Of a stretch of 64,000 nucleotides of DNA, positions 1 to 64,000 are shown one piece after another (the stretch's first letter is position 1; each line of letters opens with the position of its first letter). Source of the stretch: Acipenser ruthenus (taxonomy: Eukaryota); contig NC_081214.1 in the NCBI RefSeq assembly GCF_902713425.1, positions 10,816,641 to 10,880,640 on the forward strand, read 5' to 3'. The position numbers were made by a program, and so were the translations under genes. Under the pieces are notes generated by a model. That model searched no databases, was not told the DNA's origin, and saw only the letters and a list, made by a program, of their open reading frames with translations.

Positions 1-2814
1 AGGCGGTGAAATAGCTTGTATGAAATGCGCAGTTAAACATTTAGGCAAGTTTTGGGTAAGTGGATCTCAAGGTACACCCTGAAGAAGTGGCGAGGAATGT
101 CTGTCAAGTTGAGCACAATTGATGGTGCTGATGTGTGTTCTGACTCATCTGTTTGTTATTATATCATAGATGTAATCTCTGATTGAAAATGAAATTAAAT
201 ATATAAACATTACATACAGAATAGTACAAAATAAGAGATGGAAATGCAATGTTTAATCACAATGTGATGGGCTCCAGATACACTGTGTACGACTGCATTC
301 ACTATATTCCCTGCCCAGGGGAATTCATTCCCAGCAGGGAAATAGGAGACGCAGCAGCCCTTCTTATCCTCACTGGGTAGTATTAACATTATTTAAGTTA
401 TTGAGAATGTCAGATTCCTGGGATAGGGGTGTCTGTCCATTCATCCACATCATGGCACACTTACATTTTTGTATATATCTGTAGTATCACTGATCACATT
501 GTGTTTAAACATGTCATTGCTAATTGTTTTTCTATAGTATTCTGTACATACTATTGATATGTCATGATCTAAATTTCTATTTAAATAAAAATGGCTGGCG
601 GCGCTTAGAAAAAGCAGGGTCCTGATTTCCTTTCACTGTCGTACTAAATACCATTTAACAGCACAGACTTGAACAGAAATCACAATGAAGGTCACAGAGG
701 ACTGGACTCATACCTTTAAGCTTTAGTGTGCTGTTTCGTTATTGCTGTAAGCTTCCTAATGAGAGAGAAAACACAGTAAAAACCTTACGAGGTAAGTCAG
801 ACCTGTCAATGGGGCTACATTTAAGCAGTAGAATCTGAGGAAGAGGGCTTTACTGTGTGGTAAGGCTCACCTCGTGCTGTTAAAAGCCCAGAGCTGAAGG
901 CGACAGCGACTAACAGAACGAGAAGGGACTTACCAGACAATAATGCCATCTTATGTGGGTTCTATTGCTATTAGAAAATAGTTTATGCAGCACTAGTTTT
1001 TGTTGCTAATAAATAAACGTTTTTTCTCAATATTCCATGAATAATGTGGTTTGCTCAGAATTGCAGGGTCTGGTAGCCTTCATGCTTCATCATCCCATGA
1101 AACCTCCTGAATAAACTTACATACCCTACTGAATTACATACCGCTTTGTAGTTTTCCATATACTTCATGAAAAACTGTATAAAATTGAAAACTGGCATTT
1201 CAAAATCTGAAATGAAATACTGTACTACTACTATGGCTTCTGATAGACTTTAACATCATGTAATCAAGAAACTATAAAATGATATCGTAAAATAAAAGAT
1301 CAACATTATTTTCATTATTTTTAATTATGTCTCAATACTAAAATGGTGATGCAAAACTTTTGGCCCGAGCTGTAGACCGCTTGAACGTGTAGGACAGCGA
1401 GGAAGCAGACTGTCTGCATTGACAGCATTTAGAGAGCGTGTGCGGAGATTTTCTTTCATCAAGCAGAAAAAAGGTAAAACAATTGAATACTGTATTTCCC
1501 GGTGGATTTATTTGAAACTGTTTAATCACCTTCAAGGTCCTTTACCAGAAAGTAAAGCCCTTGTATTGACCATTCAGCTTAAAGGAAATCCATTTTCGAA
1601 TAAGCATTTGACACGTGTGGTTTAAATGAGTGTGTTGCCAGTGAGCTCATAAAGCTGTCTTTCTTTGGACTTGTTTTCAGGGTTAAACCATAGTTAAGCC
1701 AGTTTATGTGGAACATGCATTTGCATTTGATTGTGCTTGTTTACAATGTGATTAAAATGTAATGTTTTTAAACCTGCGGTCAATACACTTTTAATGGCTA
1801 ATAAATGTAAACCAGAAATGTTCATGATTCTGTGGCAAACTCAGAAAAATCAGTTTCTAGAAACATATGTAGTTGTAGTTAACTGGCAAACAGTAAAGCA
1901 GAATTTATTTATAATTTTTGTTTGGCACAAGTTTATGCTTTTTTTCATTCTTCACACCTCTAGTTAAACAGACTTTAAAAAAACTAATTCAAATAGTACA
2001 AGCTGGTTTGATATAGTTTGACAGGGCAGTGTACAAAATGAACTCCTTACAATGTTTTATAAAGTAGCTAAAACCATACATTCAGAATCTAGCAGCAACA
2101 CTGTTTCTCAATTACTTTTCTGAATGCATTCTAAATGTTTTTTTCATAAGACTGGTAATGTGCTGGTGAACACATTGCAGAGGTGAGAGAAACACTTGGT
2201 AGAGGAGCATGTAGATCAGGGCTGTGCAGATACTCTCATTGGTATTTGTTTTAAGTTGTTAGATATTAATTCAATGGAATACAATGTGTAATTTACTCAA
2301 CACGGAACACAGCCTTTCAGGGGTTACGCAGCAGCTGAGTACCAATCAGTAACATTATGACAGTGTGATTTATAGAACCTGCTGTGATCAAATTAAAACC
2401 ACTCATAGGTTATATGCAAGTATTTATCTTGCATTTCTTTGATCCCTTTGATATGCTTGTTTCCTTAGAAATCGGTGTGGGATTATATCCTTGCCAGATG
2501 TAAGCTTTGAGTTTCCCAGGTTGCAAACTGAGGTGAAGGAAAGGTCACATGTATGTGACACGCCAGTTACATTTGCTGGTTTTGCAAAATATTTTTATTT
2601 TCATATAGGTTTGTTTGGTTTCATTTAACACCTGCTGCTTAGATTTAAAAATTTAAAATGGGATTACTCTGAAACAGTATCGGCACGCTCCTAATAGAAA
2701 TTATATTTGCCACTTTTGTGGAGGAAAGTGCTATCTGGAAGGTGTAGGTTTGTTCACACCAGGTTTGTTTGTTGGTTTCAAATGGTCAAACCCAACTGGT
2801 ACCATTATTAACAT

Positions 2815-2945
2815 AAGAGCATAATTTACAAACGAGAGGAGGGTATTTGGCCCTTCAATGCTAGTTCCTAGCAGCTGATTGATCTCAATACCTAAGCATC
2901 AACAACATGGCTTGGTAACCATTCCACTCCATACCATAAGTAACC
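2815..2945 (-). mobile_element. CR1-like 3'-end fragment in reverse orientation
   Basis: The reverse complement reads ...ggaatggttaccaagccatgttgttgatg...gatcaatcagctgctaggaactag...gggccaaataccctcctctcgtttgtaaat. Confidence 0.65.
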
Positions 2946-3962
2946 TATTCTCTGTTTTTTTTTTTTCTCTCTGCTCAACAAGATATGGTTTCGAATGGTG
3001 GCTAGAGAGGAGGCACTTCTTCACAGAGAAAAAAATATAATGAACTGCTTAACCCCCAAGCAAATTCAGAATGTTAACTTCTAGATATTACCAGCAAGCA
3101 TGATTCTACGAATCCAAACAGACTATAACAAGTCCAGTGTGAACAAGGCCTAAGTTTTGTTTTAAATCCGTGCATATCTGCCCCATTATATTTTCTATAT
3201 CCTAGATTCCTCCAAAATCCATGTCTGTTTGACAAGTCTGAGTTCTGTTTGTGGTTAGAAGTTCAGTCAGTGGCTCCTATTATTTTTGTCTTCTGTAGTG
3301 CAGGCTTCCAGCCTTGTGTGAAAGTGCGGGCCTAAAGCCTCAGTCTATCTTCTCTGTGCTGTCCCCCGATATAGGCCAGGAGGGAGCAAACATCAGAAAA
3401 CAAAACAAGGCATTTTCAGCTAATAATTATTTTCCTAACCTCCATTCCCCAAAAGGAGAATGAATAGTTAATCAATTTGGTTCCTGTCACAGGGGGGAGC
3501 AAGAAATAGAAAATTTTTCTTTTAGATTTTAACAAAAGTAAAAAATATAAAGCTCTTTTTTCACCGGCCAGCTGTCACAACAGAACGTTTATAGTTCAGG
3601 CCGATTAGCAGTCAGTCCCCACCCTCCTTTAACACAATCCAGAAAGGGACCAGACAGTCAAGGCTGCTAAAAAAGAGTCAAGTAGGCCTTGTTGCCAGCC
3701 ATGGAAACTATGTGAGGCCAGAGAGAGAAAAAACACTATAGTAATGCTAGCTTTGGAGCAAGGTGGTGGGTTGGCACAGTCCTTGCGAGGGGAGGCAAGA
3801 GAAGGAGTGGGTCTTTTCTCCACTCCACTGTTCAGTTTTTTCTCGATGGCAGCCCTCTGTCCGATCCTGGCACTTCGAGTTCTCCGGACACAAAGCTGCG
3901 GCTGTGTGAGGTGGGGGGTATTTTGGGGAAGAGGGGGACACCGAATACCAATCCCTTCCCTG

Positions 3963-4028
3963 TCACTGCCCCCCTCCCTCGTTGGTCCTCAAGGCTCCAA
4001 TCACACTCTGGATGTTCTCTTCTGGAAC
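3963..4028 (-). CDS. CASTOR1-like: CASTOR-like terminal coding exon: VPEENIQSVIGALRTNEGGGQ*, stop TGA at 3963-3965; the 3'UTR continues to lower coordinates
   Basis: Matches the human C-terminus VPEDGIGSVIEVLQRRQEGLAS*. Acceptor cttttgttag|GTTCCAGAAGAG. It starts in phase 0, consistent with the preceding exon. Confidence 0.7.
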   Translation of the reverse strand, partial: VPEENIQSVIGALRTNEGGGQ

Positions 4029-4164
4029 CTAACAAAAGAAAAATAAGAACATATTGAGAGGCTTTGGAGTAACAGTCTGCTAACGGCAACAAACCGCATT
4101 CTGAACACCACTGTGCTGTTCCAATGGTTAATCTCACCTCCCTCTGCAAGCAGGTTCATTTAAG

Positions 4165-4385
4165 AACATAAAAGTTTAGAACGAGAGGTCGTTCGGTCCA
4201 TGTAAGCTCATCTGGTTCCTAGAAGCTGATTGACATCAAAACTTTTGTCCAGTTGGGGTCTTAAAGGATCCAAGTTCTTCTGCCTCAACAACAGGACTAG
4301 GTAACCCATTCCATCCCCTCACCACTCTGTAAAGAAGTGTCTCCTTCCTTCTGTCCTAAATCTACCTCTGGTCCTAGTTTCTTTT
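4165..4385 (-). mobile_element. CR1-like 3'-end fragment in reverse orientation, lying in the CASTOR terminal intron/3' region
   Basis: The reverse complement matches the tail consensus (...gagtggtgaggggatggaatgggttacctagtcctgttgttgaggcagaaga...ggatcctttaagaccccaactggacaaaagttttgatgtcaatcagcttctaggaaccagatgagcttacatggaccgaacgacctctcgttc). Confidence 0.7.
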
Positions 4386-6344
4386 TTTGTTGTTTGTTTG
4401 TTTGTTTTCATAAAAATGTAGTTGTCAGCAATTAATTTCACCCCACTTTTCTCCCAGTTTGACATATCCAATTCTATTTTAAGCTCAGCTCACTGCTACC
4501 ACCCCTGTGCTGTCTCCAAAGCGGCGAAGACGAACACACGCTGTCTTCCGAAGCGTGTACCGTCAGCCGACCGCTTTTTTTCACTCTGTCAGAGGACAAT
4601 GTAGCTCTGGGCAGCCTACAGGGGTCGCTGGTGCATGGTGAGCTGAGGACACCTTGGACACATGTATTGCCCAGTTGATTTATGATCCACGACATGTAAT
4701 TTTAAAAGGGTCAGCAATATAACTCTTGACAGTAACAACACGGTTCACAGCAAAGGTAACGTAATGAGTTTTTTGTAACACCTTTAATTTTTAATATGTT
4801 TTGACAACACTTTATAGAACTGGAAGGTGACTATGAAACCGTACGCTTCACAATTACTTTTACAATCACATGACGTGTGATGAGTCTACCTGTTTAGTCG
4901 AATAGAAAGTGACAGTTGACCTCAGTGATCTGTTCCGTGCTACGCATACTGGTGGATGGATACAAGTTTAACAACTATCTAGATATTCTGAATGTATAGA
5001 TCCAGTTGTTTGTCCCAGTTCAACATCCTGTTCCACTGGTCCTTCTCTTGATCTCATTGGCAAGGTTGGAATTTAACCAGCATGGTCACTCCTCCTCCTC
5101 CTCCTCCTCCTCCTCCTCCCCTGCTGTATGACTCAGCCTGATTCTCCTTACTCTAATAAGAGTGAAGGACTGCCCCTGATTATTAACAGTACCCCTCCTC
5201 ACACAAGGCTGCCCCGCTCTGGACTGATTTCAGGAATCAGGAGCTGGAGAGAGTGTCCTCAGGTCACTGCACACCAGCGACCCCTGTGGTCTGACTGGGC
5301 GCCCGCGGGCTTGCCTGTAAGCTGCCCAGGGCTGCGCTATCCTCCGACGCTGTAGCTTTGGGTGGCTGCATGATGAGTCTGCAGTGTGTAAAAAAGCGGG
5401 CGGCTAACGGCACATGCCTCGGAGGACAGCGTGCGTTCGTCTTAGCCCCTCCCGAGTCAGCGCAGGGATGGTAGTAGTGAGCTGAGCTAAATAAAATAAT
5501 TGAAACCTACTAAATTGGGGAGAAAATAACAATAAAATAATAATTGGCGACTACTAAATAAAAATAAAAAAGAATTGCCAAGCTTCATGACCATTTGATA
5601 AGCGATGTGTTTAAAAATGTGAGTGTGTGACATACAGACAGATAGATGAACGGGTAGACAAACAATCCCTATATTCCCAGAATCTGATGTCATCAATAAC
5701 TCATTCTAAATAATATTAATAAGTACTGCCCTGACTCATGAGTAAATCCTTTACCAGCTTTGTAAAAACGGAACTGTGCGATCACATTTCTCCATGCAGA
5801 ATGTTTATGCTGTTCTATGTTGTGAAAATAAATAAATGGTGTTTGTTTTAAAACATATTTTTGGTTGTACCATTAATTTACTAAGAGTATGGCTCTACCT
5901 CTGCTACGCTCCCCTGCCTCCAGAGCCCGCTCCTTCTCCACCCTTGCTCCGCAGTGGTGGAATGACCTTCCTACAGATGTCAGGACTGCCCAGATCCTGA
6001 CCACATTCCGGTGCCTCCTTAAGACTCACCTCTTCAAACAGCACCTGTAGAACTCCTCTGTTTGTATCCTGGGACACTATCACCCTTCATTTAAATGTGC
6101 TTTATTTTCCTCTTATCTGCCCCCTATTTTACTGCATTTAATCCTGTACTTCAGAATACTGTAATCTGCCAAGTGTTTAACCTGTAGTATTTTGTATTTA
6201 ATCATATCCTGATGTAACTATCACTATTATCTGCTGTATTATTGAATTGTGGTTTGTCACACTTGTACTTTGCTTGAACAAAAGTTATTGTATTCCTTGC
6301 TCTTATTGTATTACTTGTATTGTAACACTTAATGCATTTGCTTA

Positions 6345-6386
6345 CGATTGTAAGTCGCCCTGGATAAGGGCGTCTGCTAATAAATA

Positions 6387-6453
<67 letters not shown>

Positions 6454-6470
6454 GCAAGTTTTGTCACAGT
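6345..6470 (+). mobile_element. SINE tail fragment (TGTAAGTCGCCCTGGATAAGGGCGTCTGCTAA block) followed by an expanded (AAT)n microsatellite of ~70 bp
   Basis: Contains gattgtaagtcgccctggataagggcgtctgctaataaataaataataataat... Confidence 0.7.
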
Positions 6471-8675
6471 TGGAAAAGTGGTTCTCCAGATATATGCCAA
6501 CATGTAAGTGTGACGTGCAGACGGACGGATGTTCTGACAGACAGACAGACAGCCCCCTATGTCCCCAGGATATGGTATGATCAATAATTTAGGTTAAATA
6601 ATGTTAATACCAATTTCATGACAATTGCATTAGCGTTTTTTCAGATAGTAGAGAAATCATACCACCTTCACTATATCCCTTTTGCGGGTGGTTTCATCTT
6701 ACCCTGAATGGAAAGGGCTTCAAAAATGGTATATTCTTTTACCTGTGTGTCATTCATGTAATTGGGTTTCCAATTGTCTTTTTATCTGTTTTTCATCAAG
6801 TCATTGCGTTGTGATGCACTGGCTAATTGCTACTGTGTCTTCATAGTAGTACAAGCCAGCCGCATCTAGTGAACACCTACTGTGTATCGCCAGAAATAAA
6901 AGGAAGCTTTATCCTATGTACACAAGACAGCACTAATCTAGCCTGTGTTACTCATTGAATAAATCTACAGTCTAAAAGAAACAGTGTTTGAGTGACTGCA
7001 ATAAGAACCACTCACAATGATTGCAAACATCATGCATAGATAAGGTTCTATAAAAACAAATATTTTCTTTAATAATACATTTCTTATCGGCTAATATCCA
7101 ATTATGTATGTTCTGCATTATTCTATATTATTGTTTCTGCTTACAGTAGATCATCATTTACCAGACTTAACTAGTGGAACATTTCTTTACAAAATCAGTT
7201 TCAGGAGAGACAGAAATGACCGCTGCACTTCTATTACCATTACTGTATACAGTAAAAAATAAACTGTTTGATCGTTTAAGTTTTGGAAGATGATACAGAC
7301 CACACACTTTGACATTTACAGTTGGTGCACAGCTGGATTTTGTGATTCCATTCAGGTGGTCTCCAAATTTAACTATTTCACTGCAACTTTGTTTTAACCC
7401 CTGGAAACATCAATGACTCTGTTTCACATATCCATTTTACTTCATGTTTATAAACCATTCGATCTGAAATGACATTCCTTTTAAATTAAGCCCTGTGAAA
7501 GCTTTGTTTTGTTCATAGAAGTTCTAGTTTTAAAGTGTAATGTTTCAATACAGCAATGGTTTTGGTGCCGCAGTGAGACAGGTCCCTTGAGGTTTTACAC
7601 AAGCAAGCCAACTAGCTGAAATCAATTGTATTATTGATCACCAATTAGATAAAATGTTAATTTAAAAATAGTTTGGAAACAAAGGTTATTATTTTGAACT
7701 TCATGGAATCAATAAACAAATTGTGTTGTAGAAAGACTTAGTACACCCCCTGTTTACAAATCAAACGCAAAATTGGTTCTGAAAAAAAAACTAAATAATT
7801 CCAGGAAATCCTACCTCATATATATTGCCATTATTTCATACGTTTTAGATTTTAATTTATGGAAAAACGCACACATTATGGTAAAGGTGAGTTTGATTTT
7901 TGAACGGTATTTTATTTGAAGCTGTTAGGAAAGAGAATGTTGAAATACTTAAATGAAACTTAATAAATTAATGACAAAATATTTTTAATGTCAAAACATT
8001 GACTGTCACAATAGGGCGTTTGATTTTATAATCACGCATTGCCACTGTGCGAGAGTTTATTAGTAGATGGAAAACATTGGACGCGAGTGTGAACATGAGA
8101 ATGCTTATTGAAAATTTTCCAAAAAAGAATATTGGGTTTTTTGGTAAATTCTTTAGCCCGGTTTTGAAAGTTAACAGCAGCGCCATTCATTAGGTTGTGT
8201 TAGCATTATTACAAAAAAAAAAAAAAGATGAATTATGTGTTTAATAATTCAGATTATGTGCATATCACATGTTTAATCTGTTGTGTATACTGGGCCAAAG
8301 CCGGCTCAGGTCTGTGCTCAAGTGTAAACGGGTGACTCAGATGATAAGAATCTTCTAATCCGATCGACTCCGAGCTGGTTCTGGTTGTAAGTATAAACGC
8401 ACTAACAGAATGGGGAGGGTATGGAATGGGTACCTAGTCATGCTGAATCACTGCAATCCTTTACAACCCGACTTCAATCAGCTACAAGGAACTGGATAAG
8501 TACTGGTGGGATGAAGGGCCTTTTCTTATATTCTTATGATATAAATATTCAGCTGATCCTGTGTTAAAACCTCTTGTTGTAGGTCTGTGTGGGGAAGGCT
8601 GAAAAAGAAAACGCAATATCTGAGGCAGCTGCAACAGGAAGACTCAAACTGGTGGTATTTGGATGTAACACTCAC

Positions 8676-8770
8676 GAGAGCATGGTCGAACTTGAAGGTG
8701 CTGATGTAGTAGGCAGGAATGTCAGCGGCAGCCAGGGATTCAGATATCTGAGCCACGATCCCACACTCAT
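8676..8770 (-). CDS. CASTOR1-like: CASTOR-like coding exon: (D)ECGIVAQISESLAAADIPAYYISTFKFDHAL
   Basis: Matches human DECGIVAQIAGPLAAADISAYYISTFNFDHAL. Acceptor ctctctcag|AT, donor GCTCTC|gtgagtgtt. The six-frame ORF 8526..8852 reads through the donor into intron sequence. Confidence 0.8.
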
Positions 8771-8900
8771 CTGAGAGAGAGACAGAGAGGCAGACAATCA
8801 CACACGATCCCACACTCATCTGAGAGAGAGACAGAGACACACGATCCCACACTCATCTGAGAGACAGGGATAGGCAGACAATCACACACGATCCCACACG
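8750..8900. repeat. Tandem repeat of a ~35-bp unit (ACACGATCCCACACTCATCTGAGAGAGAGACAGAG), ~4 copies, starting in the intron just upstream of the CASTOR exon at 8676-8770 and overlapping that exon's first ~20 bp
   Basis: Direct tandem repetition. Confidence 0.8.
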
Positions 8901-9109
8901 CACCTGAGAGACAATCACAAAACAGACTTTCAATGAAGAATTAGGAGTATAGCGATACAATAGTCAGGATACAATACATATTAAACAGGCTACAATATGA
9001 TATTACAGTACATGTGATGGTCCTCATGGGGTAGTTTTACTGTGATGCATAATAAGATCAAATTATCATTTCATGACTCATTTGTTAATGAAATGAGTTA
9101 GGGAGAGTA

Positions 9110-9270
9110 TGTATTCAACTATAATGTTGTTGAAGCTGACACCCTGGGATCCTTCAAGAAGCTGCTTGATGAGATTCTGGGATCAATAAGCTACTAACAA
9201 CCAAACGAGCAAGATGGGCTGAATGGCCTCCTCTCGTTTGTAAACTTTCTTATGTTCTTATGTTCTTATA
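9110..9270 (+). mobile_element. 5'-truncated CR1-like LINE 3' end (tail fragment)
   Basis: Contains ...gacaccctgggatccttcaagaagctgcttgatgagattctgggatcaataagctactaacaaccaaacgagcaagatgggctgaatggcctcctctcgtttgtaaactttcttatgttcttatg, identical to the 3' ends of the full copies. Confidence 0.85.
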
Positions 9271-9669
9271 AAATAGTCTTATTCTTCATTGAAGAAGCAT
9301 TTGGTGAACTACAGTAAGCTATGTTGTGCTTCTGGTATTTTTTTGGTCCAGCCTATTCCGATAGAATATATCATGGAAAGAAAGGCTTGTGCATCATCAA
9401 TATAAGAGGAATCTTGGCCCATGATTGGATTGATATATGGCATGAGATTTGAAGATTTTTGGGTTGCTGGTCTCTCGTACTGTTTGGATAATTTAAAACC
9501 TGAATGCAGTGGGCAGGCTCATGAGAAAAAACATACGCTGTTACAAAATGACAGCAAGTGTAGCTCACAAAATAATCCCATAACTCCTCTCTGTTGTGCA
9601 CTTCCATTTTTATATAGGTCTCACGTGTCCACTATTGAAAGAAAGAAACGCTACTGTAATTTTAAAATA

Positions 9670-9880
9670 TGATATCTGGTACTACAAACCTCTGTTTGCA
9701 AGCCATGCTTTCAGTTAATGTTGCACTTGCTTGGTCACTCTTGATGGTGAAATTCTACCCTTCAATGGCTTCTTTCCTATCAATAAACAAATCAGCTGTT
9801 TCCCCACCGAGTGGTTTGCTTTCAGCTAGTAACATGGCCCAGAAGACACTGCTGAGGCGACCCAGGAAGTACAATATATT
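9670..9880. repeat. Unclassified interspersed repeat (~210 bp) with a second copy at 26890-27120
   Basis: The two loci share ...tggtactac...gccatgcttt.ag...gtgaaatt.t...ttcagc.agtaacatg.cccaga.gacactgctgagg.ga... Confidence 0.55.
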
Positions 9881-10044
9881 TTACAATGTTTTAAAATGAA
9901 AATAAATGTTAACATTTGTTTTTTTAAAAACATTTGACACCTACATATGGAGTTGATGTTCACTATTTTGTTAGCACCAATTCCATTAAGTATTGGAGAT
10001 TTGTGGGCGAGTTTATAGACATACACAGCCTCGCTCTCACTCAC

Positions 10045-10127
10045 CGAAGCCCAGTGGCTGCCCTCCGATCCTCACCATCTTCCAGAGCTCTCCGGAGGCG
10101 CTGGTGAAGAGCACATTAAGGGGGAAC
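10045..10127 (-). CDS. CASTOR1-like: CASTOR-like coding exon: (R)FPLNVLFTSASGELWKMVRIGGQPLGF(D)
   Basis: Matches human KFPSDLLLTSSSGELWRMVRIGGQPLGFD. Acceptor ctccctcag|G, donor GGCTTCG|gtgagtgag. Phase 2 in, phase 1 out. Confidence 0.8.
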
Positions 10128-10439
10128 CTGAGGGAGACAGCATGCAGTCACGAGATATGAACACACTGCTGCCAGCTATAGAACCAGGATCTACACAGCT
10201 AACTCTGCTGGATCTGAACACCATCCCTGTTAGATTACATACTTAAACCATTTAGAAAGGTTGGGAAGTCAAAATCTGTTCTGATTCTTTCCTGCTTTTT
10301 CAGTATAGGCATATGGGAGATACCCAGACTGAAAAAGCAGGAAAAAACAACCTTAAAACAGAGACAAGAATTGGAAACAAAATAACATAAAAGATATGTC
10401 ACTGAAACTTACCTTAAGTTTAAACTCAGCAAAGGTCAT

Positions 10440-10600
10440 TAATGTCAGCTTATTAATGTCAGAACTTTGTCAATTTGAGTCTTAAAGGATCCCAGGGATT
10501 CGCATTAACAACGTGACTAGGTAACCCATTCCATACCTTCACCACTCTCTGTGTCAAGAGGTGTCTCCAACCAAACAACATGAATGTCACGTGGGTCAGA
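10440..10600 (-). mobile_element. CR1-like 3'-end fragment (reverse)
   Basis: Same tail family: ...ggatcccagggattcgcattaacaacgtgactaggtaacccattccataccttcaccactctctgtgtcaagaggtgtctcc. Confidence 0.65.
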
Positions 10601-10931
10601 GAATAACCCATCTTTCCATTCTACCTTAAAGTCTGGAAACTCCCTGTGACAGAGCAGAGGCTCTGCACACGGCTGTGTGAGTTTGGTGAAGGAAGCTGGA
10701 ACCAAGATGGCCACCCTTGCACAGCAACAGGGCATTGTTTAATTGTTTGATTGTTGGATTAATCGAGTGATTGAAGTTTGAATGGAAAAGTGGCATGAGG
10801 CCAGGTGGTGATTGGATGATGGAATCAATTAAGCCCCTGGCCACATAGTAACAAAGGGAACAAAAGGGAACAAAGGAGTATTTGTTTGGTAAGAGTGTGT
10901 CAGAGATGTGTCAGTGAAGGTATGTTGCCCA

Positions 10932-10932
<1 letters not shown>

Positions 10933-11006
<74 letters not shown>
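10933..11006. repeat. (GA)n microsatellite, ~37 repeats. Others in the window: (CCT)n 5093-5127, (ATT)n 12465-12535 with poly-C 12434-12449, (GA)n 26387-26414, (TAA)n 44644-44702, (ATT)n+poly-A 48816-48882, poly-T 24703-24722, complex (CA/TA)n 62480-62640.
   Basis: Simple-sequence runs visible directly. Several six-frame ORFs (e.g. 6342..6584, 12365..12595, 10886..11113) are artefacts of them. Confidence 0.95.
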
Positions 11007-11010
<4 letters not shown>

Positions 11011-11137
11011 CTGGATAGCCGAAGCTTGGGTGTTATATTTTGTTTGTTTTGAAGAGTTTGTAGGGTTTTTGTTTAAACGTTTAGTTTCTTCCAGTTTTGA
11101 CGTATTTTGTTGAACAAAAGTGCACCAAGGCTCTTAA

Positions 11138-11768
11138 CCCTTAGCGGTCCATTTATTCAGCGCGTCTCAGGCGCGTCAGGTCCAATTTATTTTCACACGC
11201 ACAGTTTATTTTAGATGCGCTGTTTAAAAGTATTTTCTTTCACAGTAAAACAGGTTTAAAAGGCACTGCATATCAACAGGACACTCAGTACTGCATCTCC
11301 AGCCCCGCCCCACCCCTCGTTCGCAGTTTTTTTCGCATACCTCTTGATAGTAGTGCATACTGATAAATCATCACCTGATCACTTGTTTTATCGCCAAACT
11401 CCTCAATAATGCGATCCAAGTCATTATTTTATTACTAGAACATCTAAAAAAAGCTCTGCACATGTCTGTGATGTTCTTTGAGCGCTGGATGCAAAAGCAG
11501 CTATCTTGTTTGTTTATGTCTGTGTTATCTATGTGATGCCGGGGCTATCTGTATTCATGAGATACGTCCCTTTGCTTTTTTTTTCGGCTTCTCTGGGCTC
11601 CTATCGATCTCACTCAGCCATTGAATGATCTTCTCGGCTTTTTCCGGAGAAAAAACGACTAGAGACCTGTTTTTTGCGTCTTTTTGATGATGTTGGACAG
11701 GGTCCAACATTGGACTGGAAAGGGAAAATTGCAGTGTTGGACCAGGTCCGACTTAGAACCGCAAAGGG
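11138..11768. mobile_element. piggyBac-type MITE (631 bp). The TIR is CCCTTAGCGGTCC...GAACCGCAAAGGG. The TTAA target-site duplication is at 11134-11137 and 11769-11772.
   Basis: The termini are 5'-CCC...GGG-3' with ~13-bp inverted repeats, flanked on both sides by TTAA. Subterminal GTCGGACCCAGTCCGAC palindromic repeats are present. A second copy lies at 15592-16252. Confidence 0.75.
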
Positions 11769-12015
11769 TTAAACTGTAGTTCTGTGTTTGGGGTTAGGGT
11801 TAGGGCAAGCCTTTACTGCCCACCACTACGCCACACTCCCCTAGTTCAGAGAGTCACCTACCTAGGAGGCTCTATCAGTCTGGAGTTTACCTTGGAATAG
11901 TATCATGAATACAAAACATAAATAACTCCACTTTGGGAATAGAGTCTACCAGTAGATAGGGAGTTATTTTTTATAACAGGCTGCCCGGTGTCATGTTTCC
12001 CTCCTAATCACCTAC

Positions 12016-12126
12016 CTCTTCTGTGTCTCCTCATCCATCACCAAGGAGATGTAGCCTTCGATCAGAGAGAAGGAGAAGAACCTGATGTACTCCAAATCAT
12101 CACTGGGTGCTGCAGACTCCTTCACC
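12016..12126 (-). CDS. CASTOR1-like: CASTOR-like coding exon: (G)VKESAAPSDDLEYIRFFSFSLIEGYISLVMDEETQK
   Basis: Matches human ITFFAFSLIEGYISIVMDAETQKK. Acceptor gtgtttcag|G, donor CAGAAGAG|gtaggtgatt. Confidence 0.8.
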
Positions 12127-12164
12127 CTGAAACACAGACATACACTCTCTCACACACACACACA

Positions 12165-12350
12165 CAGAACGAGGGGAGGCCACTTGGTCCATCTATGCTT
12201 GGTTCCTAGTAGTTGATTGATCTCAAACCTTTGTCAAGATGGGGTCTTAAAGGATCCCAATGATTCAGCATCAACAACATGATTAGGTCACCCATCCCAT
12301 ACCCTGTGTGAATTAGTGTCTCCAACCCTTTGTACGAAGTCCACTTAATT
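12165..12350 (-). mobile_element. CR1-like 3'-end fragment (reverse)
   Basis: Same tail family: ggaggccacttggtccatctatgcttggttcctagtagttgattgatctcaaacctttgtcaagatggggtcttaaaggatcccaatgattcagcatcaacaacatgattaggtcacccatcccataccctgtgtgaattagtgtctcc. Confidence 0.7.
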
Positions 12351-12466
12351 GCCAGCAGCATCCTGTGGTTCTGGTTTCTATGCTTAAAATATTAGTTCAG
12401 GTTTGTCAACTTTTAGATTTGAAAAGCTTCAATGCCCCCCCCCCCCCCATAGTTCTTTGTTCTATG

Positions 12467-12534
<68 letters not shown>

Positions 12535-12781
12535 GCTTGCTACCAGGAGCAAGTCACTTAACCTCCTTGTGCTCCGTCCTTCGGATGAGACGTAAAAAAA
12601 ATGCTTCCCACGGACGCTTGAGCCTTTTTAGTGAACCAACAGAGGTAAATAAATAAACAACTTAAAGTTGTAGTGATATAGCAACAATGGCATTGCTGTG
12701 GTGCTTTCCTTTTTAATAATTTACTTGGGAATTCAATTATTACCCCGTATCATGCCACAACAATGCTACTATCCCTTAAAT

Positions 12782-15152
12782 CAGGGGTTCCCCCTGAGGC
12801 CCACCTGAGCAGCTGCAATACGCACTGAGGCCCACTAACACTTCCTGAGGAAAATGATTCATTGTGATTATAACATGCTGTGGCAAGGTGGTTTGTAGTG
12901 CACAAGTGTAGAGGTGACACAGTGCTTAGAAAAACCACGGGGTTCAGTCTCAAAATGATAACAACAATAAACACACAATTTAAAACACCTACACAATCAC
13001 CAGTCCAACAGCGAGTGCTCCGGGTGCAGCAGTGTTGTGAATACGTGAAATAGTGCTAACAGTGGTGCAGTGCAGTCCGGGTTTGATGCTGGCTGAATAG
13101 CGACAGCTCCCAGATATTTAGCCATCTACAATGACAACACTTAACACTCATGGTTTCATTTCACTCATGGTCATTCCATAACCATAACAAAGGAACAGAT
13201 CGCTCAGCCACACACCCTGACATACCTTCAGTCACGCCCCCTTTGGTAGCGACTGCAATCACATCTCCTCCAATCCATGACTCGCACATCGCCTACCGCA
13301 GTAAGGCGTTGACTTCTAGTATTGTGGCTTCGCCCCCTTTTTGGATGGCCGACTTCCGACTGACCCTGGAATGAACTGTCAAACCATCCAGTCCGGGGCA
13401 CACTGTTCCTGTTATACAGCCTCACAGATCGGGAGGGAGATTGTTGACTCGGATTCATTCGCTCTCTGTTACATATCCCAACGCTCAGAGTGGAGCCGAA
13501 GGAGACGAAATGCTGATTTTTCTTTTGAAAGCTCTGATTGTGTCTTCTTGTACAAGCAAATGTCCACCATTTCCCTGAAGTGATGAATTTAGTTTGTTGA
13601 CTTCATTAAATGTCAGCCAGGTAAGCCAGACAGGAAAGGAACAGTGAATCCATAAAATGTTCTGCCAGCGGGGAGCCACGTTGCTGCACCAATTCTTTAA
13701 GTTCACCTCAGAGTTCGTACACATGTTATACCACTTTTCCTTTGGAAAGCCATCTTACTTCAGAATGAAGCAAAACGTGCTCATGGCCAGCCCCCATTTC
13801 AGCACATAAAGCACTGAACAGACAAGTGTTGAGAGGATTTGCCTTTACCAAATTAACAATCGTAACAACCGAACCCAGCGCATCATGCAGCTCTGCGTTC
13901 ATTTCTTTCCTTGCCAGTGCCTGTCTATGCAGCATACAGTGGGTAGCAGTAACATTCGGTGTGACTTCTCACACTAGAGAGACACAACTTACCCGTCATA
14001 GCAGCCGCTCCATCGTTACATATCCCAACACATTTCTTCCAGTCCAGTTTGACGTAATGAAATCATTCGAATAACTGAAAGATCTCAGCACCAGTTGTTC
14101 AGGTTGGTAACTCTTGGCAGAATAAAAGTGCTTCTGTTAGTTTGGTTTTGAGCATAGACCTCATGTAAATCACAAGCTGTGCTAAGTTTGCAAAATCGGT
14201 GCTTTCGTCGAGCTGCAATGCAAATGAACCGACATAACAAATCATTTCGATGAGCTGATCTTTCACATGTATGCTCATTTCACTGATGCGCTGGCAAACT
14301 GTGTTATTAGAGAGAGGTATGCTTCCTATTTTTCTTCCAGCTTCTTCGCCTAGGACCTCTCGACACATATCTTGCACGGAAGACAAAATCAAATCCTCTC
14401 CAATAGTGTTTTTTTTACACTTTGCAATTCTCAGTGCAACCAAGTAGGATGCTTTTAAGCACTTTTCTATTTGTGTTGTGGTTTTCTCCAGTACTCGGTT
14501 CATTTTTTTTCCTCACAGAAACTTACAGCAGTTTATTCTGCAATGCACTGTGTTTTTACTTCAGGTAACGCTCAAGTTTTGATGGCTTCAGACACTCATT
14601 CGCTAATGTTTCGCAGCACATAACACACTGAGGCAACAAGTACTCATCCGACCCGGAAAAGAAAAATCCAAGCTTTAAGTAGCTGTCATCATAATTTCTT
14701 CCCACTATTCTTTTTTCTTTTTTTGTCCGGCTCATTTTGTGTACTGGTAGCTGTAGATGGTCCAGGACTTTCATGATCCTCTCCATCAGTGATTCCTTCT
14801 CCTTTTCGTATAACAAATCTATCCATGTCTGCTTAAATTATCACCTGCAGTTTTTTACAGTTGTAAATGGTGTGGACTGTGTGTACATTGCTAGGTTACC
14901 TTGCAGTTGAACGCAACGTACTCGCGAGAATTAAACTTGACATATGGCAGCTTGTTTTTTAAACAGTTTTTTTCTATGGTGTGGTCAACATATACAGCTC
15001 AACCTTACATTTATTTAGCTTTTACTTAGATTACACGAGTCACGTGGAGTTATTTATTTAAGCACTTGTCAATGTACATATAGACTGGAGAATGCAGTTG
15101 CACCGGCGGACCACCAAGGACTGTTTCGCGGCCCACAGTTTGGGAACCCATG
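12782..15152 (-). mobile_element. hAT-superfamily DNA transposon (Charlie/Buster-like, 2371 bp) with degraded transposase remnants and a perfect 8-bp TSD CCTTAAAT (12774-12781 and 15153-15160). The TIRs are CAGGGGTTCCCC... and ...GGGAACCCATG.
   Basis: Minus ORFs give the BED-like/hAT N-terminus (RNYDDSYLKLGFF...PQCVMCCETLANECLKPSKLERYLK, 14556..14816), a middle region (14099..14503), the hAT hallmark LLHSEVRWLSKGKV (13726..13935) and a C-terminal part (13485..13724). The termini begin CAGGGG / end CATGGG. An identical 8-mer flanks both ends. Confidence 0.8.
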
Positions 15153-15218
15153 CCTTAAATAACTCATTTACCCCGCCCCCGATTCATATGATATGATCTG
15201 GTTACAGCACTTGCTCAC

Positions 15219-15342
15219 CCGGAGGAGTAGAACATGACGTCCATTAGAATCGTGGCGACGGAAGGCAGGGTGACTGGATCCAGGCTGGTCACACAGAACA
15301 TGTTGCTGGGGCTGGATAGGGGGTGGATCACAGGCCGCTGGA
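15219..15342 (-). CDS. CASTOR1-like: CASTOR-like coding exon: (V)QRPVIHPLSSPSNMFCVTSLDPVTLPSVATILMDVMFYSS
   Basis: Matches human PIQSPQNRFCVLTLDPETLPAIATTLIDVLFYSH. Acceptor ttgtttacag|TC, donor TCCTCCGG|gtgagcaag. The phase (1 in, 2 out) fits the neighbouring exons. Confidence 0.8.
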
Positions 15343-15591
15343 CTGTAAACAAGAACAGAAACAAAACACACAGTCAACCAGCAAGCCAGGAGCAAACACA
15401 TCCCACACAAAATTAGAGGCATCACTGTCAGATCAACCAGGACCTATGTGCACTATGTATGTGCACTATGGGCAGCAGTGTGGAGTAGGGGTTAGGGCTC
15501 TTTGTGGGCTTTATTCCAGGGGGCATCTGTCTAGGACATTTGCAGCGGTGTGGGCTACTCCCCATACCTTTACTAGGTTCTACAGACTTAA

Positions 15592-16252
15592 CCCTTTGCG
15601 GTCCATTTATTAATCGCGCGTCAGGCACGCCAGGAATAATTAATTTTCACACGCGCAGTTAATTTTATACGCGCTGTTTAAAAGTATTTTTTTTCACAGT
15701 CAAACGGGTTTAAATGGCCCTGCATATCAACAAAGCACACACTAGGCATCTCCAGCCCCTCCCCAGCCTTTTGTTTGCTATAGCGTTCAGCTGTGTAAGA
15801 AATAAATAATAATAATAATAATAGTCGTACATACCGATCGATCATCTCCAGATCACTCGTTTTATCACCAAACTCCTCAATAATGCGATCAAAGTCATTA
15901 TTTTATTACTATAACATCTGAAAAAAGCTCTGCAAATGTCCATGATAGTCTCAGTGCGCTGACGCACTTAGCCAGCTTGTTTATTATGGACGCCCATTAT
16001 CTGATACCTGATACCATGTATGACTATTCATGAAATACGCCTTTTTTTTTTTTTTTTTTTTTTTTTTCCGACTTGTCTCGGCTCCTGTCGCTACCACTCG
16101 GCAATTGAATGGTTTTCTCGGCTTTTTCCGGAGAAAAAACGACTAAACACCCGTTTATTGCGTTGCTATAATGATGTCGGACCCAGTCCGACAAAGGACC
16201 TGTGAGGAATAATTGCAATGTCGGACCCAGTCCGACAATGGACCGCAAAGGG
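15592..16252. mobile_element. piggyBac-type MITE, second copy (661 bp). The TIR is CCCTTTGCGGTCC...GGACCGCAAAGGG. The TTAA TSD is at 15588-15591 and 16253-16256. It contains an internal poly-T at 16044-16068.
   Basis: Same family as 11138-11768. Perfect 13-bp TIRs. TTAA on both flanks. Confidence 0.8.
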
Positions 16253-16873
16253 TTAATGTTGGGGGTCCCTGGTCAACCTTTGCAACACAGGCATAGGTGA
16301 ACTTCTCCCTCAACTTGTTATCCCTAGCTACTTGTTACTGGGGTTCCGTATGGTAACGCACAAGGCAGCCTCTCGGCGTAGCCTTGCGACAGCTCTGGTA
16401 CACTTACTCATGCGGTAATGGTTACATTTCGTACTTGAACGGGAATGTTAGGTTATTATCATAAACCTCGTCCCCTGAAATAGAAAAGTAACAATTAACC
16501 TTCATGGTCGGTGCATCCATCATTGCAGCAGGCTTGAAAGAAAAATGACATTGAAGTCTGTGACTGCAATGTTTTTTATGTCCTCTTGGTGGGCCATGAC
16601 TGCATCACAGGCTTGTCGAGCAGCTTTGAGATATCTCATTCAAGTTTTGGGTCTTTAGGAGGTAAATACCCATGTGGTAATGGTTACATTGCTATTTCAG
16701 CGAACCAGGGTTATGATAATAACCTAACGTTTGATCACAAATGAGTGAAATGTAACAGGTTTTTATTATAACTAATATCTTAAACTTAAAGGAAATGACT
16801 GAAAATGTGAGTATCACAGCCCTTGTTGTATAGTATTTGCAGTGGAGCTGTGCAGAAATTGAAAGGGACATAC

Positions 16874-17006
16874 CAAGTTTGGGCTTGACAAAACCATTGG
16901 TCACCCCAAGACTGTTAGCTGCCACCGCCTCACCATTGACGACCCTCAGGAGAGTGAACTCTGAGGAGAGTGTGTGCATCACCAGGGGCAGGTCCCTCTC
17001 TCGCAC
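16874..17006 (-). CDS. CASTOR1-like: CASTOR-like coding exon: VRERDLPLVMHTLSSEFTLLRVVNGEAVAANSLGVTNGFVKPKL(+G)
   Basis: Matches human VREQDLSVVIHTLAQEFDIYREVGGEPV. Acceptor gtgcag|GTGCGA, donor AAACTTG|gtatgtcc. The phase is continuous with the flanking exons. Confidence 0.8.
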
Positions 17007-17099
17007 CTGCACACAGACAGAACATCATCATCATCGCTGGGCATTGTCCAGAAACACTCAAGCAAAACAATATCATTGAATAAACAAAGAAGAACTAGG

Positions 17100-17345
17100 G
17101 GGGACCTTAAAAGGAGATAAAAAAAGGTTAACCTTAATCAATACGAGCAGAACGTTGTAAACTGGATAGATTTAGGACAGAGGGAAGGAAACAGAGAGTG
17201 GTGAGGGTATGGAACCTAGTCATGTTGTTGATGATGAATCACTGGGACCTTTAAGACCCAATTTGAGTTCTGAGATGAATCAGCTACCTGGAACCGGACG
17301 AGCATAGATGGGCCAAATGGCCTCCTCTTGTTTGCAAATTTTCTA
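17100..17345 (+). mobile_element. 5'-truncated CR1-like 3'-end fragment from a diverged subfamily
   Basis: Shares ...agagtggtgagggtatggaa...agtcatgttgttga...gaatcactggg.cctttaagaccc...gatgggccaaatggcctcctcttgtttgcaaat with the CR1 tail consensus. Confidence 0.7.
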
Positions 17346-18159
17346 TTAGTAAAACACTCTCATTACAAATCTGTAACTCGAGAGTAACACAGATTTGATG
17401 GATTCTACATTACCCTGCTGTGCTCTGAGCTTTGCTTTCTGTAGTGGTTAATCTGCTGTTATTGTCTATAGGCATGATCCAGCAATGTCAGTAGTAGAGC
17501 TGCATTACACGCTGAAGCGAATTCCAACCCAGTATTAATGTCTGATCCAAGGCTAATCCTGGTTATGTAAAAGCATTAAGATTATTTTTAGCTCCAAATT
17601 GATCAAAAGAGAGAGTCACATTTTTGGTATCAGAGCATGACATTAACAGCATGACTCTAACCCAAATGAAAATTGAATTTTTGTATCTTCAGAAGGTATG
17701 GTTTACATTGACCTCAACAGGACCCATTGGGTGCAAATTCATCTAGTCTATGTTGATGGAATTATGAGACGTTTCCATCTGCACCATGAAACCAGTTTGT
17801 AAAACTCAATCTCGTTCCAATATCAAACTGGGGCCAGTCTGCAACCGGACATCCCACAACAGTCAAAGATAACCTATATGTATCTTTTTTTGTATAGTTA
17901 CTATTTTTTATAATTTCCCAACTTCTAATATTTGCCTGGAGATGCAATATATTCACAGCCTTCATATTTTTTTCTGCAGTGAGAGATTTAAACCCTTCCT
18001 CTCACATCGTTTGCATTGGACCAATTTAGCATTAGGAAGTTTTTAAATATCCAAATTTTGATGTCAGCAAGACAGGTATTCAAAATATTAGCAGCAGATC
18101 CATCACCCGGCTTGAGGGACAGGTAAAGCTGAGTATCCAGCAGTGTCAGTCCCTCTGTG

Positions 18160-19200
18160 GCTCCCATAGTCCGGGAAAACACATGCAGACTGTGGCAGGG
18201 ACACTATGAGGTGACAGAAGCAGCAGGTCCAGTGAATTATAAAATACGGCAGCTGGATCGCAGAAAAAAGGAGCAAATATATCACATTAATCTCTTAAAA
18301 CCTTGGAGGGACAGCGAACCAGTTTTAATCACCGGTAGGGAAACAAGTCAGAGCGAAAGTGTGAAAGTGGCCCTAATTTAGGAGAGGAACAGTGTAGAAC
18401 AAAGCTGGGAGTTATAGAGGAGTCTAACAGCAAGTGGACTAGTCTTATAGTGCTAGTGCCAAAACCAGATGGGACACAGCATTTCTTTAACAATTGTAGG
18501 AAATTAAACAAAGTGTCCAAGTTTGACGCCTACCCTATGCTCCGGGTAGATGAACTATAAGAAAAGTTAGGCAAAGCCAGATTTGTGTCCACACTAGGTC
18601 TAACTAAAGGTTACTGGCAGATACCGTTGACGGACATGGCAAAGGAGAAAACAATATTTGTCAATCCTGAAGGTTTATTCCAGTATATGGTGAAGCCCTT
18701 CGGTTTGCATGGTGCCCCTGCAACCTTTCAGAGGTTAATAGACACAATACGCATCAAGCTTATTCGGATGACATTGTGGTATACAGTGAAGACTGGGAAT
18801 CACACCTGGGTAAAGTCAAGGCTGTTTCATACAGCCAGGAAAGCAGATCTTACTGCCAACACAGAAAAATGTCATGTAGGAATGAATGAGGCATGTAGTA
18901 GGGGGTGGGTTGATTAAACCTCAGTGCATTTAAGTCAAGGTTATAAAAAATTGGCCCAAATCTGTAAACAAAAAACAGGTGCGGGTATTTTTGGGTATTC
19001 ACTCTTATTACGGACCATGCTCCTCTGAAATGGATAAGGGTGAATAAAGAAAGAAATGCTAGAGTCACCAGATGTCTTTACAGCCATACCGCTTTACCAT
19101 AGAACACAGAGCTGGGGCAAAACATGGTAATGCGGATGGGCTGTCCAGGGTCCACTATCTCTCAGCTGAGTCCACTCTAACCCAGGGGTTTGAGCTCAGG
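18160..19200 (+). mobile_element. Ty3/gypsy-type LTR-retrotransposon pol fragment (RT core plus a downstream integrase-like piece), frameshifted
   Basis: 18480-18760 translates as F.NCRKLNKVSKFDAYPMLRVDEL...TLGLTKGYWQIPL...MVKPFGLHGAPATFQRL (RT motifs). 19080-19150 gives ...GAKHGNADGLSR. Confidence 0.7.
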
Positions 19201-19202
19201 GG

Positions 19203-22010
19203 ATGGATATGTGGTTTGGTAACAGAGGGAAATATGTCAGTCTAGCATTTAAAAGGGACCAAGAACAAAGTACACAGAAAGAGCACTTGCAACTACAAGC
19301 GCAAGTCAAAAAGGAAGTTAGAAAGGCCAAGAGAGAGATAGAAATGAACATTGCCAAGGGGGCTAAAACCAATTCCAAAAACTTTTTCCAATATTATAAC
19401 AGCAAAACAACATTCAAGGAGGAAGTAAAATGTGTAAGAGATACAACATCATACATGAAGAGAATACAACATCATACATGAAGAGAAAAAAATTGCAAGT
19501 ATATTAAATGATTACTTTTCACAAGTTTTTACAAAGGAGGATTGTAATTGTTCCCATTTAGAAGTGGAAGAACTGCAGTAGCAGCGGACTGACCACTAGA
19601 TGTCATCAGGATCAGCAATCAGAGTGGTAGCAAAACACCTGAGTTTAACACCACGGCAGTCATTTTGACGAAGTTTTCACTTTTAAAATTGTAATTACTC
19701 TGCGTGTTTGAAAGGTACGCGGTTGTCCATTCTTGACTTTTCCTAAGTCTATGTATTAGATACCCTGATGGGTATCTAATACACAGGGCAGCAGTGTGGA
19801 GTAGTGGTTAGGGCTCTGGACTCTTGACCAGAAGGTTGTGGGTTCAATCCCCAGTGGGGGACACTGCTGTTGTACCCTTGAGCAAGGTACTTTGCCTAAA
19901 TTGCTCCAGTAAAAACCCAACTGTATAAATGGGTAATTGTATGTAAAAATAATTTGATATCTGTATAATGTGAAATAATGTATAATGTGATATGTTGTAA
20001 CAATTGTAAGTCGCCCTGGATAAGGACGTCTGCTAAGAAATAAATAATAATAATAATAATTTGAAAGGCAGGATAGCAAAAGAAAAACAACAAAAAAAAC
20101 CTTAAAATCCCCTCCACCTAGAACCGCCAAAACTGTCACTTTGACTGCCTTTTACAATACATGTTTTTATTTTGAATATAATCTACAATAGTTATATAAT
20201 ATTTTATTTTTACATACAAGCCTGTTGTTATTTCTACTGGACCCGGCAACCATCAATTCCTTTGTTTTGTACAAGGAATGCCCCATGGAAAATTTAAGTA
20301 GGAGAGATTTCATCTTGAAGCTAGCCACAGCGCTTCGGCTGAAACATTTCGATCAGAAAACAGCAGCTCAACCAGATTCTGTGCTGCACTGCGTGACACA
20401 CATGCAAAAGAAAACATATGTTACTTTTGTTTAAAATTAAAAACTACTTTCATTTTTACAGTTTTTTATGTACATATACAAAACTGTTAAAGGCAGAAGT
20501 GTTAAAGGGACTAGGAGCTCTTAAAATAAACAAATCCCCTGGACCAGATGAGATCCTCCCAATAGTACTCAAAGAAATAAAATAAGTTATTTACAAACCG
20601 CTAACCAAGATCATGCAACAGTCTCTTGAGACAGAGGTTGTACCGACAGACTGGAGAATTGCAAACGTAATACCGATCCACAAAAAGGGAGACAAAGCCG
20701 ACCAGGTAAGTACAGACCAATAAGCCTGACTTCTATTATATGTAAACTTATGGAAACTATAATAAGATCCAAAATGGAAAATTACCTATATGGTAACAGT
20801 ACTTGGGAGACAGTCAGCACGGTTTTAGGAAAGGGAGACCGTGTCTAACTAATCTGCTTGATTTTTTGGATGATGCAACATCGACAATGGATAATTGCAA
20901 AGCATATGACATGGTTTATTTAGATTTCCAGAAAGCTTTTGACAAAGTCCTGCATAAAAAATTAATTCTCAAACTGAACGCAGTAGGGATTCAAGGAAAT
21001 GCATGCACAGGGAGTGGTTAACATGTATAAAACAGAAAGTACTGATTAGAGGAGAAACCTCAAAATGGAGCGAGGTAACCAGTGGTGTACCACAGGGATC
21101 AGTATTAGGTCCTCTGCTATTCCTAATCTACATTAATGATTTAGATTCTGGTATAGTAAGCAAACTTGTTAAATTTGCAGATGACATAAAAATAGGAGGA
21201 GTGGCAAACACTGTTACAGCAGCAAAGGTCATTCAAAATGATCTAGACAGCATTCAGAACTGGGCAGACACATGGCAAATGAAATTTAAGAGAAAAGTGT
21301 AAGGTACTGCACACAGGCAATAAATATGTGCATTATAAATATCATATGGGAGATACTGAAATTGGAGAAGGAATCTATGAAAAAAAGGAGTTTATGTTGA
21401 CTCAGAAATGTCTTCATGTCTTCATGTAGACAATGTGGGGAAGCTATAAAAAAGGCCAACAAGATGCTTGGATATATTGTGAAAAGTGTTGAATTTAAAT
21501 CAAGGGAAGTAATGTTAAAACTTTACAATGCATTAGTAAGACCTCATCTAGAATATTGTGTTCAGTTCTGGTCACCTCGTTACAAAAAGGATATTGCTGC
21601 TCTAGAAAGGGTGCAAAGAAGAGCAACCAGAATTATCCCTGGTTTAAAATGCATGTTGTATGCAGACAGGCTAAAAGAATTGAATCTATTCAGTCTTGAA
21701 CAAAGAAGACTACGCGGCGATCTGATTCAAACATTCAAAATCCTAAAAGGTATTGACAATATCAACCCAGGGGACTTGGGGTCACAAATGGAGATTAGAT
21801 AAAGGGGCATTCCGAAAAGAAAATAGGAGGCACTTTTTTACACAGAGATATGAGGGTCTGGAACCAACTCCCCAGTAATGTTGTGGAAGCCGACACCCTG
21901 GGATCCTTCAAGAAGCTACTTGATGAGATTCTGGGATCAATAAGCTACTAACAACCAAACGAGCAAGATGGGCCGAATGGCCTCTTCTCGTTTGTAAATT
22001 TTCTTATGTT
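19203..22010 (+). mobile_element. Fragmented CR1-like LINE copy. A piece at 19203-19560 and the RT/3' part at 20497-22010 are split by ~940 bp of inserted sequence that includes a tRNA-derived SINE.
   Basis: 19203-19560 aligns to the region ...RAFKRDQKQSTQKE...FFQYYNSK of the intact copy. 20497-22010 aligns to the RT (SPGPDEILPIVLKE ... ADDIKIGGV ... LKLYNALVRPHLEYCVQFWSPRYKKD) and the CR1 tail. Several frameshifts are present. Confidence 0.8.
19785..20065 (+). mobile_element. tRNA-derived SINE. It has a tRNA-like head with A and B boxes, a body, a conserved tail TGTAAGTCGCCCTGGATAAGGACGTCTGCTAA (HpaI/Deu-type) and an (AATAAT)n 3' end. It is inserted inside a CR1 fragment.
   Basis: The head reads gggcagcagtgtggagtagtggttagggctctggactcttgaccagaaggttgtgggttcaatcccc (TGGAGTAGTGG / GGTTCAATCCC boxes). 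The tail block is shared with salmonid HpaI-type SINEs. Confidence 0.8.
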
Positions 22011-22376
22011 TACCCCTGTTTCCACACTAGTTTCTTTTGAAATGTGTATTTTATTATAGATTCATATTTTGAAGTAGTGCTTTATATGTGGTAAGTTAGA
22101 AAATAAACCCTTTTATGTTTAATTGTTCATTTAAATACAGCGTTTCGGCTGTGCATATGTTTGATATGATGTGTTTGAATAAAACTTTTGAGTTGTAGCC
22201 GATAGTTTCATTTTAATACTGATGTTGTTTAGAATGTAACCGTCATAATGACTGCCAGCGGTGGTTTTAGGTATGAGTATAACCACAGTGGTTCCAGTGT
22301 TAATGAGGTAATTGGATCATTTGAAATGGACTGTTATTCAATTAAGCACTAACCATAAAAAAACATTTTGGGTGTG

Positions 22377-25300
22377 TGTCACAAAGACGGCCGGAGTGGG
22401 TGGCGTCAGACCAGAAGCAGGAAGTAAAGACAGAGATTTGTGGTTTGGTGAAGCTGAGCGAATGCTTTCGCTCAGCATTTAATAACAGAACAGAAAATAA
22501 AAGGTTTGAAACACAAAAAACACTGGACACGGCACTTGCGCCAAAATAAATAGACAAACAAAACGGACTAGACAGTGCACAGACAGACGAACAAAACACG
22601 GTGAGCAGATTTAACTTACTTTTACAATTACCTCCGTCTCCAAACCCGTTGTCCACTCACCGAACACCTAACCCCGACTGAAAGAAACGTGCATCTATAT
22701 ATACTGTTGTGCTGGGATTCAATTACTAATTAATTATTCACTTGAATCCCAGCACATTAATTAATTCTGTGCAACCCCGTGCTTACATATTACATTTAAC
22801 CAGCACGTGAAGTGATTTGTGCTCTCCTTGTGCCTAAATACAAATCTACACTTTTTAAATACACGTGAAACACAGACCCGTTTATATCCAGACCTCCCCC
22901 ACGACCTCCGGCAGTGAAACTGCTGCAGTGGGAGCAGGTCTCCGGACCTCCCCCACGACCTCCGGCAGCGAAACTGCTGCAGTGGGAGCAGGTCTCTGGA
23001 CCTCCCCCACGATCTCCAGCAGCGAAACTGCTGCTGGGGTTGGTGGTCTCCAGACCTCCTCCCCCTTCTTCGTGGCCGACAGCTCCCCTTTCTGGGGCTC
23101 CGGCCACCGTACTCCCTGTGGTGGAGGTACGGGAAGCAGAGACAGCTCCTGCTGTTCTGCTTCTGGCAGTGGCAGAGGCAGAGGCAGCTCCTGCTCCTCT
23201 GCTCCTGGAAGTGGCAGAGGCAGCTCCTGCTCCTCTGCTCCTGCCGGTGTAGGTGGCGGAGGCAGAGGCAGCTCCGGCTGCTCTGCTCCTGGAAGTGGCA
23301 GAGGCAGCTCCTGCTCCTCTGCTCCTGGAAGTGGCAGAGGCAGCTCCTGTTCCTCTGCTCCTGCCGGTGTAGGTGGCGGAGGCAGAGGCAGCTCCGGCTG
23401 CTCTGCTCCTGCCGGTGAAGGTGGGAGCAGCGTGTAGTCTCCTGCCGATGGAGGTGGGAGCAGCGTGTAGTCTCCCCCTTTTCCAGGGGACTGGTGCTGC
23501 TCTGCCTCTCTTGCAGGGAACTGGTGCGGCTCCGCTCCTATTGCAGGGGACTGGTGCGGCTCTGCCTCTGAAGGGAAAACCAGCAGGCATTCTTCCTCTG
23601 CTGGTTGTGCTGGGGAAACCAGCAGGCATTCTTCCTCTGCTGGTTGTGCTGGGGAAACCAGCAGGCATTCTTCCTCTGCTGGTTGGGCTGGGGAAACCAG
23701 CAGGCATTCTTCCTCTGCTGGTTGGGCTGGGGAAACCAGCAGGCATTCTTCCTCTGCTGGTTGTGCTGGGGAAACCAGCAGGCATTCTTGCTCTGCTGGT
23801 GAAGGTGGGAACAGCTGCCTCTCAGGCTTCGGATTCCCGCGGTCCTCTCGTCTGGGCGCTGGACGCTCGCGGCCCCCCTGTCTGGGCGCTGGACGCTCGC
23901 GGTCCCCCCGTCTGGGTGCTAGTTCCTCCTCTTCATACTGGGTGGGGCATATGGCTAATGTGTGCCCATAAGCCCCACAGCCAGGGCATAACTCTGCCGC
24001 GAGGTTCTTTAAAAAAACCTCCCAGCCATCATCCCCGACCTCCTCCCTTTTGGGCTGTGGACGCCCGACTCCTCCCTTTTGGGCTGTGGGCGTTCGGGCT
24101 CCTCCCACTCAGGCGTAGGAAGTTTGGGCTCCTCCAGCTTGGGCTGTGGACGCTCTGGCTCCTCCCGCTTGGGCTGTGGACGCCCCGACTCCTCCCGCTT
24201 GGGCTGTGGACGCCCCGACTCCTCCCGCTTGGGCTGTGGACGTTCGGGCTCCTCCCACTCAGGCGTAGGAAGTTCGGGCTCCTCCCGCTTGGGCTGTGGA
24301 CGCTCAGGCTCCTCCCGCTCAGGTACTGGAGAGGGCAGCGACTGCTCCTCTCCCTCTTGCTCACTGGAAGGCATCCCTCCCATGTCTGCAGCTAGGTACC
24401 CCAGCACCACCATGGTGAGGTCACGAACGGATGCCGGGTTGTGCTGTTGCTCCCAGTCCTCCCATCGTTTCCCATCTCGCATCTGCAGCGCGTGAATAAC
24501 CCAGGGGAGGTCACTGGCGAAGTTCCCCTCGGGGTGCACCAGCCAGTCCCATATTTCCCGGGACGGTGGGGAACCCGGTGGCAGTGGGGTGGCTACTGCC
24601 CCGTTGTGGCTGTCCTCCTCCCAGCCCGGCATGCAGGATGAGGGCTGCAAGCTGCTTCCGCTGCTTCCTGCAGCTCTTTCTTCCCATCCTCGCTTTACTA
24701 TTTTTTTTTTTTTTTTTTTTTTTTGTAATCCAAAACCCCCTCTCCTGGTCTGACGGTTGGAGGCGCTGTTTATCCCACGATGACACCACGTGTCACAAAG
24801 ACGGCCGGAGTGGGTGGCGTCAGACCAGATGCAGGAAATAAACAGACAGAGATTTGTGGTTTGGTGAAGCTGAGCGAATGCTTTCGCTCAGCATTTAATA
24901 ACAGAACAGAAAATAAAAGGTTTGAAACACAAAAAACACTGGACACGGCACTTGCGCCAAAATAAATAGACAAACAAAATGGACTAGACAGTGCACAGAC
25001 AGACGAACAAAACACGGTGAGCAGATTTAACTATTTACTTTACTTTTACAATTACCTCCGTCTCCAAACCCGTTCTCCACTCACCGAACACCTAACCACG
25101 ACTGAAAGAAACGTGCATCTATATATACTGTTGTGCTGGGATTCAATTACTAATTAATTATTCACTTGAATCCCAGCACGTGAATTAATTCTGTGCAACC
25201 CCGTGCTTACATATTACATTTAACCAGCACGTGAAGTGATTTGTGCTCTCCTTGTGCCTAAATACAAATCTACACTTTTTAAATACACGTGAAACACAGA

Positions 25301-25401
25301 CCCGTTTATATCCCGTGTACCAATGACTATACACCAACATTAACACACGCACGCAACATACAACACATAATAAGCACACAGGGGCGGGGCACATTGCCAC
25401 A
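22377..25401 (-). mobile_element. LTR element on the minus strand, likely non-autonomous or internally deleted. The 5' LTR is 24791..25401 (611 bp). The 3' LTR is 22377..22889 (513 bp, lacking ~100 bp at its U3 side). The 1.9 kb internal region is dominated by coding minisatellites and encodes a CCHC zinc-knuckle protein. It is flanked by a 5-bp TSD, GTGTG, at 22372-22376 and 25402-25406.
   Basis: The direct repeats are highly similar (with small indels) and have TG...CA termini (TGTGGCAATG......TTTGTGACA). A PBS-like TGGTGTCATCGTGGGA lies 2 nt inside the 5' LTR. The minus ORF 22882..24108 contains CPGCGAYGHTLAIC (C-x2-C-x4-H-x4-C). A solo LTR of the same family sits at 54393-55027. Confidence 0.8.
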
Positions 25402-26183
25402 GTGTGTCAGAAAGGAGAGCAAGAGAGAGTGCTGGAGAGTGGAGTTAGAACCTGTGAGTAACAAGAACTGGTGTTTAAGAGACAAGTAAACAGCTTAGCT
25501 ATCCTGTGGCAGACAGGGAAGCAACCTTAAATTGTGTAGGTAGTATCGTCAAGTGATTTTTGTTTGTTTGTTTGCTTTGTGTTGTATAATTTGTGAATAA
25601 AATTGTGTTGGAACTGCAAAACAAAGTCTCGAGAGTTTTGTACCTACACCGCTGTACCCAGCCACGTTCCCACAATATGTAAAACATTTATGTGTGCATG
25701 GAAAAGATTTTGAATAATTTTAGAAATATTAAATGAAACTCTAAGTTCAATAACTACTAGAACTCTTTTTCATTGAAAAGACTTCAAGTTGAAAGTTTGT
25801 CGTTGAATTTAAGTTTCTTTAAGTATTTCTAAATGTAGCACTATTGAATGTTTAATAGTCATGGAAGACTTTTGTAATAAATTAAACTGTAAAAATAACT
25901 ACAGCAGGCCTCTATATTTGGCCTGCATATTTTGTTTCCCATTCCCGAAAACCCTTTCCGAAAATCTGGATTTCTCTGCATTGGGATTTCTCATTATTAT
26001 TCTCATTAACCGGGATTACATTGAAAAGAAAGTGCTGTGATTTGCACAACACAGGATGCAACAAGGGTAAAGTCATGTGTTTCCTGTAAACACTGCAGGG
26101 GGTTCTGTAACCCTTCACGAGTTAAATTCAATTGGAACAGAATAACTGCAGTCACGGTGTGGACTGTGCTGTGCTCAGCTTAC

Positions 26184-26377
26184 CAGGATGAAGTCGGTCT
26201 GGTAGGTGGAAAGCATGAAAACAGAGATGTTGTGATCAGCCAGTGGTGCGATAACTGACTTGGCAATTTTGGTGACTCCGATTGGCTGGGAGCTGGAGGA
26301 ACTCCCACCCCCCGAGACCACGTTCAGTGCAAGCCATGTTGCCTCAGCCACACTCAGAAACTCGGACACAGGCAGCT
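26184..26377 (-). CDS. CASTOR1-like: CASTOR1/GATSL-family (ACT-domain arginine sensor) internal coding exon; encodes (E)LPVSEFLSVAEATWLALNVVSGGGSSSSSQPIGVTKIAKSVIAPLADHNISVFMLSTYQTDFIL
   Basis: Reverse-strand translation matches the human CASTOR1 (GATSL3) region ELPPSEFLQVAEATWLVLNV...AGVTKIARSVIAPLAEHHVSVLMLSTYQTDFILVRE, recalled from memory. The acceptor is tatttcag|AG and the donor CATCCTG|gtaagctg. Exon start phase 1, end phase 0. Confidence 0.85.
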
Positions 26378-26380
26378 CTG

Positions 26381-26418
<38 letters not shown>

Positions 26419-26424
26419 TGTATG

Positions 26425-26590
26425 AATGAGAGGAGGCCATTCATCCCATTAATGCTCTTCTGGTTCATAGCAGCTGATTGACCTCCAAACTTTTACAATT
26501 TGTAAAGGATCCCAAAGATTCTGCATTTACGACATGACTAGGTAACCCATTCCATAAACCACTTCATTTCCAACTGTGCCCTCTTTTCCT
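26425..26590 (-). mobile_element. CR1-like 3'-end fragment (reverse), 48 bp upstream of the CASTOR exon at 26184-26377
   Basis: Same tail family: gaggaggccattcatcccattaatgctcttctggttcatagcagctgattgacctcc...ggatcccaaagattctgcatttacgacatgactaggtaacccattccataaacc. Confidence 0.7.
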
Positions 26591-27239
26591 GGGTCCTGTG
26601 CTCATTAAGTATTGGTTAGGGTTTTGTCAATTCCTTTAAAGATATTAAAGATTTTAATCAAGTCCCCCCCTAGTTATTTAGGCTAAACAGATTCAGTTGT
26701 TTCAGCCTGTCTTCACAGCTCATTCCTGTAAGCCCTGGGATTTGGTTGCTCTTCCTTGGACTTTCTCCACAGTCACAATGTCCTTTCAGAACTGAACACA
26801 TCCATTCATTTCTATGAGTCTCAAGTGTTCAGTTTTGAAAGAAAGATCTGTTTTATCAAACAAGTCTATTTATTTTTAAATATCTGGTACTATTCTGGGT
26901 TATGAAATCATTTGCAGCCATGCTTTTAGACCGTCTTTCACTTCCTGGGTCACCTGAGGGTGAAATTGTCTCCGTCCCTTCACCGGATTCTTCCTGTCAC
27001 TAGCCAACCAGCTGCTCTCTCTATTGACTGACATGCCTTCAGCCAGTAACATGACCCAGAGGACACTGCTGAGGTGAAATGACCAAAAAGCAGTAGCATA
27101 CTTCCTGGTAGGCAGGGCAAGAAACATGAGAACGTTCTTTAGCCTGTGTGTTTCAAAAGGAATGTTTGAAACCCATGTAGCTAATCGAAGTGCAAAACGG
27201 TAAGATTGATGGAATCACCTTGTTAGCCCTAGAGCTCAG

Positions 27240-27600
27240 ATGAAAGCACCTTAACACAGTATTACAAGATGAAGCACACTGTATTACAAGATGAAGCACA
27301 CTGTATTACAAGATGAAGCACACTGTACTACAAGATGAAGCGCACTGTATTACAAGATGAAGCACACTGTACTACAAGATGAAGCGCACTGTATTACAAG
27401 ATGAAGCACACTGTACTACAAGATGAAGCGCACTGTATTACAAGATGAAGCGCACTGTATTACAAGATGAAGCACACTGTATTACAAGATGAAGCACACT
27501 GTACTACAAGATGAAGCGCACTGTATTACAAGATGAAGCACACTGTACTACAAGATGAAGCGCACTGTATTACAAGATGAAGCACACTGTATTTGAGTAA
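27240..27600. repeat. Minisatellite: ~16 copies of a 22-bp unit GC(A/G)CACTGTA(T/C)TACAAGATGAA
   Basis: Direct tandem repetition seen in the sequence. Confidence 0.9.
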
Positions 27601-28209
27601 CTTACTCCAAACATCATAAAAATGTAAGAGGACAGTAAAAAAGAAAAGAAAGAAAATGACACTCAAACTTTATATTTGAACTGCTCATGATACTGGAGAG
27701 AATCTTTTTGTTCAGCATTTGTTTTCAGCTAATGCATAGTTCCCCCACCTCAATGACACATTCTCTCTCTGACTCTTGTGAAGTGCTGACAGAGAGAGAG
27801 TGTGTCAGGCCCCCTGTGGAAGACAGCGCTGGAATAGATCCAGGACCTCATGCCATCTTCTGCAGCAGTGTTTACCAACCTTCACACCTTATGCACACTT
27901 TAAACACGTCTGTCAGTAACATCCACCCCCTGTCACTGCTGTAAACTCAAAACTAGAGCTAGCAGTATGGGGAAACGTATTTATCAACATCATGTACAGA
28001 ATAGTACACAATAAAGTGATAATCCAGATATATGCAAAAATGTAAGTGAGATATACAGATGGGTGGATGTACGGACAGACATCCCCCTATAGCTCCAGAA
28101 TTTGATATTATCAATAACTTGTGATTATTGGATAAAAGTTAGTAAATGCATTCAAAAACCATTAATAATCAATAGTGTCTGTTACATTAATTTTTAGACC
28201 TAAGCGATG

Positions 28210-28395
28210 ACATTGGTAACAGAGACAAGCACTCCAGGACTCTGTTGAAAATGAAGTAGAGACACATTTAAGACAGAGGGTAGGAGACGCTTCTTCACAT
28301 AGTGGTGAGAGGGTATCAAATGGGTTACCTAGTTATGTTGTTCAGGCAGAATCACTGGAATCCTTTAAGACCAACTTGGCAATGAAAACTCCAAA
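28210..28395 (+). mobile_element. CR1-like 3'-end fragment
   Basis: Contains agacgcttcttcacatagtggtgagagggtatcaaatgggttacctagttatgttgttcaggcagaatcactggaatcctttaagaccaa, the CR1 tail motif. Confidence 0.6.
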
Positions 28396-28720
28396 TCAAC
28401 ACAGCAGAGCGCTGTAGTAGTATAGGAAAGAGAACTCCATTCAACACTGTAGAGAGCTCTAGTAGTATAGGAAAGAGAACTCCACTCTCAGCACTGCAGA
28501 GCGCTCTAGTAGTATAGGAAAGAGAACTCCACTCTCAACACTGCAGAGCGCTCTAGTAGTATAGGAAAGAGAACTCCACTCTCAACACTGCAGAGCGCTC
28601 TAGTAGTATAGGAAAGAGAACACCATTCAACACTATAGAGCGCTCTAGTAGTCTAAGAAAGAGAATTCCACTCAACACTGCAGAGCGCTCTAGTAGTATA
28701 GGAAAGCATTTTTGTTTTGC
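28385..28720. repeat. Minisatellite: ~6 copies of a ~57-bp unit (CAACACTGCAGAGCGCTCTAGTAGTATAGGAAAGAGAACTCCACTCT)
   Basis: Direct tandem repetition. Six-frame ORF 28553..28948 is an artefact of it. Confidence 0.85.
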
Positions 28721-28924
28721 TGTGGAACTAGGTATTGTATTGATTACAATATTTGAAGAGAGCCCAACAAAGAGCAAACTGATTACCGCAAGGCTAAAGG
28801 AATGAGCTATGAAGATAAGCTGAAAGAATGGAACTGATTTAACCTGGAACAAAGAAGGATTAGGGGGAACATGACTGAAGTCTTCAAAAGGAGTTAACAT
28901 TATTACCCTGAACCTAAATGCAGT

Positions 28925-29194
28925 ACAGAAACCAGGACCAGAGAACACATTTGGAAATTAAGGGAAGGAGATGCTTATTCACACAAAGAGTGGTGAGGGT
29001 ATGGAATGGGTTTCCTAGTCATGTTGTTGAAGGAGACACTTCTTCACACAGAGAGTGGTGAGGGTAGTCATGTTGTTGATGCTGAATCACTGGGGTCCTT
29101 TAAGACCCGAATTAACAAAGTTTGAGATCACGAAGCTACTAGGAACCAGACGAGCACAGATGGGCGGAATGTCCTCCTCTCATTCGAAAGAAAG
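28925..29194 (+). mobile_element. CR1-like 3'-end fragment lying directly upstream of the truncated CR1 copy at 29195
   Basis: Contains ...gggaaggagatgcttattcacacaaagagtggtgagggtatggaatgggtttcctagtcatgttgttga...tcactggggtcctttaagacccgaatt...ctactaggaaccagacgagcacagatgggcggaatgtcctcctctcattcg. Confidence 0.65.
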
Positions 29195-32100
29195 AAACTT
29201 CGTCAAACACAACCACTAGAAATCCAGACAGCCAACACATTTGAGCCACTTCAACATTTAGATGACCAAAACCAACATCACGAGAATGAAAGAAACAACA
29301 CCCAGGACCCTATAAACAGTGCTGACCAGGCAGCAAAAAGAAGGGAGGTCATGATTGTTGGGGACTCCATACTGAGAAACACAGCAAGTTCAGTTAGCAG
29401 TTTGGACCCCCTTACTACAACAGTGTGCTGCCTTCCAGGAGCCTCAGTCAAGCACATCACTGAGAATGTGGACAGGCTCCTAGAACGAACAGGAGATGAC
29501 CCGGTAGTAGTCGTCCACATTGGTACAAACAACATTGGAAGAGACAGGCCAAGATACCTGCAAAACAAATTCAGAGAGCTAGGAAGGAAATTAAAAGACA
29601 AGACCAAAACTGTGGTATTTTCTGGGATACTGCTGACGCCTTGCAAAGGACCATATGGACAGCTGGAAATACAAAATCAAAATGCATGGCTGAAATCGTG
29701 GTGCACACAGGAAGGCTTCACCTTTCTTGAACATTGGAGCACTTTCTACAACAAGGACTATCTATACAGGTGGGACGGACTGCACTTAAACAGAAAGGGA
29801 ACCAATCTACTCGGAGAAAGGATCCTTCAGGCGGTACAGAAGCATTTAAACTAGAAAGGAAGGGGGGAGAAAACAAAAAAACAGAAGGGAGACTACATCA
29901 AAACAAGAGCAACAACTCAGGTAAGACCACTATTAAATGTATTTATCTTAATGCTAGAAGTCTCAGAAACAAAATGTTAGAACTTGAAGCTACTGCACTA
30001 ACAAGCAACTACGATATGATAGGTGTTACAGAAACTTGGTTGTCTGAGAGTGATGGAGACGAATATAATATTAGTGGGTACACACTGTATAGGAAAGACA
30101 GGCAGGACAGAAGAGGCGGAGGGGTAGCGCTATACATAAGAAATAGCCTTGAAGCCCAGGTGTTAAATCAGGACAAAGAAAACAATGCAGAATCAATATG
30201 GGTCAGAATAATGGACACAAATTCAAAGGGCATAATAATAGGAGCATGCTATAGACCGCCAAATTCAGACGCTGAGCAAAATAATCTGTTATACAATGAC
30301 ATTCGAAATGCGTGTAGAAAAGGAGAAGCCATACTAATGGGGGATTTCAACTTCCCCTGTATAAAATGGGAAAACCCAATGGGGGGCACGACGGACGAAA
30401 TTGAAATGGTGGAAATGACAAATGACTGCTTCCTAACGCAATTTGTCAAGGCACCGACTAGAGGGGAGGCATGCCTTGACTTAGTCTTCTCAAATAATGA
30501 AGACAGAATAACTAAAACAGAGGTCAGAGAGCCATTGGCAAACTCAGACCACAACATGGTCTCATTTGAAATATTTTTTAAAACCCCAAAAGTAATGACT
30601 AAAGCTAAGGTTTACAATTTTAGAAAAGCAAACTACGAAGACATGAAACAGAGACTAACAGAAGTAGATTGGAGTAAAATAGAGAAAACTTCCACAGAAA
30701 AAGGGTGTCTGTCTTTTAAAAATGTAGTACTAGAGGCACAAAACAATTACATCCCAAAAGTAGACAAATCTAAATCTAAAACAAAATGGCCAAAATGGTT
30801 TAATAGATCAATTAAAAAAAATATTCAGCGAAAAAAGGCACTTTACAGAGCGTTTAAAAGAGACCAAAAACAAAGCACACAGAAAGAGTACTTGGAACTG
30901 CAAACATAAGTCAAAAAGGAAGTTAGAAAGGCCAAGAGAGAGACAGAAATCAATATTGCTAAGGGGGCTAAAACCAATTCCAAAATGTTTTTCCAATATT
31001 ATAACAGCAAGAGAACATTCAAAGAGGAGGTTAAATGTCTAAGAGACACAAATGGCAAAATCATAGATGAAGAAAAAAAAATAGCAAATATATTAAATGA
31101 TTACTTTTCACAGGTTTTTACAAAGGAGGACACGGACAACATGCCTGACATGTCGACCTGTTCCTATCCAGTTTTAAATAACTTTAGCATAACAGAGGCA
31201 GAAGTGTTAAAGGGACTAGGAGCTCTTAAAATAAACAAATCCCCTGGGCCAGATGAGATCCTCCCAATAGTACTCAAAGAAATGAAAGAAGTTATTTACA
31301 AACCGCTAACCACGATCATGCAACAGTCTCTTGACACAGGGGTTGTACCAACAGACTGGAAAATAGCAAATGTAATACCAATCCACAAAAAGGGAGACAA
31401 AACCGAACCAGGTAACTACAGACCAATAAGCCTGACTTCTATTATATGTAAACTTATGGAAACTATAATAAGATCCAAAATGGAAAATTACCTGTATGGT
31501 AACAATATCCTGGGAGACAGCCAGCATGGTTTTAGGAAAGGGAGATCATGTCTAACTAACCTACTTGACTTTTTTGAGGATGCAACATTGAAAATGGATA
31601 ACTACAAAGCATACGACATGGTTTATTTAGATTTCCAGAAAGCTTTTGACAAAGTCCCGCATAAAAGATTAATTCTCATACTGAACGCAGTAGGGATTCA
31701 AGGAAATGCATGCACATGGATTAGGGAGTGGTTAACAGGTAGAAAACAGAAAGTACTGATTAGAGGAGAAACCTCGAAATGGAGTGAGGTAACCAGTGGT
31801 GTACCACAGGGATCAGTATTAGATCCTCTGCTATTCCTAATCTACATTAATGATTTAGACTCTGATATAGTAAGCAAACTCGTTAAATTTGCAGACGACA
31901 CAAAAATAGGAGGAGTGGCAGACACTGTTGAAGCAGCAAAGGTCATTCAAAATGATCTAGACAGCATTCAAAATTGGGCAGACACATGGCAAATGAAATT
32001 TAATAGAGAAAAGTGTAAAGTATTGCATGCGGGCAATAAAAATGTGCATTATAAATATCATATGGGAGATAGTGAAATTGAAGAAGGGAACTATGAAAAA

Positions 32101-32670
32101 GACCTAGGAGTTTATGTTGACTCAGAAATGTCTTCATCTAGACAATGTGGGGAAGCTATAAAAAAGGCCAACAAGATGCTTGGATATATTGTGAGAAGTG
32201 TTGAATTTAAATCAAGGGAAGTAATGTTAAAACTCTACAATGCATTAGTAAGACCTCACCTAGAATACTGTGTTCAGTTCTGGTCACCTCGTTACAAAAA
32301 GGATATTGCTGCTCTAGAAAGAGTGCAAAGAAGAGCAACCAGAATTATCCCATGTTTAAAAGGCATGTCGTATGCAGACAGGCTAAAAGAATTGAATCTA
32401 TTCAGTCTTGAACAAAGAAGACTACGCGGCGATCTGATTCAAACATTCAAAATCCTAAAAGGTATAGACAATGTCAACCACAGAGAATTGTGAGGGTCTG
32501 GAACCAACTCCCCAGTAATGTTGTTGAAGCTGACACCCTGGGATCCTTCAAGAAGCTGCTTGATGAGATTCTGGGATCAATAAGCTACTAACAACCAAAC
32601 GAGCAAGATGGGCTGAATGGCCTCCTCTCGTTTGTAAACTTTCTTATGTTCTTATGTTCTTATGTAAATG
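29195..32670 (+). mobile_element. CR1-like non-LTR retrotransposon (LINE), 5'-truncated but otherwise near-intact. ORF1 C-terminal part with an SGNH/GDSL esterase domain runs 29351..29854. ORF2 (APE endonuclease + RT) runs 29734..32493 with a single in-frame stop near 30907. The tail ends in (TTCTTATG)n octamer repeats.
   Basis: ORF1 carries GDSIL...HIGTNNIG...DGLHLN esterase blocks, as described for CR1-like elements. ORF2 has EN motifs (YLNARSLRNK..., IGVTETWL) and RT motifs (FRKGRSCLTNLL, YLDFQKAFDKVPH, FADDTKIG). The octamer-repeat 3' end is typical of the CR1 clade. The copy is about 96% or more identical to the one at 49560-53440. Confidence 0.9.
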
Positions 32671-33489
32671 GTCTTATGTACAGTTTACTATACTGTACAT
32701 GTATTAAAAACAGAACAAAGATACATTGCGTATGCTATATTGGGAAACAATGCTGTACCGCAACTTGCATGTAGACCTTCTAATCTTCTGCTTTTATTTC
32801 CCAGAGTGGTTTAAGTGTGGTAACAATCAAACTGATATTATCAGGACCTCATTAACTCCCATTATATTCTGTCCAGGACATTTTAATGCGGTGATAATAA
32901 GCAGAGTGACAGTAAGTGATATTAAGAATGGTCAAGATACAAACTGTCAGACAGGCCCTCCAATTTGAACCACAGCTACATACATCTCATTATTCATGGA
33001 TTGTTTTTGGTCTGGTATTGCCATTTATTTGCAAACCAAACTTCCTGCTTGATAAATGTACCGGCACCTGTTTCACTACACCAGGGTTTCAGTAGCCATG
33101 GTGACAAATAAAGGTCACCTGACAACCAGACTGTAATGGCAATGATTCACTCTGCACACACAAACACACAGAAAACTGCCTGGCAGTAAATTTGACCTGG
33201 TGGTTACAACTGAGGGACTGTGAGGGAGACAGAGTGGCCTACTGTTTTCAACAGAGGGGTTGGGAGGGAGGAAATGCGGCCTAGAGGTTAGATTTTAGTG
33301 ACTGAGAAGAAAGCAGTGTTGTAATTCAAGTTGAGGGACTAAAATGTTTAAAGCGACCCGTAAAATGCATTAATCCGTTAAAATGAAAATACAGGTTTGC
33401 TAGAATGCGTTTCTTTCAAAACTGCACACTTGAGACCTATGTAGCTAATGGAAGTGCATGACAGGGAAGATTTGTGAAATTATTTTGGT

Positions 33490-33775
33490 AGGTACACTTT
33501 GGGGTGCAAGGTAATGACAGCGCTGGGGAGCTGAGAATGGGGTGTTTAGACTAGTGCTCATTATTACAATGCAGGGTAATGACAGCACTGGAGAGCTGAG
33601 AATGGGGTGTTAGACTAGTGCTCATTAAAACATTGCAGGGTAATGACAGCGCTGGAGAGCTGAGAATGGGGTGTTTAGACTAGTGCTCATTATTACGATG
33701 CAGGGTAATGACAGCACTGGAGAGCTGAGAATGGGGTGTTTAGACTAGTGCTCATTATTAAGATACACTCCTTGC
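33490..33775. repeat. Tandem repeat: 4 copies of a ~70-bp unit (GGGGTGTTTAGACTAGTGCTCATTATTACAATGCAGGGTAATGACAGCACTGGAGAGCTGAGAATG)
   Basis: Direct tandem repetition. Confidence 0.85.
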
Positions 33776-34904
33776 CTACTATAGATGTTTCGGATAGGCT
33801 GTAATGAGATAAACTTCATTTTATACAAATAGTTTCAGATACTGTGCCATTAGTATGGAATTATGAGGTAGGTGCATGCACTGGTTAATATTTGTTGTAA
33901 AAGTCAATATTTTGGTTCATAAAAACAGAAGGTGGCAAAATGGTAAAAAAAACAAAAAAACAAAAAAAAAACCTTGAAATAATTCAAGCCTTTCTTGTTA
34001 CGTTTTGTAACAAATGGAATGTGCGTGACAATCTGGAGAACATTAATCTGGCCTACTGTATTGCATATACTATATAACAACAATTGCTTGGTGTCAAGAA
34101 ACCTTTGCTAAAAATTGGTGAATAGAGTCTGTCAGAGACAAGCTTTCATTCCATATGGTTTCCTGTAACATCATGCTAAAAGAATTTCAACTGGTGCTGT
34201 GAAAAAAAAATAATATATTCAAATAAACACTGCTAGATTGTATTTGACGGTATTTACAAAAATGTGTGACATACTGAAGGATGTACGGACAGTCAGACAC
34301 CCAATATATGTCCAGAATCTGATCTCACTAACTTATGCCAAATAATGTTAATGTCAAGTTTCAAGACAAATGGATAAGCGGTTCTCCAGATATTCAGCTG
34401 TTTAATTGTTGTTCTCTTTAAATAGTCCATTTGAATGGGGAATCAGGGTTCATTTACTTCAAAGATTTTACTGTAATATGGTATTGATCAAATTCTGAAA
34501 GAATATTCAAACATGAGAAGCCACTCTATGTTCTGTGTTTTCTTAGCGACACTGTTGTGTTCTGATGTCCAGTTAGTTCACTGGATCACAGCACGAGCCC
34601 TATCTCCTTGGCACATGCCTTGCTTGTCAGTATTACCTGATCGTGAATTTTACACAACTCCTTCCCTGCCCCAGCTAATCTTAGTGCCTACAAGTGACAC
34701 CATTCTTAACCCATTAATCACACACCATTAGTCTCCCATAAAATTACATCAGCTGATACAGATGAGATCTGATGTATCCCCCCCCTCCCACCCCTGTCAC
34801 TCCTTTCGAGTTTCTGCCTGTTTGGGCTAACAGCTAACTGCTCTACCCTTGTGACCAGCAGCTGCTATTCCAAATCAAAAAGATTAGCATCAGGTGTTTG
34901 GGAG

Positions 34905-35045
34905 ATACTTTACAGCACCACTTAAGAACATGTACAGAGACAGGAGGCCATTCTGCCCATCTAAGGTTGTCCGGTTTATAGAAGCTGATTGATCTCAGAA
35001 CTTTGTCAAGTTGGGTCTTAAAAGATCCAAGTAATTTGTGTTGCT
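34905..35045 (-). mobile_element. CR1-like 3'-end fragment (reverse)
   Basis: Contains gacaggaggccattctgcccatctaaggttgtccggtttatagaagctgattgatctcagaactttgtcaagttgggtcttaaaagatccaag. Confidence 0.65.
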
Positions 35046-36964
35046 TGATACATTAGCTAAAAATCTAATAGAGGAGAATGGGACTGTGGCAAAGTGGTTA
35101 AAAGTGTGCAGGTACAGGTAATGGAGCAGTGATCAATGAACATACAGACAACGATAATCCAGGCGCAATGGTGTTTTATTTGTACAATCCAATTGTCTGA
35201 TGACACAGAACACAGTAAATAATAATGATAACAAGCAAAACAGCGGCGTGCATTGCTTCGTTGTAATCCACGGGTTGGTCATGAAATAATAACAGTCCCG
35301 TTCTTTTTACCCCCACACATAACACAAACACAATCACCAGTCCACAGTGTGTGCTCTAGTGCTCGTAGTGCAAACACAGTTTATTGTGAAAAGTAGTGTT
35401 TTCCGGATAATAACACAGGTTTCCTTCCGGTTCGGCATAACAATACAAAGGAACAGATCACTTAGCATGCCCCCTTTTGTAACGTCAATCATGACCCCTT
35501 GGTTAACTAATGCAACCGCTCCTCCAATCCACGGCTGCCACGTCGTTTCCCTTCCGAGTTGATGATTTAGTGTATCGTAGCTCTGCCCCCTTTCTAGATG
35601 ACCGACTTCCTTCTAACCCTCAGAATGAATTGTCTGGCCATCCAGTCCAGGGCACTCTGTTCACTTTACACAGCGCCCTCACAGGTCGGGAGAGGATTTA
35701 TCACCAATAATCATTGTGTCTCTGTCACAGAGACCCACATCATAAAATGTATATAATTATTTTTAAAGTAACGTTATTAATTTTACATTTCCCCAAAAAA
35801 CATTGGATGTAAACTTTGATTTGTATGACTGCATTACACTGTAGCCTGCAGTAGTCCTACAGGAAACCGTACTCTGTAATGCATTTGCCTTTCACTCTTT
35901 TATGGAAAAGCAAAAGTAAGAACTAAAAGCTTGGTCACATTCACGTCAATGAATGAGGTTTAGTGTTTGAACAGAACCTCTGATTACCTGCGTGGAGAAA
36001 AGATGCAATTTGTAAAAATAAAGTCAAGGTGAAACAAAATGCATCGAGAAAGAAAGAATAGAAAGACCAAGGAAGAAGCAAGATAGAGAAAGAATAAAAG
36101 AAAGAATAAACAATGACAGAAAGGAAGGAAAAAAGAGAAAGAAGGAAAGAAAAGAGAAAACAAAAGAAAAAACAAGAAAGACAGATAGACAGAAGATAGA
36201 AAGACTTAAAACAGATTTGTTTTAGGGGACAGACAGGTGCTGAGCCGAGTCACATGTTTCCCCTCACCACAGCACAAGGAAATTGGGTGGAAAATCCCTT
36301 CAGCTAATCGGGCGAGAAGTGCAATATAGAGCACTGGGGGAGAAACATGGCATGTCCAATCTGGGTTGGGTGCCCAGTCAGTTTCACTCAGATGCACAGA
36401 AACCAATGAAAGACTTTCTGCAGAAGTAATTTAAAGGGATCCCTACACATATGTAATCCACACCTTAAAGGGAATATTTATAGGTCGGACAAAAAAAAGC
36501 TTCCCATCATTGTGTGCAGGTTTTCCCTTACTCTGAATCACGGCACTGTTTTTGGATGCAGTTTGAACATTAGGACGATAATACTTTGCTCTTGCAATGA
36601 AAACACATTCAGCCTCAGAACTTTGGAGGCCAGGGTGGGGCCAACACGAATGACCACTCACGTTTTAGACCCACCACAGCAATTGTTGCTGAGGGATTCC
36701 AAAGAACCAGAAACCAGTGCAGAAAAAAGATGAAATGTGTAAAAAAAAGATAAGCACAACAAAAGTAAACTTTCATACCTATGAATATTCACTTTAAATG
36801 CTTAGAATTTACCAACATTCCTGATGTGTTCAAGTTTAAGCATTTTTTTAAGTGTAAGCACCCCTGTGGCCTCACAGAGCTCTCACACATCTCTTCTCTC
36901 TAGGAACAGCTGGTTCACCAGAGTGTAACCATCAACCTGTCCCCCTGCAACACTATGCCTCTTC

Positions 36965-37200
36965 AAACCTATAAGACTACAAGAACATTTATGAACAAGG
37001 ATGTGCCCATCTAAGCTTGTCAAATTCCTAATAGCCAAGTGATCCCCAAAAATTGCTGAGTTTGGTCTAAAAGGATCCCAATGATTCAGCATCAATTACA
37101 TGGATAGATAGCCCATTCCATACCCTCAACACTCTCTGTGTAAAGAAGTGCCTCCTACCCTCTGTCCTAAGTCTATCTCCACTTAAGCTACAATTACACC
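36965..37200 (-). mobile_element. CR1-like 3'-end fragment (reverse)
   Basis: Contains ...gatgtgcccatctaagcttgtcaaattcctaatagccaagtgatcc...ggatcccaatgattcagcatcaattacatggatagatagcccattccataccctcaacactctctgtgtaaagaagtgcctcc. Confidence 0.65.
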
Positions 37201-38410
37201 TGCACACCCGAGCCGATGCCGAGTCGAGCCAGCCTGGTACGGCTCGGGTAGCTTGAGTTGCATTTACACTAGAGAAAGGCGAGCCGAGCTGAGAGACGTC
37301 ACGCATAATGAACGTGCTGAGTCGATTACATTAAATGTCACAGACAGCAAAAATAGAACAAAGCATTCATTTAATAAAATATTTTTTTACCATAGATTTT
37401 TTTTACTATTATTATTGCGGAGAAGTACTGAAAATGCGCACGGGGGTGGGGGGGGGGACCATATTAAAGTTATACATAATAATGTGCCTCGGATACAACG
37501 CTCCTACAGCATGTCCCCCAGTTCTATACAAGTGCAATATTTCTCTAGTAAATACAGTACCGGTGTTCAAACTGTAAACAACTTATCAGTGTAACTTCCG
37601 TTTCTGTGTCTCCCTATTGATACAGTATCTGAACTGGAGAAAAGCTGCGCTGGCACTTTATAACACAGGCACCTTATTCAGCATTAATTTTATAACTAAA
37701 TAAATATTAGGTCTGTAACGTGGTTATCTTTCCTAATCTATTAACTTTATTTGCTGCGGAGGAGCTGCAGCTTTCTCCGGGAGATGAGACGCTTCAGCCC
37801 GCTCCGGCAGCCGAACCTGGAGCGAGCCCATTCCCCTCCCCCTCGCCCGACCCGCTCTCCTTCTCGCATTTTGTTGGTTTACTTGTCTGTCGCTTCGAAC
37901 TGAACTCCCGACTGCCGTTTAGCCAGGCTATTGTTTAACAACTGCTGATTAAAATGATCCTTTAGTGGTAATGTTATCTTTTTTTTTTTTGTAAAAAATA
38001 AAGCGTTGATTACATTGTGCTTTATGCATGGTTAATTAACGGAAAGTTACATTTTTGATTCACTATATGCGTATTATAGAGAGGGAATTATTTTATTTAG
38101 TATTTTAGTCAGATGTGTGTTGTTATGTGTCCTGCGGAATAAAGGTAAGGAGTTAAGAACACATTTACCGGTTGAGGTCCTGGGGGTTGCCACTTTTTCT
38201 TGTAATGACGCTTGAGCGTGATGACGAAATGCAGTAACTCCGCCCACAGCCTGCTTCGGCCCCGAGCCAGATTCAGATATGTTGCAGGGCTGGAGTTTCA
38301 CGGCTTGGTTCCGGCTTGGCTCGGGTATTTGCTAGTGTAAACACACCCGTACCTTGAGGGCGTGGAGCCCTCACGGTACGGGCGTGCTAGGGTAAACGGG
38401 GTATAAATGT
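37195..38410. mobile_element. Putative foldback/TIR element (~1.2 kb). Its imperfect ~40-bp terminal inverted repeats (GGTACGG...TTTACACTAG) each contain their own hairpin. The core is CpG-rich.
   Basis: Left end: ...cctggtacggctcgggtagcttgagttgcatttacactag. Right end (reverse complement): ...ggtacgggtgtgtttacactagcaaatacccgagcc. Internal palindromes sit at 37213-37257 and 38346-38385. Confidence 0.35.
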
Positions 38411-38889
38411 CCAATTGTGTCCTCTGGTCCTGTTTCTGTGCTGCATGACTGGTACTGGTTCAGGTTAACTACGTCAACTCCTTTTAAGATTTTAAAGATT
38501 TCAATCAAGTTTCAGTACTTTTCATTGTCAATATAAGTCCCACAGTCTTGCCAGGGGTATAGGAATACAGTACACCATTACTTCAATACGTTTTTGGAGA
38601 TGCTAGCTGCATATAATAACAGAAGTTAAAAAGAGGCTATATTTGCATTGTGAACTGTACCATAGTGTGAATGATTGATTTCAGTTCCATGTTATTCTAT
38701 GGGTTTATTCAGGTTTAATATCTCACAAGGATATGCCAAAGGAAATTCTATTAACACTACTTCTGGGAACAATGTGTACAGTCTGTTCTTGACTCCATCA
38801 TACTTAACCAAAATGCTATAAATCCTATGGACTGTGCACCACCAATCCTGTTTCAGCCCACCAGCAGTGGTAAGTAACATAGTGTACTC

Positions 38890-40162
38890 CAGGGCTCTTC
38901 AACTAGTTTTTTAAAGGGGCCAGATTGGAAAAAAGGTAGGAGTAGGCGGGCCAGAAGTACATTACTCTGCACATTTTAAGCAATATAATAAATATGATAT
39001 AACGTAATGTTTGTATATTGAACAAGACTTACAAATGTTACCATATGAACAGTACTTTAATAATAGAACAGTGCAAACATTTAACAGAGTTATATGTGAC
39101 ATTAATAGTATAACTATTAGTATAATATTATAATCTAAGTCTGAGAACATGAACTGTGTGCCAATGTTGTTGTAAGTATTATTATTATTATTATTAATTT
39201 CTTAGCAGACGCCCTTATCCAGGGCGACTTACAATTGTAACAAGATATCACATTATACATTATTTCACATTATACAGATATCACATTATTTTTACATACA
39301 ATTACCCATTTATACAGTTGGGTTTTTACTGGAGCAATCTAGGTAAAGTACCTTGCTCAAGGGTACAACAGCAGTGTCCCCCACTGGGGATTGAACCCAC
39401 AACCCTCCAGTCAAGAGTCCAGAGCCCTAACCACTACTCCACACTGCAAGTAAGGTAATGATGTGACACAAAAAACCTTCAACTTTCAGCATGCCACTTA
39501 AAACAAATAAACCTGTGTCTTTGTTTCTATTTCATCTCTGACACAGCAATGAAAACCTGAATATGTTAAAAACAGACAGATGAGTCCCATGGAAAGGGAT
39601 GTACCGGTGATCGCGTTTCTATGTTTTGGTTCATTTCCCAAATAATGACATTTGATGTTTCTGACCAGACTGTTAATCTGCTTTGTATGGTATACTTTTT
39701 AATGAATCTCAAACCACAAATCGATGAGTGCACGATCTCACAAGAGCTGCACAAGCATGTTGGTCGGGAGAGATCAGCGCCTCTACGTTTTAGCTTCTAA
39801 CAGCTGAGCCCTCTGGATACCCATTTCCAAAAGCTCTGTGTTAAAATGGCTTTTCACATTGTATTCCTTAACTACCGACACACATTCATTGCACAGTAAA
39901 CACATTGGCTTTGCGTTCGGTACAGTTGGTAAAATATATAAGTATTTACTGGTCCACTCATTGTTAAATCTACGATTTCCACCCAAAGGGGCGGTGTGAT
40001 GAGAGCGCTGCTTTGCCGGACACAAAAATAAAACACATCTTAAATCACAAATTGATTTATGATGTTACTATTTTGTTTTCGTTTTTTTGTTTCTCATATT
40101 TATTTTAGTTCATTTTTATCATTTTTGTTGACGGTTGGCAGGCCGCCAGTTGAAGAGCCCTG
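38890..40162. mobile_element. hAT-Charlie-like non-autonomous element (1273 bp). The TIRs are CAGGGCTCTTCAACT / AGTTGAAGAGCCCTG. The 8-bp TSD is degraded (GTGTACTC / CTGTACAC, 6/8 match). It contains a transposase N-terminal remnant on the minus strand at 39783..40025.
   Basis: The 15-bp terminal inverted repeats resemble Charlie-type CAGTGGTTCTCAAC termini. The internal ORF reads RRFNNEWTSKYLYILPTVPNAKPMCLLCNECVSVVKEYNVKSHF, the hAT N-terminal motif. Confidence 0.65.
39175..39447 (-). mobile_element. tRNA-derived SINE, same family as 19785-20065, in reverse orientation, sitting inside the hAT-N element
   Basis: The reverse complement of ...cagcagtgtggagtagtggttagggctctggactcttgactggagggttgtgggttcaatcccc...ttgtaagtcgccctggataagggcgtctgctaagaaattaat(aat)n is present. 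Confidence 0.8.
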
Positions 40163-40271
40163 CTGTACACTCTCCAATCATTTTTCCATTTTTCTAATTG
40201 CTTCCCACCCACCTCGAGTGCAATAAATTGTGTTAGATATGGATAGATTAATTTGCTACATGAGGTAACGG

Positions 40272-40466
40272 TTGCGGGGACCAGCATGTATTTACATTTA
40301 CTGGATCCGAGGACAACCCAAGCCCCAGTGCATTATTTGTCAGGAGGTTTTGTCAAACAAAACTCTTAAACCTGTAAAATTAAAACGCCATTTATCTACA
40401 AAGCATTCAGAATGTGAAAAAATAAACACTTTTAAACAAAACAAAACAAAACAATGTGCAAAATGA
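40272..40466 (+). mobile_element. Isolated hAT (Buster/ZBED5-like) transposase N-terminal fragment on the plus strand, ~110 bp from the end of the neighbouring hAT-N element
   Basis: KPQCIICQEVLSNKTLKPVKLKRHLSTKH matches the conserved hAT N-terminal C..C...L.N...KP.KL.RHL..KH motif. It is the same motif as at 14556..14816. Confidence 0.5.
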
Positions 40467-41689
40467 CAAAATTCCTTGCTAAGATTCAAGCCCAGTAAAT
40501 CTCATGAAGTTAGGTACGTTATATAAATACTTTACTTTCTATGTGTACTTATACATACACACATGCAAATTGGATTCAAAATGCTGTTGTGAAAAAATAG
40601 AGATGGCAAGTGGTCTGTGGCAAAAGTCCAAACACCAAGGTGGTCCCTGCCTTAAAAAAGGCTGGGACTAGTGTTCTAGGACATTCCTTTAAGCCTGGAA
40701 TTAGTCTGGTTCATAGGACTCTCTCCAGGGCCACAGTGACCTTTTGGTGCTGTGGTGACCACAACTGGATCGGGTACTCTGTAAGTATGATCTCACCAGT
40801 GCAGTATTAATTAAACAATGTCCACTTAGAGTTGAGACCACTTGGAACCCGGGTTTCAGTCCAGGCCTCATAGCCCCTGTGCCTCTGCAGTTTGCTGCGG
40901 TAATGTCCCCCGCTCAGCATTAACATAAGACAGTGCTTCCAGGAACTCCTTGCACCGTCTTCTTGGAAAGTCTCCCCTAACAGTTCCAGGATCTATTTCT
41001 GTAAGATGCTGTTCAAGGAATTAAATACATGTCATCAATACACATAGATATCTGTCTCTCAGTACATTCACACACATCAAGGATAGGGTTAGCATTGAAT
41101 ATTGCAGCACTTGACATTCTCCAGTCTTGTTTCTGGTACTTGATTTTCTTATAGTCTCACCAGTGCATTATACAGTAAAACCTCACCATAACCTCTTTGG
41201 ATTTGTACTCTGGCTGTCCAAGTCTGCTCAAGCATTTGGCTTTTTGATTGCTTCCATGCACAGTCGGGTTGCTGCAGCGACGAGTCTAACACAACATTGA
41301 GGGCTTTCTCTTGTGGGCCTGTTCTAGTTCTATACCACCCATTTATGCGGAGCCTACATTTCTGTGACCAGCATGTCACCATAATCTACTCTGAATTGTA
41401 CTCTTTCGACAGTGTAATAAAGGTGAGCAGATACTCATGTTTGTGAGTAATTAAGTTAGTTATTCATTCATTAAATGAGTCACTCAACACAAAATAAACC
41501 ATTCCCTCGTTTGCCCTTGGCTACACAACTATTGAGGACCGATCAATAACAATCTGAAAGTGAGATTTAATTTAGAACCTGTCATGATCAGATTAACTAA
41601 AACTACTCATTCTATAAGTGTCTTCCCTTTCTTTTATACTTTTGTTATAAAATCATTTTGATTTCACAATGTTAGAAATGCATCCTCTC

Positions 41690-43660
41690 TGCAGTGAACT
41701 GGGGGACTGTTATCCTGGGTGAGATGTAATCTCAGATTAAACTCCAGGGAAACACATCCCCAGTCTGCACAACAGTAGAGATGTAATCTCCGATTATACT
41801 CCAGAGAAATACATCCCCAGTCTGCACAGCAGTAGAGATGTAATCTCAGATTAAACTCCAGGGAAACACATCCCCAGTCTGCACAGCAGTAGAGGTATAA
41901 TCTCAGATTAAACTCCAGGGAAATTCCAGCAGTAGAGATGTAATCTCGGATTAAACTCCAGGGAAACACATCCCCAGTCTGCACAGCAGTAAAGATGTAA
42001 TCTCAGATTAAACTCCAGAGAAACACATCCCCAGTCTGCACAACAGTAGAGATGTAATCTCAGATTAAACTCCAGAGAAACACATCCCCAGTCTGCACAG
42101 CAGTAGAGATGTAATCTCCGATTAAACTCCAGGGAAACACATCCCCAGTCTGCACAGCAGTAGAGGTATAATCTCAGATTAAACTCCAGGGAAATTCCAG
42201 CAGTAGAGATGTAATCTCGGATTAAACTCCAGGGAAACACATCCCCAGTCTGCACAGCAGTAGAGATGTAATCTCAGATTAAACTCCAGGGAAACACATC
42301 CCCAGTCTGCACAGCAGTAGAGGTATAATCTCAGATAAACTCCAGGGAAATTCCAGCAGTAGAGATGTAATCTCGGATTAAACTCCAGGGAAACACATCC
42401 CCAGTCTGCACAGCAGTAAAGATGTAATCTCAGATTAAACTCCAGGGAAACACATCCCCAGTCTGCACAGCAGTAGAGATGTAATCTCAGATTAAACTTC
42501 AGGGAAATACATTCCCAGAATGCACAGCACTAGAGATGTAATCTCAGATTAAACCCCAGGGAAACACATCCCCAGTCTGCACAACAGTAGAGATGTAATC
42601 TCAGATTAAACTCCAGGGAAACACATCCCCAGTCTGCACAGCAGTAGAGATGTAATCTCAGATTAAACTTCAGGGAAATACATTCCCAGTCTGCACAGCA
42701 CTAGAGATGTAATCTCCGATTAAACTCCAGGGAAACACATCCCCAGTCTGCACAACAGTAGAGATGTAATCTCAGATTAAACTCCAGAGAAACACATCCC
42801 CAGTCTGCACAGCAGTAGAGATGTAATCTCAGATTAAACTCCAGGGAAACACATCCCCAGTCTGCACAGCAGTAGTGGTATAATCTCAGATTAAACTCCA
42901 GGGAAATTCCAGCAGTAGAGATGTAATCTCGGATTAAACTCCAGGGAAACACATCCCCAGTCTGCACAGCAGTAAAGATGTAATCTCAGATTAAACTCCA
43001 GGGAAACACATCCCCAGTCTGCACAGCAGTAGAGGTATAATCTCAGATTAAACTCCAGGGAAATTCCAGCAGTAGAGATGTAATCTCGGATTAAACTCCA
43101 GGGAAACACATCCCCAGTCTGCACAGCAGTAGAGATGTAATCTCAGATTAAACTTCAGGGAAATACATTCCCAGTCTGCACAGCACTAGAGATGTAATCT
43201 CAGATTAAACCCCAGGGAAACACATCCCCAGTCTGCACAGCAGTAGAGATGTAATCTCAGATTAAACTTCAGGGAAATACATTCCCAGTCTGCACAGCAC
43301 TAGAGATGTAATCTCAGATTAAACTCCAGGGAAACTCCAGCAGTAGAGATGTAATCTCGGATTAAACTCCAGGGAAACACATCCCCAGTCTGCACAGCAG
43401 TAGAGATGTAATCTCGGATTAAACTCCAGGGAAACACATCCCCAGTCTGCACAGCACTAGAGATGTAATCTCAGATTTAACTCAAAATACATTCCCAGTC
43501 TGCACAGCACTAGAGATGTAATCTCAGATTAAACTCCAGGGAAACTCCAGCAGTAGAGATGTAATCTCAGATTAAACTCCAGGGAAATACATCCCCAGTC
43601 TGCACAGCACTAGAGATGTAATCTCAGATTAAACTCCAGGGAAACACATCCCCAGTCTGC
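41690..43660. repeat. Satellite array of ~2 kb, ~32 copies of a 60-61 bp unit (CAGCAGTAGAGATGTAATCTCAGATTAAACTCCAGGGAAACACATCCCCAGTCTGCACAG). Variant units (AGGTATAATC..., GGGAAATTCCAG, CACTAGAG) recur in a higher-order pattern.
   Basis: Direct reading shows head-to-tail repeats with unit variants recurring at about 41893, 42164, 42311, 42876 and 43024. All spacers are the same sequence, so this is not CRISPR-like. Confidence 0.9.
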
Positions 43661-44640
43661 TCTTAAATTAGGTCTAAAGAAAGGCCACGTGTAGGAACCA
43701 GTTGCATTTGTGGTGTCGACATATTTTCTTGTCAATTTCTGGTATGGCAGTAAAAATGGCCGTGCCCTGGGTGAAAGGAAAACGTACTTCCAAGGAGCTT
43801 TTAAATCCCTCACTGCAGGAGTTATTTGCCATTGGTACTCAATTGTCAAGGTCGAGCATCTTATCTTCTTAAGAAATTAGCACATTCATTAATAGGCTTG
43901 TTTGGTTTCATTGAATATCTGCTGACAAAAAAAAAACTTCTTAAAAGGGAATAACTCAGAAAATACCCCTGCAAAATAACCAAGCAATATTTTTAACCCT
44001 TTAAGGACCAAGCCTTTTTCTGAGATGCTCTCCCTGGACCAGGCGTTTTTTGGCTGCATTTGACTCTCTTCCTTTAAAAATGCACTAAAAATTACAGTAG
44101 CATCTTTGAATTGGTGTCCTTTTTTCAAAATTCAAAATAGAAGTGTGTTTACATGATCATGGTCCTTAAAGGGTGAATTGCTTCTCCTCACACTCTCACA
44201 GGGAGTGAGACCAGGGGGAGTGGGAGAGTACACCAGTAACCCCCCCATTGCTAAAGCACTGTGAATGGAGCTTTCTGAATGAACAGTAATGGAAAGTAAT
44301 AACCCAGCAGCTAGCAGGTCACCCATTTACAGGAGATGTGAACTTTTAGTGGCAAAACTTAAGTTTAAATGTGACATGCTATAAAATCTACATGTAGCTG
44401 CTGCTTTAGCAACAACATAACCTACAGACATCGCTGGTCTGGTTTCACATGCCCAGATTCATAAGCACAACCAGAGCTGAAATGTTGGGGGGGAACACAC
44501 ATTTTTACAGTCCTGTGTTGAAAATATGTACAGACATTGTTCATAAGACTATGGGGTCTCCCAGTGTACCCAGGGAGTAAAAATATCAAATAAACATTCT
44601 GTAAATGAATGTCCTTAATAAAAGACTTACATTATAAATG

Positions 44641-44705
<65 letters not shown>

Positions 44706-45624
44706 ATTTCCCATTGCTTTGTATGTAACTTTTTCCTCATAAGAATCCAAAAGTTATAATCCAATGTGTATATTATCAATCAATTTTTATTTTTAAATAG
44801 CGCCTTTCACAATAGATCGCCGCAAAGCGCTTTACAAGGATACAAACAATAAATATTACAAAAACTAACAATAAATATTACAAAAACTAACAATAAGCAG
44901 TAAAAACAAAACAATATAACAGTAAAACAAGCAAGTAACGGTAAGAACATTAAGATATATAAACTAGATTATAAAAATGTGTTTTTAATCTAGTTTTCAA
45001 AGCAGCGACAGTGGAAGCTTTCGGGTCATTCCATATGAAATCAAATCACCAAAAACCTCATCCTCCTTTGATTTGTATAAAAATGTCCATGCATGTTTGC
45101 CTTTGGGAGAAGTGGTTACAGTGGACATTTTAGGCCTGAATGACACCCCGTTCATGAGATACAGCTCATCAAAGTTGACTCATTTTGGACCCCCGACCCA
45201 ACCTTTCCATGGTCATAACTTCCTCTATAATTGACACAGAAAGGTAGTTTTGGTGTTGTTTTAAAGCTCTCTAATAGCACTATCCTCTCATTCTGTTCTC
45301 AGGTTCTGTGAAGTGTACAATATAAAAAGTTGTGTGACCTTCGATCTCACCCAGGTCAAATCGCATAACTGTGGATTTTTGTCAGTTTTTGATATATTTT
45401 AGCCTAGACCCTTATCTACATTTCCTGCAAGTTTCATTTTGTGCCTGCCATTGGTTGATACACAGCACAGAGTTGAATGCAGAGTGTCAGGTGAATCGTC
45501 TAAGTGAAGCGATTACACACCTATACAATTAAACAAATATATTTAGTTATAATCGAGTATACTCACCTGTTAAATTGAAGCTGCAGTGAACTGGTGCAGC
45601 TGTAAAAGATTCATAAGAAAGTTT

Positions 45625-47340
45625 ACAAACAAAAGGAGGCCATTCAGCCTATCTTGCTCATTTGGTTGTTAGTAGCTTATTGATCCCAGAATCTCATCAA
45701 GCAGCTTCTTGAAGGATGTCAGCTTTGTTTTACAACATTATTGGGGGGTTGGTTCCAGACCCCTAGTCCTTGTTTCTTTTTTCAGGTTAAAAAAGTCCCT
45801 TGGGTCGACATTGTCAATACCTTTTAGAATTTTGAATGCTTGAATCAGATCACCGCATAGTCTTTGTTCAAGACTGAATAGATTCAATTATTTTAGCTTG
45901 TCTGCATATGACATGCCTTTTAAACCCGGGATAATTCTGGTCGCTCTCTATGCACTCTTTCAAGAGCAGCAATATCCTTTTTGTACCGAGGTAACCAGAA
46001 CTGAACACAATATTCTAAATTAGGTCTTACTAATGCATTGTAAAGTTTTAACATTATTTCCCTTGATTTAAATTCAGCACTTCTCAGTATATATCCAAGC
46101 ATCTTGTTGGCCTTTTTTTATAGCTTCCCCACATTGTCTAGATGAAGACATTTCTGAGTCAACATAAACTCCTAGGTCTTTTTCATAGTTTCCTTCTTCA
46201 ATTTCAGTATCTCCCATATGATATTTATAATACACATTTTTATTGCCTGTGTGCAGTACCTTACACTTTTCTCTATTAAATGTAATTTGCCATGTGTCTG
46301 CTTTTTGGAATTGGTTTTAGCCCCCTTAGCAATGCTCATTTCTATCTCTCTCTTGGCCTTTCTAACTTCCTTTTTGACTTGCGTTTGCAGTTCCAAGTAC
46401 TCTTTCTGTGTACTTTGTTCTTGGTTACTGAATATTTTTTTTTAATTGATCTATTAAACCATTTTGGCAATTTTGTTCTAGATTTAGATTTGTCTACTTT
46501 TGGGATGTAATTGTTTTGCGCCTCTAGTACTACATTTTTTTAAAAAAAGCCATTCTTTCCCTGTGGGTGTTTTTTCTACTTTACTCCAATCTACTTCTGT
46601 TAGTCTCTGTTTCATACCTTCATAGTTTGCCTTTTTAAAATTGTAAACCTTAACTTTAGTCTACTTTTGGGGTTTTAAAAAGCACTTCAAATGACACCAT
46701 GTTGTGGTCTGAGTTTGCCAATGGTTCTCTGTTTTAGTTATTCTGTCTTCGTTCTTTGAAAAGACTAAATCAAGGCATGCCTCCCCTCTAGTCGGTGCCT
46801 TGACAAATTGCGTTAGGAAGCAGTCATTTGTCATTTCCACCATTTCAATTTCGTCCGTCGTGCCCCCCATCGGGTTTTCCCATTTTATACGGGGGAAGTT
46901 GAAATCCCCCATTAGTATGGCTTCTCCTTTTCTACACGCATTTCGAATGTCATTGTACAACAGATTATTTTGCTCAGCGTCTGAATTTCTATAGCATGCT
47001 CCTATTATTATGCCCTTTGAATTTGTGTCCATTATTCTGACCCATATTGATTCTGCATTGTTTTCTTTGTCCTGATTTAACACCTGGTCTTCAAGACTGT
47101 TTCTTATGTATAGTGCTACCCCTCCGCCTCTTCTGTCCTGTCTGTCTTTCCTATACAGTGTGTACTGACTAATATTATATTTGTCTCCATCATAAACCAA
47201 GTTTCTGTAACACCTATCACATCGCAGTTACTTGTTAGTACAACATTTTGTTTCTGGGACTTCTAGCATTTAGATAAATACTTTTACTGGCTATCTTACC
47301 TGAATTGTTGCCCTTGTTTTGATGTGGTCTCCCTTCTGTT
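45625..47340 (-). mobile_element. CR1-like LINE copy with a large internal deletion. The EN region is at 46661..47200, the RT C-terminal part at 45920..46102 and the tail at 45640-45720.
   Basis: Minus-strand ORFs match the EN (YTLYRKDRQDRRGGGVALYIRNSLE...) and RT C-terminus (EFKSREIMLKLYNALVRPNLEYCVQFW) of the intact copies. Confidence 0.8.
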
Positions 47341-48732
47341 TTTTTGTTGACTACTCCCCAAATCCAATTTGGCCTATTAACACATGTGACTAAAGTGTAG
47401 CACAGGTGAATTAAATACAGATGAATAGTGAAATGTGTCCTTTATATAGTCCCTCCAGGATTCCGCGATCGCAGAAAAAAAATCACAGAATTTGCTCTCT
47501 CTCGCAGAATTTTCCCTGTACATGTCACTAGATCGCATGCATGCTATTTGTAAGGATTTCATAGTTTAGTCACAAGTTCAAAGTGAAGCAATGTTCTCTT
47601 ACTCCTATGTGAAAGGTCAGAGAAAAACACTTGCTTGTACCTTGCTTGTACTCCCTATGCTGCAGGTCCTGAAAGATGTCATTCTAATTATATATGGAAA
47701 TACACACGTATTTTGTACATGGTGTAGTAACATAAATGCTCAAAAAGCAAGGGGGCAGCGGACTATATCAGATATTATCCCATTACTTGGGATGACAACA
47801 TTCTTGTGAAAATCCTCTTTTTTTTAAATCGTTACTTTCCTGTTTGTTTTGTGGTATGTGATGTAGCACTTTAACATTGTGGTCAAAGAAACATAAAAGC
47901 TAGTTTATCAGCCAATCAGTGTTGCCTGTCACTGTTTCCAAGCCCTTGTCACAGTTTCCAAACTATTTCTATATGCTGTCTTGACGTGGATACGTTTTAA
48001 AATTACAATATTTTGGTGAACAACATGTTTCTAAAAATACCCTGTTACATCTGTACAAAAATGCTCCAAGTCTAGTACACATTTGTAAAACAGTGCATTT
48101 GTAAAATGTACCAATGCTAATTTGAATCCCAGTGCACCACTACAATCCTATTCTGCTAGGTAAATTTTATTATTACTAAATGTGATTAAATATAGTCATA
48201 TGTTTTGGGCATAACTCTATTTAATTTATTTAAGAATTGTTATGTTTTATGTATTGTAACATGATGCTCGCCACACAGGCTCGCATCGGGTTCTTTCAGC
48301 ACTGAGTGACCGACTCACAAACGCCTGGTAGCACACTTTTTATTTTTAAACAAAACAGAAATCTAGCTCCACTTTGGAGCTAGATTTGGAGCAGGGTATA
48401 GTATCCAAAGCACAGGGGCGGTACCTACAGCGGTTGTAGTGCTTCAGTAAAATATGTAGTGAATACCTAGTGTACAAGACCGTGTAAGATAAGTGCTATG
48501 GTAGAATATGTTTGAAATATACGCTAACACTAATAATTTTAATTTACAAAAAACTGAGCATAGTCAGTCCCTCCCCCCTCCAGCTTGTGTTAACCAGAGG
48601 CAAATTTCTCGACCATTCGCCATCTCGACAGCAAAGCACTGTACAGCGTAAGCTGCATTGAAAGAAATGTCTCGAAACCCCTCTGCTGTTTGGGATTTTT
48701 TTTGTTAAATGCCCAGGCAATTAAAAAAACAG

Positions 48733-48812
48733 TTGAATGCAAACTAAGCAAGCGTTTGTTGATGTATCATGGAGGCACATCCAATCTCTGGGGTCACTTT
48801 ACAATCGTAAGT
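48733..48812 (+). mobile_element. BED-type zinc-finger fragment (hAT/ZBED N-terminus), followed by a GTAAG donor-like site and an (ATT)n/poly-A tract
   Basis: ECKLSKRLLMYHGGTSNLWGHFTIV follows the BED-finger pattern C.LC...L.Y.GGTSNL..HL. Confidence 0.45.
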
Positions 48813-48815
48813 TCA

Positions 48816-48848
<33 letters not shown>

Positions 48849-49559
48849 GCTTGTTTAAAAAAAAAAAAAAAAAAAAAAAAAACCCACTGTTCTGCAATAT
48901 AACAGCATTAATTAAGGTACACTCCAGTCCTGTAGGTGGCAGCAATAAGCCTCATATTTGGCTTTGCCAGCAATATTAAGGGCATTTACTTTAAGGCCCT
49001 GTCTCGAGAACCGTACTCAAAAACATTTTAATTAATCCAGCCCAAACTTTAGCGTCCACTCTGAAGTACCGTTTCATGTTTAGTTGGGCGTAATGCGTAC
49101 ACACACTAATGCTATTAGAATAGTTTGGTTACAGTTCCTAGCAGCGCAATGAACAGTGGAAATTAATATGATAGTATCCCACCATGCACTGTATTTTATT
49201 TAAAAAATAATGTGTTATGCCCGATATTGCTAAGAAATAAAACAAGTATTTTGGAAAAAGTAAATGCGAACACACACACACAAGTAGGGCTTGAGGTTTT
49301 GGGGTTTTATTTTTAATCAGGTGACAAATTCAGCTGATTCTGTTTCATAATTAAACTCAGAAAAAGCTGTTAATTATAAAACAATCTTTGTTTTTATTCA
49401 TAACTTGCCTTAGCCTAATTATGGTCCCTTTAACTTTATTTCAAACACAGCTGACAAATTACGTGAATTGTTCATCCCCGATCCTACTTTTAACTCGCAT
49501 TTCATTTTTGCAGTCGCCTAATTTAACGTTGTGCTTTTGTTATTTTCTGGACTAGTTTA

Positions 49560-52500
49560 ACATTAGGCAGCCAGGCTTCCCAGCGACAGCGTGTGGAAGC
49601 GACATCATGGGAGAAGTACGAGTGGACAAGTACAACGCAGTTAGAAGCAGAAAGGAGGAATTACATCTTTAAATTTGGAGTTGCTTTAATCAGAAAACAT
49701 TGCAGCTTAAAGCCTTGCAGCTGCGTGTATTTTTCCTATAACAAGCTGAAACTCGGAGCAGCTGATTCAAATTCCGCGGCGTTCTGGGACACGGGGGAGG
49801 GGCGGAGCCCGCAGCACAAGCACAAACACAAAGAAAGGCAGCCAGGCTTCCCAGCGACAGCGTGTGGAAGCGACATTGTGGGAGAAGTACGAGTGGACAA
49901 GTACAACGCAGTTAGAAGCAGCTGAAAGCAGGTTGACAGCTGCAGAAGCTAAACTAAACTTAAAAAAAAAAAAATGGTCTTCAAGCCAGTAATCTGTGAC
50001 AACTGCATGATGTGGGAAATCCGAGAAAACCAAACAGAGCTCAACCAAGTTTGTGTAAAGTGCCGCACGATCCAGGACTTGCTTCAGCGATTAAGCCTGC
50101 TAGAAAAGGAGCTGGAGGAAATGAGACAGCAACAGGAGCTTGAGGAGCTGACACACCCACAATTCATGGAAGTCTGCACCCCTAGCAGACTGAAAGCCAC
50201 CAGGGAGATGGAAGAGAGTCGAAACAGCTGGGTTCAGATAGGCAGAAGCAGGGAAAAAAAGAAACTTCGTCAAACACAACCACCAGAAATCCAGACATCC
50301 AACAAATTTGAGCCACTTCAACATTTAGATGACCAAAACCAACATCAAGAGAATGAAAGAAACAACATCCAGGACCCTATAAACAGTGCTGGCCAGGCAG
50401 CAAAAAGAAGGGAGGTCATGATTGTTGGGGACTCCATATTGAGAAACACAGCAAGTTCAGTTCGCAGGTTGGACCCCCTTACTACAACAGTGTGCTGCCT
50501 TCCAGGAGCCTCAGTCAAGCACATCACTGAGAATGTGGACAGGCTCCTAGAACGAACAGGAGACGACCCGGTAGTAGTCATCCACATCGGTACAAACAAC
50601 ATTGGAAGAGACAGACCAAGATCCCTGCAAAACAAATTCAGAGAGCTAGGACGGAAATTAAAAGACAAGACCAAAACTGTGGTATTTTCTGGGATACTGC
50701 CGGCACCTTGCAAAGGACCATATTGACAGCTGGAAATACAAAATCAAAATGCATGGCTGAAATCGTGGTGCACACAGGAAGGCTTCACCTTTCTTGAACA
50801 TTGGAGCACATTCTACAACAAGGACTATCTATACAGGTGGGATGGACTGCACTTAAACAGAAAGGGAACCAATCTACTCGGAGAAAGGATCCTTCAGGAG
50901 GTCCAGAAGCATTTAAACTAGAAAGGAAGGGGGGAGAAAACAAAAAAAACAGAAGGGAGACCACATCAAAACAAGGGCAACAACTCAGGTAAGACCACTA
51001 TTAAATGTATTTATCTTAATGCTAGAAGTCTCAGAAACAAAATGTTAAAACTTGAAGCTACTGCACTAACAAGTAACTACGATGTGATAGGTGTTACAGA
51101 AACTTGGTTGTCTGAGAGTGATGGAGACGAATATAATATTAGTGGGTACACACTATACAGGAAAGACAGGCAGGACAGAAGAGGCGGAGGGGTAGCGCTA
51201 TACATAAGAAACAGTCTTGAAGCCCAGGTGTTAAATCAGGACAAAGAAAACAATGCAGAATCAATATGGGTCAGAATAATGGACACAAATTCAAAGGGCA
51301 TAATAATAGGAGCATGCTATAGACCGCCAAATTCAGACGCTGAGCAAAATAATCTGTTGTACAATGACATTCGAAATGCGTGTAGAAAAGGAGAAGCCAT
51401 ACTAATGGGGGATTTCAACTTCCCCCGTATAAAATGGGAAAACCCGATGGGGGGCACGACGGACGAAATTGAAATGGTGGAAATGACAAATGTCTGCTTC
51501 CTAACGGAATTTGTCAAGGCACCGACTAGAGGGGAGGCATGCCTTGATTTAGTCTTTTCAAATAATGAAGACAGAATAACTAAAACAGAGGTCAGAGAGC
51601 CATTGGCAAACTCAGACCACAACATGGTCTCATTTGAAATATTTTTTAAAACCCCAAAAGTAATGACTAAAGCTAAGGTTTACAATTTTAGAAAAGCAAA
51701 CTACGAAGGTATGAAACAGAGACTAATAGAAGTAGATTGGAGTAAAATAGAGAAAACATCCACAGAAAAAGGGTGTCTGTCTTTTAAAAATGTAGTACTA
51801 GAGGCACAAAACAATTATATCCCAAAAGTAGACCAATCTAAATCTAAAACAAAATGGCCAAAATGGTTTAATAGATCAATTAAAAAAAATATATTCAGCG
51901 AAAAAAGGCACTTTACAGAGCGTTTAAAAGGGACCAAAAACAAAGCACACAGAAAGAGTACTTGGAACTGCAAACACAAGTCAAAAAGGAAGTTAGAAAG
52001 ACCAAGAGAGAGATAGAAATCAATATTGCTAAGGGGGCTAAAACCAATTCCAAAATGTTTTTCCAACATTATAACAGCAAGAGAACATTCAAAGAGGAGG
52101 TTAAATGTCTAAGAGACACAAATGGCAAAATCATAGATGAAGAAAAAAAAATAGCAAATATATTAAATGATTACTTTTCACAGGTTTTTACAAAGGAGGA
52201 CACGGACAACATGCCCCACATGTCGACCTGTTCCTATCCAGCTTTAGCATAACACAGGCAGAAGTGTTAAAGGGACTAGGAGCTCTTAAAATAAACAAAT
52301 CCCCTGGGCCGGATGAGATCCTCCCAATAGTACTCAAAGAAATGAAAGAAGTTATTTACAAGCCGCTAACCAAGATCATGCAACAGTCTCTTGACACAGG
52401 GGTTGTACCGGCAGACTGGAAAATAGCAAACGTAATACCGATCCACAAAAAGGGAGACAAAACTGAACCAGGTAACTACAGACCAATAAGCCTGACTTCT

Positions 52501-53440
52501 ATTATATGTAAACTTATGAAAACTATAATAAGATCCAAAATGGAAAATTACCTATATGGTAACAATATCCTGGGAGACAGCCAGCATGGTTTTAGGAAAG
52601 GGAGATCATGTCTAACTAACCTACTTGACTTTTTTGAGGATGCAACATTGAAAATGGATAACTGCAAAGCATACAACATGGTCTATTTAGATTTCCAGAA
52701 AGCTTTTGACAAAGTCCCGCATAAAAGATTAATTCTCAAACTGAACGCAGTAGGGATTCAAGGAAATGCATGCACATGGATTAGGGAGTGGTTAACATGT
52801 AGAAAACAGAAAGTACTGATTAGAGGAGAAACCTCGAAATGGAGTGAGGTAACCAGTGGTGTACCACAGGGATCAGTATTAGGTCCTCTGCTATTCCTAA
52901 TCTACATTAATGATTTAGACTCTGATATAGTAAGCAAACTCGTTAAATTTGCAGACGACACAAAAATAGGAGGAGTGGCAGACACTGTTGAAGCAGCAAA
53001 GGTCATTCAAAATGATCTAGACAGCATTCAAAATTGGGCAGACACATGGCAAATGAAATTTAATAGAGAAAAGTGTAAAGTATTGCATGTGGGCAATAAA
53101 AATGTGCATTATAAATATCATATGGGAGATAGTGAAATTGAAGAAGGGAACTATGAAAAAGACCTAGGAGTTTATGTTGACTCAGAAATGTCTTCATCTA
53201 GACAATGTGGGGAAGCTATAAAAAAGGAAAATAGGAGGCACTTTTTTGCACAGAGAATTGTGAGGGTCTGGAACCAACTCCCCAGTAATGTTGTTGAAGC
53301 TGACACCCTGGGATCCTTCAAGAAGCTGCTTGATGAGATTCTGGGATCAATAAGCTACTAACAACCGAACGAGCAAGATGGGCTGAATGGCCTCCTCTCG
53401 TTTGTAAACTTTCTTATGTTCTTATGTTCTTAACTATTTT
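49560..53440 (+). mobile_element. CR1-like LINE, 5'-complete-looking copy. It has a 5'UTR with an ~85-bp segment duplicated at 49567-49650 and 49838-49925. The intact ORF1 runs 49974..50726: a Cys-rich N-terminus, a coiled coil and the esterase. ORF2 is split into three frames (51042..52016, 51962..52252, 52264..53361) and carries a ~370-bp deletion near its 3' end.
   Basis: Same family as 29195-32670. ORF1 reads MVFKPVICDNCMMWE...CVKC...LEKELEEMRQQQELEEL...MIVGDSILRN. The tail reads ...ctttcttatgttcttatgttctta. Confidence 0.85.
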
Positions 53441-53461
53441 GTTTCTGTTTACAATAAAGAG

Positions 53462-54306
53462 TTGGGAAGGAGGAAGCACCAACACAAACGACTTGTTCTA
53501 TGCTATCTTTCAGAGGCCTGTCGTTTCTTCAGATTACAGCATCCTGACATTAAGATCGGCTTCTCCAAATCTGCAGAGCTGAAACCAAAGGAGTGTGTAT
53601 TGGCAGGCAGTAGCGGTACACATGCTGTGTGTGTCTGCACAGCACACCAGAATATAAAGCTGATGTTCATTTGTTCTAAACAAGTGCCAGTACAGAAGTG
53701 CCTTTGAATCACTATCGACATTTCTTGCCTTATCTCAGGAGTTCCCCACCAAACGTCAATTGCCACTTAGGAAAGTATGAAAATTGTCCATCACTTGAAG
53801 ATTTCAGGAGTCATCTACAAATGCTCTTTCAAGATAGCCTGGTGGACTCAGTGGAGTATCGGAAGTGGGCTACAACTGACAGATCCACCCTTCAGACAAT
53901 CAATGAACCTGCTGATCAGTTCATAGAGACTTTCACAAGCCATTTCCAACGTCTTTGTCGACATGATCTCATAGCAAAGATGCAGATTGCATATTATCAA
54001 CAGCTGAGGGATGAACTCCTTCAAGAAAATGAATTCCTAGTTGTTGGTGATTTTGCAGAAAACTTGACTTTCGTCATGCAAGCTGAAGCACAATCACACC
54101 ATTGGCACAACTCTAAGGCAACCATACATTCTTTTGTTTGCTATTGGCAAGACAAAGATGGGAATTCTCAGCACATCTCATATGTTGCAGTATCAGAATG
54201 CAAGACTCATGACACAGCCTCTGTTTATCTCTTTCAAAAGCATCTTTTTTTTGTGAACATTTTTTTATTGTTTTTAGACAATGCACTACAATACTATTCA
54301 ATATAA
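53462..54306 (+). mobile_element. Frameshifted ORF pair (53462..53707 and 53698..54306) encoding an unclassified, conserved-looking TE-type protein (C/H-rich segment ...CVCTAHQNIKLMF..., then ...VVGDFAENLTFVMQAEAQSHHWHNSKATIHSFVCYW...HISYVAVSECKTHD). It lies between the CR1 tail and the solo LTR.
   Basis: The strings DFAEN...Q.E.QS.HW.....TIH.FV.Y and SEC..HD resemble a family of TE-associated proteins common in fish and cnidarian genomes. I cannot assign a superfamily from memory. Confidence 0.4.
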
Positions 54307-54392
54307 TAATAGTAATAGCAAACTATTTACAATGCTGGCTGGGACACAAAACCTATACAGAATTAAACCTATACAGAATTAAAGTAGGTCTC

Positions 54393-55027
54393 TGTGGCAA
54401 TGTGCCCCCGCCCCTGTGTGCTTATTATGTGTTGTATGTTGCATGCGTGTGTTAATGTTGGTGTATAGATTGGTACACGGGATATAAACGGGTCTGTGTT
54501 TCACGTGTATTTAAAAAAGTGTAGATTTGTATTTAGGCACGAGGAGAGCACAAATCACTTCACGTGCTGGTTAAATGTAATATGTGAGCACGGGGTTGCA
54601 CAGAATTAATTCACGTGCTGGGATTCAAGTGAATAATTAATTAGTAATTGAATCCCAGCACAACAGTATATATAGAGACACGTAGCACTCAGTCGGGGTT
54701 GGGTGTTCGAGAGTGGAGAACGGGTGTGGAGAAGGAGAAACTAGAAAGTGAAAGAAAGTGAAAGATCGTAAATATAAGTGTTTGTACTCACCGTGTTTGT
54801 TTGTCTCTCCGTGCACCGTTTGTTAAGTGTTTAGTACGTTTTGTTTGTCTATTTATTTTGGCGCAAGTGCCGTGTCCAGTGTTTTTGTCTGTTCAAACCT
54901 TTTATTTTCTGTTCTGTTATTAAATGATGAGCGAAAGCATTCGCTCAGCTTCACCAAACCCCAACTCTCTGTCTGTTTATTTCCTGCATCTGGTCTGACG
55001 CCACCCACTCCGGCCGTCTTTGTGACA
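54393..55027 (+). mobile_element. Solo LTR of the same family as the LTRs at 22377-25401, in + orientation, flanked by a 5-bp TSD GTCTC (54388-54392 and 55028-55032). It is inserted into the 3' part of the L1 ORF2.
   Basis: It is the reverse complement of the LTR copies at 24791-25401, starts TGTGGCAATGTGCCC and ends TTTGTGACA. Identical GTCTC pentamers abut both ends. Confidence 0.85.
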
Positions 55028-55035
55028 GTCTCTCA

Positions 55036-58000
55036 CAGCTGTGACAATTTCCGACCATGGTGACATAGATTTGTGCTTAGCACCGTGCAGCTTGGCTGTA
55101 GATCTTTCTAAACGTGCGATGGACTGGAGATGTAATAACCAGGTATGATATAATGGAAGGTCGGGATTGAACCAGGACTGTAGAATAGTTTTGTTTGCAG
55201 CGGTAAGAGAAGCTAGCAGGAGCCTACGATTAACTAAGGATAGACAGAGTTTGGAATCATCATTTAGTAGAAATAAAGTGGGTGTTGGTTTAATTTCAGT
55301 CTTCAATAATTTAGAAACAGTAATAGCCACACGTTCCCAAAAACTGCACACTGCTGAGCACTCCCAAAACATATCTAATGTAGTACCCACTTCACCTTTT
55401 TTACAAATGAAACAAAATGGGTCTGTTGATATTTTCATTTGAAAATGCTTGAGTGGAGTGGTGTAATGCTTGAGTGGAGTGGTGTGCTAAATTCTTTGAA
55501 GAGATAAAAGTATTTTCCCACCCTTTATCCCAATTAGGAGTGACACCATATTTACACAGTTCTCTATCCCAAATAGTTAAAACTGTCAGAGGTTTTAAAG
55601 TATGTTTTATAAAACGATCATATAGAAAATACACTAACCCTTTGGTCAAAGAAAACCACCCTACAATTGGATGGGAAGGTAACCCAGTGTCCAGAGGTAT
55701 TCCACAAGCACGGACAGCCGAACGGAGCCGCAAGTACATAAAGTAGGATGAACCGGGTAGAGAGTAGGTGTCCTTAAGGTCCTGGAAACTGCGTAGGCCC
55801 TTATCATTAAAAATGTCATTCAAAGTGAATATGCCTTTGGATGACCAATCTGCATACTTAAATGGTTGCCCCCCAGTCATTAACAAGGGATTATTCCATA
55901 TCGGAGAGCAGCTGTTAAATTTTGAAAAAACTCCAAGATTTCTTTTAGCCATTTTCCAGATCTTCAAGGAATTAACTATAATAGAACCTGCTCTAAGATT
56001 AAAGACCCTAGACTTATGCCCTGAAAAGGGAATATCTTGAAGCCTCAGTGGTGAAACCAGTAAGGCTTCAATTTTATGCCAAGGCACCAAAGATTCTGGG
56101 TTCAACCAAATCTGAAAGGCTCTTAACTGGAATGCCCAGTAATACAATTTAAAATTAGGAACCGCCAAACCACCAACCCCTTTAGGACGCTGTAAAACTG
56201 AGAATCGAATTCTTGGTCGTTTGCCTCTCCAGATAAATTTAGAAATGATGGAATCAACCTGTTTAAAGTAATTAATTGGTGGAGAAAGAGGCAACATGAA
56301 AAATAAGAAGTTAATGCGGGGCAGGATATTCATCTTGATAATTGAAATTTGACCATGTAAGGATAGAAGTAAGGGTGCCCATCTCTCTAAATCATTTTCA
56401 ATTTTCTTTAATACATCTACAAAATTATCTTTAATAATCTGATTAAGCGTGGGTCGGATTTTAATACCTAAGTAAATGAAGCCGTTAACATTACATTGAA
56501 TTGGGAAATTTTGGGGTAAGGAGAGGTTCTTAGCTTTTGTATTTAGAGGCATAAGAATAGATTTATTCCAATTTATCTTGTACCCTGATAAATTCCCATA
56601 TTCCGTAAACAAATCCAGCATCTTTGTGATAGATTTAGAGACATCAGAAATAAATAGCAGGATGTCGTCTGCATATAATGAGATATGATGTTCAGAATCG
56701 TTAATACTAATGGGAGTAATATCTGAGCTTTGTCTTATAGCTTGGGCCAGCGGTTCTAACGATAAAGCAAATAATAAGGGCGACAAAGGACAGCCTTGCC
56801 AGGTGCCTCTTTCTAAAATAAAAGGTGAGGACCTATATAAGCCAGTTTGTACAGATGCTGTAGGAGTATTGTACAAAGTATCAATCATTTTAATAAATAA
56901 TGAGCCAAAGCCAAATTTTTCTAAAACTAACCACAAAAAGGACCATTCAAGATGGTCAAAAGCCTTTTCAGCGTCAAGTAATGATTTCCATTACACGAGA
57001 GTAGATGTTAAAACTTCATGCTGATTTGAACTCGGCTCTCGCCAAGATAAGCACCAACTAAGACGTAGCTTTACAGTAAACTAATGTGATCCATATGTGT
57101 CTCCATCCATTTACGTTTCCTTCCATATGATGATGTAGATATCCTTCTGTCTGGTGTTAATGGCTGAAGTGTAATGCTGGCTCCAGGGATCAGCTTATTT
57201 TGCCTCCCTGGCGCATCAGCACACACGACGGCTGCGATGCTGGCTCCGGGGATCAACCAAAGTGCGGCCTCCCCAGCGCATCAGCATGACAACCGTCTGG
57301 ATTGAGCTAAGTAGGGTACATCTCTGGGGTTTTCAAGTGGGCACCTTCCATCCTCAGTGTTTCGTCGACTAGCCCACGACACCTCAAGAGGGCTCGACGG
57401 TGATTCTGGCGTCCCAGCATCACCCCCCTCCGTCCCCCACTCAACTCAGCCCAGCTTACTTACCTGTCCCCAGCCAGAATCTTTCCGTCTCAACCACAGC
57501 CAGTTGCTGCTCCTCTCTGCTGCTTCAGATAAGTTCTTCACTGTGCGACGCAACTCTTGGCCACTGAATCCGACGTCTCTGAGAAACCGGGTTGTAGAGT
57601 GTGCCACAAATCCTCGACAACCCACTTCCACTGGGTAAACCCGAACTCTCCATCCTCGCTGTTCCGCTTCAGTGGCTAGTTGAGCATACCGCAGTTTCTT
57701 CCTCTCATACGCCTCATCTACAGCGTCCTCCCATGGCACTGTTAACTCTACCAGGTGAACAAGGCGTGCTGATCCAGACCACAAGACAATATCTGGTCGA
57801 AGGTTAGTGGTGGCAATCTCAGGTGGAAAAATAAGCCGTTAACCAACATCTGCCAGCATATTCCAGTCTCTAGCAGCTTCCAGTTGTCCTGGGCGAGGAT
57901 TGGTTTTAACACCTTTTCTTGGTGGTTGCTCTCCTGGGCGGAGGAATGTTGTCTTTTGTGTGTAATGTTTTGATGGAACAGGTGGCAACTTATTGGTCAT

Positions 58001-61000
58001 GTTACGCTTGTCTTCCAATGCTAAGGCCAAACATCGCAGCACCTGGTCATGGCGCCAAGTAAACCGTCCTTGGCTAAGAGCCACCTTACATCCTGTCAAA
58101 ATGTGCCTTAATGTTGCAGGTGATGAACACAAAGGACATGAGGGATCCTCTCCTACCCAGAGGTTTAGGTTCTGTGGTGATGGGAGAACATCATATGTTG
58201 ACCTGATGAGGAAACTGATCCTGCTCTGTTCCATTGACCATAGGTCTTGCCAGCCAATCTTGCGTTGTTCCACACTCTCCCATCTCATCCATTCTCCCTG
58301 TTTGGCCTGGGAAATGGCCTTTATACACCTCATCCTCTCCTCCTGCTTCTGCACCTCGTTGACTACCAGCTTCCTTCTTTGAGCTGGGGCCGCCTTGTGC
58401 CATGTAGGAGGAGTTGAACTGAAACCAAGACCCCCTCTTCCATGCTGAACTTGCCCCATGATATCACCAATTCGAAGGGCAGCCTTTGCATCTTCCACAG
58501 CTTTCTTTGCCGCCCACTTTCTTCCAGTTTTCAACACAGGTGCTGCCTCCCTTACGCATTTATCGCGTGACTCTACTAATGTCATTTCCAGTCTGACCTT
58601 GGCGCACTTAAACTCCTCGGTTAGAGCAGAGACTGGTAGCTGCAGTATTCCTTTACCATAAAGTCCCACTCTGCTGAGGCAGCGTGGAACTCCCAACCAT
58701 TTCCTGATGTATGAACTGATTAAAGCTTCCAGCTTCTCTACTGTTGTCAAAGAAACCTCGTACACAGTCAGTGGCCACAGCAACCTCGGCAGTAGACCAA
58801 ACTGAAAGCACCAGAGTTTTAGTTTACCTGGTAGTGCGCAGCTGTCTATGCTCTTCAACCCTTCCACTGCTTGTTGTCTAACTTCTCCCACACGAACTGT
58901 GTCCTTTAGATCCCCGTCGTACCATCTCCCAAGACTCTTCACTGGCTTCTCAGACACTGTTGGTATTGCCTCACCATTAATGAAGAATGTTTTATCTACT
59001 ACTTTGCCTTTAATTATAGAGATGCTCCTTGATTTAGTGGGCTTGAATTGCATTCGTGCAGGCTACTGTTGTAGTCATGGTTGTCATGTCATCCATGTAT
59101 GCTCGAATTGGTGGTAGTCGCATTCCAGAAGCCAAGCGCTCTCCTCCTACTACCCATTTTGATGCCCTAATGATTACTTCCATTGCCATGGTAAAAGCCA
59201 GTGGAGAAATGGTGCATCCTGCCATTATTCCAACCTCTAGGCATTGCCATGTAGTGCTGAATTCTGAAGTTGAAAAACTGAATTGCAAATCTCCAAAATA
59301 GGCTTTCACTAAATTTGTTATTGTCATCGGTACACTGAAAAAATCAAATGCTGCCCAAAGTAGTTCATGTGGCACTGAACCATATGCATTAGCCAAATCC
59401 AGGAATGTCACATGGAGCTCCTTCCTCTCCTTTTTAGCTGATTGAATTTGTTGCCAGATCACATTGATGTGTTCTAAGCAACCTGGGAAACCTGGAATGC
59501 CCGCTTTTTGTATTGAAGTGTCAATGAAGCAGTTCTTTAATAGGTAAGCTGACAATCTCTGAGCAATAATGCTGAAGAAAATCTTGCCTTCTACGTTTAA
59601 TAGGGAAATGGGACGAAACTGACTGATGCTTGTAGAATCTTTTTCTTTAGGTATAAAGACTCCACCTGCTCGGCGCCATGCTCTTGGTACAACCTGTTTT
59701 TCCCATGCCACTTTCATCAATTTCCACAGAATTCGTAGAACTCCTGAAGCACTCTTGTACACTCTGTACGGAACTCCATTAGGCCCTGGAGATGATGAAG
59801 CCCTTGCTTTTTTCACAGCTTGCTCTATTTCTTTCCACTTAGGTGCACAGTCCTCCATTTGGTATTCTGGTGGATTGATAGGTGGGATGTCTGACGGAAT
59901 TGACATAGGCTCCTGCCTTTTTGAATCTGTATGTGTTTCCTCCAAATATCTCTCCAGCTCAACCTTAGATGCTTTTAGTGTGCCATTCTTCTCACTGGTG
60001 AATAACTTCTTTACAAATTTGAATGGGTCTTTATAAAAGTTAGCTCTCGCACGCTCCTTCTTTTTGTAGCGTTTCCGTAGGCGCTCAGCTCTGCGCAATG
60101 TTGCAAGCTTATCTTTTATGACCCTTTGTAAGAGATTGAGTCCCTCCTTCTGACTTTGTTCTGCTCTTCTCCATTGGTTCCTCAGCTGTCTCCTTTCTCT
60201 AACTAAGCGTTCAATCTCCTGCTGCCGTCTAGACTTTCCAGGAATAGTTTGTACTTTTTCCTTCCTTTTTTCAACTCCAAACCTCTCACTTCCATATGCG
60301 TAGATGATGTCCCCAAATTTATCCAGCTTCTTTTCAACTGTTCCACTTAATCTTTCCAATGCAACGCAGAGATCTGTGTTTACTGTGTCCCATGCAGTTT
60401 TCTCACAAGCTCTTGGCCATTTAACTCCAGGCTTGTGCCCGTTGAGGTTCTTTTCTCTCTTATGCTGGTTTGTCTGACCGGGTTCACAAGGATCATTAGG
60501 TTCATCACTAACTGTGTCCATGCAAGTCCTCCTCACATCTATGACAGGGGTGCTGATATCCTGCGAACTGTGAAAGAATTGCGCACGAGTCAGGTTGACT
60601 CCCAGTATTGTCTAATATATGAAGTAGACGCCGTAAATTGTCTGAGTCAAGCCTGCCCTTCATAAAGTCTGTCTGATCATGACAGATTAAAGACCCTATA
60701 TACGGTTCAAGCCTCAAGACCAGAGCCTTTGCATACAATTTAAGGTCTGAATTAATTAACAAGACCGGTCTATAGCTTGAGCAATCAAGGGGGTCTTTTC
60801 CTTTTTTCAGTAATAAAGAGATTAAGGATATCTTTTGGTCTCTATGAAAAGAACCCATGTCCATAGCATAATTAATAGATTTTAGTATTAGTGGCCCCAC
60901 CAAATCCCATATTGTCAATAATAGTTCTGGAGGCAAACCATCTAAACCAGGAGACTTCCCTTTTTGCATAGAGTGTACAGCACGTTCCAGCTCCTCTAAA

Positions 61001-63600
61001 GTTGGTGGAGCCTCCAGCTGTTCACTCTGTTCCTTACTGAGTCTAGGTAACTTGAGATTATCCAGAAACTCTTTAACCCTGTCTGTGTTGGATTGATTAT
61101 CAGACATATACAAAGCAGAATAAAAGTCCTTAAAAACACCATTAGTCTCTTCAGGATCAGATGTCAAGACACCATCAGAAGTTCTTATTGCGGTTATGCA
61201 CGCTAAACGTTCATTATTCTTAAGTCTCAAGGCTAAAAGCCTACTAGGCCGATCTGCGTTTTCATAGTATAATTGTTTGCTTTTGTGTAATAAGAATTCT
61301 GCTCTAACTGAGGTCAAATCATTGAATTTATTTTTCAAAATTATTAGTTGTCTAGCTGTCTGTCAAATATTTACTTTTCTGCTCTTTTTCAGTATTTAGT
61401 ATTTCTTTCTCTGATTGAACTATTTGTCTATTGCGAGAAGAATTTAAGTGAGAAGCAAATGCTGTACAGTTGCCTCTTAAAAAACATTTAGTTACTTCCC
61501 ACAATATTTGTGGATTGTCAGTCGAGTTGGAGTTCAACTGGATAAATTCAATCAGACCAGAACGCAGCTGTTTAAGGAACTCCTCATTCTGTAGTAAATA
61601 AGTATTAAATCACCATCTATTAGCGTGAGACGATTTGGGTACAAGGCTGAAAGAATATAATATAGGGGCATGGTCTGAGATTAAAATCGGTAAAATATCA
61701 GTACCCAGCACAAACTGAAATATATCTGGAGAAACAAAAACGTAATTTAGCAGAGATATGATTTAAAAATTGGGGGTCAAAAGAATTGGGTGCATATACT
61801 GATACAAAGCAGAACTTAGAGTTATTCAATTCACACCGAACATAAGTAAAGCGTCCCTCCTCATCAGCACCTGTTCCATGAATATTAATATTTAACTTCC
61901 TATTAACCAGAATTAAAACTCCTTTAGACTTGGTAGACGCACATGAGTTAGCCAACACTCTATAATGCTTATTTTGAATTCTGTTAACATCAGAGGACCT
62001 AAAATGTGATTCTTGTAAAAGTGCTATGTCGACTTTCTTGCGGTGTAAGAAATCAAGGCATTTAGTTCTTTTTGCAGGAATATTCAGGCCACGCAGATTC
62101 CAAGACACAACTACTAGATCACACATTAAGGTGGTTTTAATACCAAGGCAGGCCACCCATCTCTCCCCAGTAAGAAAAGCACTTTTCTTAATAATATAAG
62201 AGACATAAGGATACACAAAATGTTCCAAAATATAAACTTGTCCAGCATCATCACTGTATAAAATCCCAGCACAGAAAAAAAGAACGACGGAACTATGATC
62301 ATTAACGACAATAGCAAAAAAAACAACTAAGATTGCCAGCTGCTAAGGAGAAGTGTCCAAACTTGCTGACTAAAAAACAAAACGTTTACAAGACTTTGTG
62401 GGCAATAACGCCAAGATGTAAGTCCATCCCCGAGAGCAGGTCTCCTCTAAGAATAGCAAGGTTTACAAAAAAAAAAAAAATTGAATGGTGTATACAAAAT
62501 GCACACATATACATATATACATATATATCTATATACACATACTGTATATACACACATACACATATATATACATACCTACATACATACACACACATACACA
62601 TACATACACATACTGCATATAAAATAAAGGAGATTTATATTTCTAATAGTAAATAAATAAAAATACTAGCCTACATATCCAGGTACGTGCACGGATACGC
62701 AAGCATATACACCTACATTCGTATCAGTGTGATATTTTAAGTAACACTTAACACTATATATAACTTTACACCATACATGCAATGCACGCACACCCAGCTG
62801 CACAGAGCCATATATAATTACCGACATCTTGAAATGTGGTGTAGCAGGAAATTAAATATTAGGAAAAAATATATAATAATAATAATAATAATCATAATAA
62901 TAATGAGTAATTGAAAGGATAATCTAAACCATCGACTGACCAAACTGGTAAAATCCAATTCAGCATTTAACTCAGAGAAAGATCCATTTCACTTGATTTC
63001 TGACAAAAAGTGATCAGCTTCATCAGGAGAATTACAGTAGTATACTCAACCGTTTCTCACAATTTTCAATTTGGCAGGGTAGATTAGGTAACTCGGGATT
63101 GATCTCTCTCTCTCTCTGTGCTTGCAAAAAAGCGACGGCGTCTGAGCCCTCGGAACCTTCTTTCAGCCCGGTGAGTCTAATATTTGATCGGCGATTCCGC
63201 TCTTCCATGGCTATCAATTTGCTTTGTAGTTCAGATAACTTGTCTTTGTACTCATGGAACTCCTGTCTGTCCGTTCTCTGAACCTGCTGCACGTTATCAA
63301 CTCTCGCTTGTACGGCCTTCAGATTAGCAAACTGCTTGTCTACTTTCTCTTCCAATTGTAGTATCCGTTTATTAATATCATTCAGGTAATCTCGTATGCC
63401 CCTTACTTCTTGCAGTACTTCATTTAGGCTCTCCTGCATGCATTCTTTAATGGCTTTTTTAATTTTGGGATCTAGCCTCACAGGTGCAGCCTGGAGCTCG
63501 AGTTTATCATGTATGCCAGATGAGGAGATGGTATATTAGCATTTATAACCGCAGCCGATCTCTTCACTGGGGTCTCCATGATCCCAAAATAAACAAAAAA
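55036..63600 (-). mobile_element. L1/Tx1-clade LINE on the minus strand. ORF1p is at 63032..63481. The ORF2 APE endonuclease is at 61698..62228, the ORF2 linker/RT start at 60508..61338, the RT at 55401..56936 and the Cys-rich C-terminal domain at 55036..55438. ORF2 is interrupted by a ~3.3 kb nested insertion at ~57300-60600. The 3' end is cut by a solo LTR at 55027.
   Basis: ORF1 has a coiled coil plus EERNRRSNIRLTGLKEGSEG, the L1 ORF1p RRM hallmark. EN reads VVSWNLRGLN...DIALLQESHF. RT reads KGKSPGLDGLPPELL...QTDFMKGR and then ...WQGCPLSPLLFALSLEPLAQAIR...ISLYADDILLF. The C-terminal domain has CFICKKGE...H...C. The ORF1 C-terminal region (62330-63030) is disrupted by microsatellites. Confidence 0.85.
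57300..60600 (-). mobile_element. Non-LTR retrotransposon with a C-terminal restriction-like endonuclease (R2/R4/Rex6/HERO-type), nested inside the L1 ORF2 RT region. The N-terminal basic region plus RT is at 59034..60536. The RT C-terminus plus CCHC finger is at 57839..59053. The PD-(D/E)XK RLE domain is at 57446..57784. There are at least two frameshifts. The 3'UTR at 57000-57440 contains a ~62-bp tandem duplication.
   Basis: RT motifs: FRPISLLNVEGKIF, TFLDLANAYGSVPHE, YMDDMT. The N-terminus has no APE domain. The C-terminus reads CPLCSSPATLRHILTGCKVALSQGRFTWRHDQV (the CCHC + RHD motif of RLE-type elements), followed by LVELTVPWEDAVDEAYERKKLRYAQLATEAEQRGWRVRVYPVEVGCRGF (E...D/E...K..KY, a PD-(D/E)XK-like core). 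Confidence 0.75.
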
Positions 63601-64000
63601 TGCCTTTTATAAAATATTGAAGTGAAAAACTGGGAAACAAATGCTATCGGGGGTGGAGGTTGGTGTTTAAGCGTCCATCTTGGCGGCTTGCTCACCGGAA
63701 GTCCTCAAAAGCATCTTTTGAGGTTCTTGGAGAACAAATTTAGGAGGCGCTCAAGAAAAATCTATTACTTCTCTGACGGGTGTGCAGGACAATATAAAAA
63801 CTGTAAAAATGTCCTCAACATTTGCCAGCACTTGGAAGATTTTGGCATGGAAGCAGAGTGGAACTTCTTTGCAACACCTCATGGCAATGGAATGGCAACA
63901 AACGCCAGTTTGCAGCGTCCATACCACGACCAGATCCAGACTCCACACCAATTGTATAGGTTTGAAAAAGACAACATTCCTGCACTTGAAGTAGAATACT

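Follow-up and report, generated by a model that had tools for sequence, protein, structure and literature searches.

A sturgeon CASTOR2 gene with transposon-filled introns: exons 3–9 and the extrapolated position of exons 1 and 2

A 64,000-nt stretch of the Acipenser ruthenus genome (contig NC_081214.1; hereafter the window, meaning the whole stretch analyzed) carries on its minus strand a gene that a first-pass annotation, made from the letters of the sequence, had named a CASTOR1/GATSL-family arginine sensor whose N-terminal exons could not be found. The locus raises the questions of which family member it encodes, where its 5′ end lies, and whether it is intact. Judged by sequence, the gene is the CASTOR2 paralogue (GATSL2; “cytosolic arginine sensor for mTORC1 subunit 2”) and not CASTOR1. 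With high confidence, positions 1671–64000 (minus strand) hold most of this sturgeon gene, comprising exons 3–9 of nine, the 3′UTR and 37.6 kb of intron 2, with exons 1 and 2 beyond 64000. This is an intact, transcribed gene, and the locus is already known as an ordinary annotated vertebrate CASTOR2 gene.

Exon structure and transcripts

Searching the window with a CASTOR1 probe (tblastn) gave six colinear minus-strand matches (E from 3.6e-21 to 7e-8) and a seventh, terminal and weaker, where the first-pass annotation had put its exons. The gene features are as follows.

26378–64000, minus: intron 2, 3′ part, 37.6 kb; LINEs, RT/EEP remnants and a 57-bp satellite, no CASTOR2 exon
26184–26377, minus: coding exon 3, 194 nt; finishes codon 62 and encodes residues 62–126; acceptor tttcAG, donor GTAAGC
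16874–17006, minus: coding exon 4, 133 nt; 100% identity with transcripts L002 and L006
15219–15342, minus: coding exon 5, 124 nt; junctions matched by transcripts
12016–12126, minus: coding exon 6, 111 nt (divisible by three); junctions matched by transcripts
10045–10127, minus: coding exon 7, 83 nt; junctions matched by transcripts
8754–8911, minus: minisatellite in intron 7; repeats the exon-8 acceptor and the first 17 nt of exon 8
8676–8770, minus: coding exon 8, 95 nt; encodes DECGIVAQ...YYISTFKFDHAL, including K303 and D305
3963–4028, minus: exon 9, coding part, 66 nt; VPEENIQSVIGALRTNEGGGQ, then a TGA stop at 3965–3963
1671–3962, minus: exon 9 3′UTR, at least 2.3 kb; the transcript contig stops at 1671 without poly(A)

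All seven acceptors are AG after a polypyrimidine tract, all donors are GT(A/G)(A/G)G, with a consistent reading phase from exon to exon. The first-pass annotation had proposed seven phase-consistent GT-AG exons on this strand, and its coordinates were exact to the base, as were the ends of its interval (the stop codon ends at 3963, and the exon starts at 26377). The introns between exons 3 and 9 measure 9177, 1531, 3092, 1888, 1274 and 4647 bp, in agreement with the 1.3–9.2 kb given earlier, and splicing yields an open product of 268 aa, where about 270 aa colinear with residues ~62–329 had been read. Aligned to transcript contig L006, the spliced CDS formed a single gap-free HSP of 806 nt at 99.1% identity, bearing out every junction, and it was 98.8% identical to contigs L002, L004 and L005; these contigs are independent sturgeon sequences near-identical to the window CDS. 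L002 and L003 align from 4028 to 1671 at 90–95% identity with two indels; an AATAAA at ~1512 is a possible signal. The nine-exon layout is common to four sturgeon loci, Albula goreensis (L010) and Callorhinchus milii (L011), and the window exons fit it as exons 3–9.

Missing exons and expanded introns

Exons 1 and 2 encode residues 1–61, part of the Castor1_N domain, and would be expected to carry the sequences MELHILEHSLKV...SKTR and CKFFTLTETPEDYTIIVDEEGFK. Searches for these residues gave only chance-level matches besides the overlap of the query with exon 3 when the whole window was searched by tblastn (word size 2, E≤100), and a six-frame motif scan of the window found none, consistent with their earlier reported absence. 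The first-pass annotation had left two places for them, the 26.4–64 kb region or DNA outside the window, and comparison with Huso huso shows the second to be right. Window and Huso huso CASTOR2 locus (L007) align colinearly, with 97–99% identity across the introns; base 64000 of the window falls at L007 position 15906, exon 2 of L007 ends at 13617, and the exon 1 CDS of L007 spans 10001–10113. By extrapolation from this 97–99% identical ortholog, exon 2 almost certainly lies ~2.3 kb and exon 1 ~5.8 kb past 64000. Since the Huso huso locus puts exons 1–2 beyond the window edge, 26378–64000 is part of a transposon-filled intron 2 of ~40 kb.

It is very improbable that 26.4–64 kb hides the N-terminal exons or some other first exon, overlooked as short or divergent. 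Exon 2 is merely ~70 nt, and an A. sinensis model (P0080) has another N-terminus, as this reading would allow; however, that model carries the flag UNVERIFIED_CONTAM and seems to be mispredicted, residues 1–61 are identical among the full-length sturgeon and paddlefish models compared, both searches found no such exon, and the entire 26.4–64 kb matches intron 2 in L007 and in a second sturgeon locus, L001, downstream of their exon 2.

Outside the CASTOR2 exons, the ORFs of the window are all TE-derived. The principal insertions are listed below.

18561–18914, plus: Ty3/gypsy-type RT fragment, intron 3; RVT_1 E=9e-9
20958–22010, plus: 5′-truncated LINE, intron 3; RT fragment (RVT_1 E=1e-11) and a 3′ tail shared with the full LINEs
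22378–25402, strand not assigned: LTR-type insertion, intron 3; TG...CA termini and a 5-bp GTGTG target-site duplication
29126–32656, plus: near-full LINE, intron 2; GDSL-esterase-type ORF1, EEP endonuclease and RT (527-aa ORF)
49953–53430, plus: second near-full LINE, intron 2; same family as the LINE at 29126–32656

The LTR-type insertion has direct repeats of ~520 bp (22376–22889 and 24790–25313, ~97% identical over a gapped alignment) around a GC-rich minisatellite interior, in which a Pfam search found no gag/pol and no Pfam domains, and its site is empty in L007 and L001. Long ORFs on both strands at 22.8–24.9 kb were rejected as artefacts of this minisatellite, with no real Pfam match. 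The best solved-structure matches of the RT fragment at 18561–18914 are the Ty3 RTs 4ol8 and 7q5b (E ~2e-11). The LINE tails at 21856–22010, 32483–32656 and 53253–53426 are one repeat family, matching the same L001 element at 93.5–94.3%.

The LTR element, gypsy-type RT and LINE RT fragments of the first-pass list are thus present, and the remainder fared less well. Its hAT element comes down to motif resemblance: LQLDESTD and CNDGAAAMTG resemble hAT transposase motifs, but neither the putative ORFs at 14102–14837 nor a frame-joined, stop-masked translation of 12.6–15.2 kb matched a Pfam family. For its two piggyBac MITEs, a scan found no TTAA-CCY...RGG-TTAA terminal-inverted-repeat pair, and the two TIR elements found (16444–16731 and 4479–5491) are without clear piggyBac termini. 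Rfam at gathering thresholds and a tRNA scan gave 0 matches over the whole window, so tRNA-type heads for the SINEs on that list, and intronic ncRNAs, are unsupported.

The gene is at least 62 kb long (~68 kb extrapolated), versus 15–16 kb in a teleost and a chimaera. The roughly fourfold length over compact orthologs is attributable to LINE, LTR and DNA-transposon insertions, together with satellites, gained by its introns.

Paralogue identity, integrity and relatives

Over residues 63–329, the window product shows 0 mismatches in 267 to the A. ruthenus CASTOR2 protein XP_033907149.1 (P0125), whose residues 1–61 are encoded off-window; no difference is detectable, and the two almost certainly represent one gene. 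Four further full-length sturgeon sequences in the comparison have 1–5 mismatches. The Huso huso locus (L007, GCA_036884735.1 CM072688.1) is orthologous, with the same nine exons in colinear order; its intron 2 measures 47.6 kb, and it differs from the window in being without the 3-kb LTR-type insertion (22378–25402) and ~3.6 kb at window 56980–60569. The protein annotated there (P0002) has a prediction error at exon 3.

CASTOR2 is present in two copies per sturgeon genome, in the context of a whole-genome duplication (PMC7269910, PMC10199039). The other sturgeon copies, L001, L008 and L009, are all ~91–92% identical to the window and to one another; ortholog and ohnolog are indistinguishable at such equal identity, and none of them, L001 included, is labelled the ohnolog of the window gene. 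These two copies, with the heavy TE invasion of the introns, invite the reading that the locus is a decaying, non-functional duplicate whose missing 5′ exons and swollen introns mark pseudogenization. We consider this highly implausible, as the ORF is uninterrupted and every splice site canonical, the product is identical to the RefSeq protein, an identity of ~84% with mammalian CASTOR2 implies that purifying selection has been strong, near-identical transcript contigs exist, and the colinear ortholog does have the 5′ exons, at a place just outside the window.

Assignment to the CASTOR/GATSL family in the first-pass annotation was right; within the family the gene is CASTOR2 rather than CASTOR1, the member used there for comparison. 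The spliced protein matched sturgeon CASTOR2 at E=2e-167 and 99% identity, and as a query it scored 487.7 bits against the human CASTOR2 structure 9kpb versus 347.7 bits against the human CASTOR1 structure 5i2c. Among the matches listed, CASTOR2 proteins lie at 73–99% identity, the names CASTOR2 or GATS-like 2 continue to ~69%, and the first CASTOR1 comes at 65%. The product carries Pfam CASTOR1_ACT-like (PF21389, E=4.6e-37, full profile 1–82) and ACT_7 (PF13840, E=4.9e-37, two stretches); Castor1_N (PF18700), encoded mainly by exons 1–2 outside the window, is present in cluster relatives of the RefSeq protein with the identical tail. The residues separating CASTOR2 from CASTOR1 are Q110/N111/I112, F115 and K303 (PMC5187391, PMC5020642). 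Here N111, I112, F115 and K303 are of CASTOR2 type, so that four of five distinguishing positions (109, 110, 113 and 302 in CASTOR1 numbering) carry the CASTOR2 residue. At position 110 the window product has H, the residue of CASTOR1 (H108), instead of the Q of mammalian CASTOR2; because Albula and Callorhinchus CASTOR2 share H110, it is probably ancestral. Human CASTOR2 (GATSL2) aligns gap-free over residues 63–325 and differs from the sturgeon gene in Q110 for H110 and in having far shorter introns, less rich in TEs; a mammalian representative (P0017) is 83.9% identical to the window product, with the same numbering, GATOR2/Mios patch and pocket residues. Human CASTOR1 (GATSL3; 5i2c, 5gt7) belongs to the same four-ACT fold family, and equivalents of its S111, D304 and Y118/Q119/D121 are kept in the window. 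In sturgeon locus L001, an RCC1-repeat gene (466 aa) lies directly downstream of CASTOR2, a neighbor that falls outside the window; in humans, RCC1L (WBSCR16) adjoins CASTOR2 at 7q11.23. That the gene is instead a CASTOR1 ortholog, a true arginine-binding sensor, is vanishingly improbable: its product is colinear with human CASTOR1 residues 62–329 and shares H108, but it is only ~65% identical to CASTOR1 against ~84% to mammalian CASTOR2, and the bit scores, the ranking of matches listed and the four CASTOR2-type residues all go the other way.

Predicted function and the exon-8 acceptor repeats

Exon 3 encodes part of ACT1/ACT2, with S113 and the residues Y120/Q121/D123 in STYQTDF, which equal Y118/Q119/D121 of CASTOR1, the Mios-binding patch (PMC5187391). 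By homology, the sturgeon protein would form a four-ACT-domain dimer and may bind the Mios subunit of GATOR2 through this conserved patch, and such binding would be expected to restrain mTORC1. The pocket residues S113, L274, G275, F276, E278, C279, I281, V282, T301, F302, F304 and D305 are all conserved, and equally so in human CASTOR2. Human CASTOR2 binds GATOR2 constitutively and can heterodimerize with the arginine-responsive CASTOR1. Arginine binding by human CASTOR2 is undetectable by ITC (PMC5020642, PMC5187391), so “arginine sensor” here names the family and does not describe an established property of CASTOR2. The sturgeon protein would likewise be insensitive to arginine, but its H110, equivalent to CASTOR1 H108 where mammalian CASTOR2 has Q, makes this less than certain.

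The minisatellite at 8754–8911 places three decoy CAG|(A/G)TG(A/C)GTGTGGGATCGTG copies, with acceptors at 8822, 8859 and 8906, upstream of the true exon-8 acceptor. It is specific to sturgeon and paddlefish, with 4 copies in the window versus 10 in Huso huso L007 and 7–16 across the other sturgeon loci. Two speculative proposals, made separately, seem to us a long shot: that this repeat is a functional alternative-splicing device, and that H110 leaves non-tetrapod CASTOR2 partly arginine-responsive. If the first were true, use of a decoy acceptor would give a C-terminally truncated CASTOR2 (...GFDECGIVCDCLPLCLSLR*) without the ACT4 segment that holds D305, or alternatively an NMD-targeted transcript tuning CASTOR2 dosage after genome duplication.

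For a conserved vertebrate gene that is already annotated, the significance beyond correct annotation is small. The calling of exons from raw sequence proved base-accurate, and the paralogue is corrected to CASTOR2, in humans a constitutive GATOR2 binder and not an arginine-binding sensor. Transposon-driven intron expansion in sturgeon is clearly exemplified here.

Exon structure and identity of the gene

We searched the window by tblastn with a human CASTOR1 sequence that served as a probe only. The matches were colinear on the minus strand (26378-26181, 17006-16857, 15334-15224, 12122-12015, 10129-10040, 8771-8673 and 4058-3972), the first six with E = 3.6e-21 to 7e-8. Exact exon borders were determined by reading the flanking sequence, and the exons were then assembled.

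Coding exons of CASTOR2 in the window
26377-26184, minus strand, exon 3, 194 nt
17006-16874, minus strand, exon 4, 133 nt
15342-15219, minus strand, exon 5, 124 nt
12126-12016, minus strand, exon 6, 111 nt
10127-10045, minus strand, exon 7, 83 nt
8770-8676, minus strand, exon 8, 95 nt
4028-3963, minus strand, coding part of exon 9, 66 nt, TGA at 3965-3963

Every acceptor has AG after a pyrimidine tract and every donor reads GT(A/G)(A/G)G. Phases are consistent across exons 3-9, giving an open product of 268 residues, and the introns between them measure 9177, 1531, 3092, 1888, 1274 and 4647 bp. The assembled exons exactly reproduce the interval 3963-26377, the seven exons, the ~270 aa and the introns of 1.3-9.2 kb described by the first-pass annotation, which had also proposed spliced alignment as a check. 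Exon 6 (12016-12126) is a multiple of three in length; several teleost CASTOR2 'isoform X2' entries in the homolog list, at 291-293 aa, have the length expected from its skipping.

For that alignment, a search for the exact protein sequence of the best homolog yielded a sturgeon genomic locus (L001) and sturgeon RNA-seq assembly contigs (L002-L006). The transcripts aligned to the window in seven blocks meeting at the assigned junctions, and ran on through the 3'UTR at least to 1671. The joined window exons matched L006 in a single 806-nt HSP (0 gaps, 99.1% identity) and L002, L004 and L005 at 98.8% identity, again with 0 gaps. Because these transcripts match the joined exons without gaps, all six internal junctions are confirmed to the base, in agreement with the assigned coordinates.

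The gene had been read as a member of the CASTOR1/GATSL family. The family stands, with Pfam matches of the window product to CASTOR1_ACT-like (4.6e-37) and ACT_7 (4.9e-37), but the paralogue is CASTOR2 rather than CASTOR1, as judged by bit scores, match order and distinguishing residues. The top database match was a sturgeon 'cytosolic arginine sensor for mTORC1 subunit 2' (99% identity, E=2e-167), and CASTOR2 or GATS-like 2 names continued down to ~69% identity, the first CASTOR1 appearing at 65%. Among solved structures, human CASTOR2 (9kpb) scored 487.7 bits in a gap-free alignment, against 347.7 bits for human CASTOR1 (5i2c). Window residues 63-329 showed 0 mismatches to A. ruthenus CASTOR2 XP_033907149.1, and the other four full-length top-cluster sequences compared differed at 1-5 positions. 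Since XP_033907149.1 was the sole full-length member compared without a mismatch, the gene is most probably sterlet castor2. It is already annotated in RefSeq; the main finding is nothing new.

The N-terminal exons, intron 2 and duplicate copies

Residues 1-61 do not vary among the full-length models compared from sturgeon and paddlefish. All four other sturgeon loci have nine coding exons, with exon 1 encoding residues 1-38 and exon 2 (~70 nt) followed by a very long intron 2.

Intron 2 at other sturgeon CASTOR2 loci
L001, A. oxyrinchus, CASTOR2-like, 24.5 kb
L009, A. oxyrinchus, second copy, 27.5 kb
L008, Huso huso, CASTOR2-like, at least 31.7 kb
L007, Huso huso, CASTOR2, 47.6 kb

By megablast, L007 was colinear with the entire window in blocks of 96-99% identity; L001, L008 and L009 reached only ~91-92%. 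Judged by sequence, L007 is the true ortholog of the window locus. Its exons 1-2 translate to MELHILEH...EEGFKE. Window base 64000 corresponds to L007 position 15906. In L007 the CDS of exon 1 occupies 10001-10113, and exon 2 runs to 13617; by extrapolation, exon 2 would lie ~2.3 kb and exon 1 ~5.8-5.9 kb past the window's high-coordinate end. Since this colinearity puts exons 1-2 past 64000, 26378-64000 belongs to intron 2, which would be ~40 kb in all. Two placements had been offered for the missing N-terminal exons: the one outside the window proved correct, and the one within 26.4-64 kb falls, as no coding sequence for residues 1-61 was found anywhere in the window.

The gene spans at least 62 kb inside the window and ~68 kb by extrapolation, whereas Albula goreensis and Callorhinchus milii have the same nine-exon layout in compact genes of 16 kb and 14.5 kb. 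Each sturgeon genome carries two CASTOR2 copies, which fits the known acipenseriform whole-genome duplication (PMC7269910, PMC10199039). Leaving aside the window/L007 pair, the sturgeon copies are mutually ~90-93% identical. At 92.7%, identity between the two A. oxyrinchus copies slightly exceeds that of either with a Huso copy; lineage-specific rediploidisation might account for this, though noise in the numbers precludes a conclusion. In L008, exons 1-2 occur twice (2849-3115 / 6546-6617 and 31444-31708 / 35067-35139), ~28.6 kb apart, through segmental duplication or as an artefact of assembly.

Transposons and satellites

Transposable elements in the window
22378-25402, LTR-type insertion, direct repeats of ~520 bp, TG...CA termini, 5-bp GTGTG target-site duplication
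18561-18914, Ty3/gypsy-type RT fragment, RVT_1, best PDB matches Ty3 RT (4ol8, 7q5b)
20958-22010, truncated LINE
29126-32656, plus strand (antisense to the gene), near-full LINE in intron 2 with GDSL-esterase-type ORF1, EEP endonuclease and RT
49953-53430, plus strand (antisense to the gene), near-full LINE of the same family in intron 2, with the same three components
46.7-47.2 kb and 55.4-62.3 kb, RT/EEP remnants in intron 2

The LTR element and gypsy fragment of the first-pass annotation were confirmed, and LINE fragments were found; its hAT element, piggyBac MITEs and SINEs were not verified. Pfam was negative for hAT, leaving only motif-level resemblance, a scan for piggyBac TIRs of the TTAA/CCC type gave no pair, and tRNA-type SINEs had zero tRNA or Rfam matches. 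The short dispersed repeats that could be placed are LINE 3' tails. The window shows no sign of a second host gene.

The LTR-type insertion is recent and non-autonomous. Its direct repeats are ~97% identical in gapped alignment (92-99% in ungapped sub-blocks), the unoccupied target site is preserved intact in Huso and in L001, and gag/pol were not found inside the element. The interior holds GC-rich minisatellites of 30, 36, 39 and 54 bp, giving rise to spurious long ORFs on both strands. Both near-full LINEs have long, largely open ORFs (up to 527 aa), suggesting that the family was fairly recently active; short 3'-tail copies lie at 9122-9264, 21856-22010 and 45612-45763.

A 9.5-kb block of inserted retroelement sequence (54249-63704) is missing from L001, where 16415-16429 aligns to both its flanks, and colinearity with L001 is back only at 63705-64000. 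Relative to L001, this insertion pushed exon 2 beyond the window edge. The block's RT and EEP ORFs lie on the minus strand (55404-62342). Some 3.6 kb of it (~56980-60569) is missing from the Huso ortholog as well, and is therefore a nested or lineage-specific retroelement insertion.

Intron 2 also contains a satellite array (41721-43660; 57-bp unit, ~1.9 kb, ~34 units, higher-order periods 114, 157 and 271), whereas L001 has ~286 bp alone at the homologous position. Two perfect 67-bp microsatellites, (AAT)22 at 6387-6453 in intron 8 and (TAT)22 at 12468-12534 in intron 5, are exact reverse complements bracketing exons 6-8, and probably stem from copies of one repeat. Any pairing between them in the pre-mRNA would be A-U only.

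The exon-8 acceptor and distinguishing residues

Directly upstream of exon 8, in intron 7, lies a minisatellite (8754-8911) whose 37-49 bp unit joins a pyrimidine tract and CAG to the first 17 nt of exon 8.

Acceptor-like copies at exon 8, true acceptor included
Window, 8754-8911, 4 copies
L009, 60715-61003, 7 copies
L007, 77202-77623, 10 copies
L001, 54369-55017, 15 copies
L008, 81734-82390, 16 copies
Albula and Callorhinchus, 1 copy

Use of a decoy acceptor in the window would yield a truncated protein ending ...DECGIVCDCLPLCLSLR*. The 291-aa RefSeq model from paddlefish, XP_041092465.1, terminates in ...DECGIVCDCLPVSLR, as if a decoy acceptor had been used; this may be genuine alternative splicing or an artefact of gene prediction. 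All transcript contigs retrieved use the true acceptor.

CASTOR1 H108/H109/V110 and N302 are distinguished from CASTOR2 Q110/N111/I112 and K303 (Gai et al., PMC5187391), as is CASTOR1 L113 from CASTOR2 F115 (Xia et al., PMC5020642). The window protein has H110, N111, I112, F115 and K303, and is CASTOR2-type at four of these five positions. Position 110, encoded in exon 3, is His like CASTOR1 H108, where mammalian CASTOR2 has Gln; His is also found in Albula and Callorhinchus, and Gln in paddlefish. This position is among those proposed as the cause of CASTOR2 not binding arginine (PMC5187391). The pocket residues, S113 and D305 among them, and the Mios/GATOR2 patch Y120/Q121/D123 are kept.

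Human CASTOR2 has no detectable arginine binding and associates constitutively with GATOR2 (PMC5187391, PMC5020642). By homology, sturgeon CASTOR2 would be an ACT-domain dimer binding GATOR2 via Mios and, so bound, would restrain mTORC1. Alone it would be arginine-insensitive, and it may form a heterodimer with CASTOR1.

Follow-up and report, generated by a model that had tools for sequence, protein, structure and literature searches.

The window, that is, the whole 64-kb stretch of DNA analysed, carries part of the CASTOR2 gene on its minus strand, the exons flanking the feature under study giving a seamless alignment with residues 69-170 of human CASTOR2 (E 2e-57). The intron between these exons measures 9,177 bp (GT at 26183, AG at 17007), and within it lies an element bounded by two LTRs, in the same sense as CASTOR2 (both minus). 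A preliminary description of this DNA had already placed the element inside a 9.2-kb intron and in the sense of its host gene, and both points hold.

Architecture and state of the element

The sense of the element is the minus strand, as given by the position of its ORF and PBS. Its terminal and leader features, together with a second LTR found elsewhere in the window, are as follows.

22372..22376, no strand: TSD GTGTG on the 3' side of the element (same pentamer at 25402-25406)
22377..22889, minus: 3' LTR, 513 bp, truncated in the 5' part of U3 (LTR positions 1-88 absent; aligned to the full LTR by BLAST and MAFFT)
24701..24724, minus: A24 tract of the 5' leader, T24 on the plus strand (read in the sequence)
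24771..24788, minus: putative PBS TGGTGTCATCGTGGGATA, 2 nt past the 5' LTR (family consensus, conserved across copies)
24791..25401, minus: 5' LTR, 611 bp, TGTGGCAA...TTTGTGACA (BLAST, MAFFT)
24869-24892 and 25133-25179, minus: inferred hairpins of the 5' LTR
24894-24899, minus: putative poly(A) signal ATTAAA, LTR positions 503-508 (motif only)
25120-25127, minus: putative TATA, LTR positions 275-282 (motif only)
25402..25406, no strand: TSD GTGTG on the 5' side of the element (same pentamer at 22372-22376)
54393..55027, plus: solo LTR of the same family, with TSD GTCTC at 54388-54392 and 55028-55032

The LTR pair of 611 and 513 bp with its GTGTG TSD, as first proposed, was recovered by BLAST at 96.8% identity, with the pentamer present on both sides. 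Over the 513 aligned bases, MAFFT gives seven substitutions (1.4%) and two indels, of 8 bp and 2 bp. Both LTRs have TG...CA termini (TGTGGCAA...TTTGTGACA), the 3' LTR of the window copy ending in ...TTTGTGACA, and they enclose an interior of 1901 bp (22890-24790), in agreement with the 1.9 kb described before. The shorter LTR is the 3' one, and its truncation had been left uninterpreted.

For comparison, we used five elements of the family from the Acipenser sinensis assembly (loci L001-L005), each with an LTR pair that is complete or nearly so; two of them, L002a and L002b, sit in one tandem arrangement, L002. The PBS-leader segment reads TGGTGTCATCGTGGGATAGCCGCGCCTCCAAGCGTCAGACCAGGAGGGG, and the A-rich leader of the window copy is also found in L001, L002 and L004. 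The PBS agrees with the complement of the 3' end of human tRNA-Leu(CAG) at 15 of 18 positions with one gap, the primer sequence compared (PMC7229842) being that of a human and not a sturgeon tRNA; an ARAGORN scan of the 64-kb window and of 132 kb of other loci yielded no tRNA genes.

The preliminary description had named one outcome that would tell against it: direct repeats that stem from segmental duplication of host DNA and are not LTRs, with no other copies and no TSDs. We give this explanation virtually no credence. No point in its support was found, and against it stand the TG...CA termini with their 5-bp TSD, the solo copy, which has a different TSD and a K2P distance of 0.08-0.09 from the LTR pair of the element, and independent copies on other contigs in which the PBS and polypurine tract lie where expected. 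The TSDs differ by copy (GTGTG in the element, GTCTC in the solo LTR, GTAGG in L004), and all are 5 bp long. With this solo LTR and the further copies in A. sinensis, the earlier claim of a family that has been mobile is borne out.

Of the ORFs mentioned in the preliminary description, the two on the minus strand (213 and 408 aa) and the one on the plus strand (340 aa) were all confirmed. The former two are the upstream and downstream parts of one split frame.

24009..24632, minus: upstream ORF part, from the ATG at 24632-24630 to a premature stop
24054..24071, minus: 1-bp deletion splitting the ORF, the unit reading GAGTCGGGCGTCC where GAGTCGGGGCGTCC is expected (three-frame translation, neighbouring units)
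22882..24108, minus: downstream ORF part, 408 codons, running into the truncated LTR, with the C-tail and polypurine tract gone

In the relatives, the ORF ends in ...LKPPFPARDYVLDCWIFKGGGGR and a stop, followed by the polypurine tract AAGGGGGGAGG...CACAAGGGGGGGTATA directly before the LTR start TGTGGCAA at position 1. In the window copy, a C-tail probe matches over its first 77 nt only, the polypurine tract is absent, and a 54-bp array adjoins LTR position 89, where the 3' LTR begins. Since both the first 88 bp of this LTR and the polypurine tract are gone, the deletion crossed the boundary between interior and LTR. Relative to L001, ~174 bp of interior and 88 bp of LTR are missing, and we infer a deletion of ~260 bp that took the C-terminal end of the ORF together with the polypurine tract and 88 bp from the start of the 3' LTR. 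With both the frameshift and this deletion, the window copy is probably dead and incapable of further transposition.

A pol-less family in sturgeons and paddlefish

No pol ORF is present in the window element, and Pfam returns only a sub-threshold zinc knuckle. The window alone leaves room for a lost pol, because the junction between interior and 3' LTR is deleted in this copy; one could accordingly picture an autonomous Gypsy/BEL/ERV-type element, member of an autonomous family, whose pol disappeared with the truncation of the 3' LTR. The missing 88 bp, the vanished polypurine tract and the position of the deletion across the boundary would all fit this account, which we nevertheless consider very unlikely. 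The five A. sinensis elements, in which the C-tail, polypurine tract and LTR start are intact, have interiors of only 1.7-2.9 kb, mapped by probes as LTR, leader and N-domain, repeats, C-tail and LTR; their translations contain the family ORF in each case and no pol. The window copy, moreover, falls short of L001 by no more than the ~260 bp described above, and RT/IN domains occur in none of the 122 + 126 related database proteins. Because all five copies are pol-less, non-autonomy is a trait of the family, which settles a claim for which the argument of the preliminary description alone had not been sufficient. In L002, ORFs of 515 and 756 aa extend without interruption between leader and polypurine tract. 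By eye, L004 also contains an apparent LINE-type insertion, the only other item seen in the translations.

Searches for an autonomous partner with N-domain/knuckle and C-tail protein queries matched no pol-bearing protein, the C-tail query returning only two short sturgeon proteins without pol. Two kinds of candidates were rejected. The protein P0015, which combines the N-domain, a CCHC knuckle and a protease, turned out to be a chimera, a spliced gene model of 22 kb whose distal element has no LTR similarity, and the long proteins matched by the N-domain profile (up to 1078 aa) all lack RT/IN, being either chimeric models of host genes or an unrelated protein made of repeats. A candidate partner would be Abr1 (GenBank AJ245365), a Gmr1-like sturgeon element for which a tRNA-Leu PBS is reported (PMC11640988, citing Butler et al. 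2001). We found no prior description of the family in sturgeon in the literature; it is apparently undescribed and unusually repeat-rich, and otherwise an ordinary kind of genomic parasite.

Taken together, we consider the feature, with a probability of roughly 85%, to be an inactivated member of a family of non-autonomous LTR retrotransposons that is confined to Acipenseriformes, the sturgeons and paddlefish. Members of this family share LTRs of ~610-650 bp with TG...CA termini, a putative PBS of tRNA-Leu type, an A-rich leader, one ORF that fills the interior and a G-rich polypurine tract, and they have no protease, RT or integrase. Their propagation would begin with transcription from the 5' LTR, after which the element RNA would be reverse-transcribed and integrated by the enzymes of some autonomous LTR element, integration yielding the 5-bp TSDs that are observed. 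The window copy, whose LTRs differ by 1.4%, would have inserted in sense orientation into the CASTOR2 intron a few million years ago and would have acquired the 1-bp frameshift and the deletion of the ORF end, polypurine tract and part of U3 after insertion.

The repeat-built ORF and its predicted product

Tandem arrays within the ORF were called with Tandem Repeats Finder (TRF), and all lie on the minus strand.

22887..23059, minus: 54-bp x3.2 in-frame array (RPAPTAAVSLPEVVGEV), ending at the deletion junction with LTR position 89
23169..23424, minus: composite 36/48/84/120-bp array (GAEEQELPLPLP / GAEQPELPLPPPPTPA)
23406..23475, minus: 33-bp x2.1 array (GDYTLLPPPSA)
23484..23569, minus: 30-bp x2.9 array (AEPHQSPA-type)
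23573..23800, minus: 39-bp x5.8 array (PAEEECLLVSPAQ), unit identity 97%
23838..23920, minus: 30-bp x2.8 array (RERPAPRRGD-type)
24040..24319, minus: 30-bp x9.4 array (EEPERPQPKR)

These calls correct the preliminary description in several respects. The unit given there as 57 bp in three copies is the 54-bp x3.2 array, and that given as 36 bp in six copies is the 39-bp x5.8 array, a length already implied by the 13-aa unit of the same description. TRF further gives the composite 36/48/84/120-bp array, and the 30-bp unit in about nine copies agrees with the x9.4 array. The arrays amount to 1162 of the 1901 bp of interior (61%), so that "almost entirely" minisatellites was an overstatement. The 33-bp x2.1, 30-bp x2.9 and 30-bp x2.8 arrays had been missed.

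Array copy numbers vary up to tenfold among copies of the family. The 54-bp unit is present x4.9 in L001, x2.1 in L005 and not at all in L002 (TRF); the 33-bp GDYTLLPPPSA unit reaches x7.8 in L001; the AEPHQSPA-type unit reaches x30.1 in L005 and x7.5 in L001; other copies carry the EEPERPQPKR unit x5.6, x23.6 and x6.5; and the 39-bp PAEEECLLVSPAQ array has a 36-bp version in relatives. Across seven copies and ~11 distinct unit types, every period is divisible by three, for which the chance would be (1/3)^11 if the units were independent. Periods that keep the frame, combined with variable copy number, would fit slippage, unequal exchange or template switching by RT under a frame constraint.

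The plus strand of the same repeats is open as well.

23373..24395, plus: antisense ORF, 340 codons, no Pfam match

This frame could be read as a real antisense gene of the element, given its length, which mononucleotide shuffles of the interior reached in only 9 of 2000 cases, and the stop-free antisense runs of similar length in L002 and L005. Such a control, however, takes no account of the tandem arrangement, which simply multiplies a unit devoid of stops, and other frames are equally open: in L005, stop-free runs measure 343, 384 and 359 codons in antisense and 357, 594 and 420 codons in sense. The antisense ORF begins at GTG, lacks a Pfam match, and consists of repeated Leu/Pro/Gly-rich units that mirror the sense codons. 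An antisense gene thus seems to us most improbable, and we judge the 340-aa frame to be a by-product of stop-poor repeats, probably with no special meaning.

With several frames free of stops across the repeats, an open frame is little proof by itself, and the same reasoning may be turned against the sense ORF. The element could be non-coding and LARD-like, the ORFs on both strands being accidents of GC-rich, stop-poor minisatellites and the protein either not made or not needed. Consistent with this, stop-free runs exceed 340 codons in up to six frames of the relatives, most arrays contain zero stops in most frames, the knuckle is optional, and Pfam recognises no known gag domain; among close copies, the N-domain has a dN/dS of 0.41-0.88, a range that is not decisive because it rests on few substitutions. 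On the other hand, all periods are multiples of three in all seven copies, and in L002a and L002b only the sense frame is open all the way between the first ATG past the leader and the polypurine tract. The non-repetitive N-domain, in addition, is kept between subfamilies at 21-30% identity, with E down to ~1e-10, which would not survive neutral drift. We therefore regard a non-coding element as unlikely, while giving it some weight, and favour a coding family.

The ORF product is Pro/Glu-rich, mostly disordered-looking and modular, with an N-domain of three helices that comes in four interchangeable variants, a CCHC knuckle that may be absent, arrays between these modules and a conserved C-tail. 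Two modules are delimited in the window copy.

24375..24563, minus: N-terminal domain, ~65 aa, three predicted helices (alignment A1, AF2)
23935..24033, minus: zinc-knuckle module DDGWEVFLKNLAAELCPGCGAYGHTLAICPTQY (pattern CX2CX4HX4C)

The N-domain, modelled by AF2 with a pLDDT of 71, falls into four subfamilies with 21-53% identity across them and the invariant residues W30, W57, Y79 and L80 (alignment A1). A profile search gave 126 matches among 1.84 billion representative proteins, and all named matches checked belong to Acipenser or Polyodon. L002a and L002b carry swapped N-domain types on otherwise identical backbones. The single CCHC knuckle noticed earlier is indeed the one canonical CX2CX4HX4C of the window copy (CPGCGAYGHTLAIC, 23947-23988). 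Against Pfam, it scores below the cut-off (zf-CCHC_6, E 0.033 in the window ORF; the other below-cut-off score is E 0.049). The module is present in 56 of 120 related proteins, missing from the intact 515-aa ORF of L002b and atypical in L002a.

Pfam detected no gag or pol families in the window ORF, the chimeric long matches or the intact relatives, nor any capsid family, and the best match of the N-domain profile in the PDB (E 0.16) is to an unrelated protein. The sole folded-looking segment, of ~65 aa, is below the size needed for a CA domain. A SCAN/capsid origin of the N-domain was considered: RWEDWEQQHNPASVRDLTMVVLGYL resembles the C-terminal helices of SCAN by eye, and the profile test gave no support, hhalign of alignment A1 against five PDB SCAN sequences (A2) giving a probability of 5.3% over 26 columns, with Pfam SCAN unmatched. 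The gene had been described as repeat-expanded and gag-like; the repeat expansion stands, and since no capsid homology was detected, the label gag-like rests on position and knuckle. With no capsid fold detected and with the knuckle absent from one intact ORF, gag origin and packaging function are matters of interpretation. As far as its sequence can tell, the ORF protein is not a classical capsid, and it may serve the propagation of the element itself, for example, by RNA binding or packaging.

A more far-reaching reading, which we hold to be quite unlikely, is that the ORF is not a decayed gag but encodes a functional, lineage-specific 'accordion' protein, composed of the helical N-domain, an optional RNA-binding knuckle and hypervariable, frame-keeping Pro/Glu-rich minisatellites. 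Such a protein could aid the packaging of its own RNA into partner particles via disordered multivalent contacts, or could hold a host role like zebrafish Bik-1/Bik-2 or chicken ERNI; variation in repeat number would then represent functional diversity, beyond slippage noise.

Known systems and genomic relevance

The closest parallels to this pol-less family are gag-only elements, a class defined (after PMC12067270 and PMC11302176) by a single kept ORF in the gag position and by the family-wide absence of pol and env, as is found in the sturgeon family. BHIKHARI-1 and BHIKHARI-2 (crestin) of zebrafish are non-autonomous gag-only endogenous retroviruses (PMC12067270); like the sturgeon family, they are fish LTR elements with one long internal ORF, no pol or env, and many copies including solo LTRs. 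Bik Gag, of the lokiretrovirus lineage, has a coiled-coil, a capsid-assembly domain and a glycine-rich patch (PMC12067270), whereas the sturgeon ORF, compared with Bik by its description only, has no capsid domain and is ~60% in-frame repeats; profile searches with its N-domain revealed no relatives outside sturgeon and paddlefish. Chicken ENS-1 (ERNI), a non-autonomous variant of the ERV ENS-3/Soprano that encodes a Gag-derived protein (PMC12067270), is by its description likewise a non-autonomous vertebrate LTR element that still codes. It has an autonomous relative, ENS-3, sister to ERV-L, while protein searches found none for the sturgeon family.

In wheat, RLG_Quinta, RLG_Sabrina and WHAM are gag-only non-autonomous Gypsy elements, and the gag region of RLG_Quinta diverges fast and recombines between lineages while its flanks stay similar (PMC11302176). 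Both RLG_Quinta and the sturgeon family have lost pol and kept an ORF, and this gag recombination parallels the N-domain swap between L002a and L002b. Unlike the sturgeon family, however, RLG_Quinta is a plant element without coding minisatellites, shows clear GAG homology, and has a partner, RLG_Cereba, with which it shares the PBS, LTR termini and polypurine tract.

LARD and TRIM elements resemble the family in their LTR, PBS (putative in the sturgeon family), polypurine tract, lack of pol and mobilisation in trans. By definition, they are without coding capacity (Wicker classification), from which the long sense ORFs (515 and 756 aa) and frame-keeping repeats of the sturgeon family set it apart. 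In plant LTR elements of the Ogre/Tat type, internal arrays seed satellites (PMC7004042). The likeness consists in minisatellites inside an LTR element and in copy numbers that vary among copies. Ogre/Tat-type arrays lie in untranslated regions, whereas those of the sturgeon family are within the ORF and all multiples of 3 bp.

The family adds an early-branching ray-finned fish case to the few vertebrate LTR elements that keep an ORF and lack pol (BHIKHARI, ENS-1). It is also an extreme case of coding minisatellite evolution within a mobile element and could be used for studying repeat dynamics in retrotransposition. The window copy itself is inert; its two sense LTRs with a putative ATTAAA in the CASTOR2 intron might in principle influence host transcripts. 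The family is abundant in sturgeon assemblies, and it is the source of more than 120 'hypothetical proteins' of A. sinensis. In several gene models it is wrongly joined to host genes (ADAMTS-, ADAM- and dystrophin-like), and a curated family consensus would clear many spurious models.

The element and its host intron

The element lies on the minus strand within CASTOR2. Spliced together, the minus-strand exons on either side, one ending at 26184 and the other starting at 17006, match human CASTOR2 residues 69-170 without a seam (E 2e-57); the GT/AG intron separating them measures 9,177 bp, and another ACT_7 exon is located near 8.6 kb. The sense orientation within a 9.2-kb host intron, noted in the preliminary description, was confirmed, as were the direct repeats of 513 and 611 bp bounded by GTGTG pentamers and a solo LTR elsewhere in the window, which carries its own target-site duplication (TSD).

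Features of the element and of its LTR family in the window
22377-22889, minus: LTR (3' in the element's sense), 513 bp, direct repeat
23988..23947, minus: single canonical CX2CX4HX4C knuckle, inside the module after the EEPERPQPKR repeats
24563..24375, minus: conserved N-domain, in the non-repetitive N-terminal segment of the ORF
24632, minus: ATG of the ORF
Leader between primer-binding site (PBS) candidate and ORF, minus: A24 tract
24788..24771, minus: PBS candidate TGGTGTCATCGTGGGATA, two bases after the 5' LTR
25401..24791, minus: full 5' LTR, 611 bp, termini TGTGGCAA...TTTGTGACA, direct repeat
24869-24899, and equivalent positions in the other LTRs: ATTAAA and hairpin with 10-bp perfect stem, GCTGAGCGAA-AGCA-TTCGCTCAGC
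25133-25179, 22709-22756 and, in the solo LTR, 54615-54661: 14-bp inverted repeat, conserved in three of three LTRs
54393-55027, orientation opposite to the element: solo LTR, third repeat copy, TSD GTCTC

Over their common 513 bp the paired LTRs differ by seven substitutions (K2P 0.0138) and by indels of 8 and 2 bp, and the solo LTR stands at K2P 0.08-0.09 from them. The 3' LTR starts at LTR position 89 and lacks positions 1-88 of U3; the ORF continues straight into it, and no polypurine tract is present in this copy. Relative to L001, a related Acipenser sinensis locus, about 174 bp of the interior and 88 bp of U3 are lost, with a GGA microhomology at the deletion junction. A new insertion derives its two LTRs from one template, and the 5' LTR here has its full length, so that a deletion after integration is the simplest explanation for the truncation. 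The ORF is also split by a 1-bp deletion within one 30-bp unit (~24054-24071). As an insertion, the window copy is dead.

Seven tandem arrays identified with TRF occupy 1162 bp (61%) of the 1901-bp interior: 54 bp x3.1-3.2, a composite of 36/48/84/120 bp, 33 bp x2.1, 30 bp x2.9-3.0, 39 bp x5.8, 30 bp x2.8 and 30 bp x9.4. The tandem organization proposed earlier stands, with unit sizes revised from 57 to 54 bp and from 36 bp x6 to 39 bp x5.8. After repair the ORF encodes 583 aa (19% Pro, 17% Glu), in which the non-repetitive N-terminal segment is followed by EEPERPQPKR repeats, the knuckle module and five more arrays.

A family without pol in sturgeons

When proteins were searched with the repaired ORF as query, 122 matched, none with RT or IN domains, and all the named ones are hypothetical proteins of A. 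sinensis or A. ruthenus. A profile from an alignment of the N-domain in four subfamilies (21-53% identity) matched only 126 of 1.84 billion representative proteins; the ten match clusters checked comprised seven from A. sinensis, two from Polyodon spathula and one ENA protein that seems unrelated. Long matches to this profile were chimeric gene models with host domains, and pol was not found in them. These matches identify the DNA of the window as Acipenseriform. Six A. sinensis gene models (P0125, P0129, P0182, P0014, P0015 and P0103) fuse transposon ORF exons to ADAMTS-, ADAM- or dystrophin-like genes, a phosphatase, STK26, or another retroelement 20 kb away; these fusions are probably annotation artefacts, or else exonised TE fragments.

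Probes covering the LTR, leader plus N-domain, knuckle and conserved C-terminal tail were used to map five A. sinensis loci (L001-L005). L001, L002, L003 and L005 show the order LTR, leader/N-domain, repeats, C-terminal tail, LTR, with interiors of 1.7-2.4 kb, and L002 holds two units (L002a and L002b) arranged LTR-interior-LTR-interior-LTR at L002 6593-12214. The interior of L004 (TSD GTAGG) reaches 2.9 kb because its element, at ~10900-12850, is interrupted, as judged by eye, by a LINE-type fragment carrying an RT C-terminus (...LVQALVLSRLDYCNSLLAGLP...). In intact copies the conserved tail ...LKPPFPARDYVLDCWIFKGGGGR* is followed by AAGGGGGGAGG...CACAAGGGGGGGTATA, a polypurine tract adjoining LTR position 1. 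No pol is present in any of the five loci; the missing pol is therefore a trait of the whole family, and the non-autonomous status assigned to the window copy, which likewise has none, holds more widely.

Repeat dynamics and coding capacity of the ORF

According to TRF, the copy number of one and the same unit differs strongly between element copies.

Copy number of tandem units in the window copy and in other copies
EEPERPxPxW, 30 bp: window 9.4; others 5.6, 23.6, 6.5
AEPHQSPARE, 30 bp: window 2.9-3.0; others 3.3, 4.1, 7.5, 30.1
GDYTLLPPPSP, 33 bp: window 2.1; others up to 7.8
54-bp unit: window 3.1-3.2; others 0, 2.1, 4.9

Arrays that reach 24-30 units are 98-99% identical, which indicates very recent expansion. 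The two L002 units are identical in their 3' part, whereas their N-domains are of D type (MTTAEDARKL...) and A type, with 23.6 and 5.6 copies of the 30-bp unit, respectively; L002 looks like a recombinant of two subfamilies. Because copy numbers vary, N-domains have been swapped and the knuckle module is duplicated in some relatives, the ORF evolves by module exchange together with expansion and contraction of units, changes that may occur either in the course of reverse transcription or later, in the integrated copy.

Three observations suggest that the ORF is coding. In seven copies TRF distinguished about 11 unit types, whose periods (27, 30, 33, 36, 39, 42, 48, 54 and 99 bp, with multiples of these) are all divisible by three; a lone 31-bp entry describes a 30-bp array in another way. 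In both L002b (515 aa) and L002a (756 aa) the sense frame stays open between the first ATG and the polypurine tract. Finally, W30, W57, Y79 and L80 of the N-domain are invariant across subfamilies. Weak or contrary to this reading are dN/dS values of 0.41-0.88 between close copies, based on few changes, and stretches longer than 340 codons without a stop in several frames, in six of six in L005. Most arrays are stop-free in most frames, and the 340-aa plus-strand ORF of the window copy exists because multiplication of such units multiplies every open frame.

The preliminary description called the gene gag-like, with a single CCHC knuckle. One canonical knuckle is indeed present in the window copy, but no capsid domain was detected, and Pfam recognised no family in the ORF except sub-threshold zinc knuckles. 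The N-domain is predicted to form three helices (residues 24-32, 38-64 and 69-83; mean pLDDT 71), and its profile had no match in PDB. A likeness to the SCAN domain, seen by eye, failed in hhalign (probability 5%). The knuckle module occurs in 56 of 120 relatives; the intact L002b ORF lacks it, and the knuckle of L002a is atypical. Given these negatives and the optional knuckle, "gag-like" is a label from position with partial nucleocapsid support, and homology to gag is not demonstrated.

Mobility, related systems and neighbouring features

What is observed is the structure typical of LTR retrotransposition, together with TSDs of 5 bp and multiple dispersed copies. Transcription would begin in the 5' LTR, as suggested by the putative promoter motif TATATATA (LTR 275-282) and by ATTAAA (503-508), immediately followed by the perfect hairpin, a plausible poly(A)/R-region signal as read from sequence. 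The CASTOR2 intron holds two such signals in sense orientation. A short way upstream of TATATATA, each of the three LTRs carries a perfect 14-bp inverted repeat, GTGCTGGGATTCAA...TTGAATCCCAGCAC, with an AT-rich 19-nt loop. Reverse transcription may be primed by a tRNA-Leu-like primer: the PBS candidate shares 15 of 18 positions, allowing one gap, with the complement of tRNA-Leu(CAG), TGGTGTCAGGAGTGGGAT, a human rather than a sturgeon sequence (PMC7229842). Reverse transcription and integration would be supplied in trans by some autonomous element. A tRNA-Leu PBS is reported for the Gmr1-like sturgeon element Abr1 (PMC11640988), a lead from the literature that makes it a candidate partner.

The nearest parallels described are LTR elements that lack pol but retain a gag ORF: BHIKHARI-1/-2 in zebrafish and ENS-1 in chicken (PMC12067270), and RLG_Quinta and Sabrina in wheat (PMC11302176). 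The sturgeon family, of which no earlier description was found in the searchable literature, shares their architecture and a presumed parasitic or mutualistic lifestyle; in contrast to them, its ORF has no detectable capsid domain, about 60% of it consists of frame-preserving minisatellites, and its conserved domain is confined to Acipenseriformes.

Transposons make up most of the window sequence. Within the CASTOR2 intron, an isolated Gypsy/ERV-type RT fragment lies 3.5 kb away from the element, with no link seen to the element's LTRs, and the endonuclease and RT ORFs of one LINE family are near-identical from copy to copy.

Other features of the window
14099-14503, minus: 134-aa ORF (…FALQLDESTDFANLAQLVIYMR…), by eye resembling a hAT-transposase-derived segment
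18585-18917, plus: RT fragment (Pfam RVT_1, E 2.5e-7)
19203-21802 (plus), 29351-32493 (plus), 46661-47200 (minus), 49974-53361 (plus): copies and fragments of the LINE family
55401-56936 and 57839-62228, minus: different LINE-like RT ORFs
41664-42255, minus: minisatellite with two overlapping ORFs, its units encoding a repeated peptide (ISLEFNLRLHLYCCADWGCVSLEFN...)

Follow-up and report, generated by a model that had tools for sequence, protein, structure and literature searches.

A HERO-clade LINE nested in the reverse transcriptase region of an L1-type ORF2 in Acipenser ruthenus

Two retrotransposons lie one inside the other in a stretch of 64,000 nucleotides from Acipenser ruthenus (GCF_902713425.1 NC_081214.1:10816641-10880640; the whole stretch is called the window here), and the locus raises the question of which element came first, what the inner one is and how it got there. 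Very probably, an older L1 was in place and a HERO-clade LINE, co-oriented with it, later entered its reverse transcriptase (RT)-coding region through target-primed reverse transcription (TPRT). The comparisons given below show directly how the locus is built and bounded, to which clade the insert belongs, which nuclease fold is modelled and in which order the two elements arrived; the biochemical steps are proposed by analogy with R2. All features described are on the minus strand, and positions are counted from the first letter of the window.

The interrupted L1 element

The host ORF2 extends from about 62129 to 55055 and contains an APE domain and an RT, both Exo_endo_phos and RVT_1 being detected with Pfam. 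Residues 1–1244 of an L1-like homologue (P0121) are matched in order along it by tblastn. The APE part (61701–62129) is recognized by Exo_endo_phos (1.2e-5) and by P0121 residues 1–136. The N-terminal part of the RT (60573–61350), which ends in ...QTDFMKGRLDSDNLRRLLHILDNTGSQPDSCAIL(S), corresponds to P0121 residues 338–597 (matched at 61350–60571), and the rest of the RT with the thumb (55470–56980), which resumes with (L)LDAEKAFDHLEWSFLWLVLEKFGFG, to residues 598–1100 (56978–55470); RVT_1 matches both parts. The C-terminal region with a Cys-rich motif (55055–55471; P0121 residues 1106–1244; ORF 54977–55438) is in a frame that differs from that of the RT part, and the L1 copy is both interrupted by the insert and frameshifted. 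A coiled-coil ORF at 63032–63481, taken from the ORF list and ending in ...RRSNIRLTGLKEG, is possibly a remnant of L1 ORF1; its motif resembles that of L1 ORF1p, Pfam gives only weak coiled-coil matches, and its assignment to the host L1 is tentative.

Human L1 ORF2p (residues 451–890) is colinear with the host RT (phmmer, E = 1.6e-76). Like the human protein (PDB 8sxt and 8c8j), the host ORF2 has an APE domain, then the RT and a Cys-rich C-terminus; it differs from human L1 in belonging to a fish L1 lineage and in its interruption and frameshift. From its sequence the host appears to be of the L1 type, with the APE N-terminal to the RT, in a comparison that does not separate L1 from Tx1.

The two halves fit together to the codon. 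P0121 residues 597 and 598 adjoin exactly across the insert, and when 60573 is spliced to 56980 a single open frame is obtained (...PDSCAIL-L-LDAEKAFDHLEW...), the spliced sequence being equal in length to that of the homologues (...CAVFSLDAEKAFD...). This bears out the initial annotation, made from the sequence alone, in which the L1 ORF2 was described as colinear on both sides of an RLE-type (restriction-like endonuclease) element whose insertion into a pre-existing ORF2 fixes the order of the two events: because HERO lies inside the L1 ORF2, the L1 is older than the HERO insertion. 'QTDFMKGR' and 'WLVLEKFGFG' had been given as the limits of the halves; these limits have to be moved, as the L1 continues for 24 codons past the former on the upstream side and picks up again 16 codons ahead of the latter on the downstream side.

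Boundaries, coding content and decay of the insert

The limits of the insert were set by blastn alignment to a full-length copy from elsewhere (L001; 4,200 bp, approximately 99% identical). By this alignment the insert occupies positions 56981–60572 and is 3,592 bp long, not ~3.3 kb as first estimated; it aligns as three blocks, 32 of the 3,601 aligned positions being mismatched (99.1% identity), and misses the first 528 nt of L001. It ends in ...GTGTAATGGAAATCAT without a poly(A) tail, and its 3' end (...GGAAATCAT) is common to three independent contexts. Insert and L1 point the same way, the minus strand being the coding strand of each, so that the antisense position once ascribed to the insert does not hold if relative orientation was meant.

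At the upstream junction, bases 60572–60571 ('CA') are assignable to the L1 or to the insert, and at the downstream junction, bases 56980–56979 ('TA') are L1 sequence or extra bases. The junction is ambiguous by 2 nt because a relative of the host L1 that could define the target duplication was not found in the protein database above 59% identity (the closest proteins are 53–59% identical) and a second copy of the host L1 is not present in the window. The pre-insertion target was either ...CTTT|TACTTG (CTTTTACTTGAC), with blunt insertion into an L1 already carrying a Ser-to-Leu change, or ...CTTTCA|CTTG (CTTTCACTTGAC), with an imperfect 2-nt 'CA/TA' duplication or two extra bases. The target duplication is 2 bp at most.

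The protein encoded by the insert is 98% identical to that of an intact, full-length relative (P0001; 1,179 amino acids), and its best named matches are from A. ruthenus (95–96%). In the window translation as well as in P0001 the domain order is RT, CCHC knuckle, C-terminal restriction-like endonuclease; in full-length P0001 Pfam gives RVT_1 only, and an APE domain was not found. The first frame of the insert (59057–60569; Pfam and translation) comprises the pre-RT region and the RT fingers and palm up to YMDD, with a match to RVT_1 (7e-19) at approximately 59067–59654. Next to it, between two GCACNAAT repeats, 44 bp that are present in L001 have been deleted (scar at 59052–59059); the blastn blocks overlap here by 8 nt, and P0001 reads 'TNRLLGKLTNNIEWA'. 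What directly follows YMDD is lost with these 44 bp, and the reading frame changes. The second frame (57842–59056; three-frame translation, 99% to P0001 residues 645–1175) contains the RT thumb and a linker with the CCHC zinc knuckle CPLCSSPATLRHILTGC (58088–58138), the spacing of which, CX2CX8HX4C, fits the RLE-LINE consensus CX2-3CX7-8HX4C (PMC5678591). It is followed by an in-frame TAA stop (57839–57841) at the position of a Gln codon in P0001 (CAA to TAA).

The endonuclease (57449–57838) carries the motifs RPD (57791–57799), ELTV (57737–57751), ERKxxKY (57686–57706) and VEVGCRGF (57608–57631), and the series RPD...E...K...Y is invariant across 36 homologues. An AF2 model (pLDDT 86.3) predicts a PD-(D/E)XK fold, with a beta-strand core bearing the D, D/E and K residues and similar to known PD-(D/E)XK enzymes. 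Thus the RT, the CCHC finger and the PD-(D/E)XK domain that had been recognized from the sequence are all there; the fold is predicted for the range 57446–57784 proposed for the last of them, which was drawn too short, the domain beginning at about 57838 and taking in RPD. The original ORF end and its stop codon have been lost through a 36-bp deletion relative to L001 (blastn; scar at 57467).

The insert is a dead HERO copy. It was non-autonomous from birth, having neither a 5' UTR nor a start codon nor the N-terminal Cys/His motif. Decay after insertion was slight, amounting to the 44-bp and 36-bp deletions, one nonsense mutation and 0.9% substitutions. Since copies are only ~1% divergent, the HERO family has been recently active.

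The 3' UTR (56981–57448; L001 3763–4249 by blastn; no Rfam match) contains a duplication, which had been described as a tandem one of ~62 bp at 57170–57300. The duplication is real, its alignment score being 44 versus a maximum of 25 among 500 shuffles; it is imperfect, however, consisting of two ~50-nt units within 57174–57299 that are 39/50 (78%) identical and 63–65 nt apart (seed-based repeat search and alignment). It was not called when TRF was run over the 3' UTR. L001 carries the duplication as well, which makes it a family feature not peculiar to the window copy. Rfam gave no matches on the region, the whole window or the HERO 5' leader; in the five HERO loci scanned, both gathering-level matches are in L003, one to a UnaL2-type 3' element and one to a tRNA-like element that neighbours the HERO copy.

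Clade of the insert

Searching the PDB with phmmer does not separate RLE from APE LINEs (L1 ORF2p 3.6e-19, R2 9e-19). For this reason a neighbour-joining tree of the RT was built with published reference sequences (PMC5678591, supplement 10; 438 columns, 27 taxa without a Rex6 sequence, 200 bootstraps). The insert and the HERO references group with 100% bootstrap, and the insert is sister to HERO-1_BF with 98.5%. Over RT and linker the identity is 54.7% to HERO-1_BF and 48–49% to the two fish references for HERO; to R2, R4/Dong, NeSL/Utopia, CRE and APE LINEs it is 15–26%. The RT is therefore placed inside HERO and does not group with APE clades, a possibility raised at the outset; of the affinities named then (R2/R4/Rex6/HERO-like) only HERO is retained, R2 and R4/Dong being discarded and Rex6 with them by affiliation.

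Like the HERO elements known from Branchiostoma floridae (HERO-1_BF) and zebrafish (HERO-2_DR) and like the fish HERO entry BAC82598, the family of the insert has one ORF with RT, CCHC and PD-(D/E)XK and is without an APE domain; in the handful of copies examined target specificity is not evident. It differs from them in being a separate family, as judged by 48–55% amino-acid identity to the three references, and the window copy differs in being 5'-truncated and mutated. R2 (R2Bm, R2Tg; PDB 8ibw, 8gh6 and 9dou) was rejected: its RT is 20–22% identical and forms a separate clade, the target here is L1 ORF2 and not 28S rDNA, and the full-length relative carries CxC...H...C at its N-terminus in place of the R2 zinc-finger/Myb set. 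NeSL/Utopia, with RTs 20–26% identical, is likewise a separate clade, as are the R4 and Dong references (19–22%). Rex6, R4 and Dong share with the insert that they are RLE-type LINEs occurring in fish genomes; Rex6 has been assigned to the R4 family (PMC6274825) and is ruled out via this published affiliation alone.

Membership of the insert in one of these other RLE clades (R2, R4/Dong/Rex6 or NeSL/Utopia) was an option named from the beginning, and the phmmer values for R2 and L1 ORF2p are alike. Set against this are the identities, which are 15–26% there and 48–55% to the three HERO references, and the HERO bootstrap of 100%, and the probability of another clade is next to nil. The close homologues are spread over fish, lamprey, amphioxus and scallop, which largely fits the range published for HERO (sea urchin, lancelet and fish; PMC9004415). 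Also the insertion site is not one of the other clades': the insert lies neither in rDNA nor in a microsatellite nor in an snRNA gene, and no snRNA gene or other known RNA family was found by Rfam across the entire window. The sites taken as characteristic of those clades are 28S rDNA for R2, rDNA or a (TAA)n microsatellite for R4/Dong/Rex6, and a spliced-leader or U2 snRNA gene for NeSL/Utopia. The HERO clade itself has been known from fish, lancelet and sea urchin since 2004–2009.

Origin of the insertion and HERO copies elsewhere

By analogy with R2, the target would have been nicked by the HERO restriction-like endonuclease and the freed 3'-OH would have primed cDNA synthesis precisely from the 3' terminus of the HERO RNA, which ends in ...AAAUCAU without a poly(A) tail. 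Synthesis would have halted 528 nt before the 5' end, and the cDNA end would have joined the upstream L1 DNA through the 2-nt 'CA' overlap. A second-strand cut within 0–2 bp of the first would leave essentially no target-site duplication or deletion.

The nesting could also reflect site specificity and not chance, if the HERO family targets L1 ORF2 specifically, one LINE parasitising another. Target specificity predominates in four of the five RLE clades, and among HERO families there are some that insert into microsatellites (PMC4640811); the insertion is also precise, the target being changed by 0–2 bp. However, HERO has been described as the mostly non-specific RLE clade (PMC4640811), unlike R2, R4, CRE and NeSL, and the other copies are found in different surroundings: L001 is not in L1 and has behind it a short, unrelated repeat that carries a UnaL2-like tail, L003 is in AT-rich non-coding DNA, and in six of six HERO loci the only tblastn match to the host L1 protein is the RT of the HERO elements themselves. 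In the handful of copies available the flanks are unrelated to each other, with no L1 nearby, and the three 3' flanks, a small sample, have no common motif. Targeting of L1 is thus highly improbable, and the site specificity which the initial annotation had pointed out is not borne out in these copies. An assembly chimera, or a product of recombination or template switching that joined L1 and HERO, deserves thought because repeats are often misassembled and R2-type RTs jump between templates (PMC11371274). We give it scarcely any credence: the L1 picks up at the very next codon, for which exit and re-entry at the same nucleotide would be required, and the insert bears the signature of TPRT, a truncated 5' end together with a 3' end exactly at the family terminus.

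It should be noted that nested transposon insertions are routine, that the HERO clade was already known and that the finding matters little alone. For annotation, the locus nevertheless supplies exact limits for a HERO family that is young in this genome, a relative date (L1 predates HERO) and a clean example of RLE-LINE insertion, truncated at the 5' end, with 2 nt of microhomology at the junction and essentially without duplication of the target.

An observation of a different kind concerns the wider family. In all six fetched contigs with a full-length HERO 5' end, which represent at least three host lineages, this end directly adjoins the 3' end of another copy. There are HERO tandem arrays, one with a period of 3,980 bp at 99.96% identity and another with a period of 4,564 bp; in an NCBI genome assembly a 126-bp HERO 3' fragment lies ahead of a full-length copy, and two sturgeon-like contigs carry an identical head-to-tail junction. 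The six also have a conserved and structured 5' leader in common. It is conceivable, if rather doubtful, that HERO elements normally propagate as head-to-tail units. Such units could arise if the RT jumps end-to-end between templates in vivo, if a promoter is located within the 3' UTR of the upstream copy, or if tandem co-transcripts are processed at the conserved leader. In Drosophila HeT-A the promoter is in the 3' UTR of the upstream copy. No report of head-to-tail HERO propagation was found in the searchable literature (Repbase was outside this search), and the head-to-tail copies and the leader could merit a dedicated survey.

The leader, of ~155 nt, is common to all six contigs; its conservation is far above that of the protein, and it has covarying hairpins. 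The idea that the leader is an HDV-like ribozyme whose P1 begins at +1 is not supported, as nucleotides 1–7 take part in no conserved helix. When metagenomes were scanned with a 16-mer from the conserved leader, 120 loci were returned, of which one (L112) is a true HERO leader and the rest are chance matches.

The split L1 element and its insert

All features of relevance here are encoded on the minus strand. An L1 apurinic/apyrimidinic endonuclease (APE) domain (62129-61701; Pfam Exo_endo_phos) is followed by the N-terminal part of an L1-type reverse transcriptase (RT), which runs to ~60573 and ends with ...QTDFMKGRLDSDNLRRLLHILDNTGSQPDSCAIL(S). The RT resumes from ~56980 with (L)LDAEKAFDHLEWSFLWLVLEKFGFG (tblastn, translation), and its remainder with thumb and Cys-rich C-terminus extends to ~55055 (tblastn). 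When the L1-like homologue P0121 was used as tblastn query, the two halves were consecutive to the residue, with residue 597 reaching 60571 and residue 598 beginning at 56978. If 60573 is joined to 56980, the result is a single open frame that has the same length at this position as ten homologues and reads CAIL-L-LDAEKAFD (homologue consensus CAVFSLDAEKAFD); the joined RT is colinear with human L1 ORF2p across residues 451-890 (E = 1.6e-76). Judged from these alignments, the host is one L1-type element split by an insertion. Because its halves are colinear, the L1 came first and the insert second; the initial annotation had proposed both the nesting and this order, and tblastn bears it out. 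Upstream of the APE domain there are a (CA/TA)-rich microsatellite (62333-62656, minus strand) and, upstream of this, a coiled-coil ORF ending RRSNIRLTGLKEG (63032-63481, minus strand; weak coiled-coil matches only in Pfam), which is a possible remnant of L1 ORF1.

In a database search the conceptual translation of the insert showed 98% identity to P0001 (1,179 aa), and its best named matches were two predicted proteins from Acipenser ruthenus (95-96%), which makes a sturgeon-like fish the probable source of the window. P0001 is encoded by the 4,302-bp contig L001, which aligns with the window in three blocks (L001 578-2098 with 60572-59052, 2135-3727 with 59059-57467, and 3763-4249 with 57467-56981) with 32 mismatches in 3,601 aligned positions (0.9%). 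The family unit in L001 comprises 4,200 bp (50-4249) with an ORF at 203-3742. The copy in the window has 3,592 bp, which is 4,200 bp minus a 5′ truncation of 528 nt, a 44-bp deletion and a 36-bp deletion; the size of ~3.3 kb and the boundaries assumed before are thereby corrected. The 44-bp deletion, located directly past the YMDD motif and flanked by two GCACNAAT repeats, causes a frameshift at ~59056. With the 36-bp deletion the ORF loses its end, and at 57841-57839 a Gln codon is changed to TAA. Also missing are the start codon with its 5′ UTR and, at the N-terminus, the conserved CxCGW...IHQG...C motif. The copy was never autonomous. The reading frames of L1 and insert differ, and therefore no fusion protein is encoded. 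Since both elements lie on the minus strand and are thus co-oriented, "antisense" was wrong as a description of their relative orientation.

A duplication noted previously in the 3′ UTR was confirmed as two ~50-nt units (57174-57299; 39/50 identical, spacing 63-65 nt) with an alignment score of 44 versus a maximum of 25 among 500 shuffles; TRF did not call it in the 3′ UTR. It is also present in L001 and is therefore older than the copy in the window. Rfam found no family matches in the 3′ UTR.

Clade and nuclease of the insert

For the assignment to a clade, 22 RT-plus-linker sequences were taken from a published alignment of LINEs with a restriction-like endonuclease (RLE) (PMC5678591, supplement 10), covering R2, R8, R9, R4, Dong, SLACS, CRE, HERO, NeSL and Utopia, with Rex6 not among them; the L1 and CR1-like RTs of the window and one L1-like homologue served as APE outgroups. 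Over 438 columns P0001 was identical by 54.7% to HERO-1_BF, by 49.2% and 47.6% to two fish HERO references, by 38.9% to HERO-1_SP and by 27.7% to HERO-1_PP, the most divergent HERO reference, and by 15-26% to every non-HERO reference. In the neighbour-joining tree (438 columns, 200 bootstraps) the insert fell within a HERO clade that had 100% bootstrap support, with the insert and HERO-1_BF as sisters (98.5%). The RT is outside the APE clades and thus does not group with APE-encoding elements, as the initial annotation had predicted. Rex6 has been described as belonging to the R4 family (PMC6274825), and in the tree the references for R4 and Dong fall into a clade separate from the insert. Close homologues were found in teleosts, lamprey, amphioxus and one scallop (database search), which largely fits the published range of HERO: sea urchin, lancelet and fish (PMC9004415). 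The insert is an additional member of the known HERO clade, and its nesting is of an ordinary kind.

Pfam recognized only RVT_1 in the insert (7e-19). Downstream of the RT there is a CX2CX8HX4C knuckle (58088-58138, minus strand), the spacing of which agrees with the RLE-LINE motif (PMC5678591). The C-terminal domain contains RPD, ELTVPWE and ERKxxKY motifs, and across 36 aligned homologues that are 39-68% identical to the window sequence, R14, P15, D16, E31, K47, Y51 and E71 do not vary. Because these residues are conserved, the PD-(D/E)XK domain stands as predicted. Its start does not: a start at 57784 would exclude the catalytic Asp, and the domain begins at ~57838.

Junctions, proposed insertion mechanism and target

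At the 5′ junction identity to L001 begins at CACAGTTCG. The "CA" at 60572-60571 can be assigned equally to the insert or to the end of the L1 Ser codon TCA, which means that there is a 2-nt microhomology. At the 3′ junction TA-CTTGACGCT comes directly after the ...ATCAT of the element. The L1 target could have been CTT-TTA-CTT, the insertion being blunt, or it could have been CTT-TCA-CTT, "TA" then being an imperfect 2-nt duplication or two extra bases; under either reading the target is altered by at most 2 bp. The R2 nuclease is known to cut the two strands nearly opposite one another, and a change this small is what would be expected from an enzyme of this type. The element has no poly(A) tail and ends with ...GTGTAATGGAAATCAT; the identical terminus is found in the window and at both ends of L001, and is followed by three unrelated sequences.

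Following R2 biochemistry, the element's nuclease would nick the target, and the nick would prime cDNA synthesis at the 3′ end of the RNA (target-primed reverse transcription). Synthesis would end early, the end of the cDNA would be joined to the upstream DNA via the microhomology, and the second strand would be cut close by. The element's exact 3′ end, its 5′ truncation, the overlap of 2 nt and the absence of a target duplication are all consistent with these putative steps. The 99.1% identity among HERO copies of different samples indicates recent activity.

HERO is the sole RLE clade described as mostly non-specific (PMC4640811). The flank in L001 is a short, unrelated repeat with three occurrences in the window as well, and the HERO copy in contig L003 sits in AT-rich non-coding DNA. 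A tblastn search of six HERO loci with the host L1 protein found no host L1, the matches being the HERO elements' own RT. These flanks appear to agree with non-specific insertion. Since HERO is described as mostly non-specific and the flanks of the other copies examined are without L1, the nesting looks like a chance insertion into one among many repeats of a repeat-rich region, and the significance implied by mention of an often site-specific group is not substantiated.

Full-length copies and neighbouring repeats

In all six contigs obtained that hold the 5′ end of a full-length HERO (L004 and L005 being paired), this end directly adjoins the 3′ end of another copy. Of the upstream copy there are at least 49 nt of 3′ end in L001 (1-60) and at least 2.3 kb, from a 93%-identical subfamily, in L112 (minus strand, around 2500-2600). 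L002 (1-11243) is an array with a period of 3,980 bp and 99.96% identity; L004/L005 has two units with a period of 4,564 bp and 100% identity, which may be an assembly effect. In L003, from an NCBI genome assembly, a 126-bp 3′ fragment precedes the full-length copy (3744-3869, 7827-7952), and L006 (1-260) has the same 5′-on-3′ junction. R2 proteins jump from a finished cDNA to a second RNA (PMC11371274), and end-to-end template jumping would yield exactly this arrangement of a partial copy and then a full copy. Alternative explanations are a promoter in the 3′ UTR of the upstream copy and processing of tandem transcripts; self-targeted insertion fits as well.

The 5′ leader of HERO (~155 nt; L001:50-205, L003:3870-4025, L002:7590-7745, L004:3868-4025) is near-invariant across families that share only ~62% protein identity with the window family. 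It folds into hairpins with compensatory changes, one 11-bp stem having 6 covarying pairs. Rfam gave no match to the leader, and an HDV-like P1 helix from +1 was looked for in it and not found. The copy in the window is solo and truncated, has no head-to-tail junction and, because of the 5′ truncation, lacks the leader.

Retrotransposons make up a dense patchwork in this region. With tblastn, RT fragments from further LINEs were found at 20496-20797 (+), 31021-31857 (+) and 52174-52917. A 365-aa ORF (52264-53361, +) matches RVT_1 strongly (6e-39) and looks CR1/L2-like by its motifs. A 202-aa ORF (53698-54306, +; ...VGDFAENLTFVMQAEAQSHHWHNSKATIHSFVCYW...) without Pfam match may be part of a protein encoded by a DNA transposon or another repeat. 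The short repeat ...TGTAAGTCGCCCTGGATAAGGGCGTCTGCTAA at 39202-39256, 19982-20036 and 6344-6380 is 96-98% identical to the HERO 3′ flank in L001 and resembles the UnaL2 LINE/SINE 3′ element called by Rfam in L003; no part of the window attained the Rfam gathering score. The last ~200 bp of the host L1 3′ end (54828-55027) recur at 24791-24990 and 22377-22574 with 94-95.5% identity, probably as 5′-truncated copies or as a SINE sharing the L1 tail.
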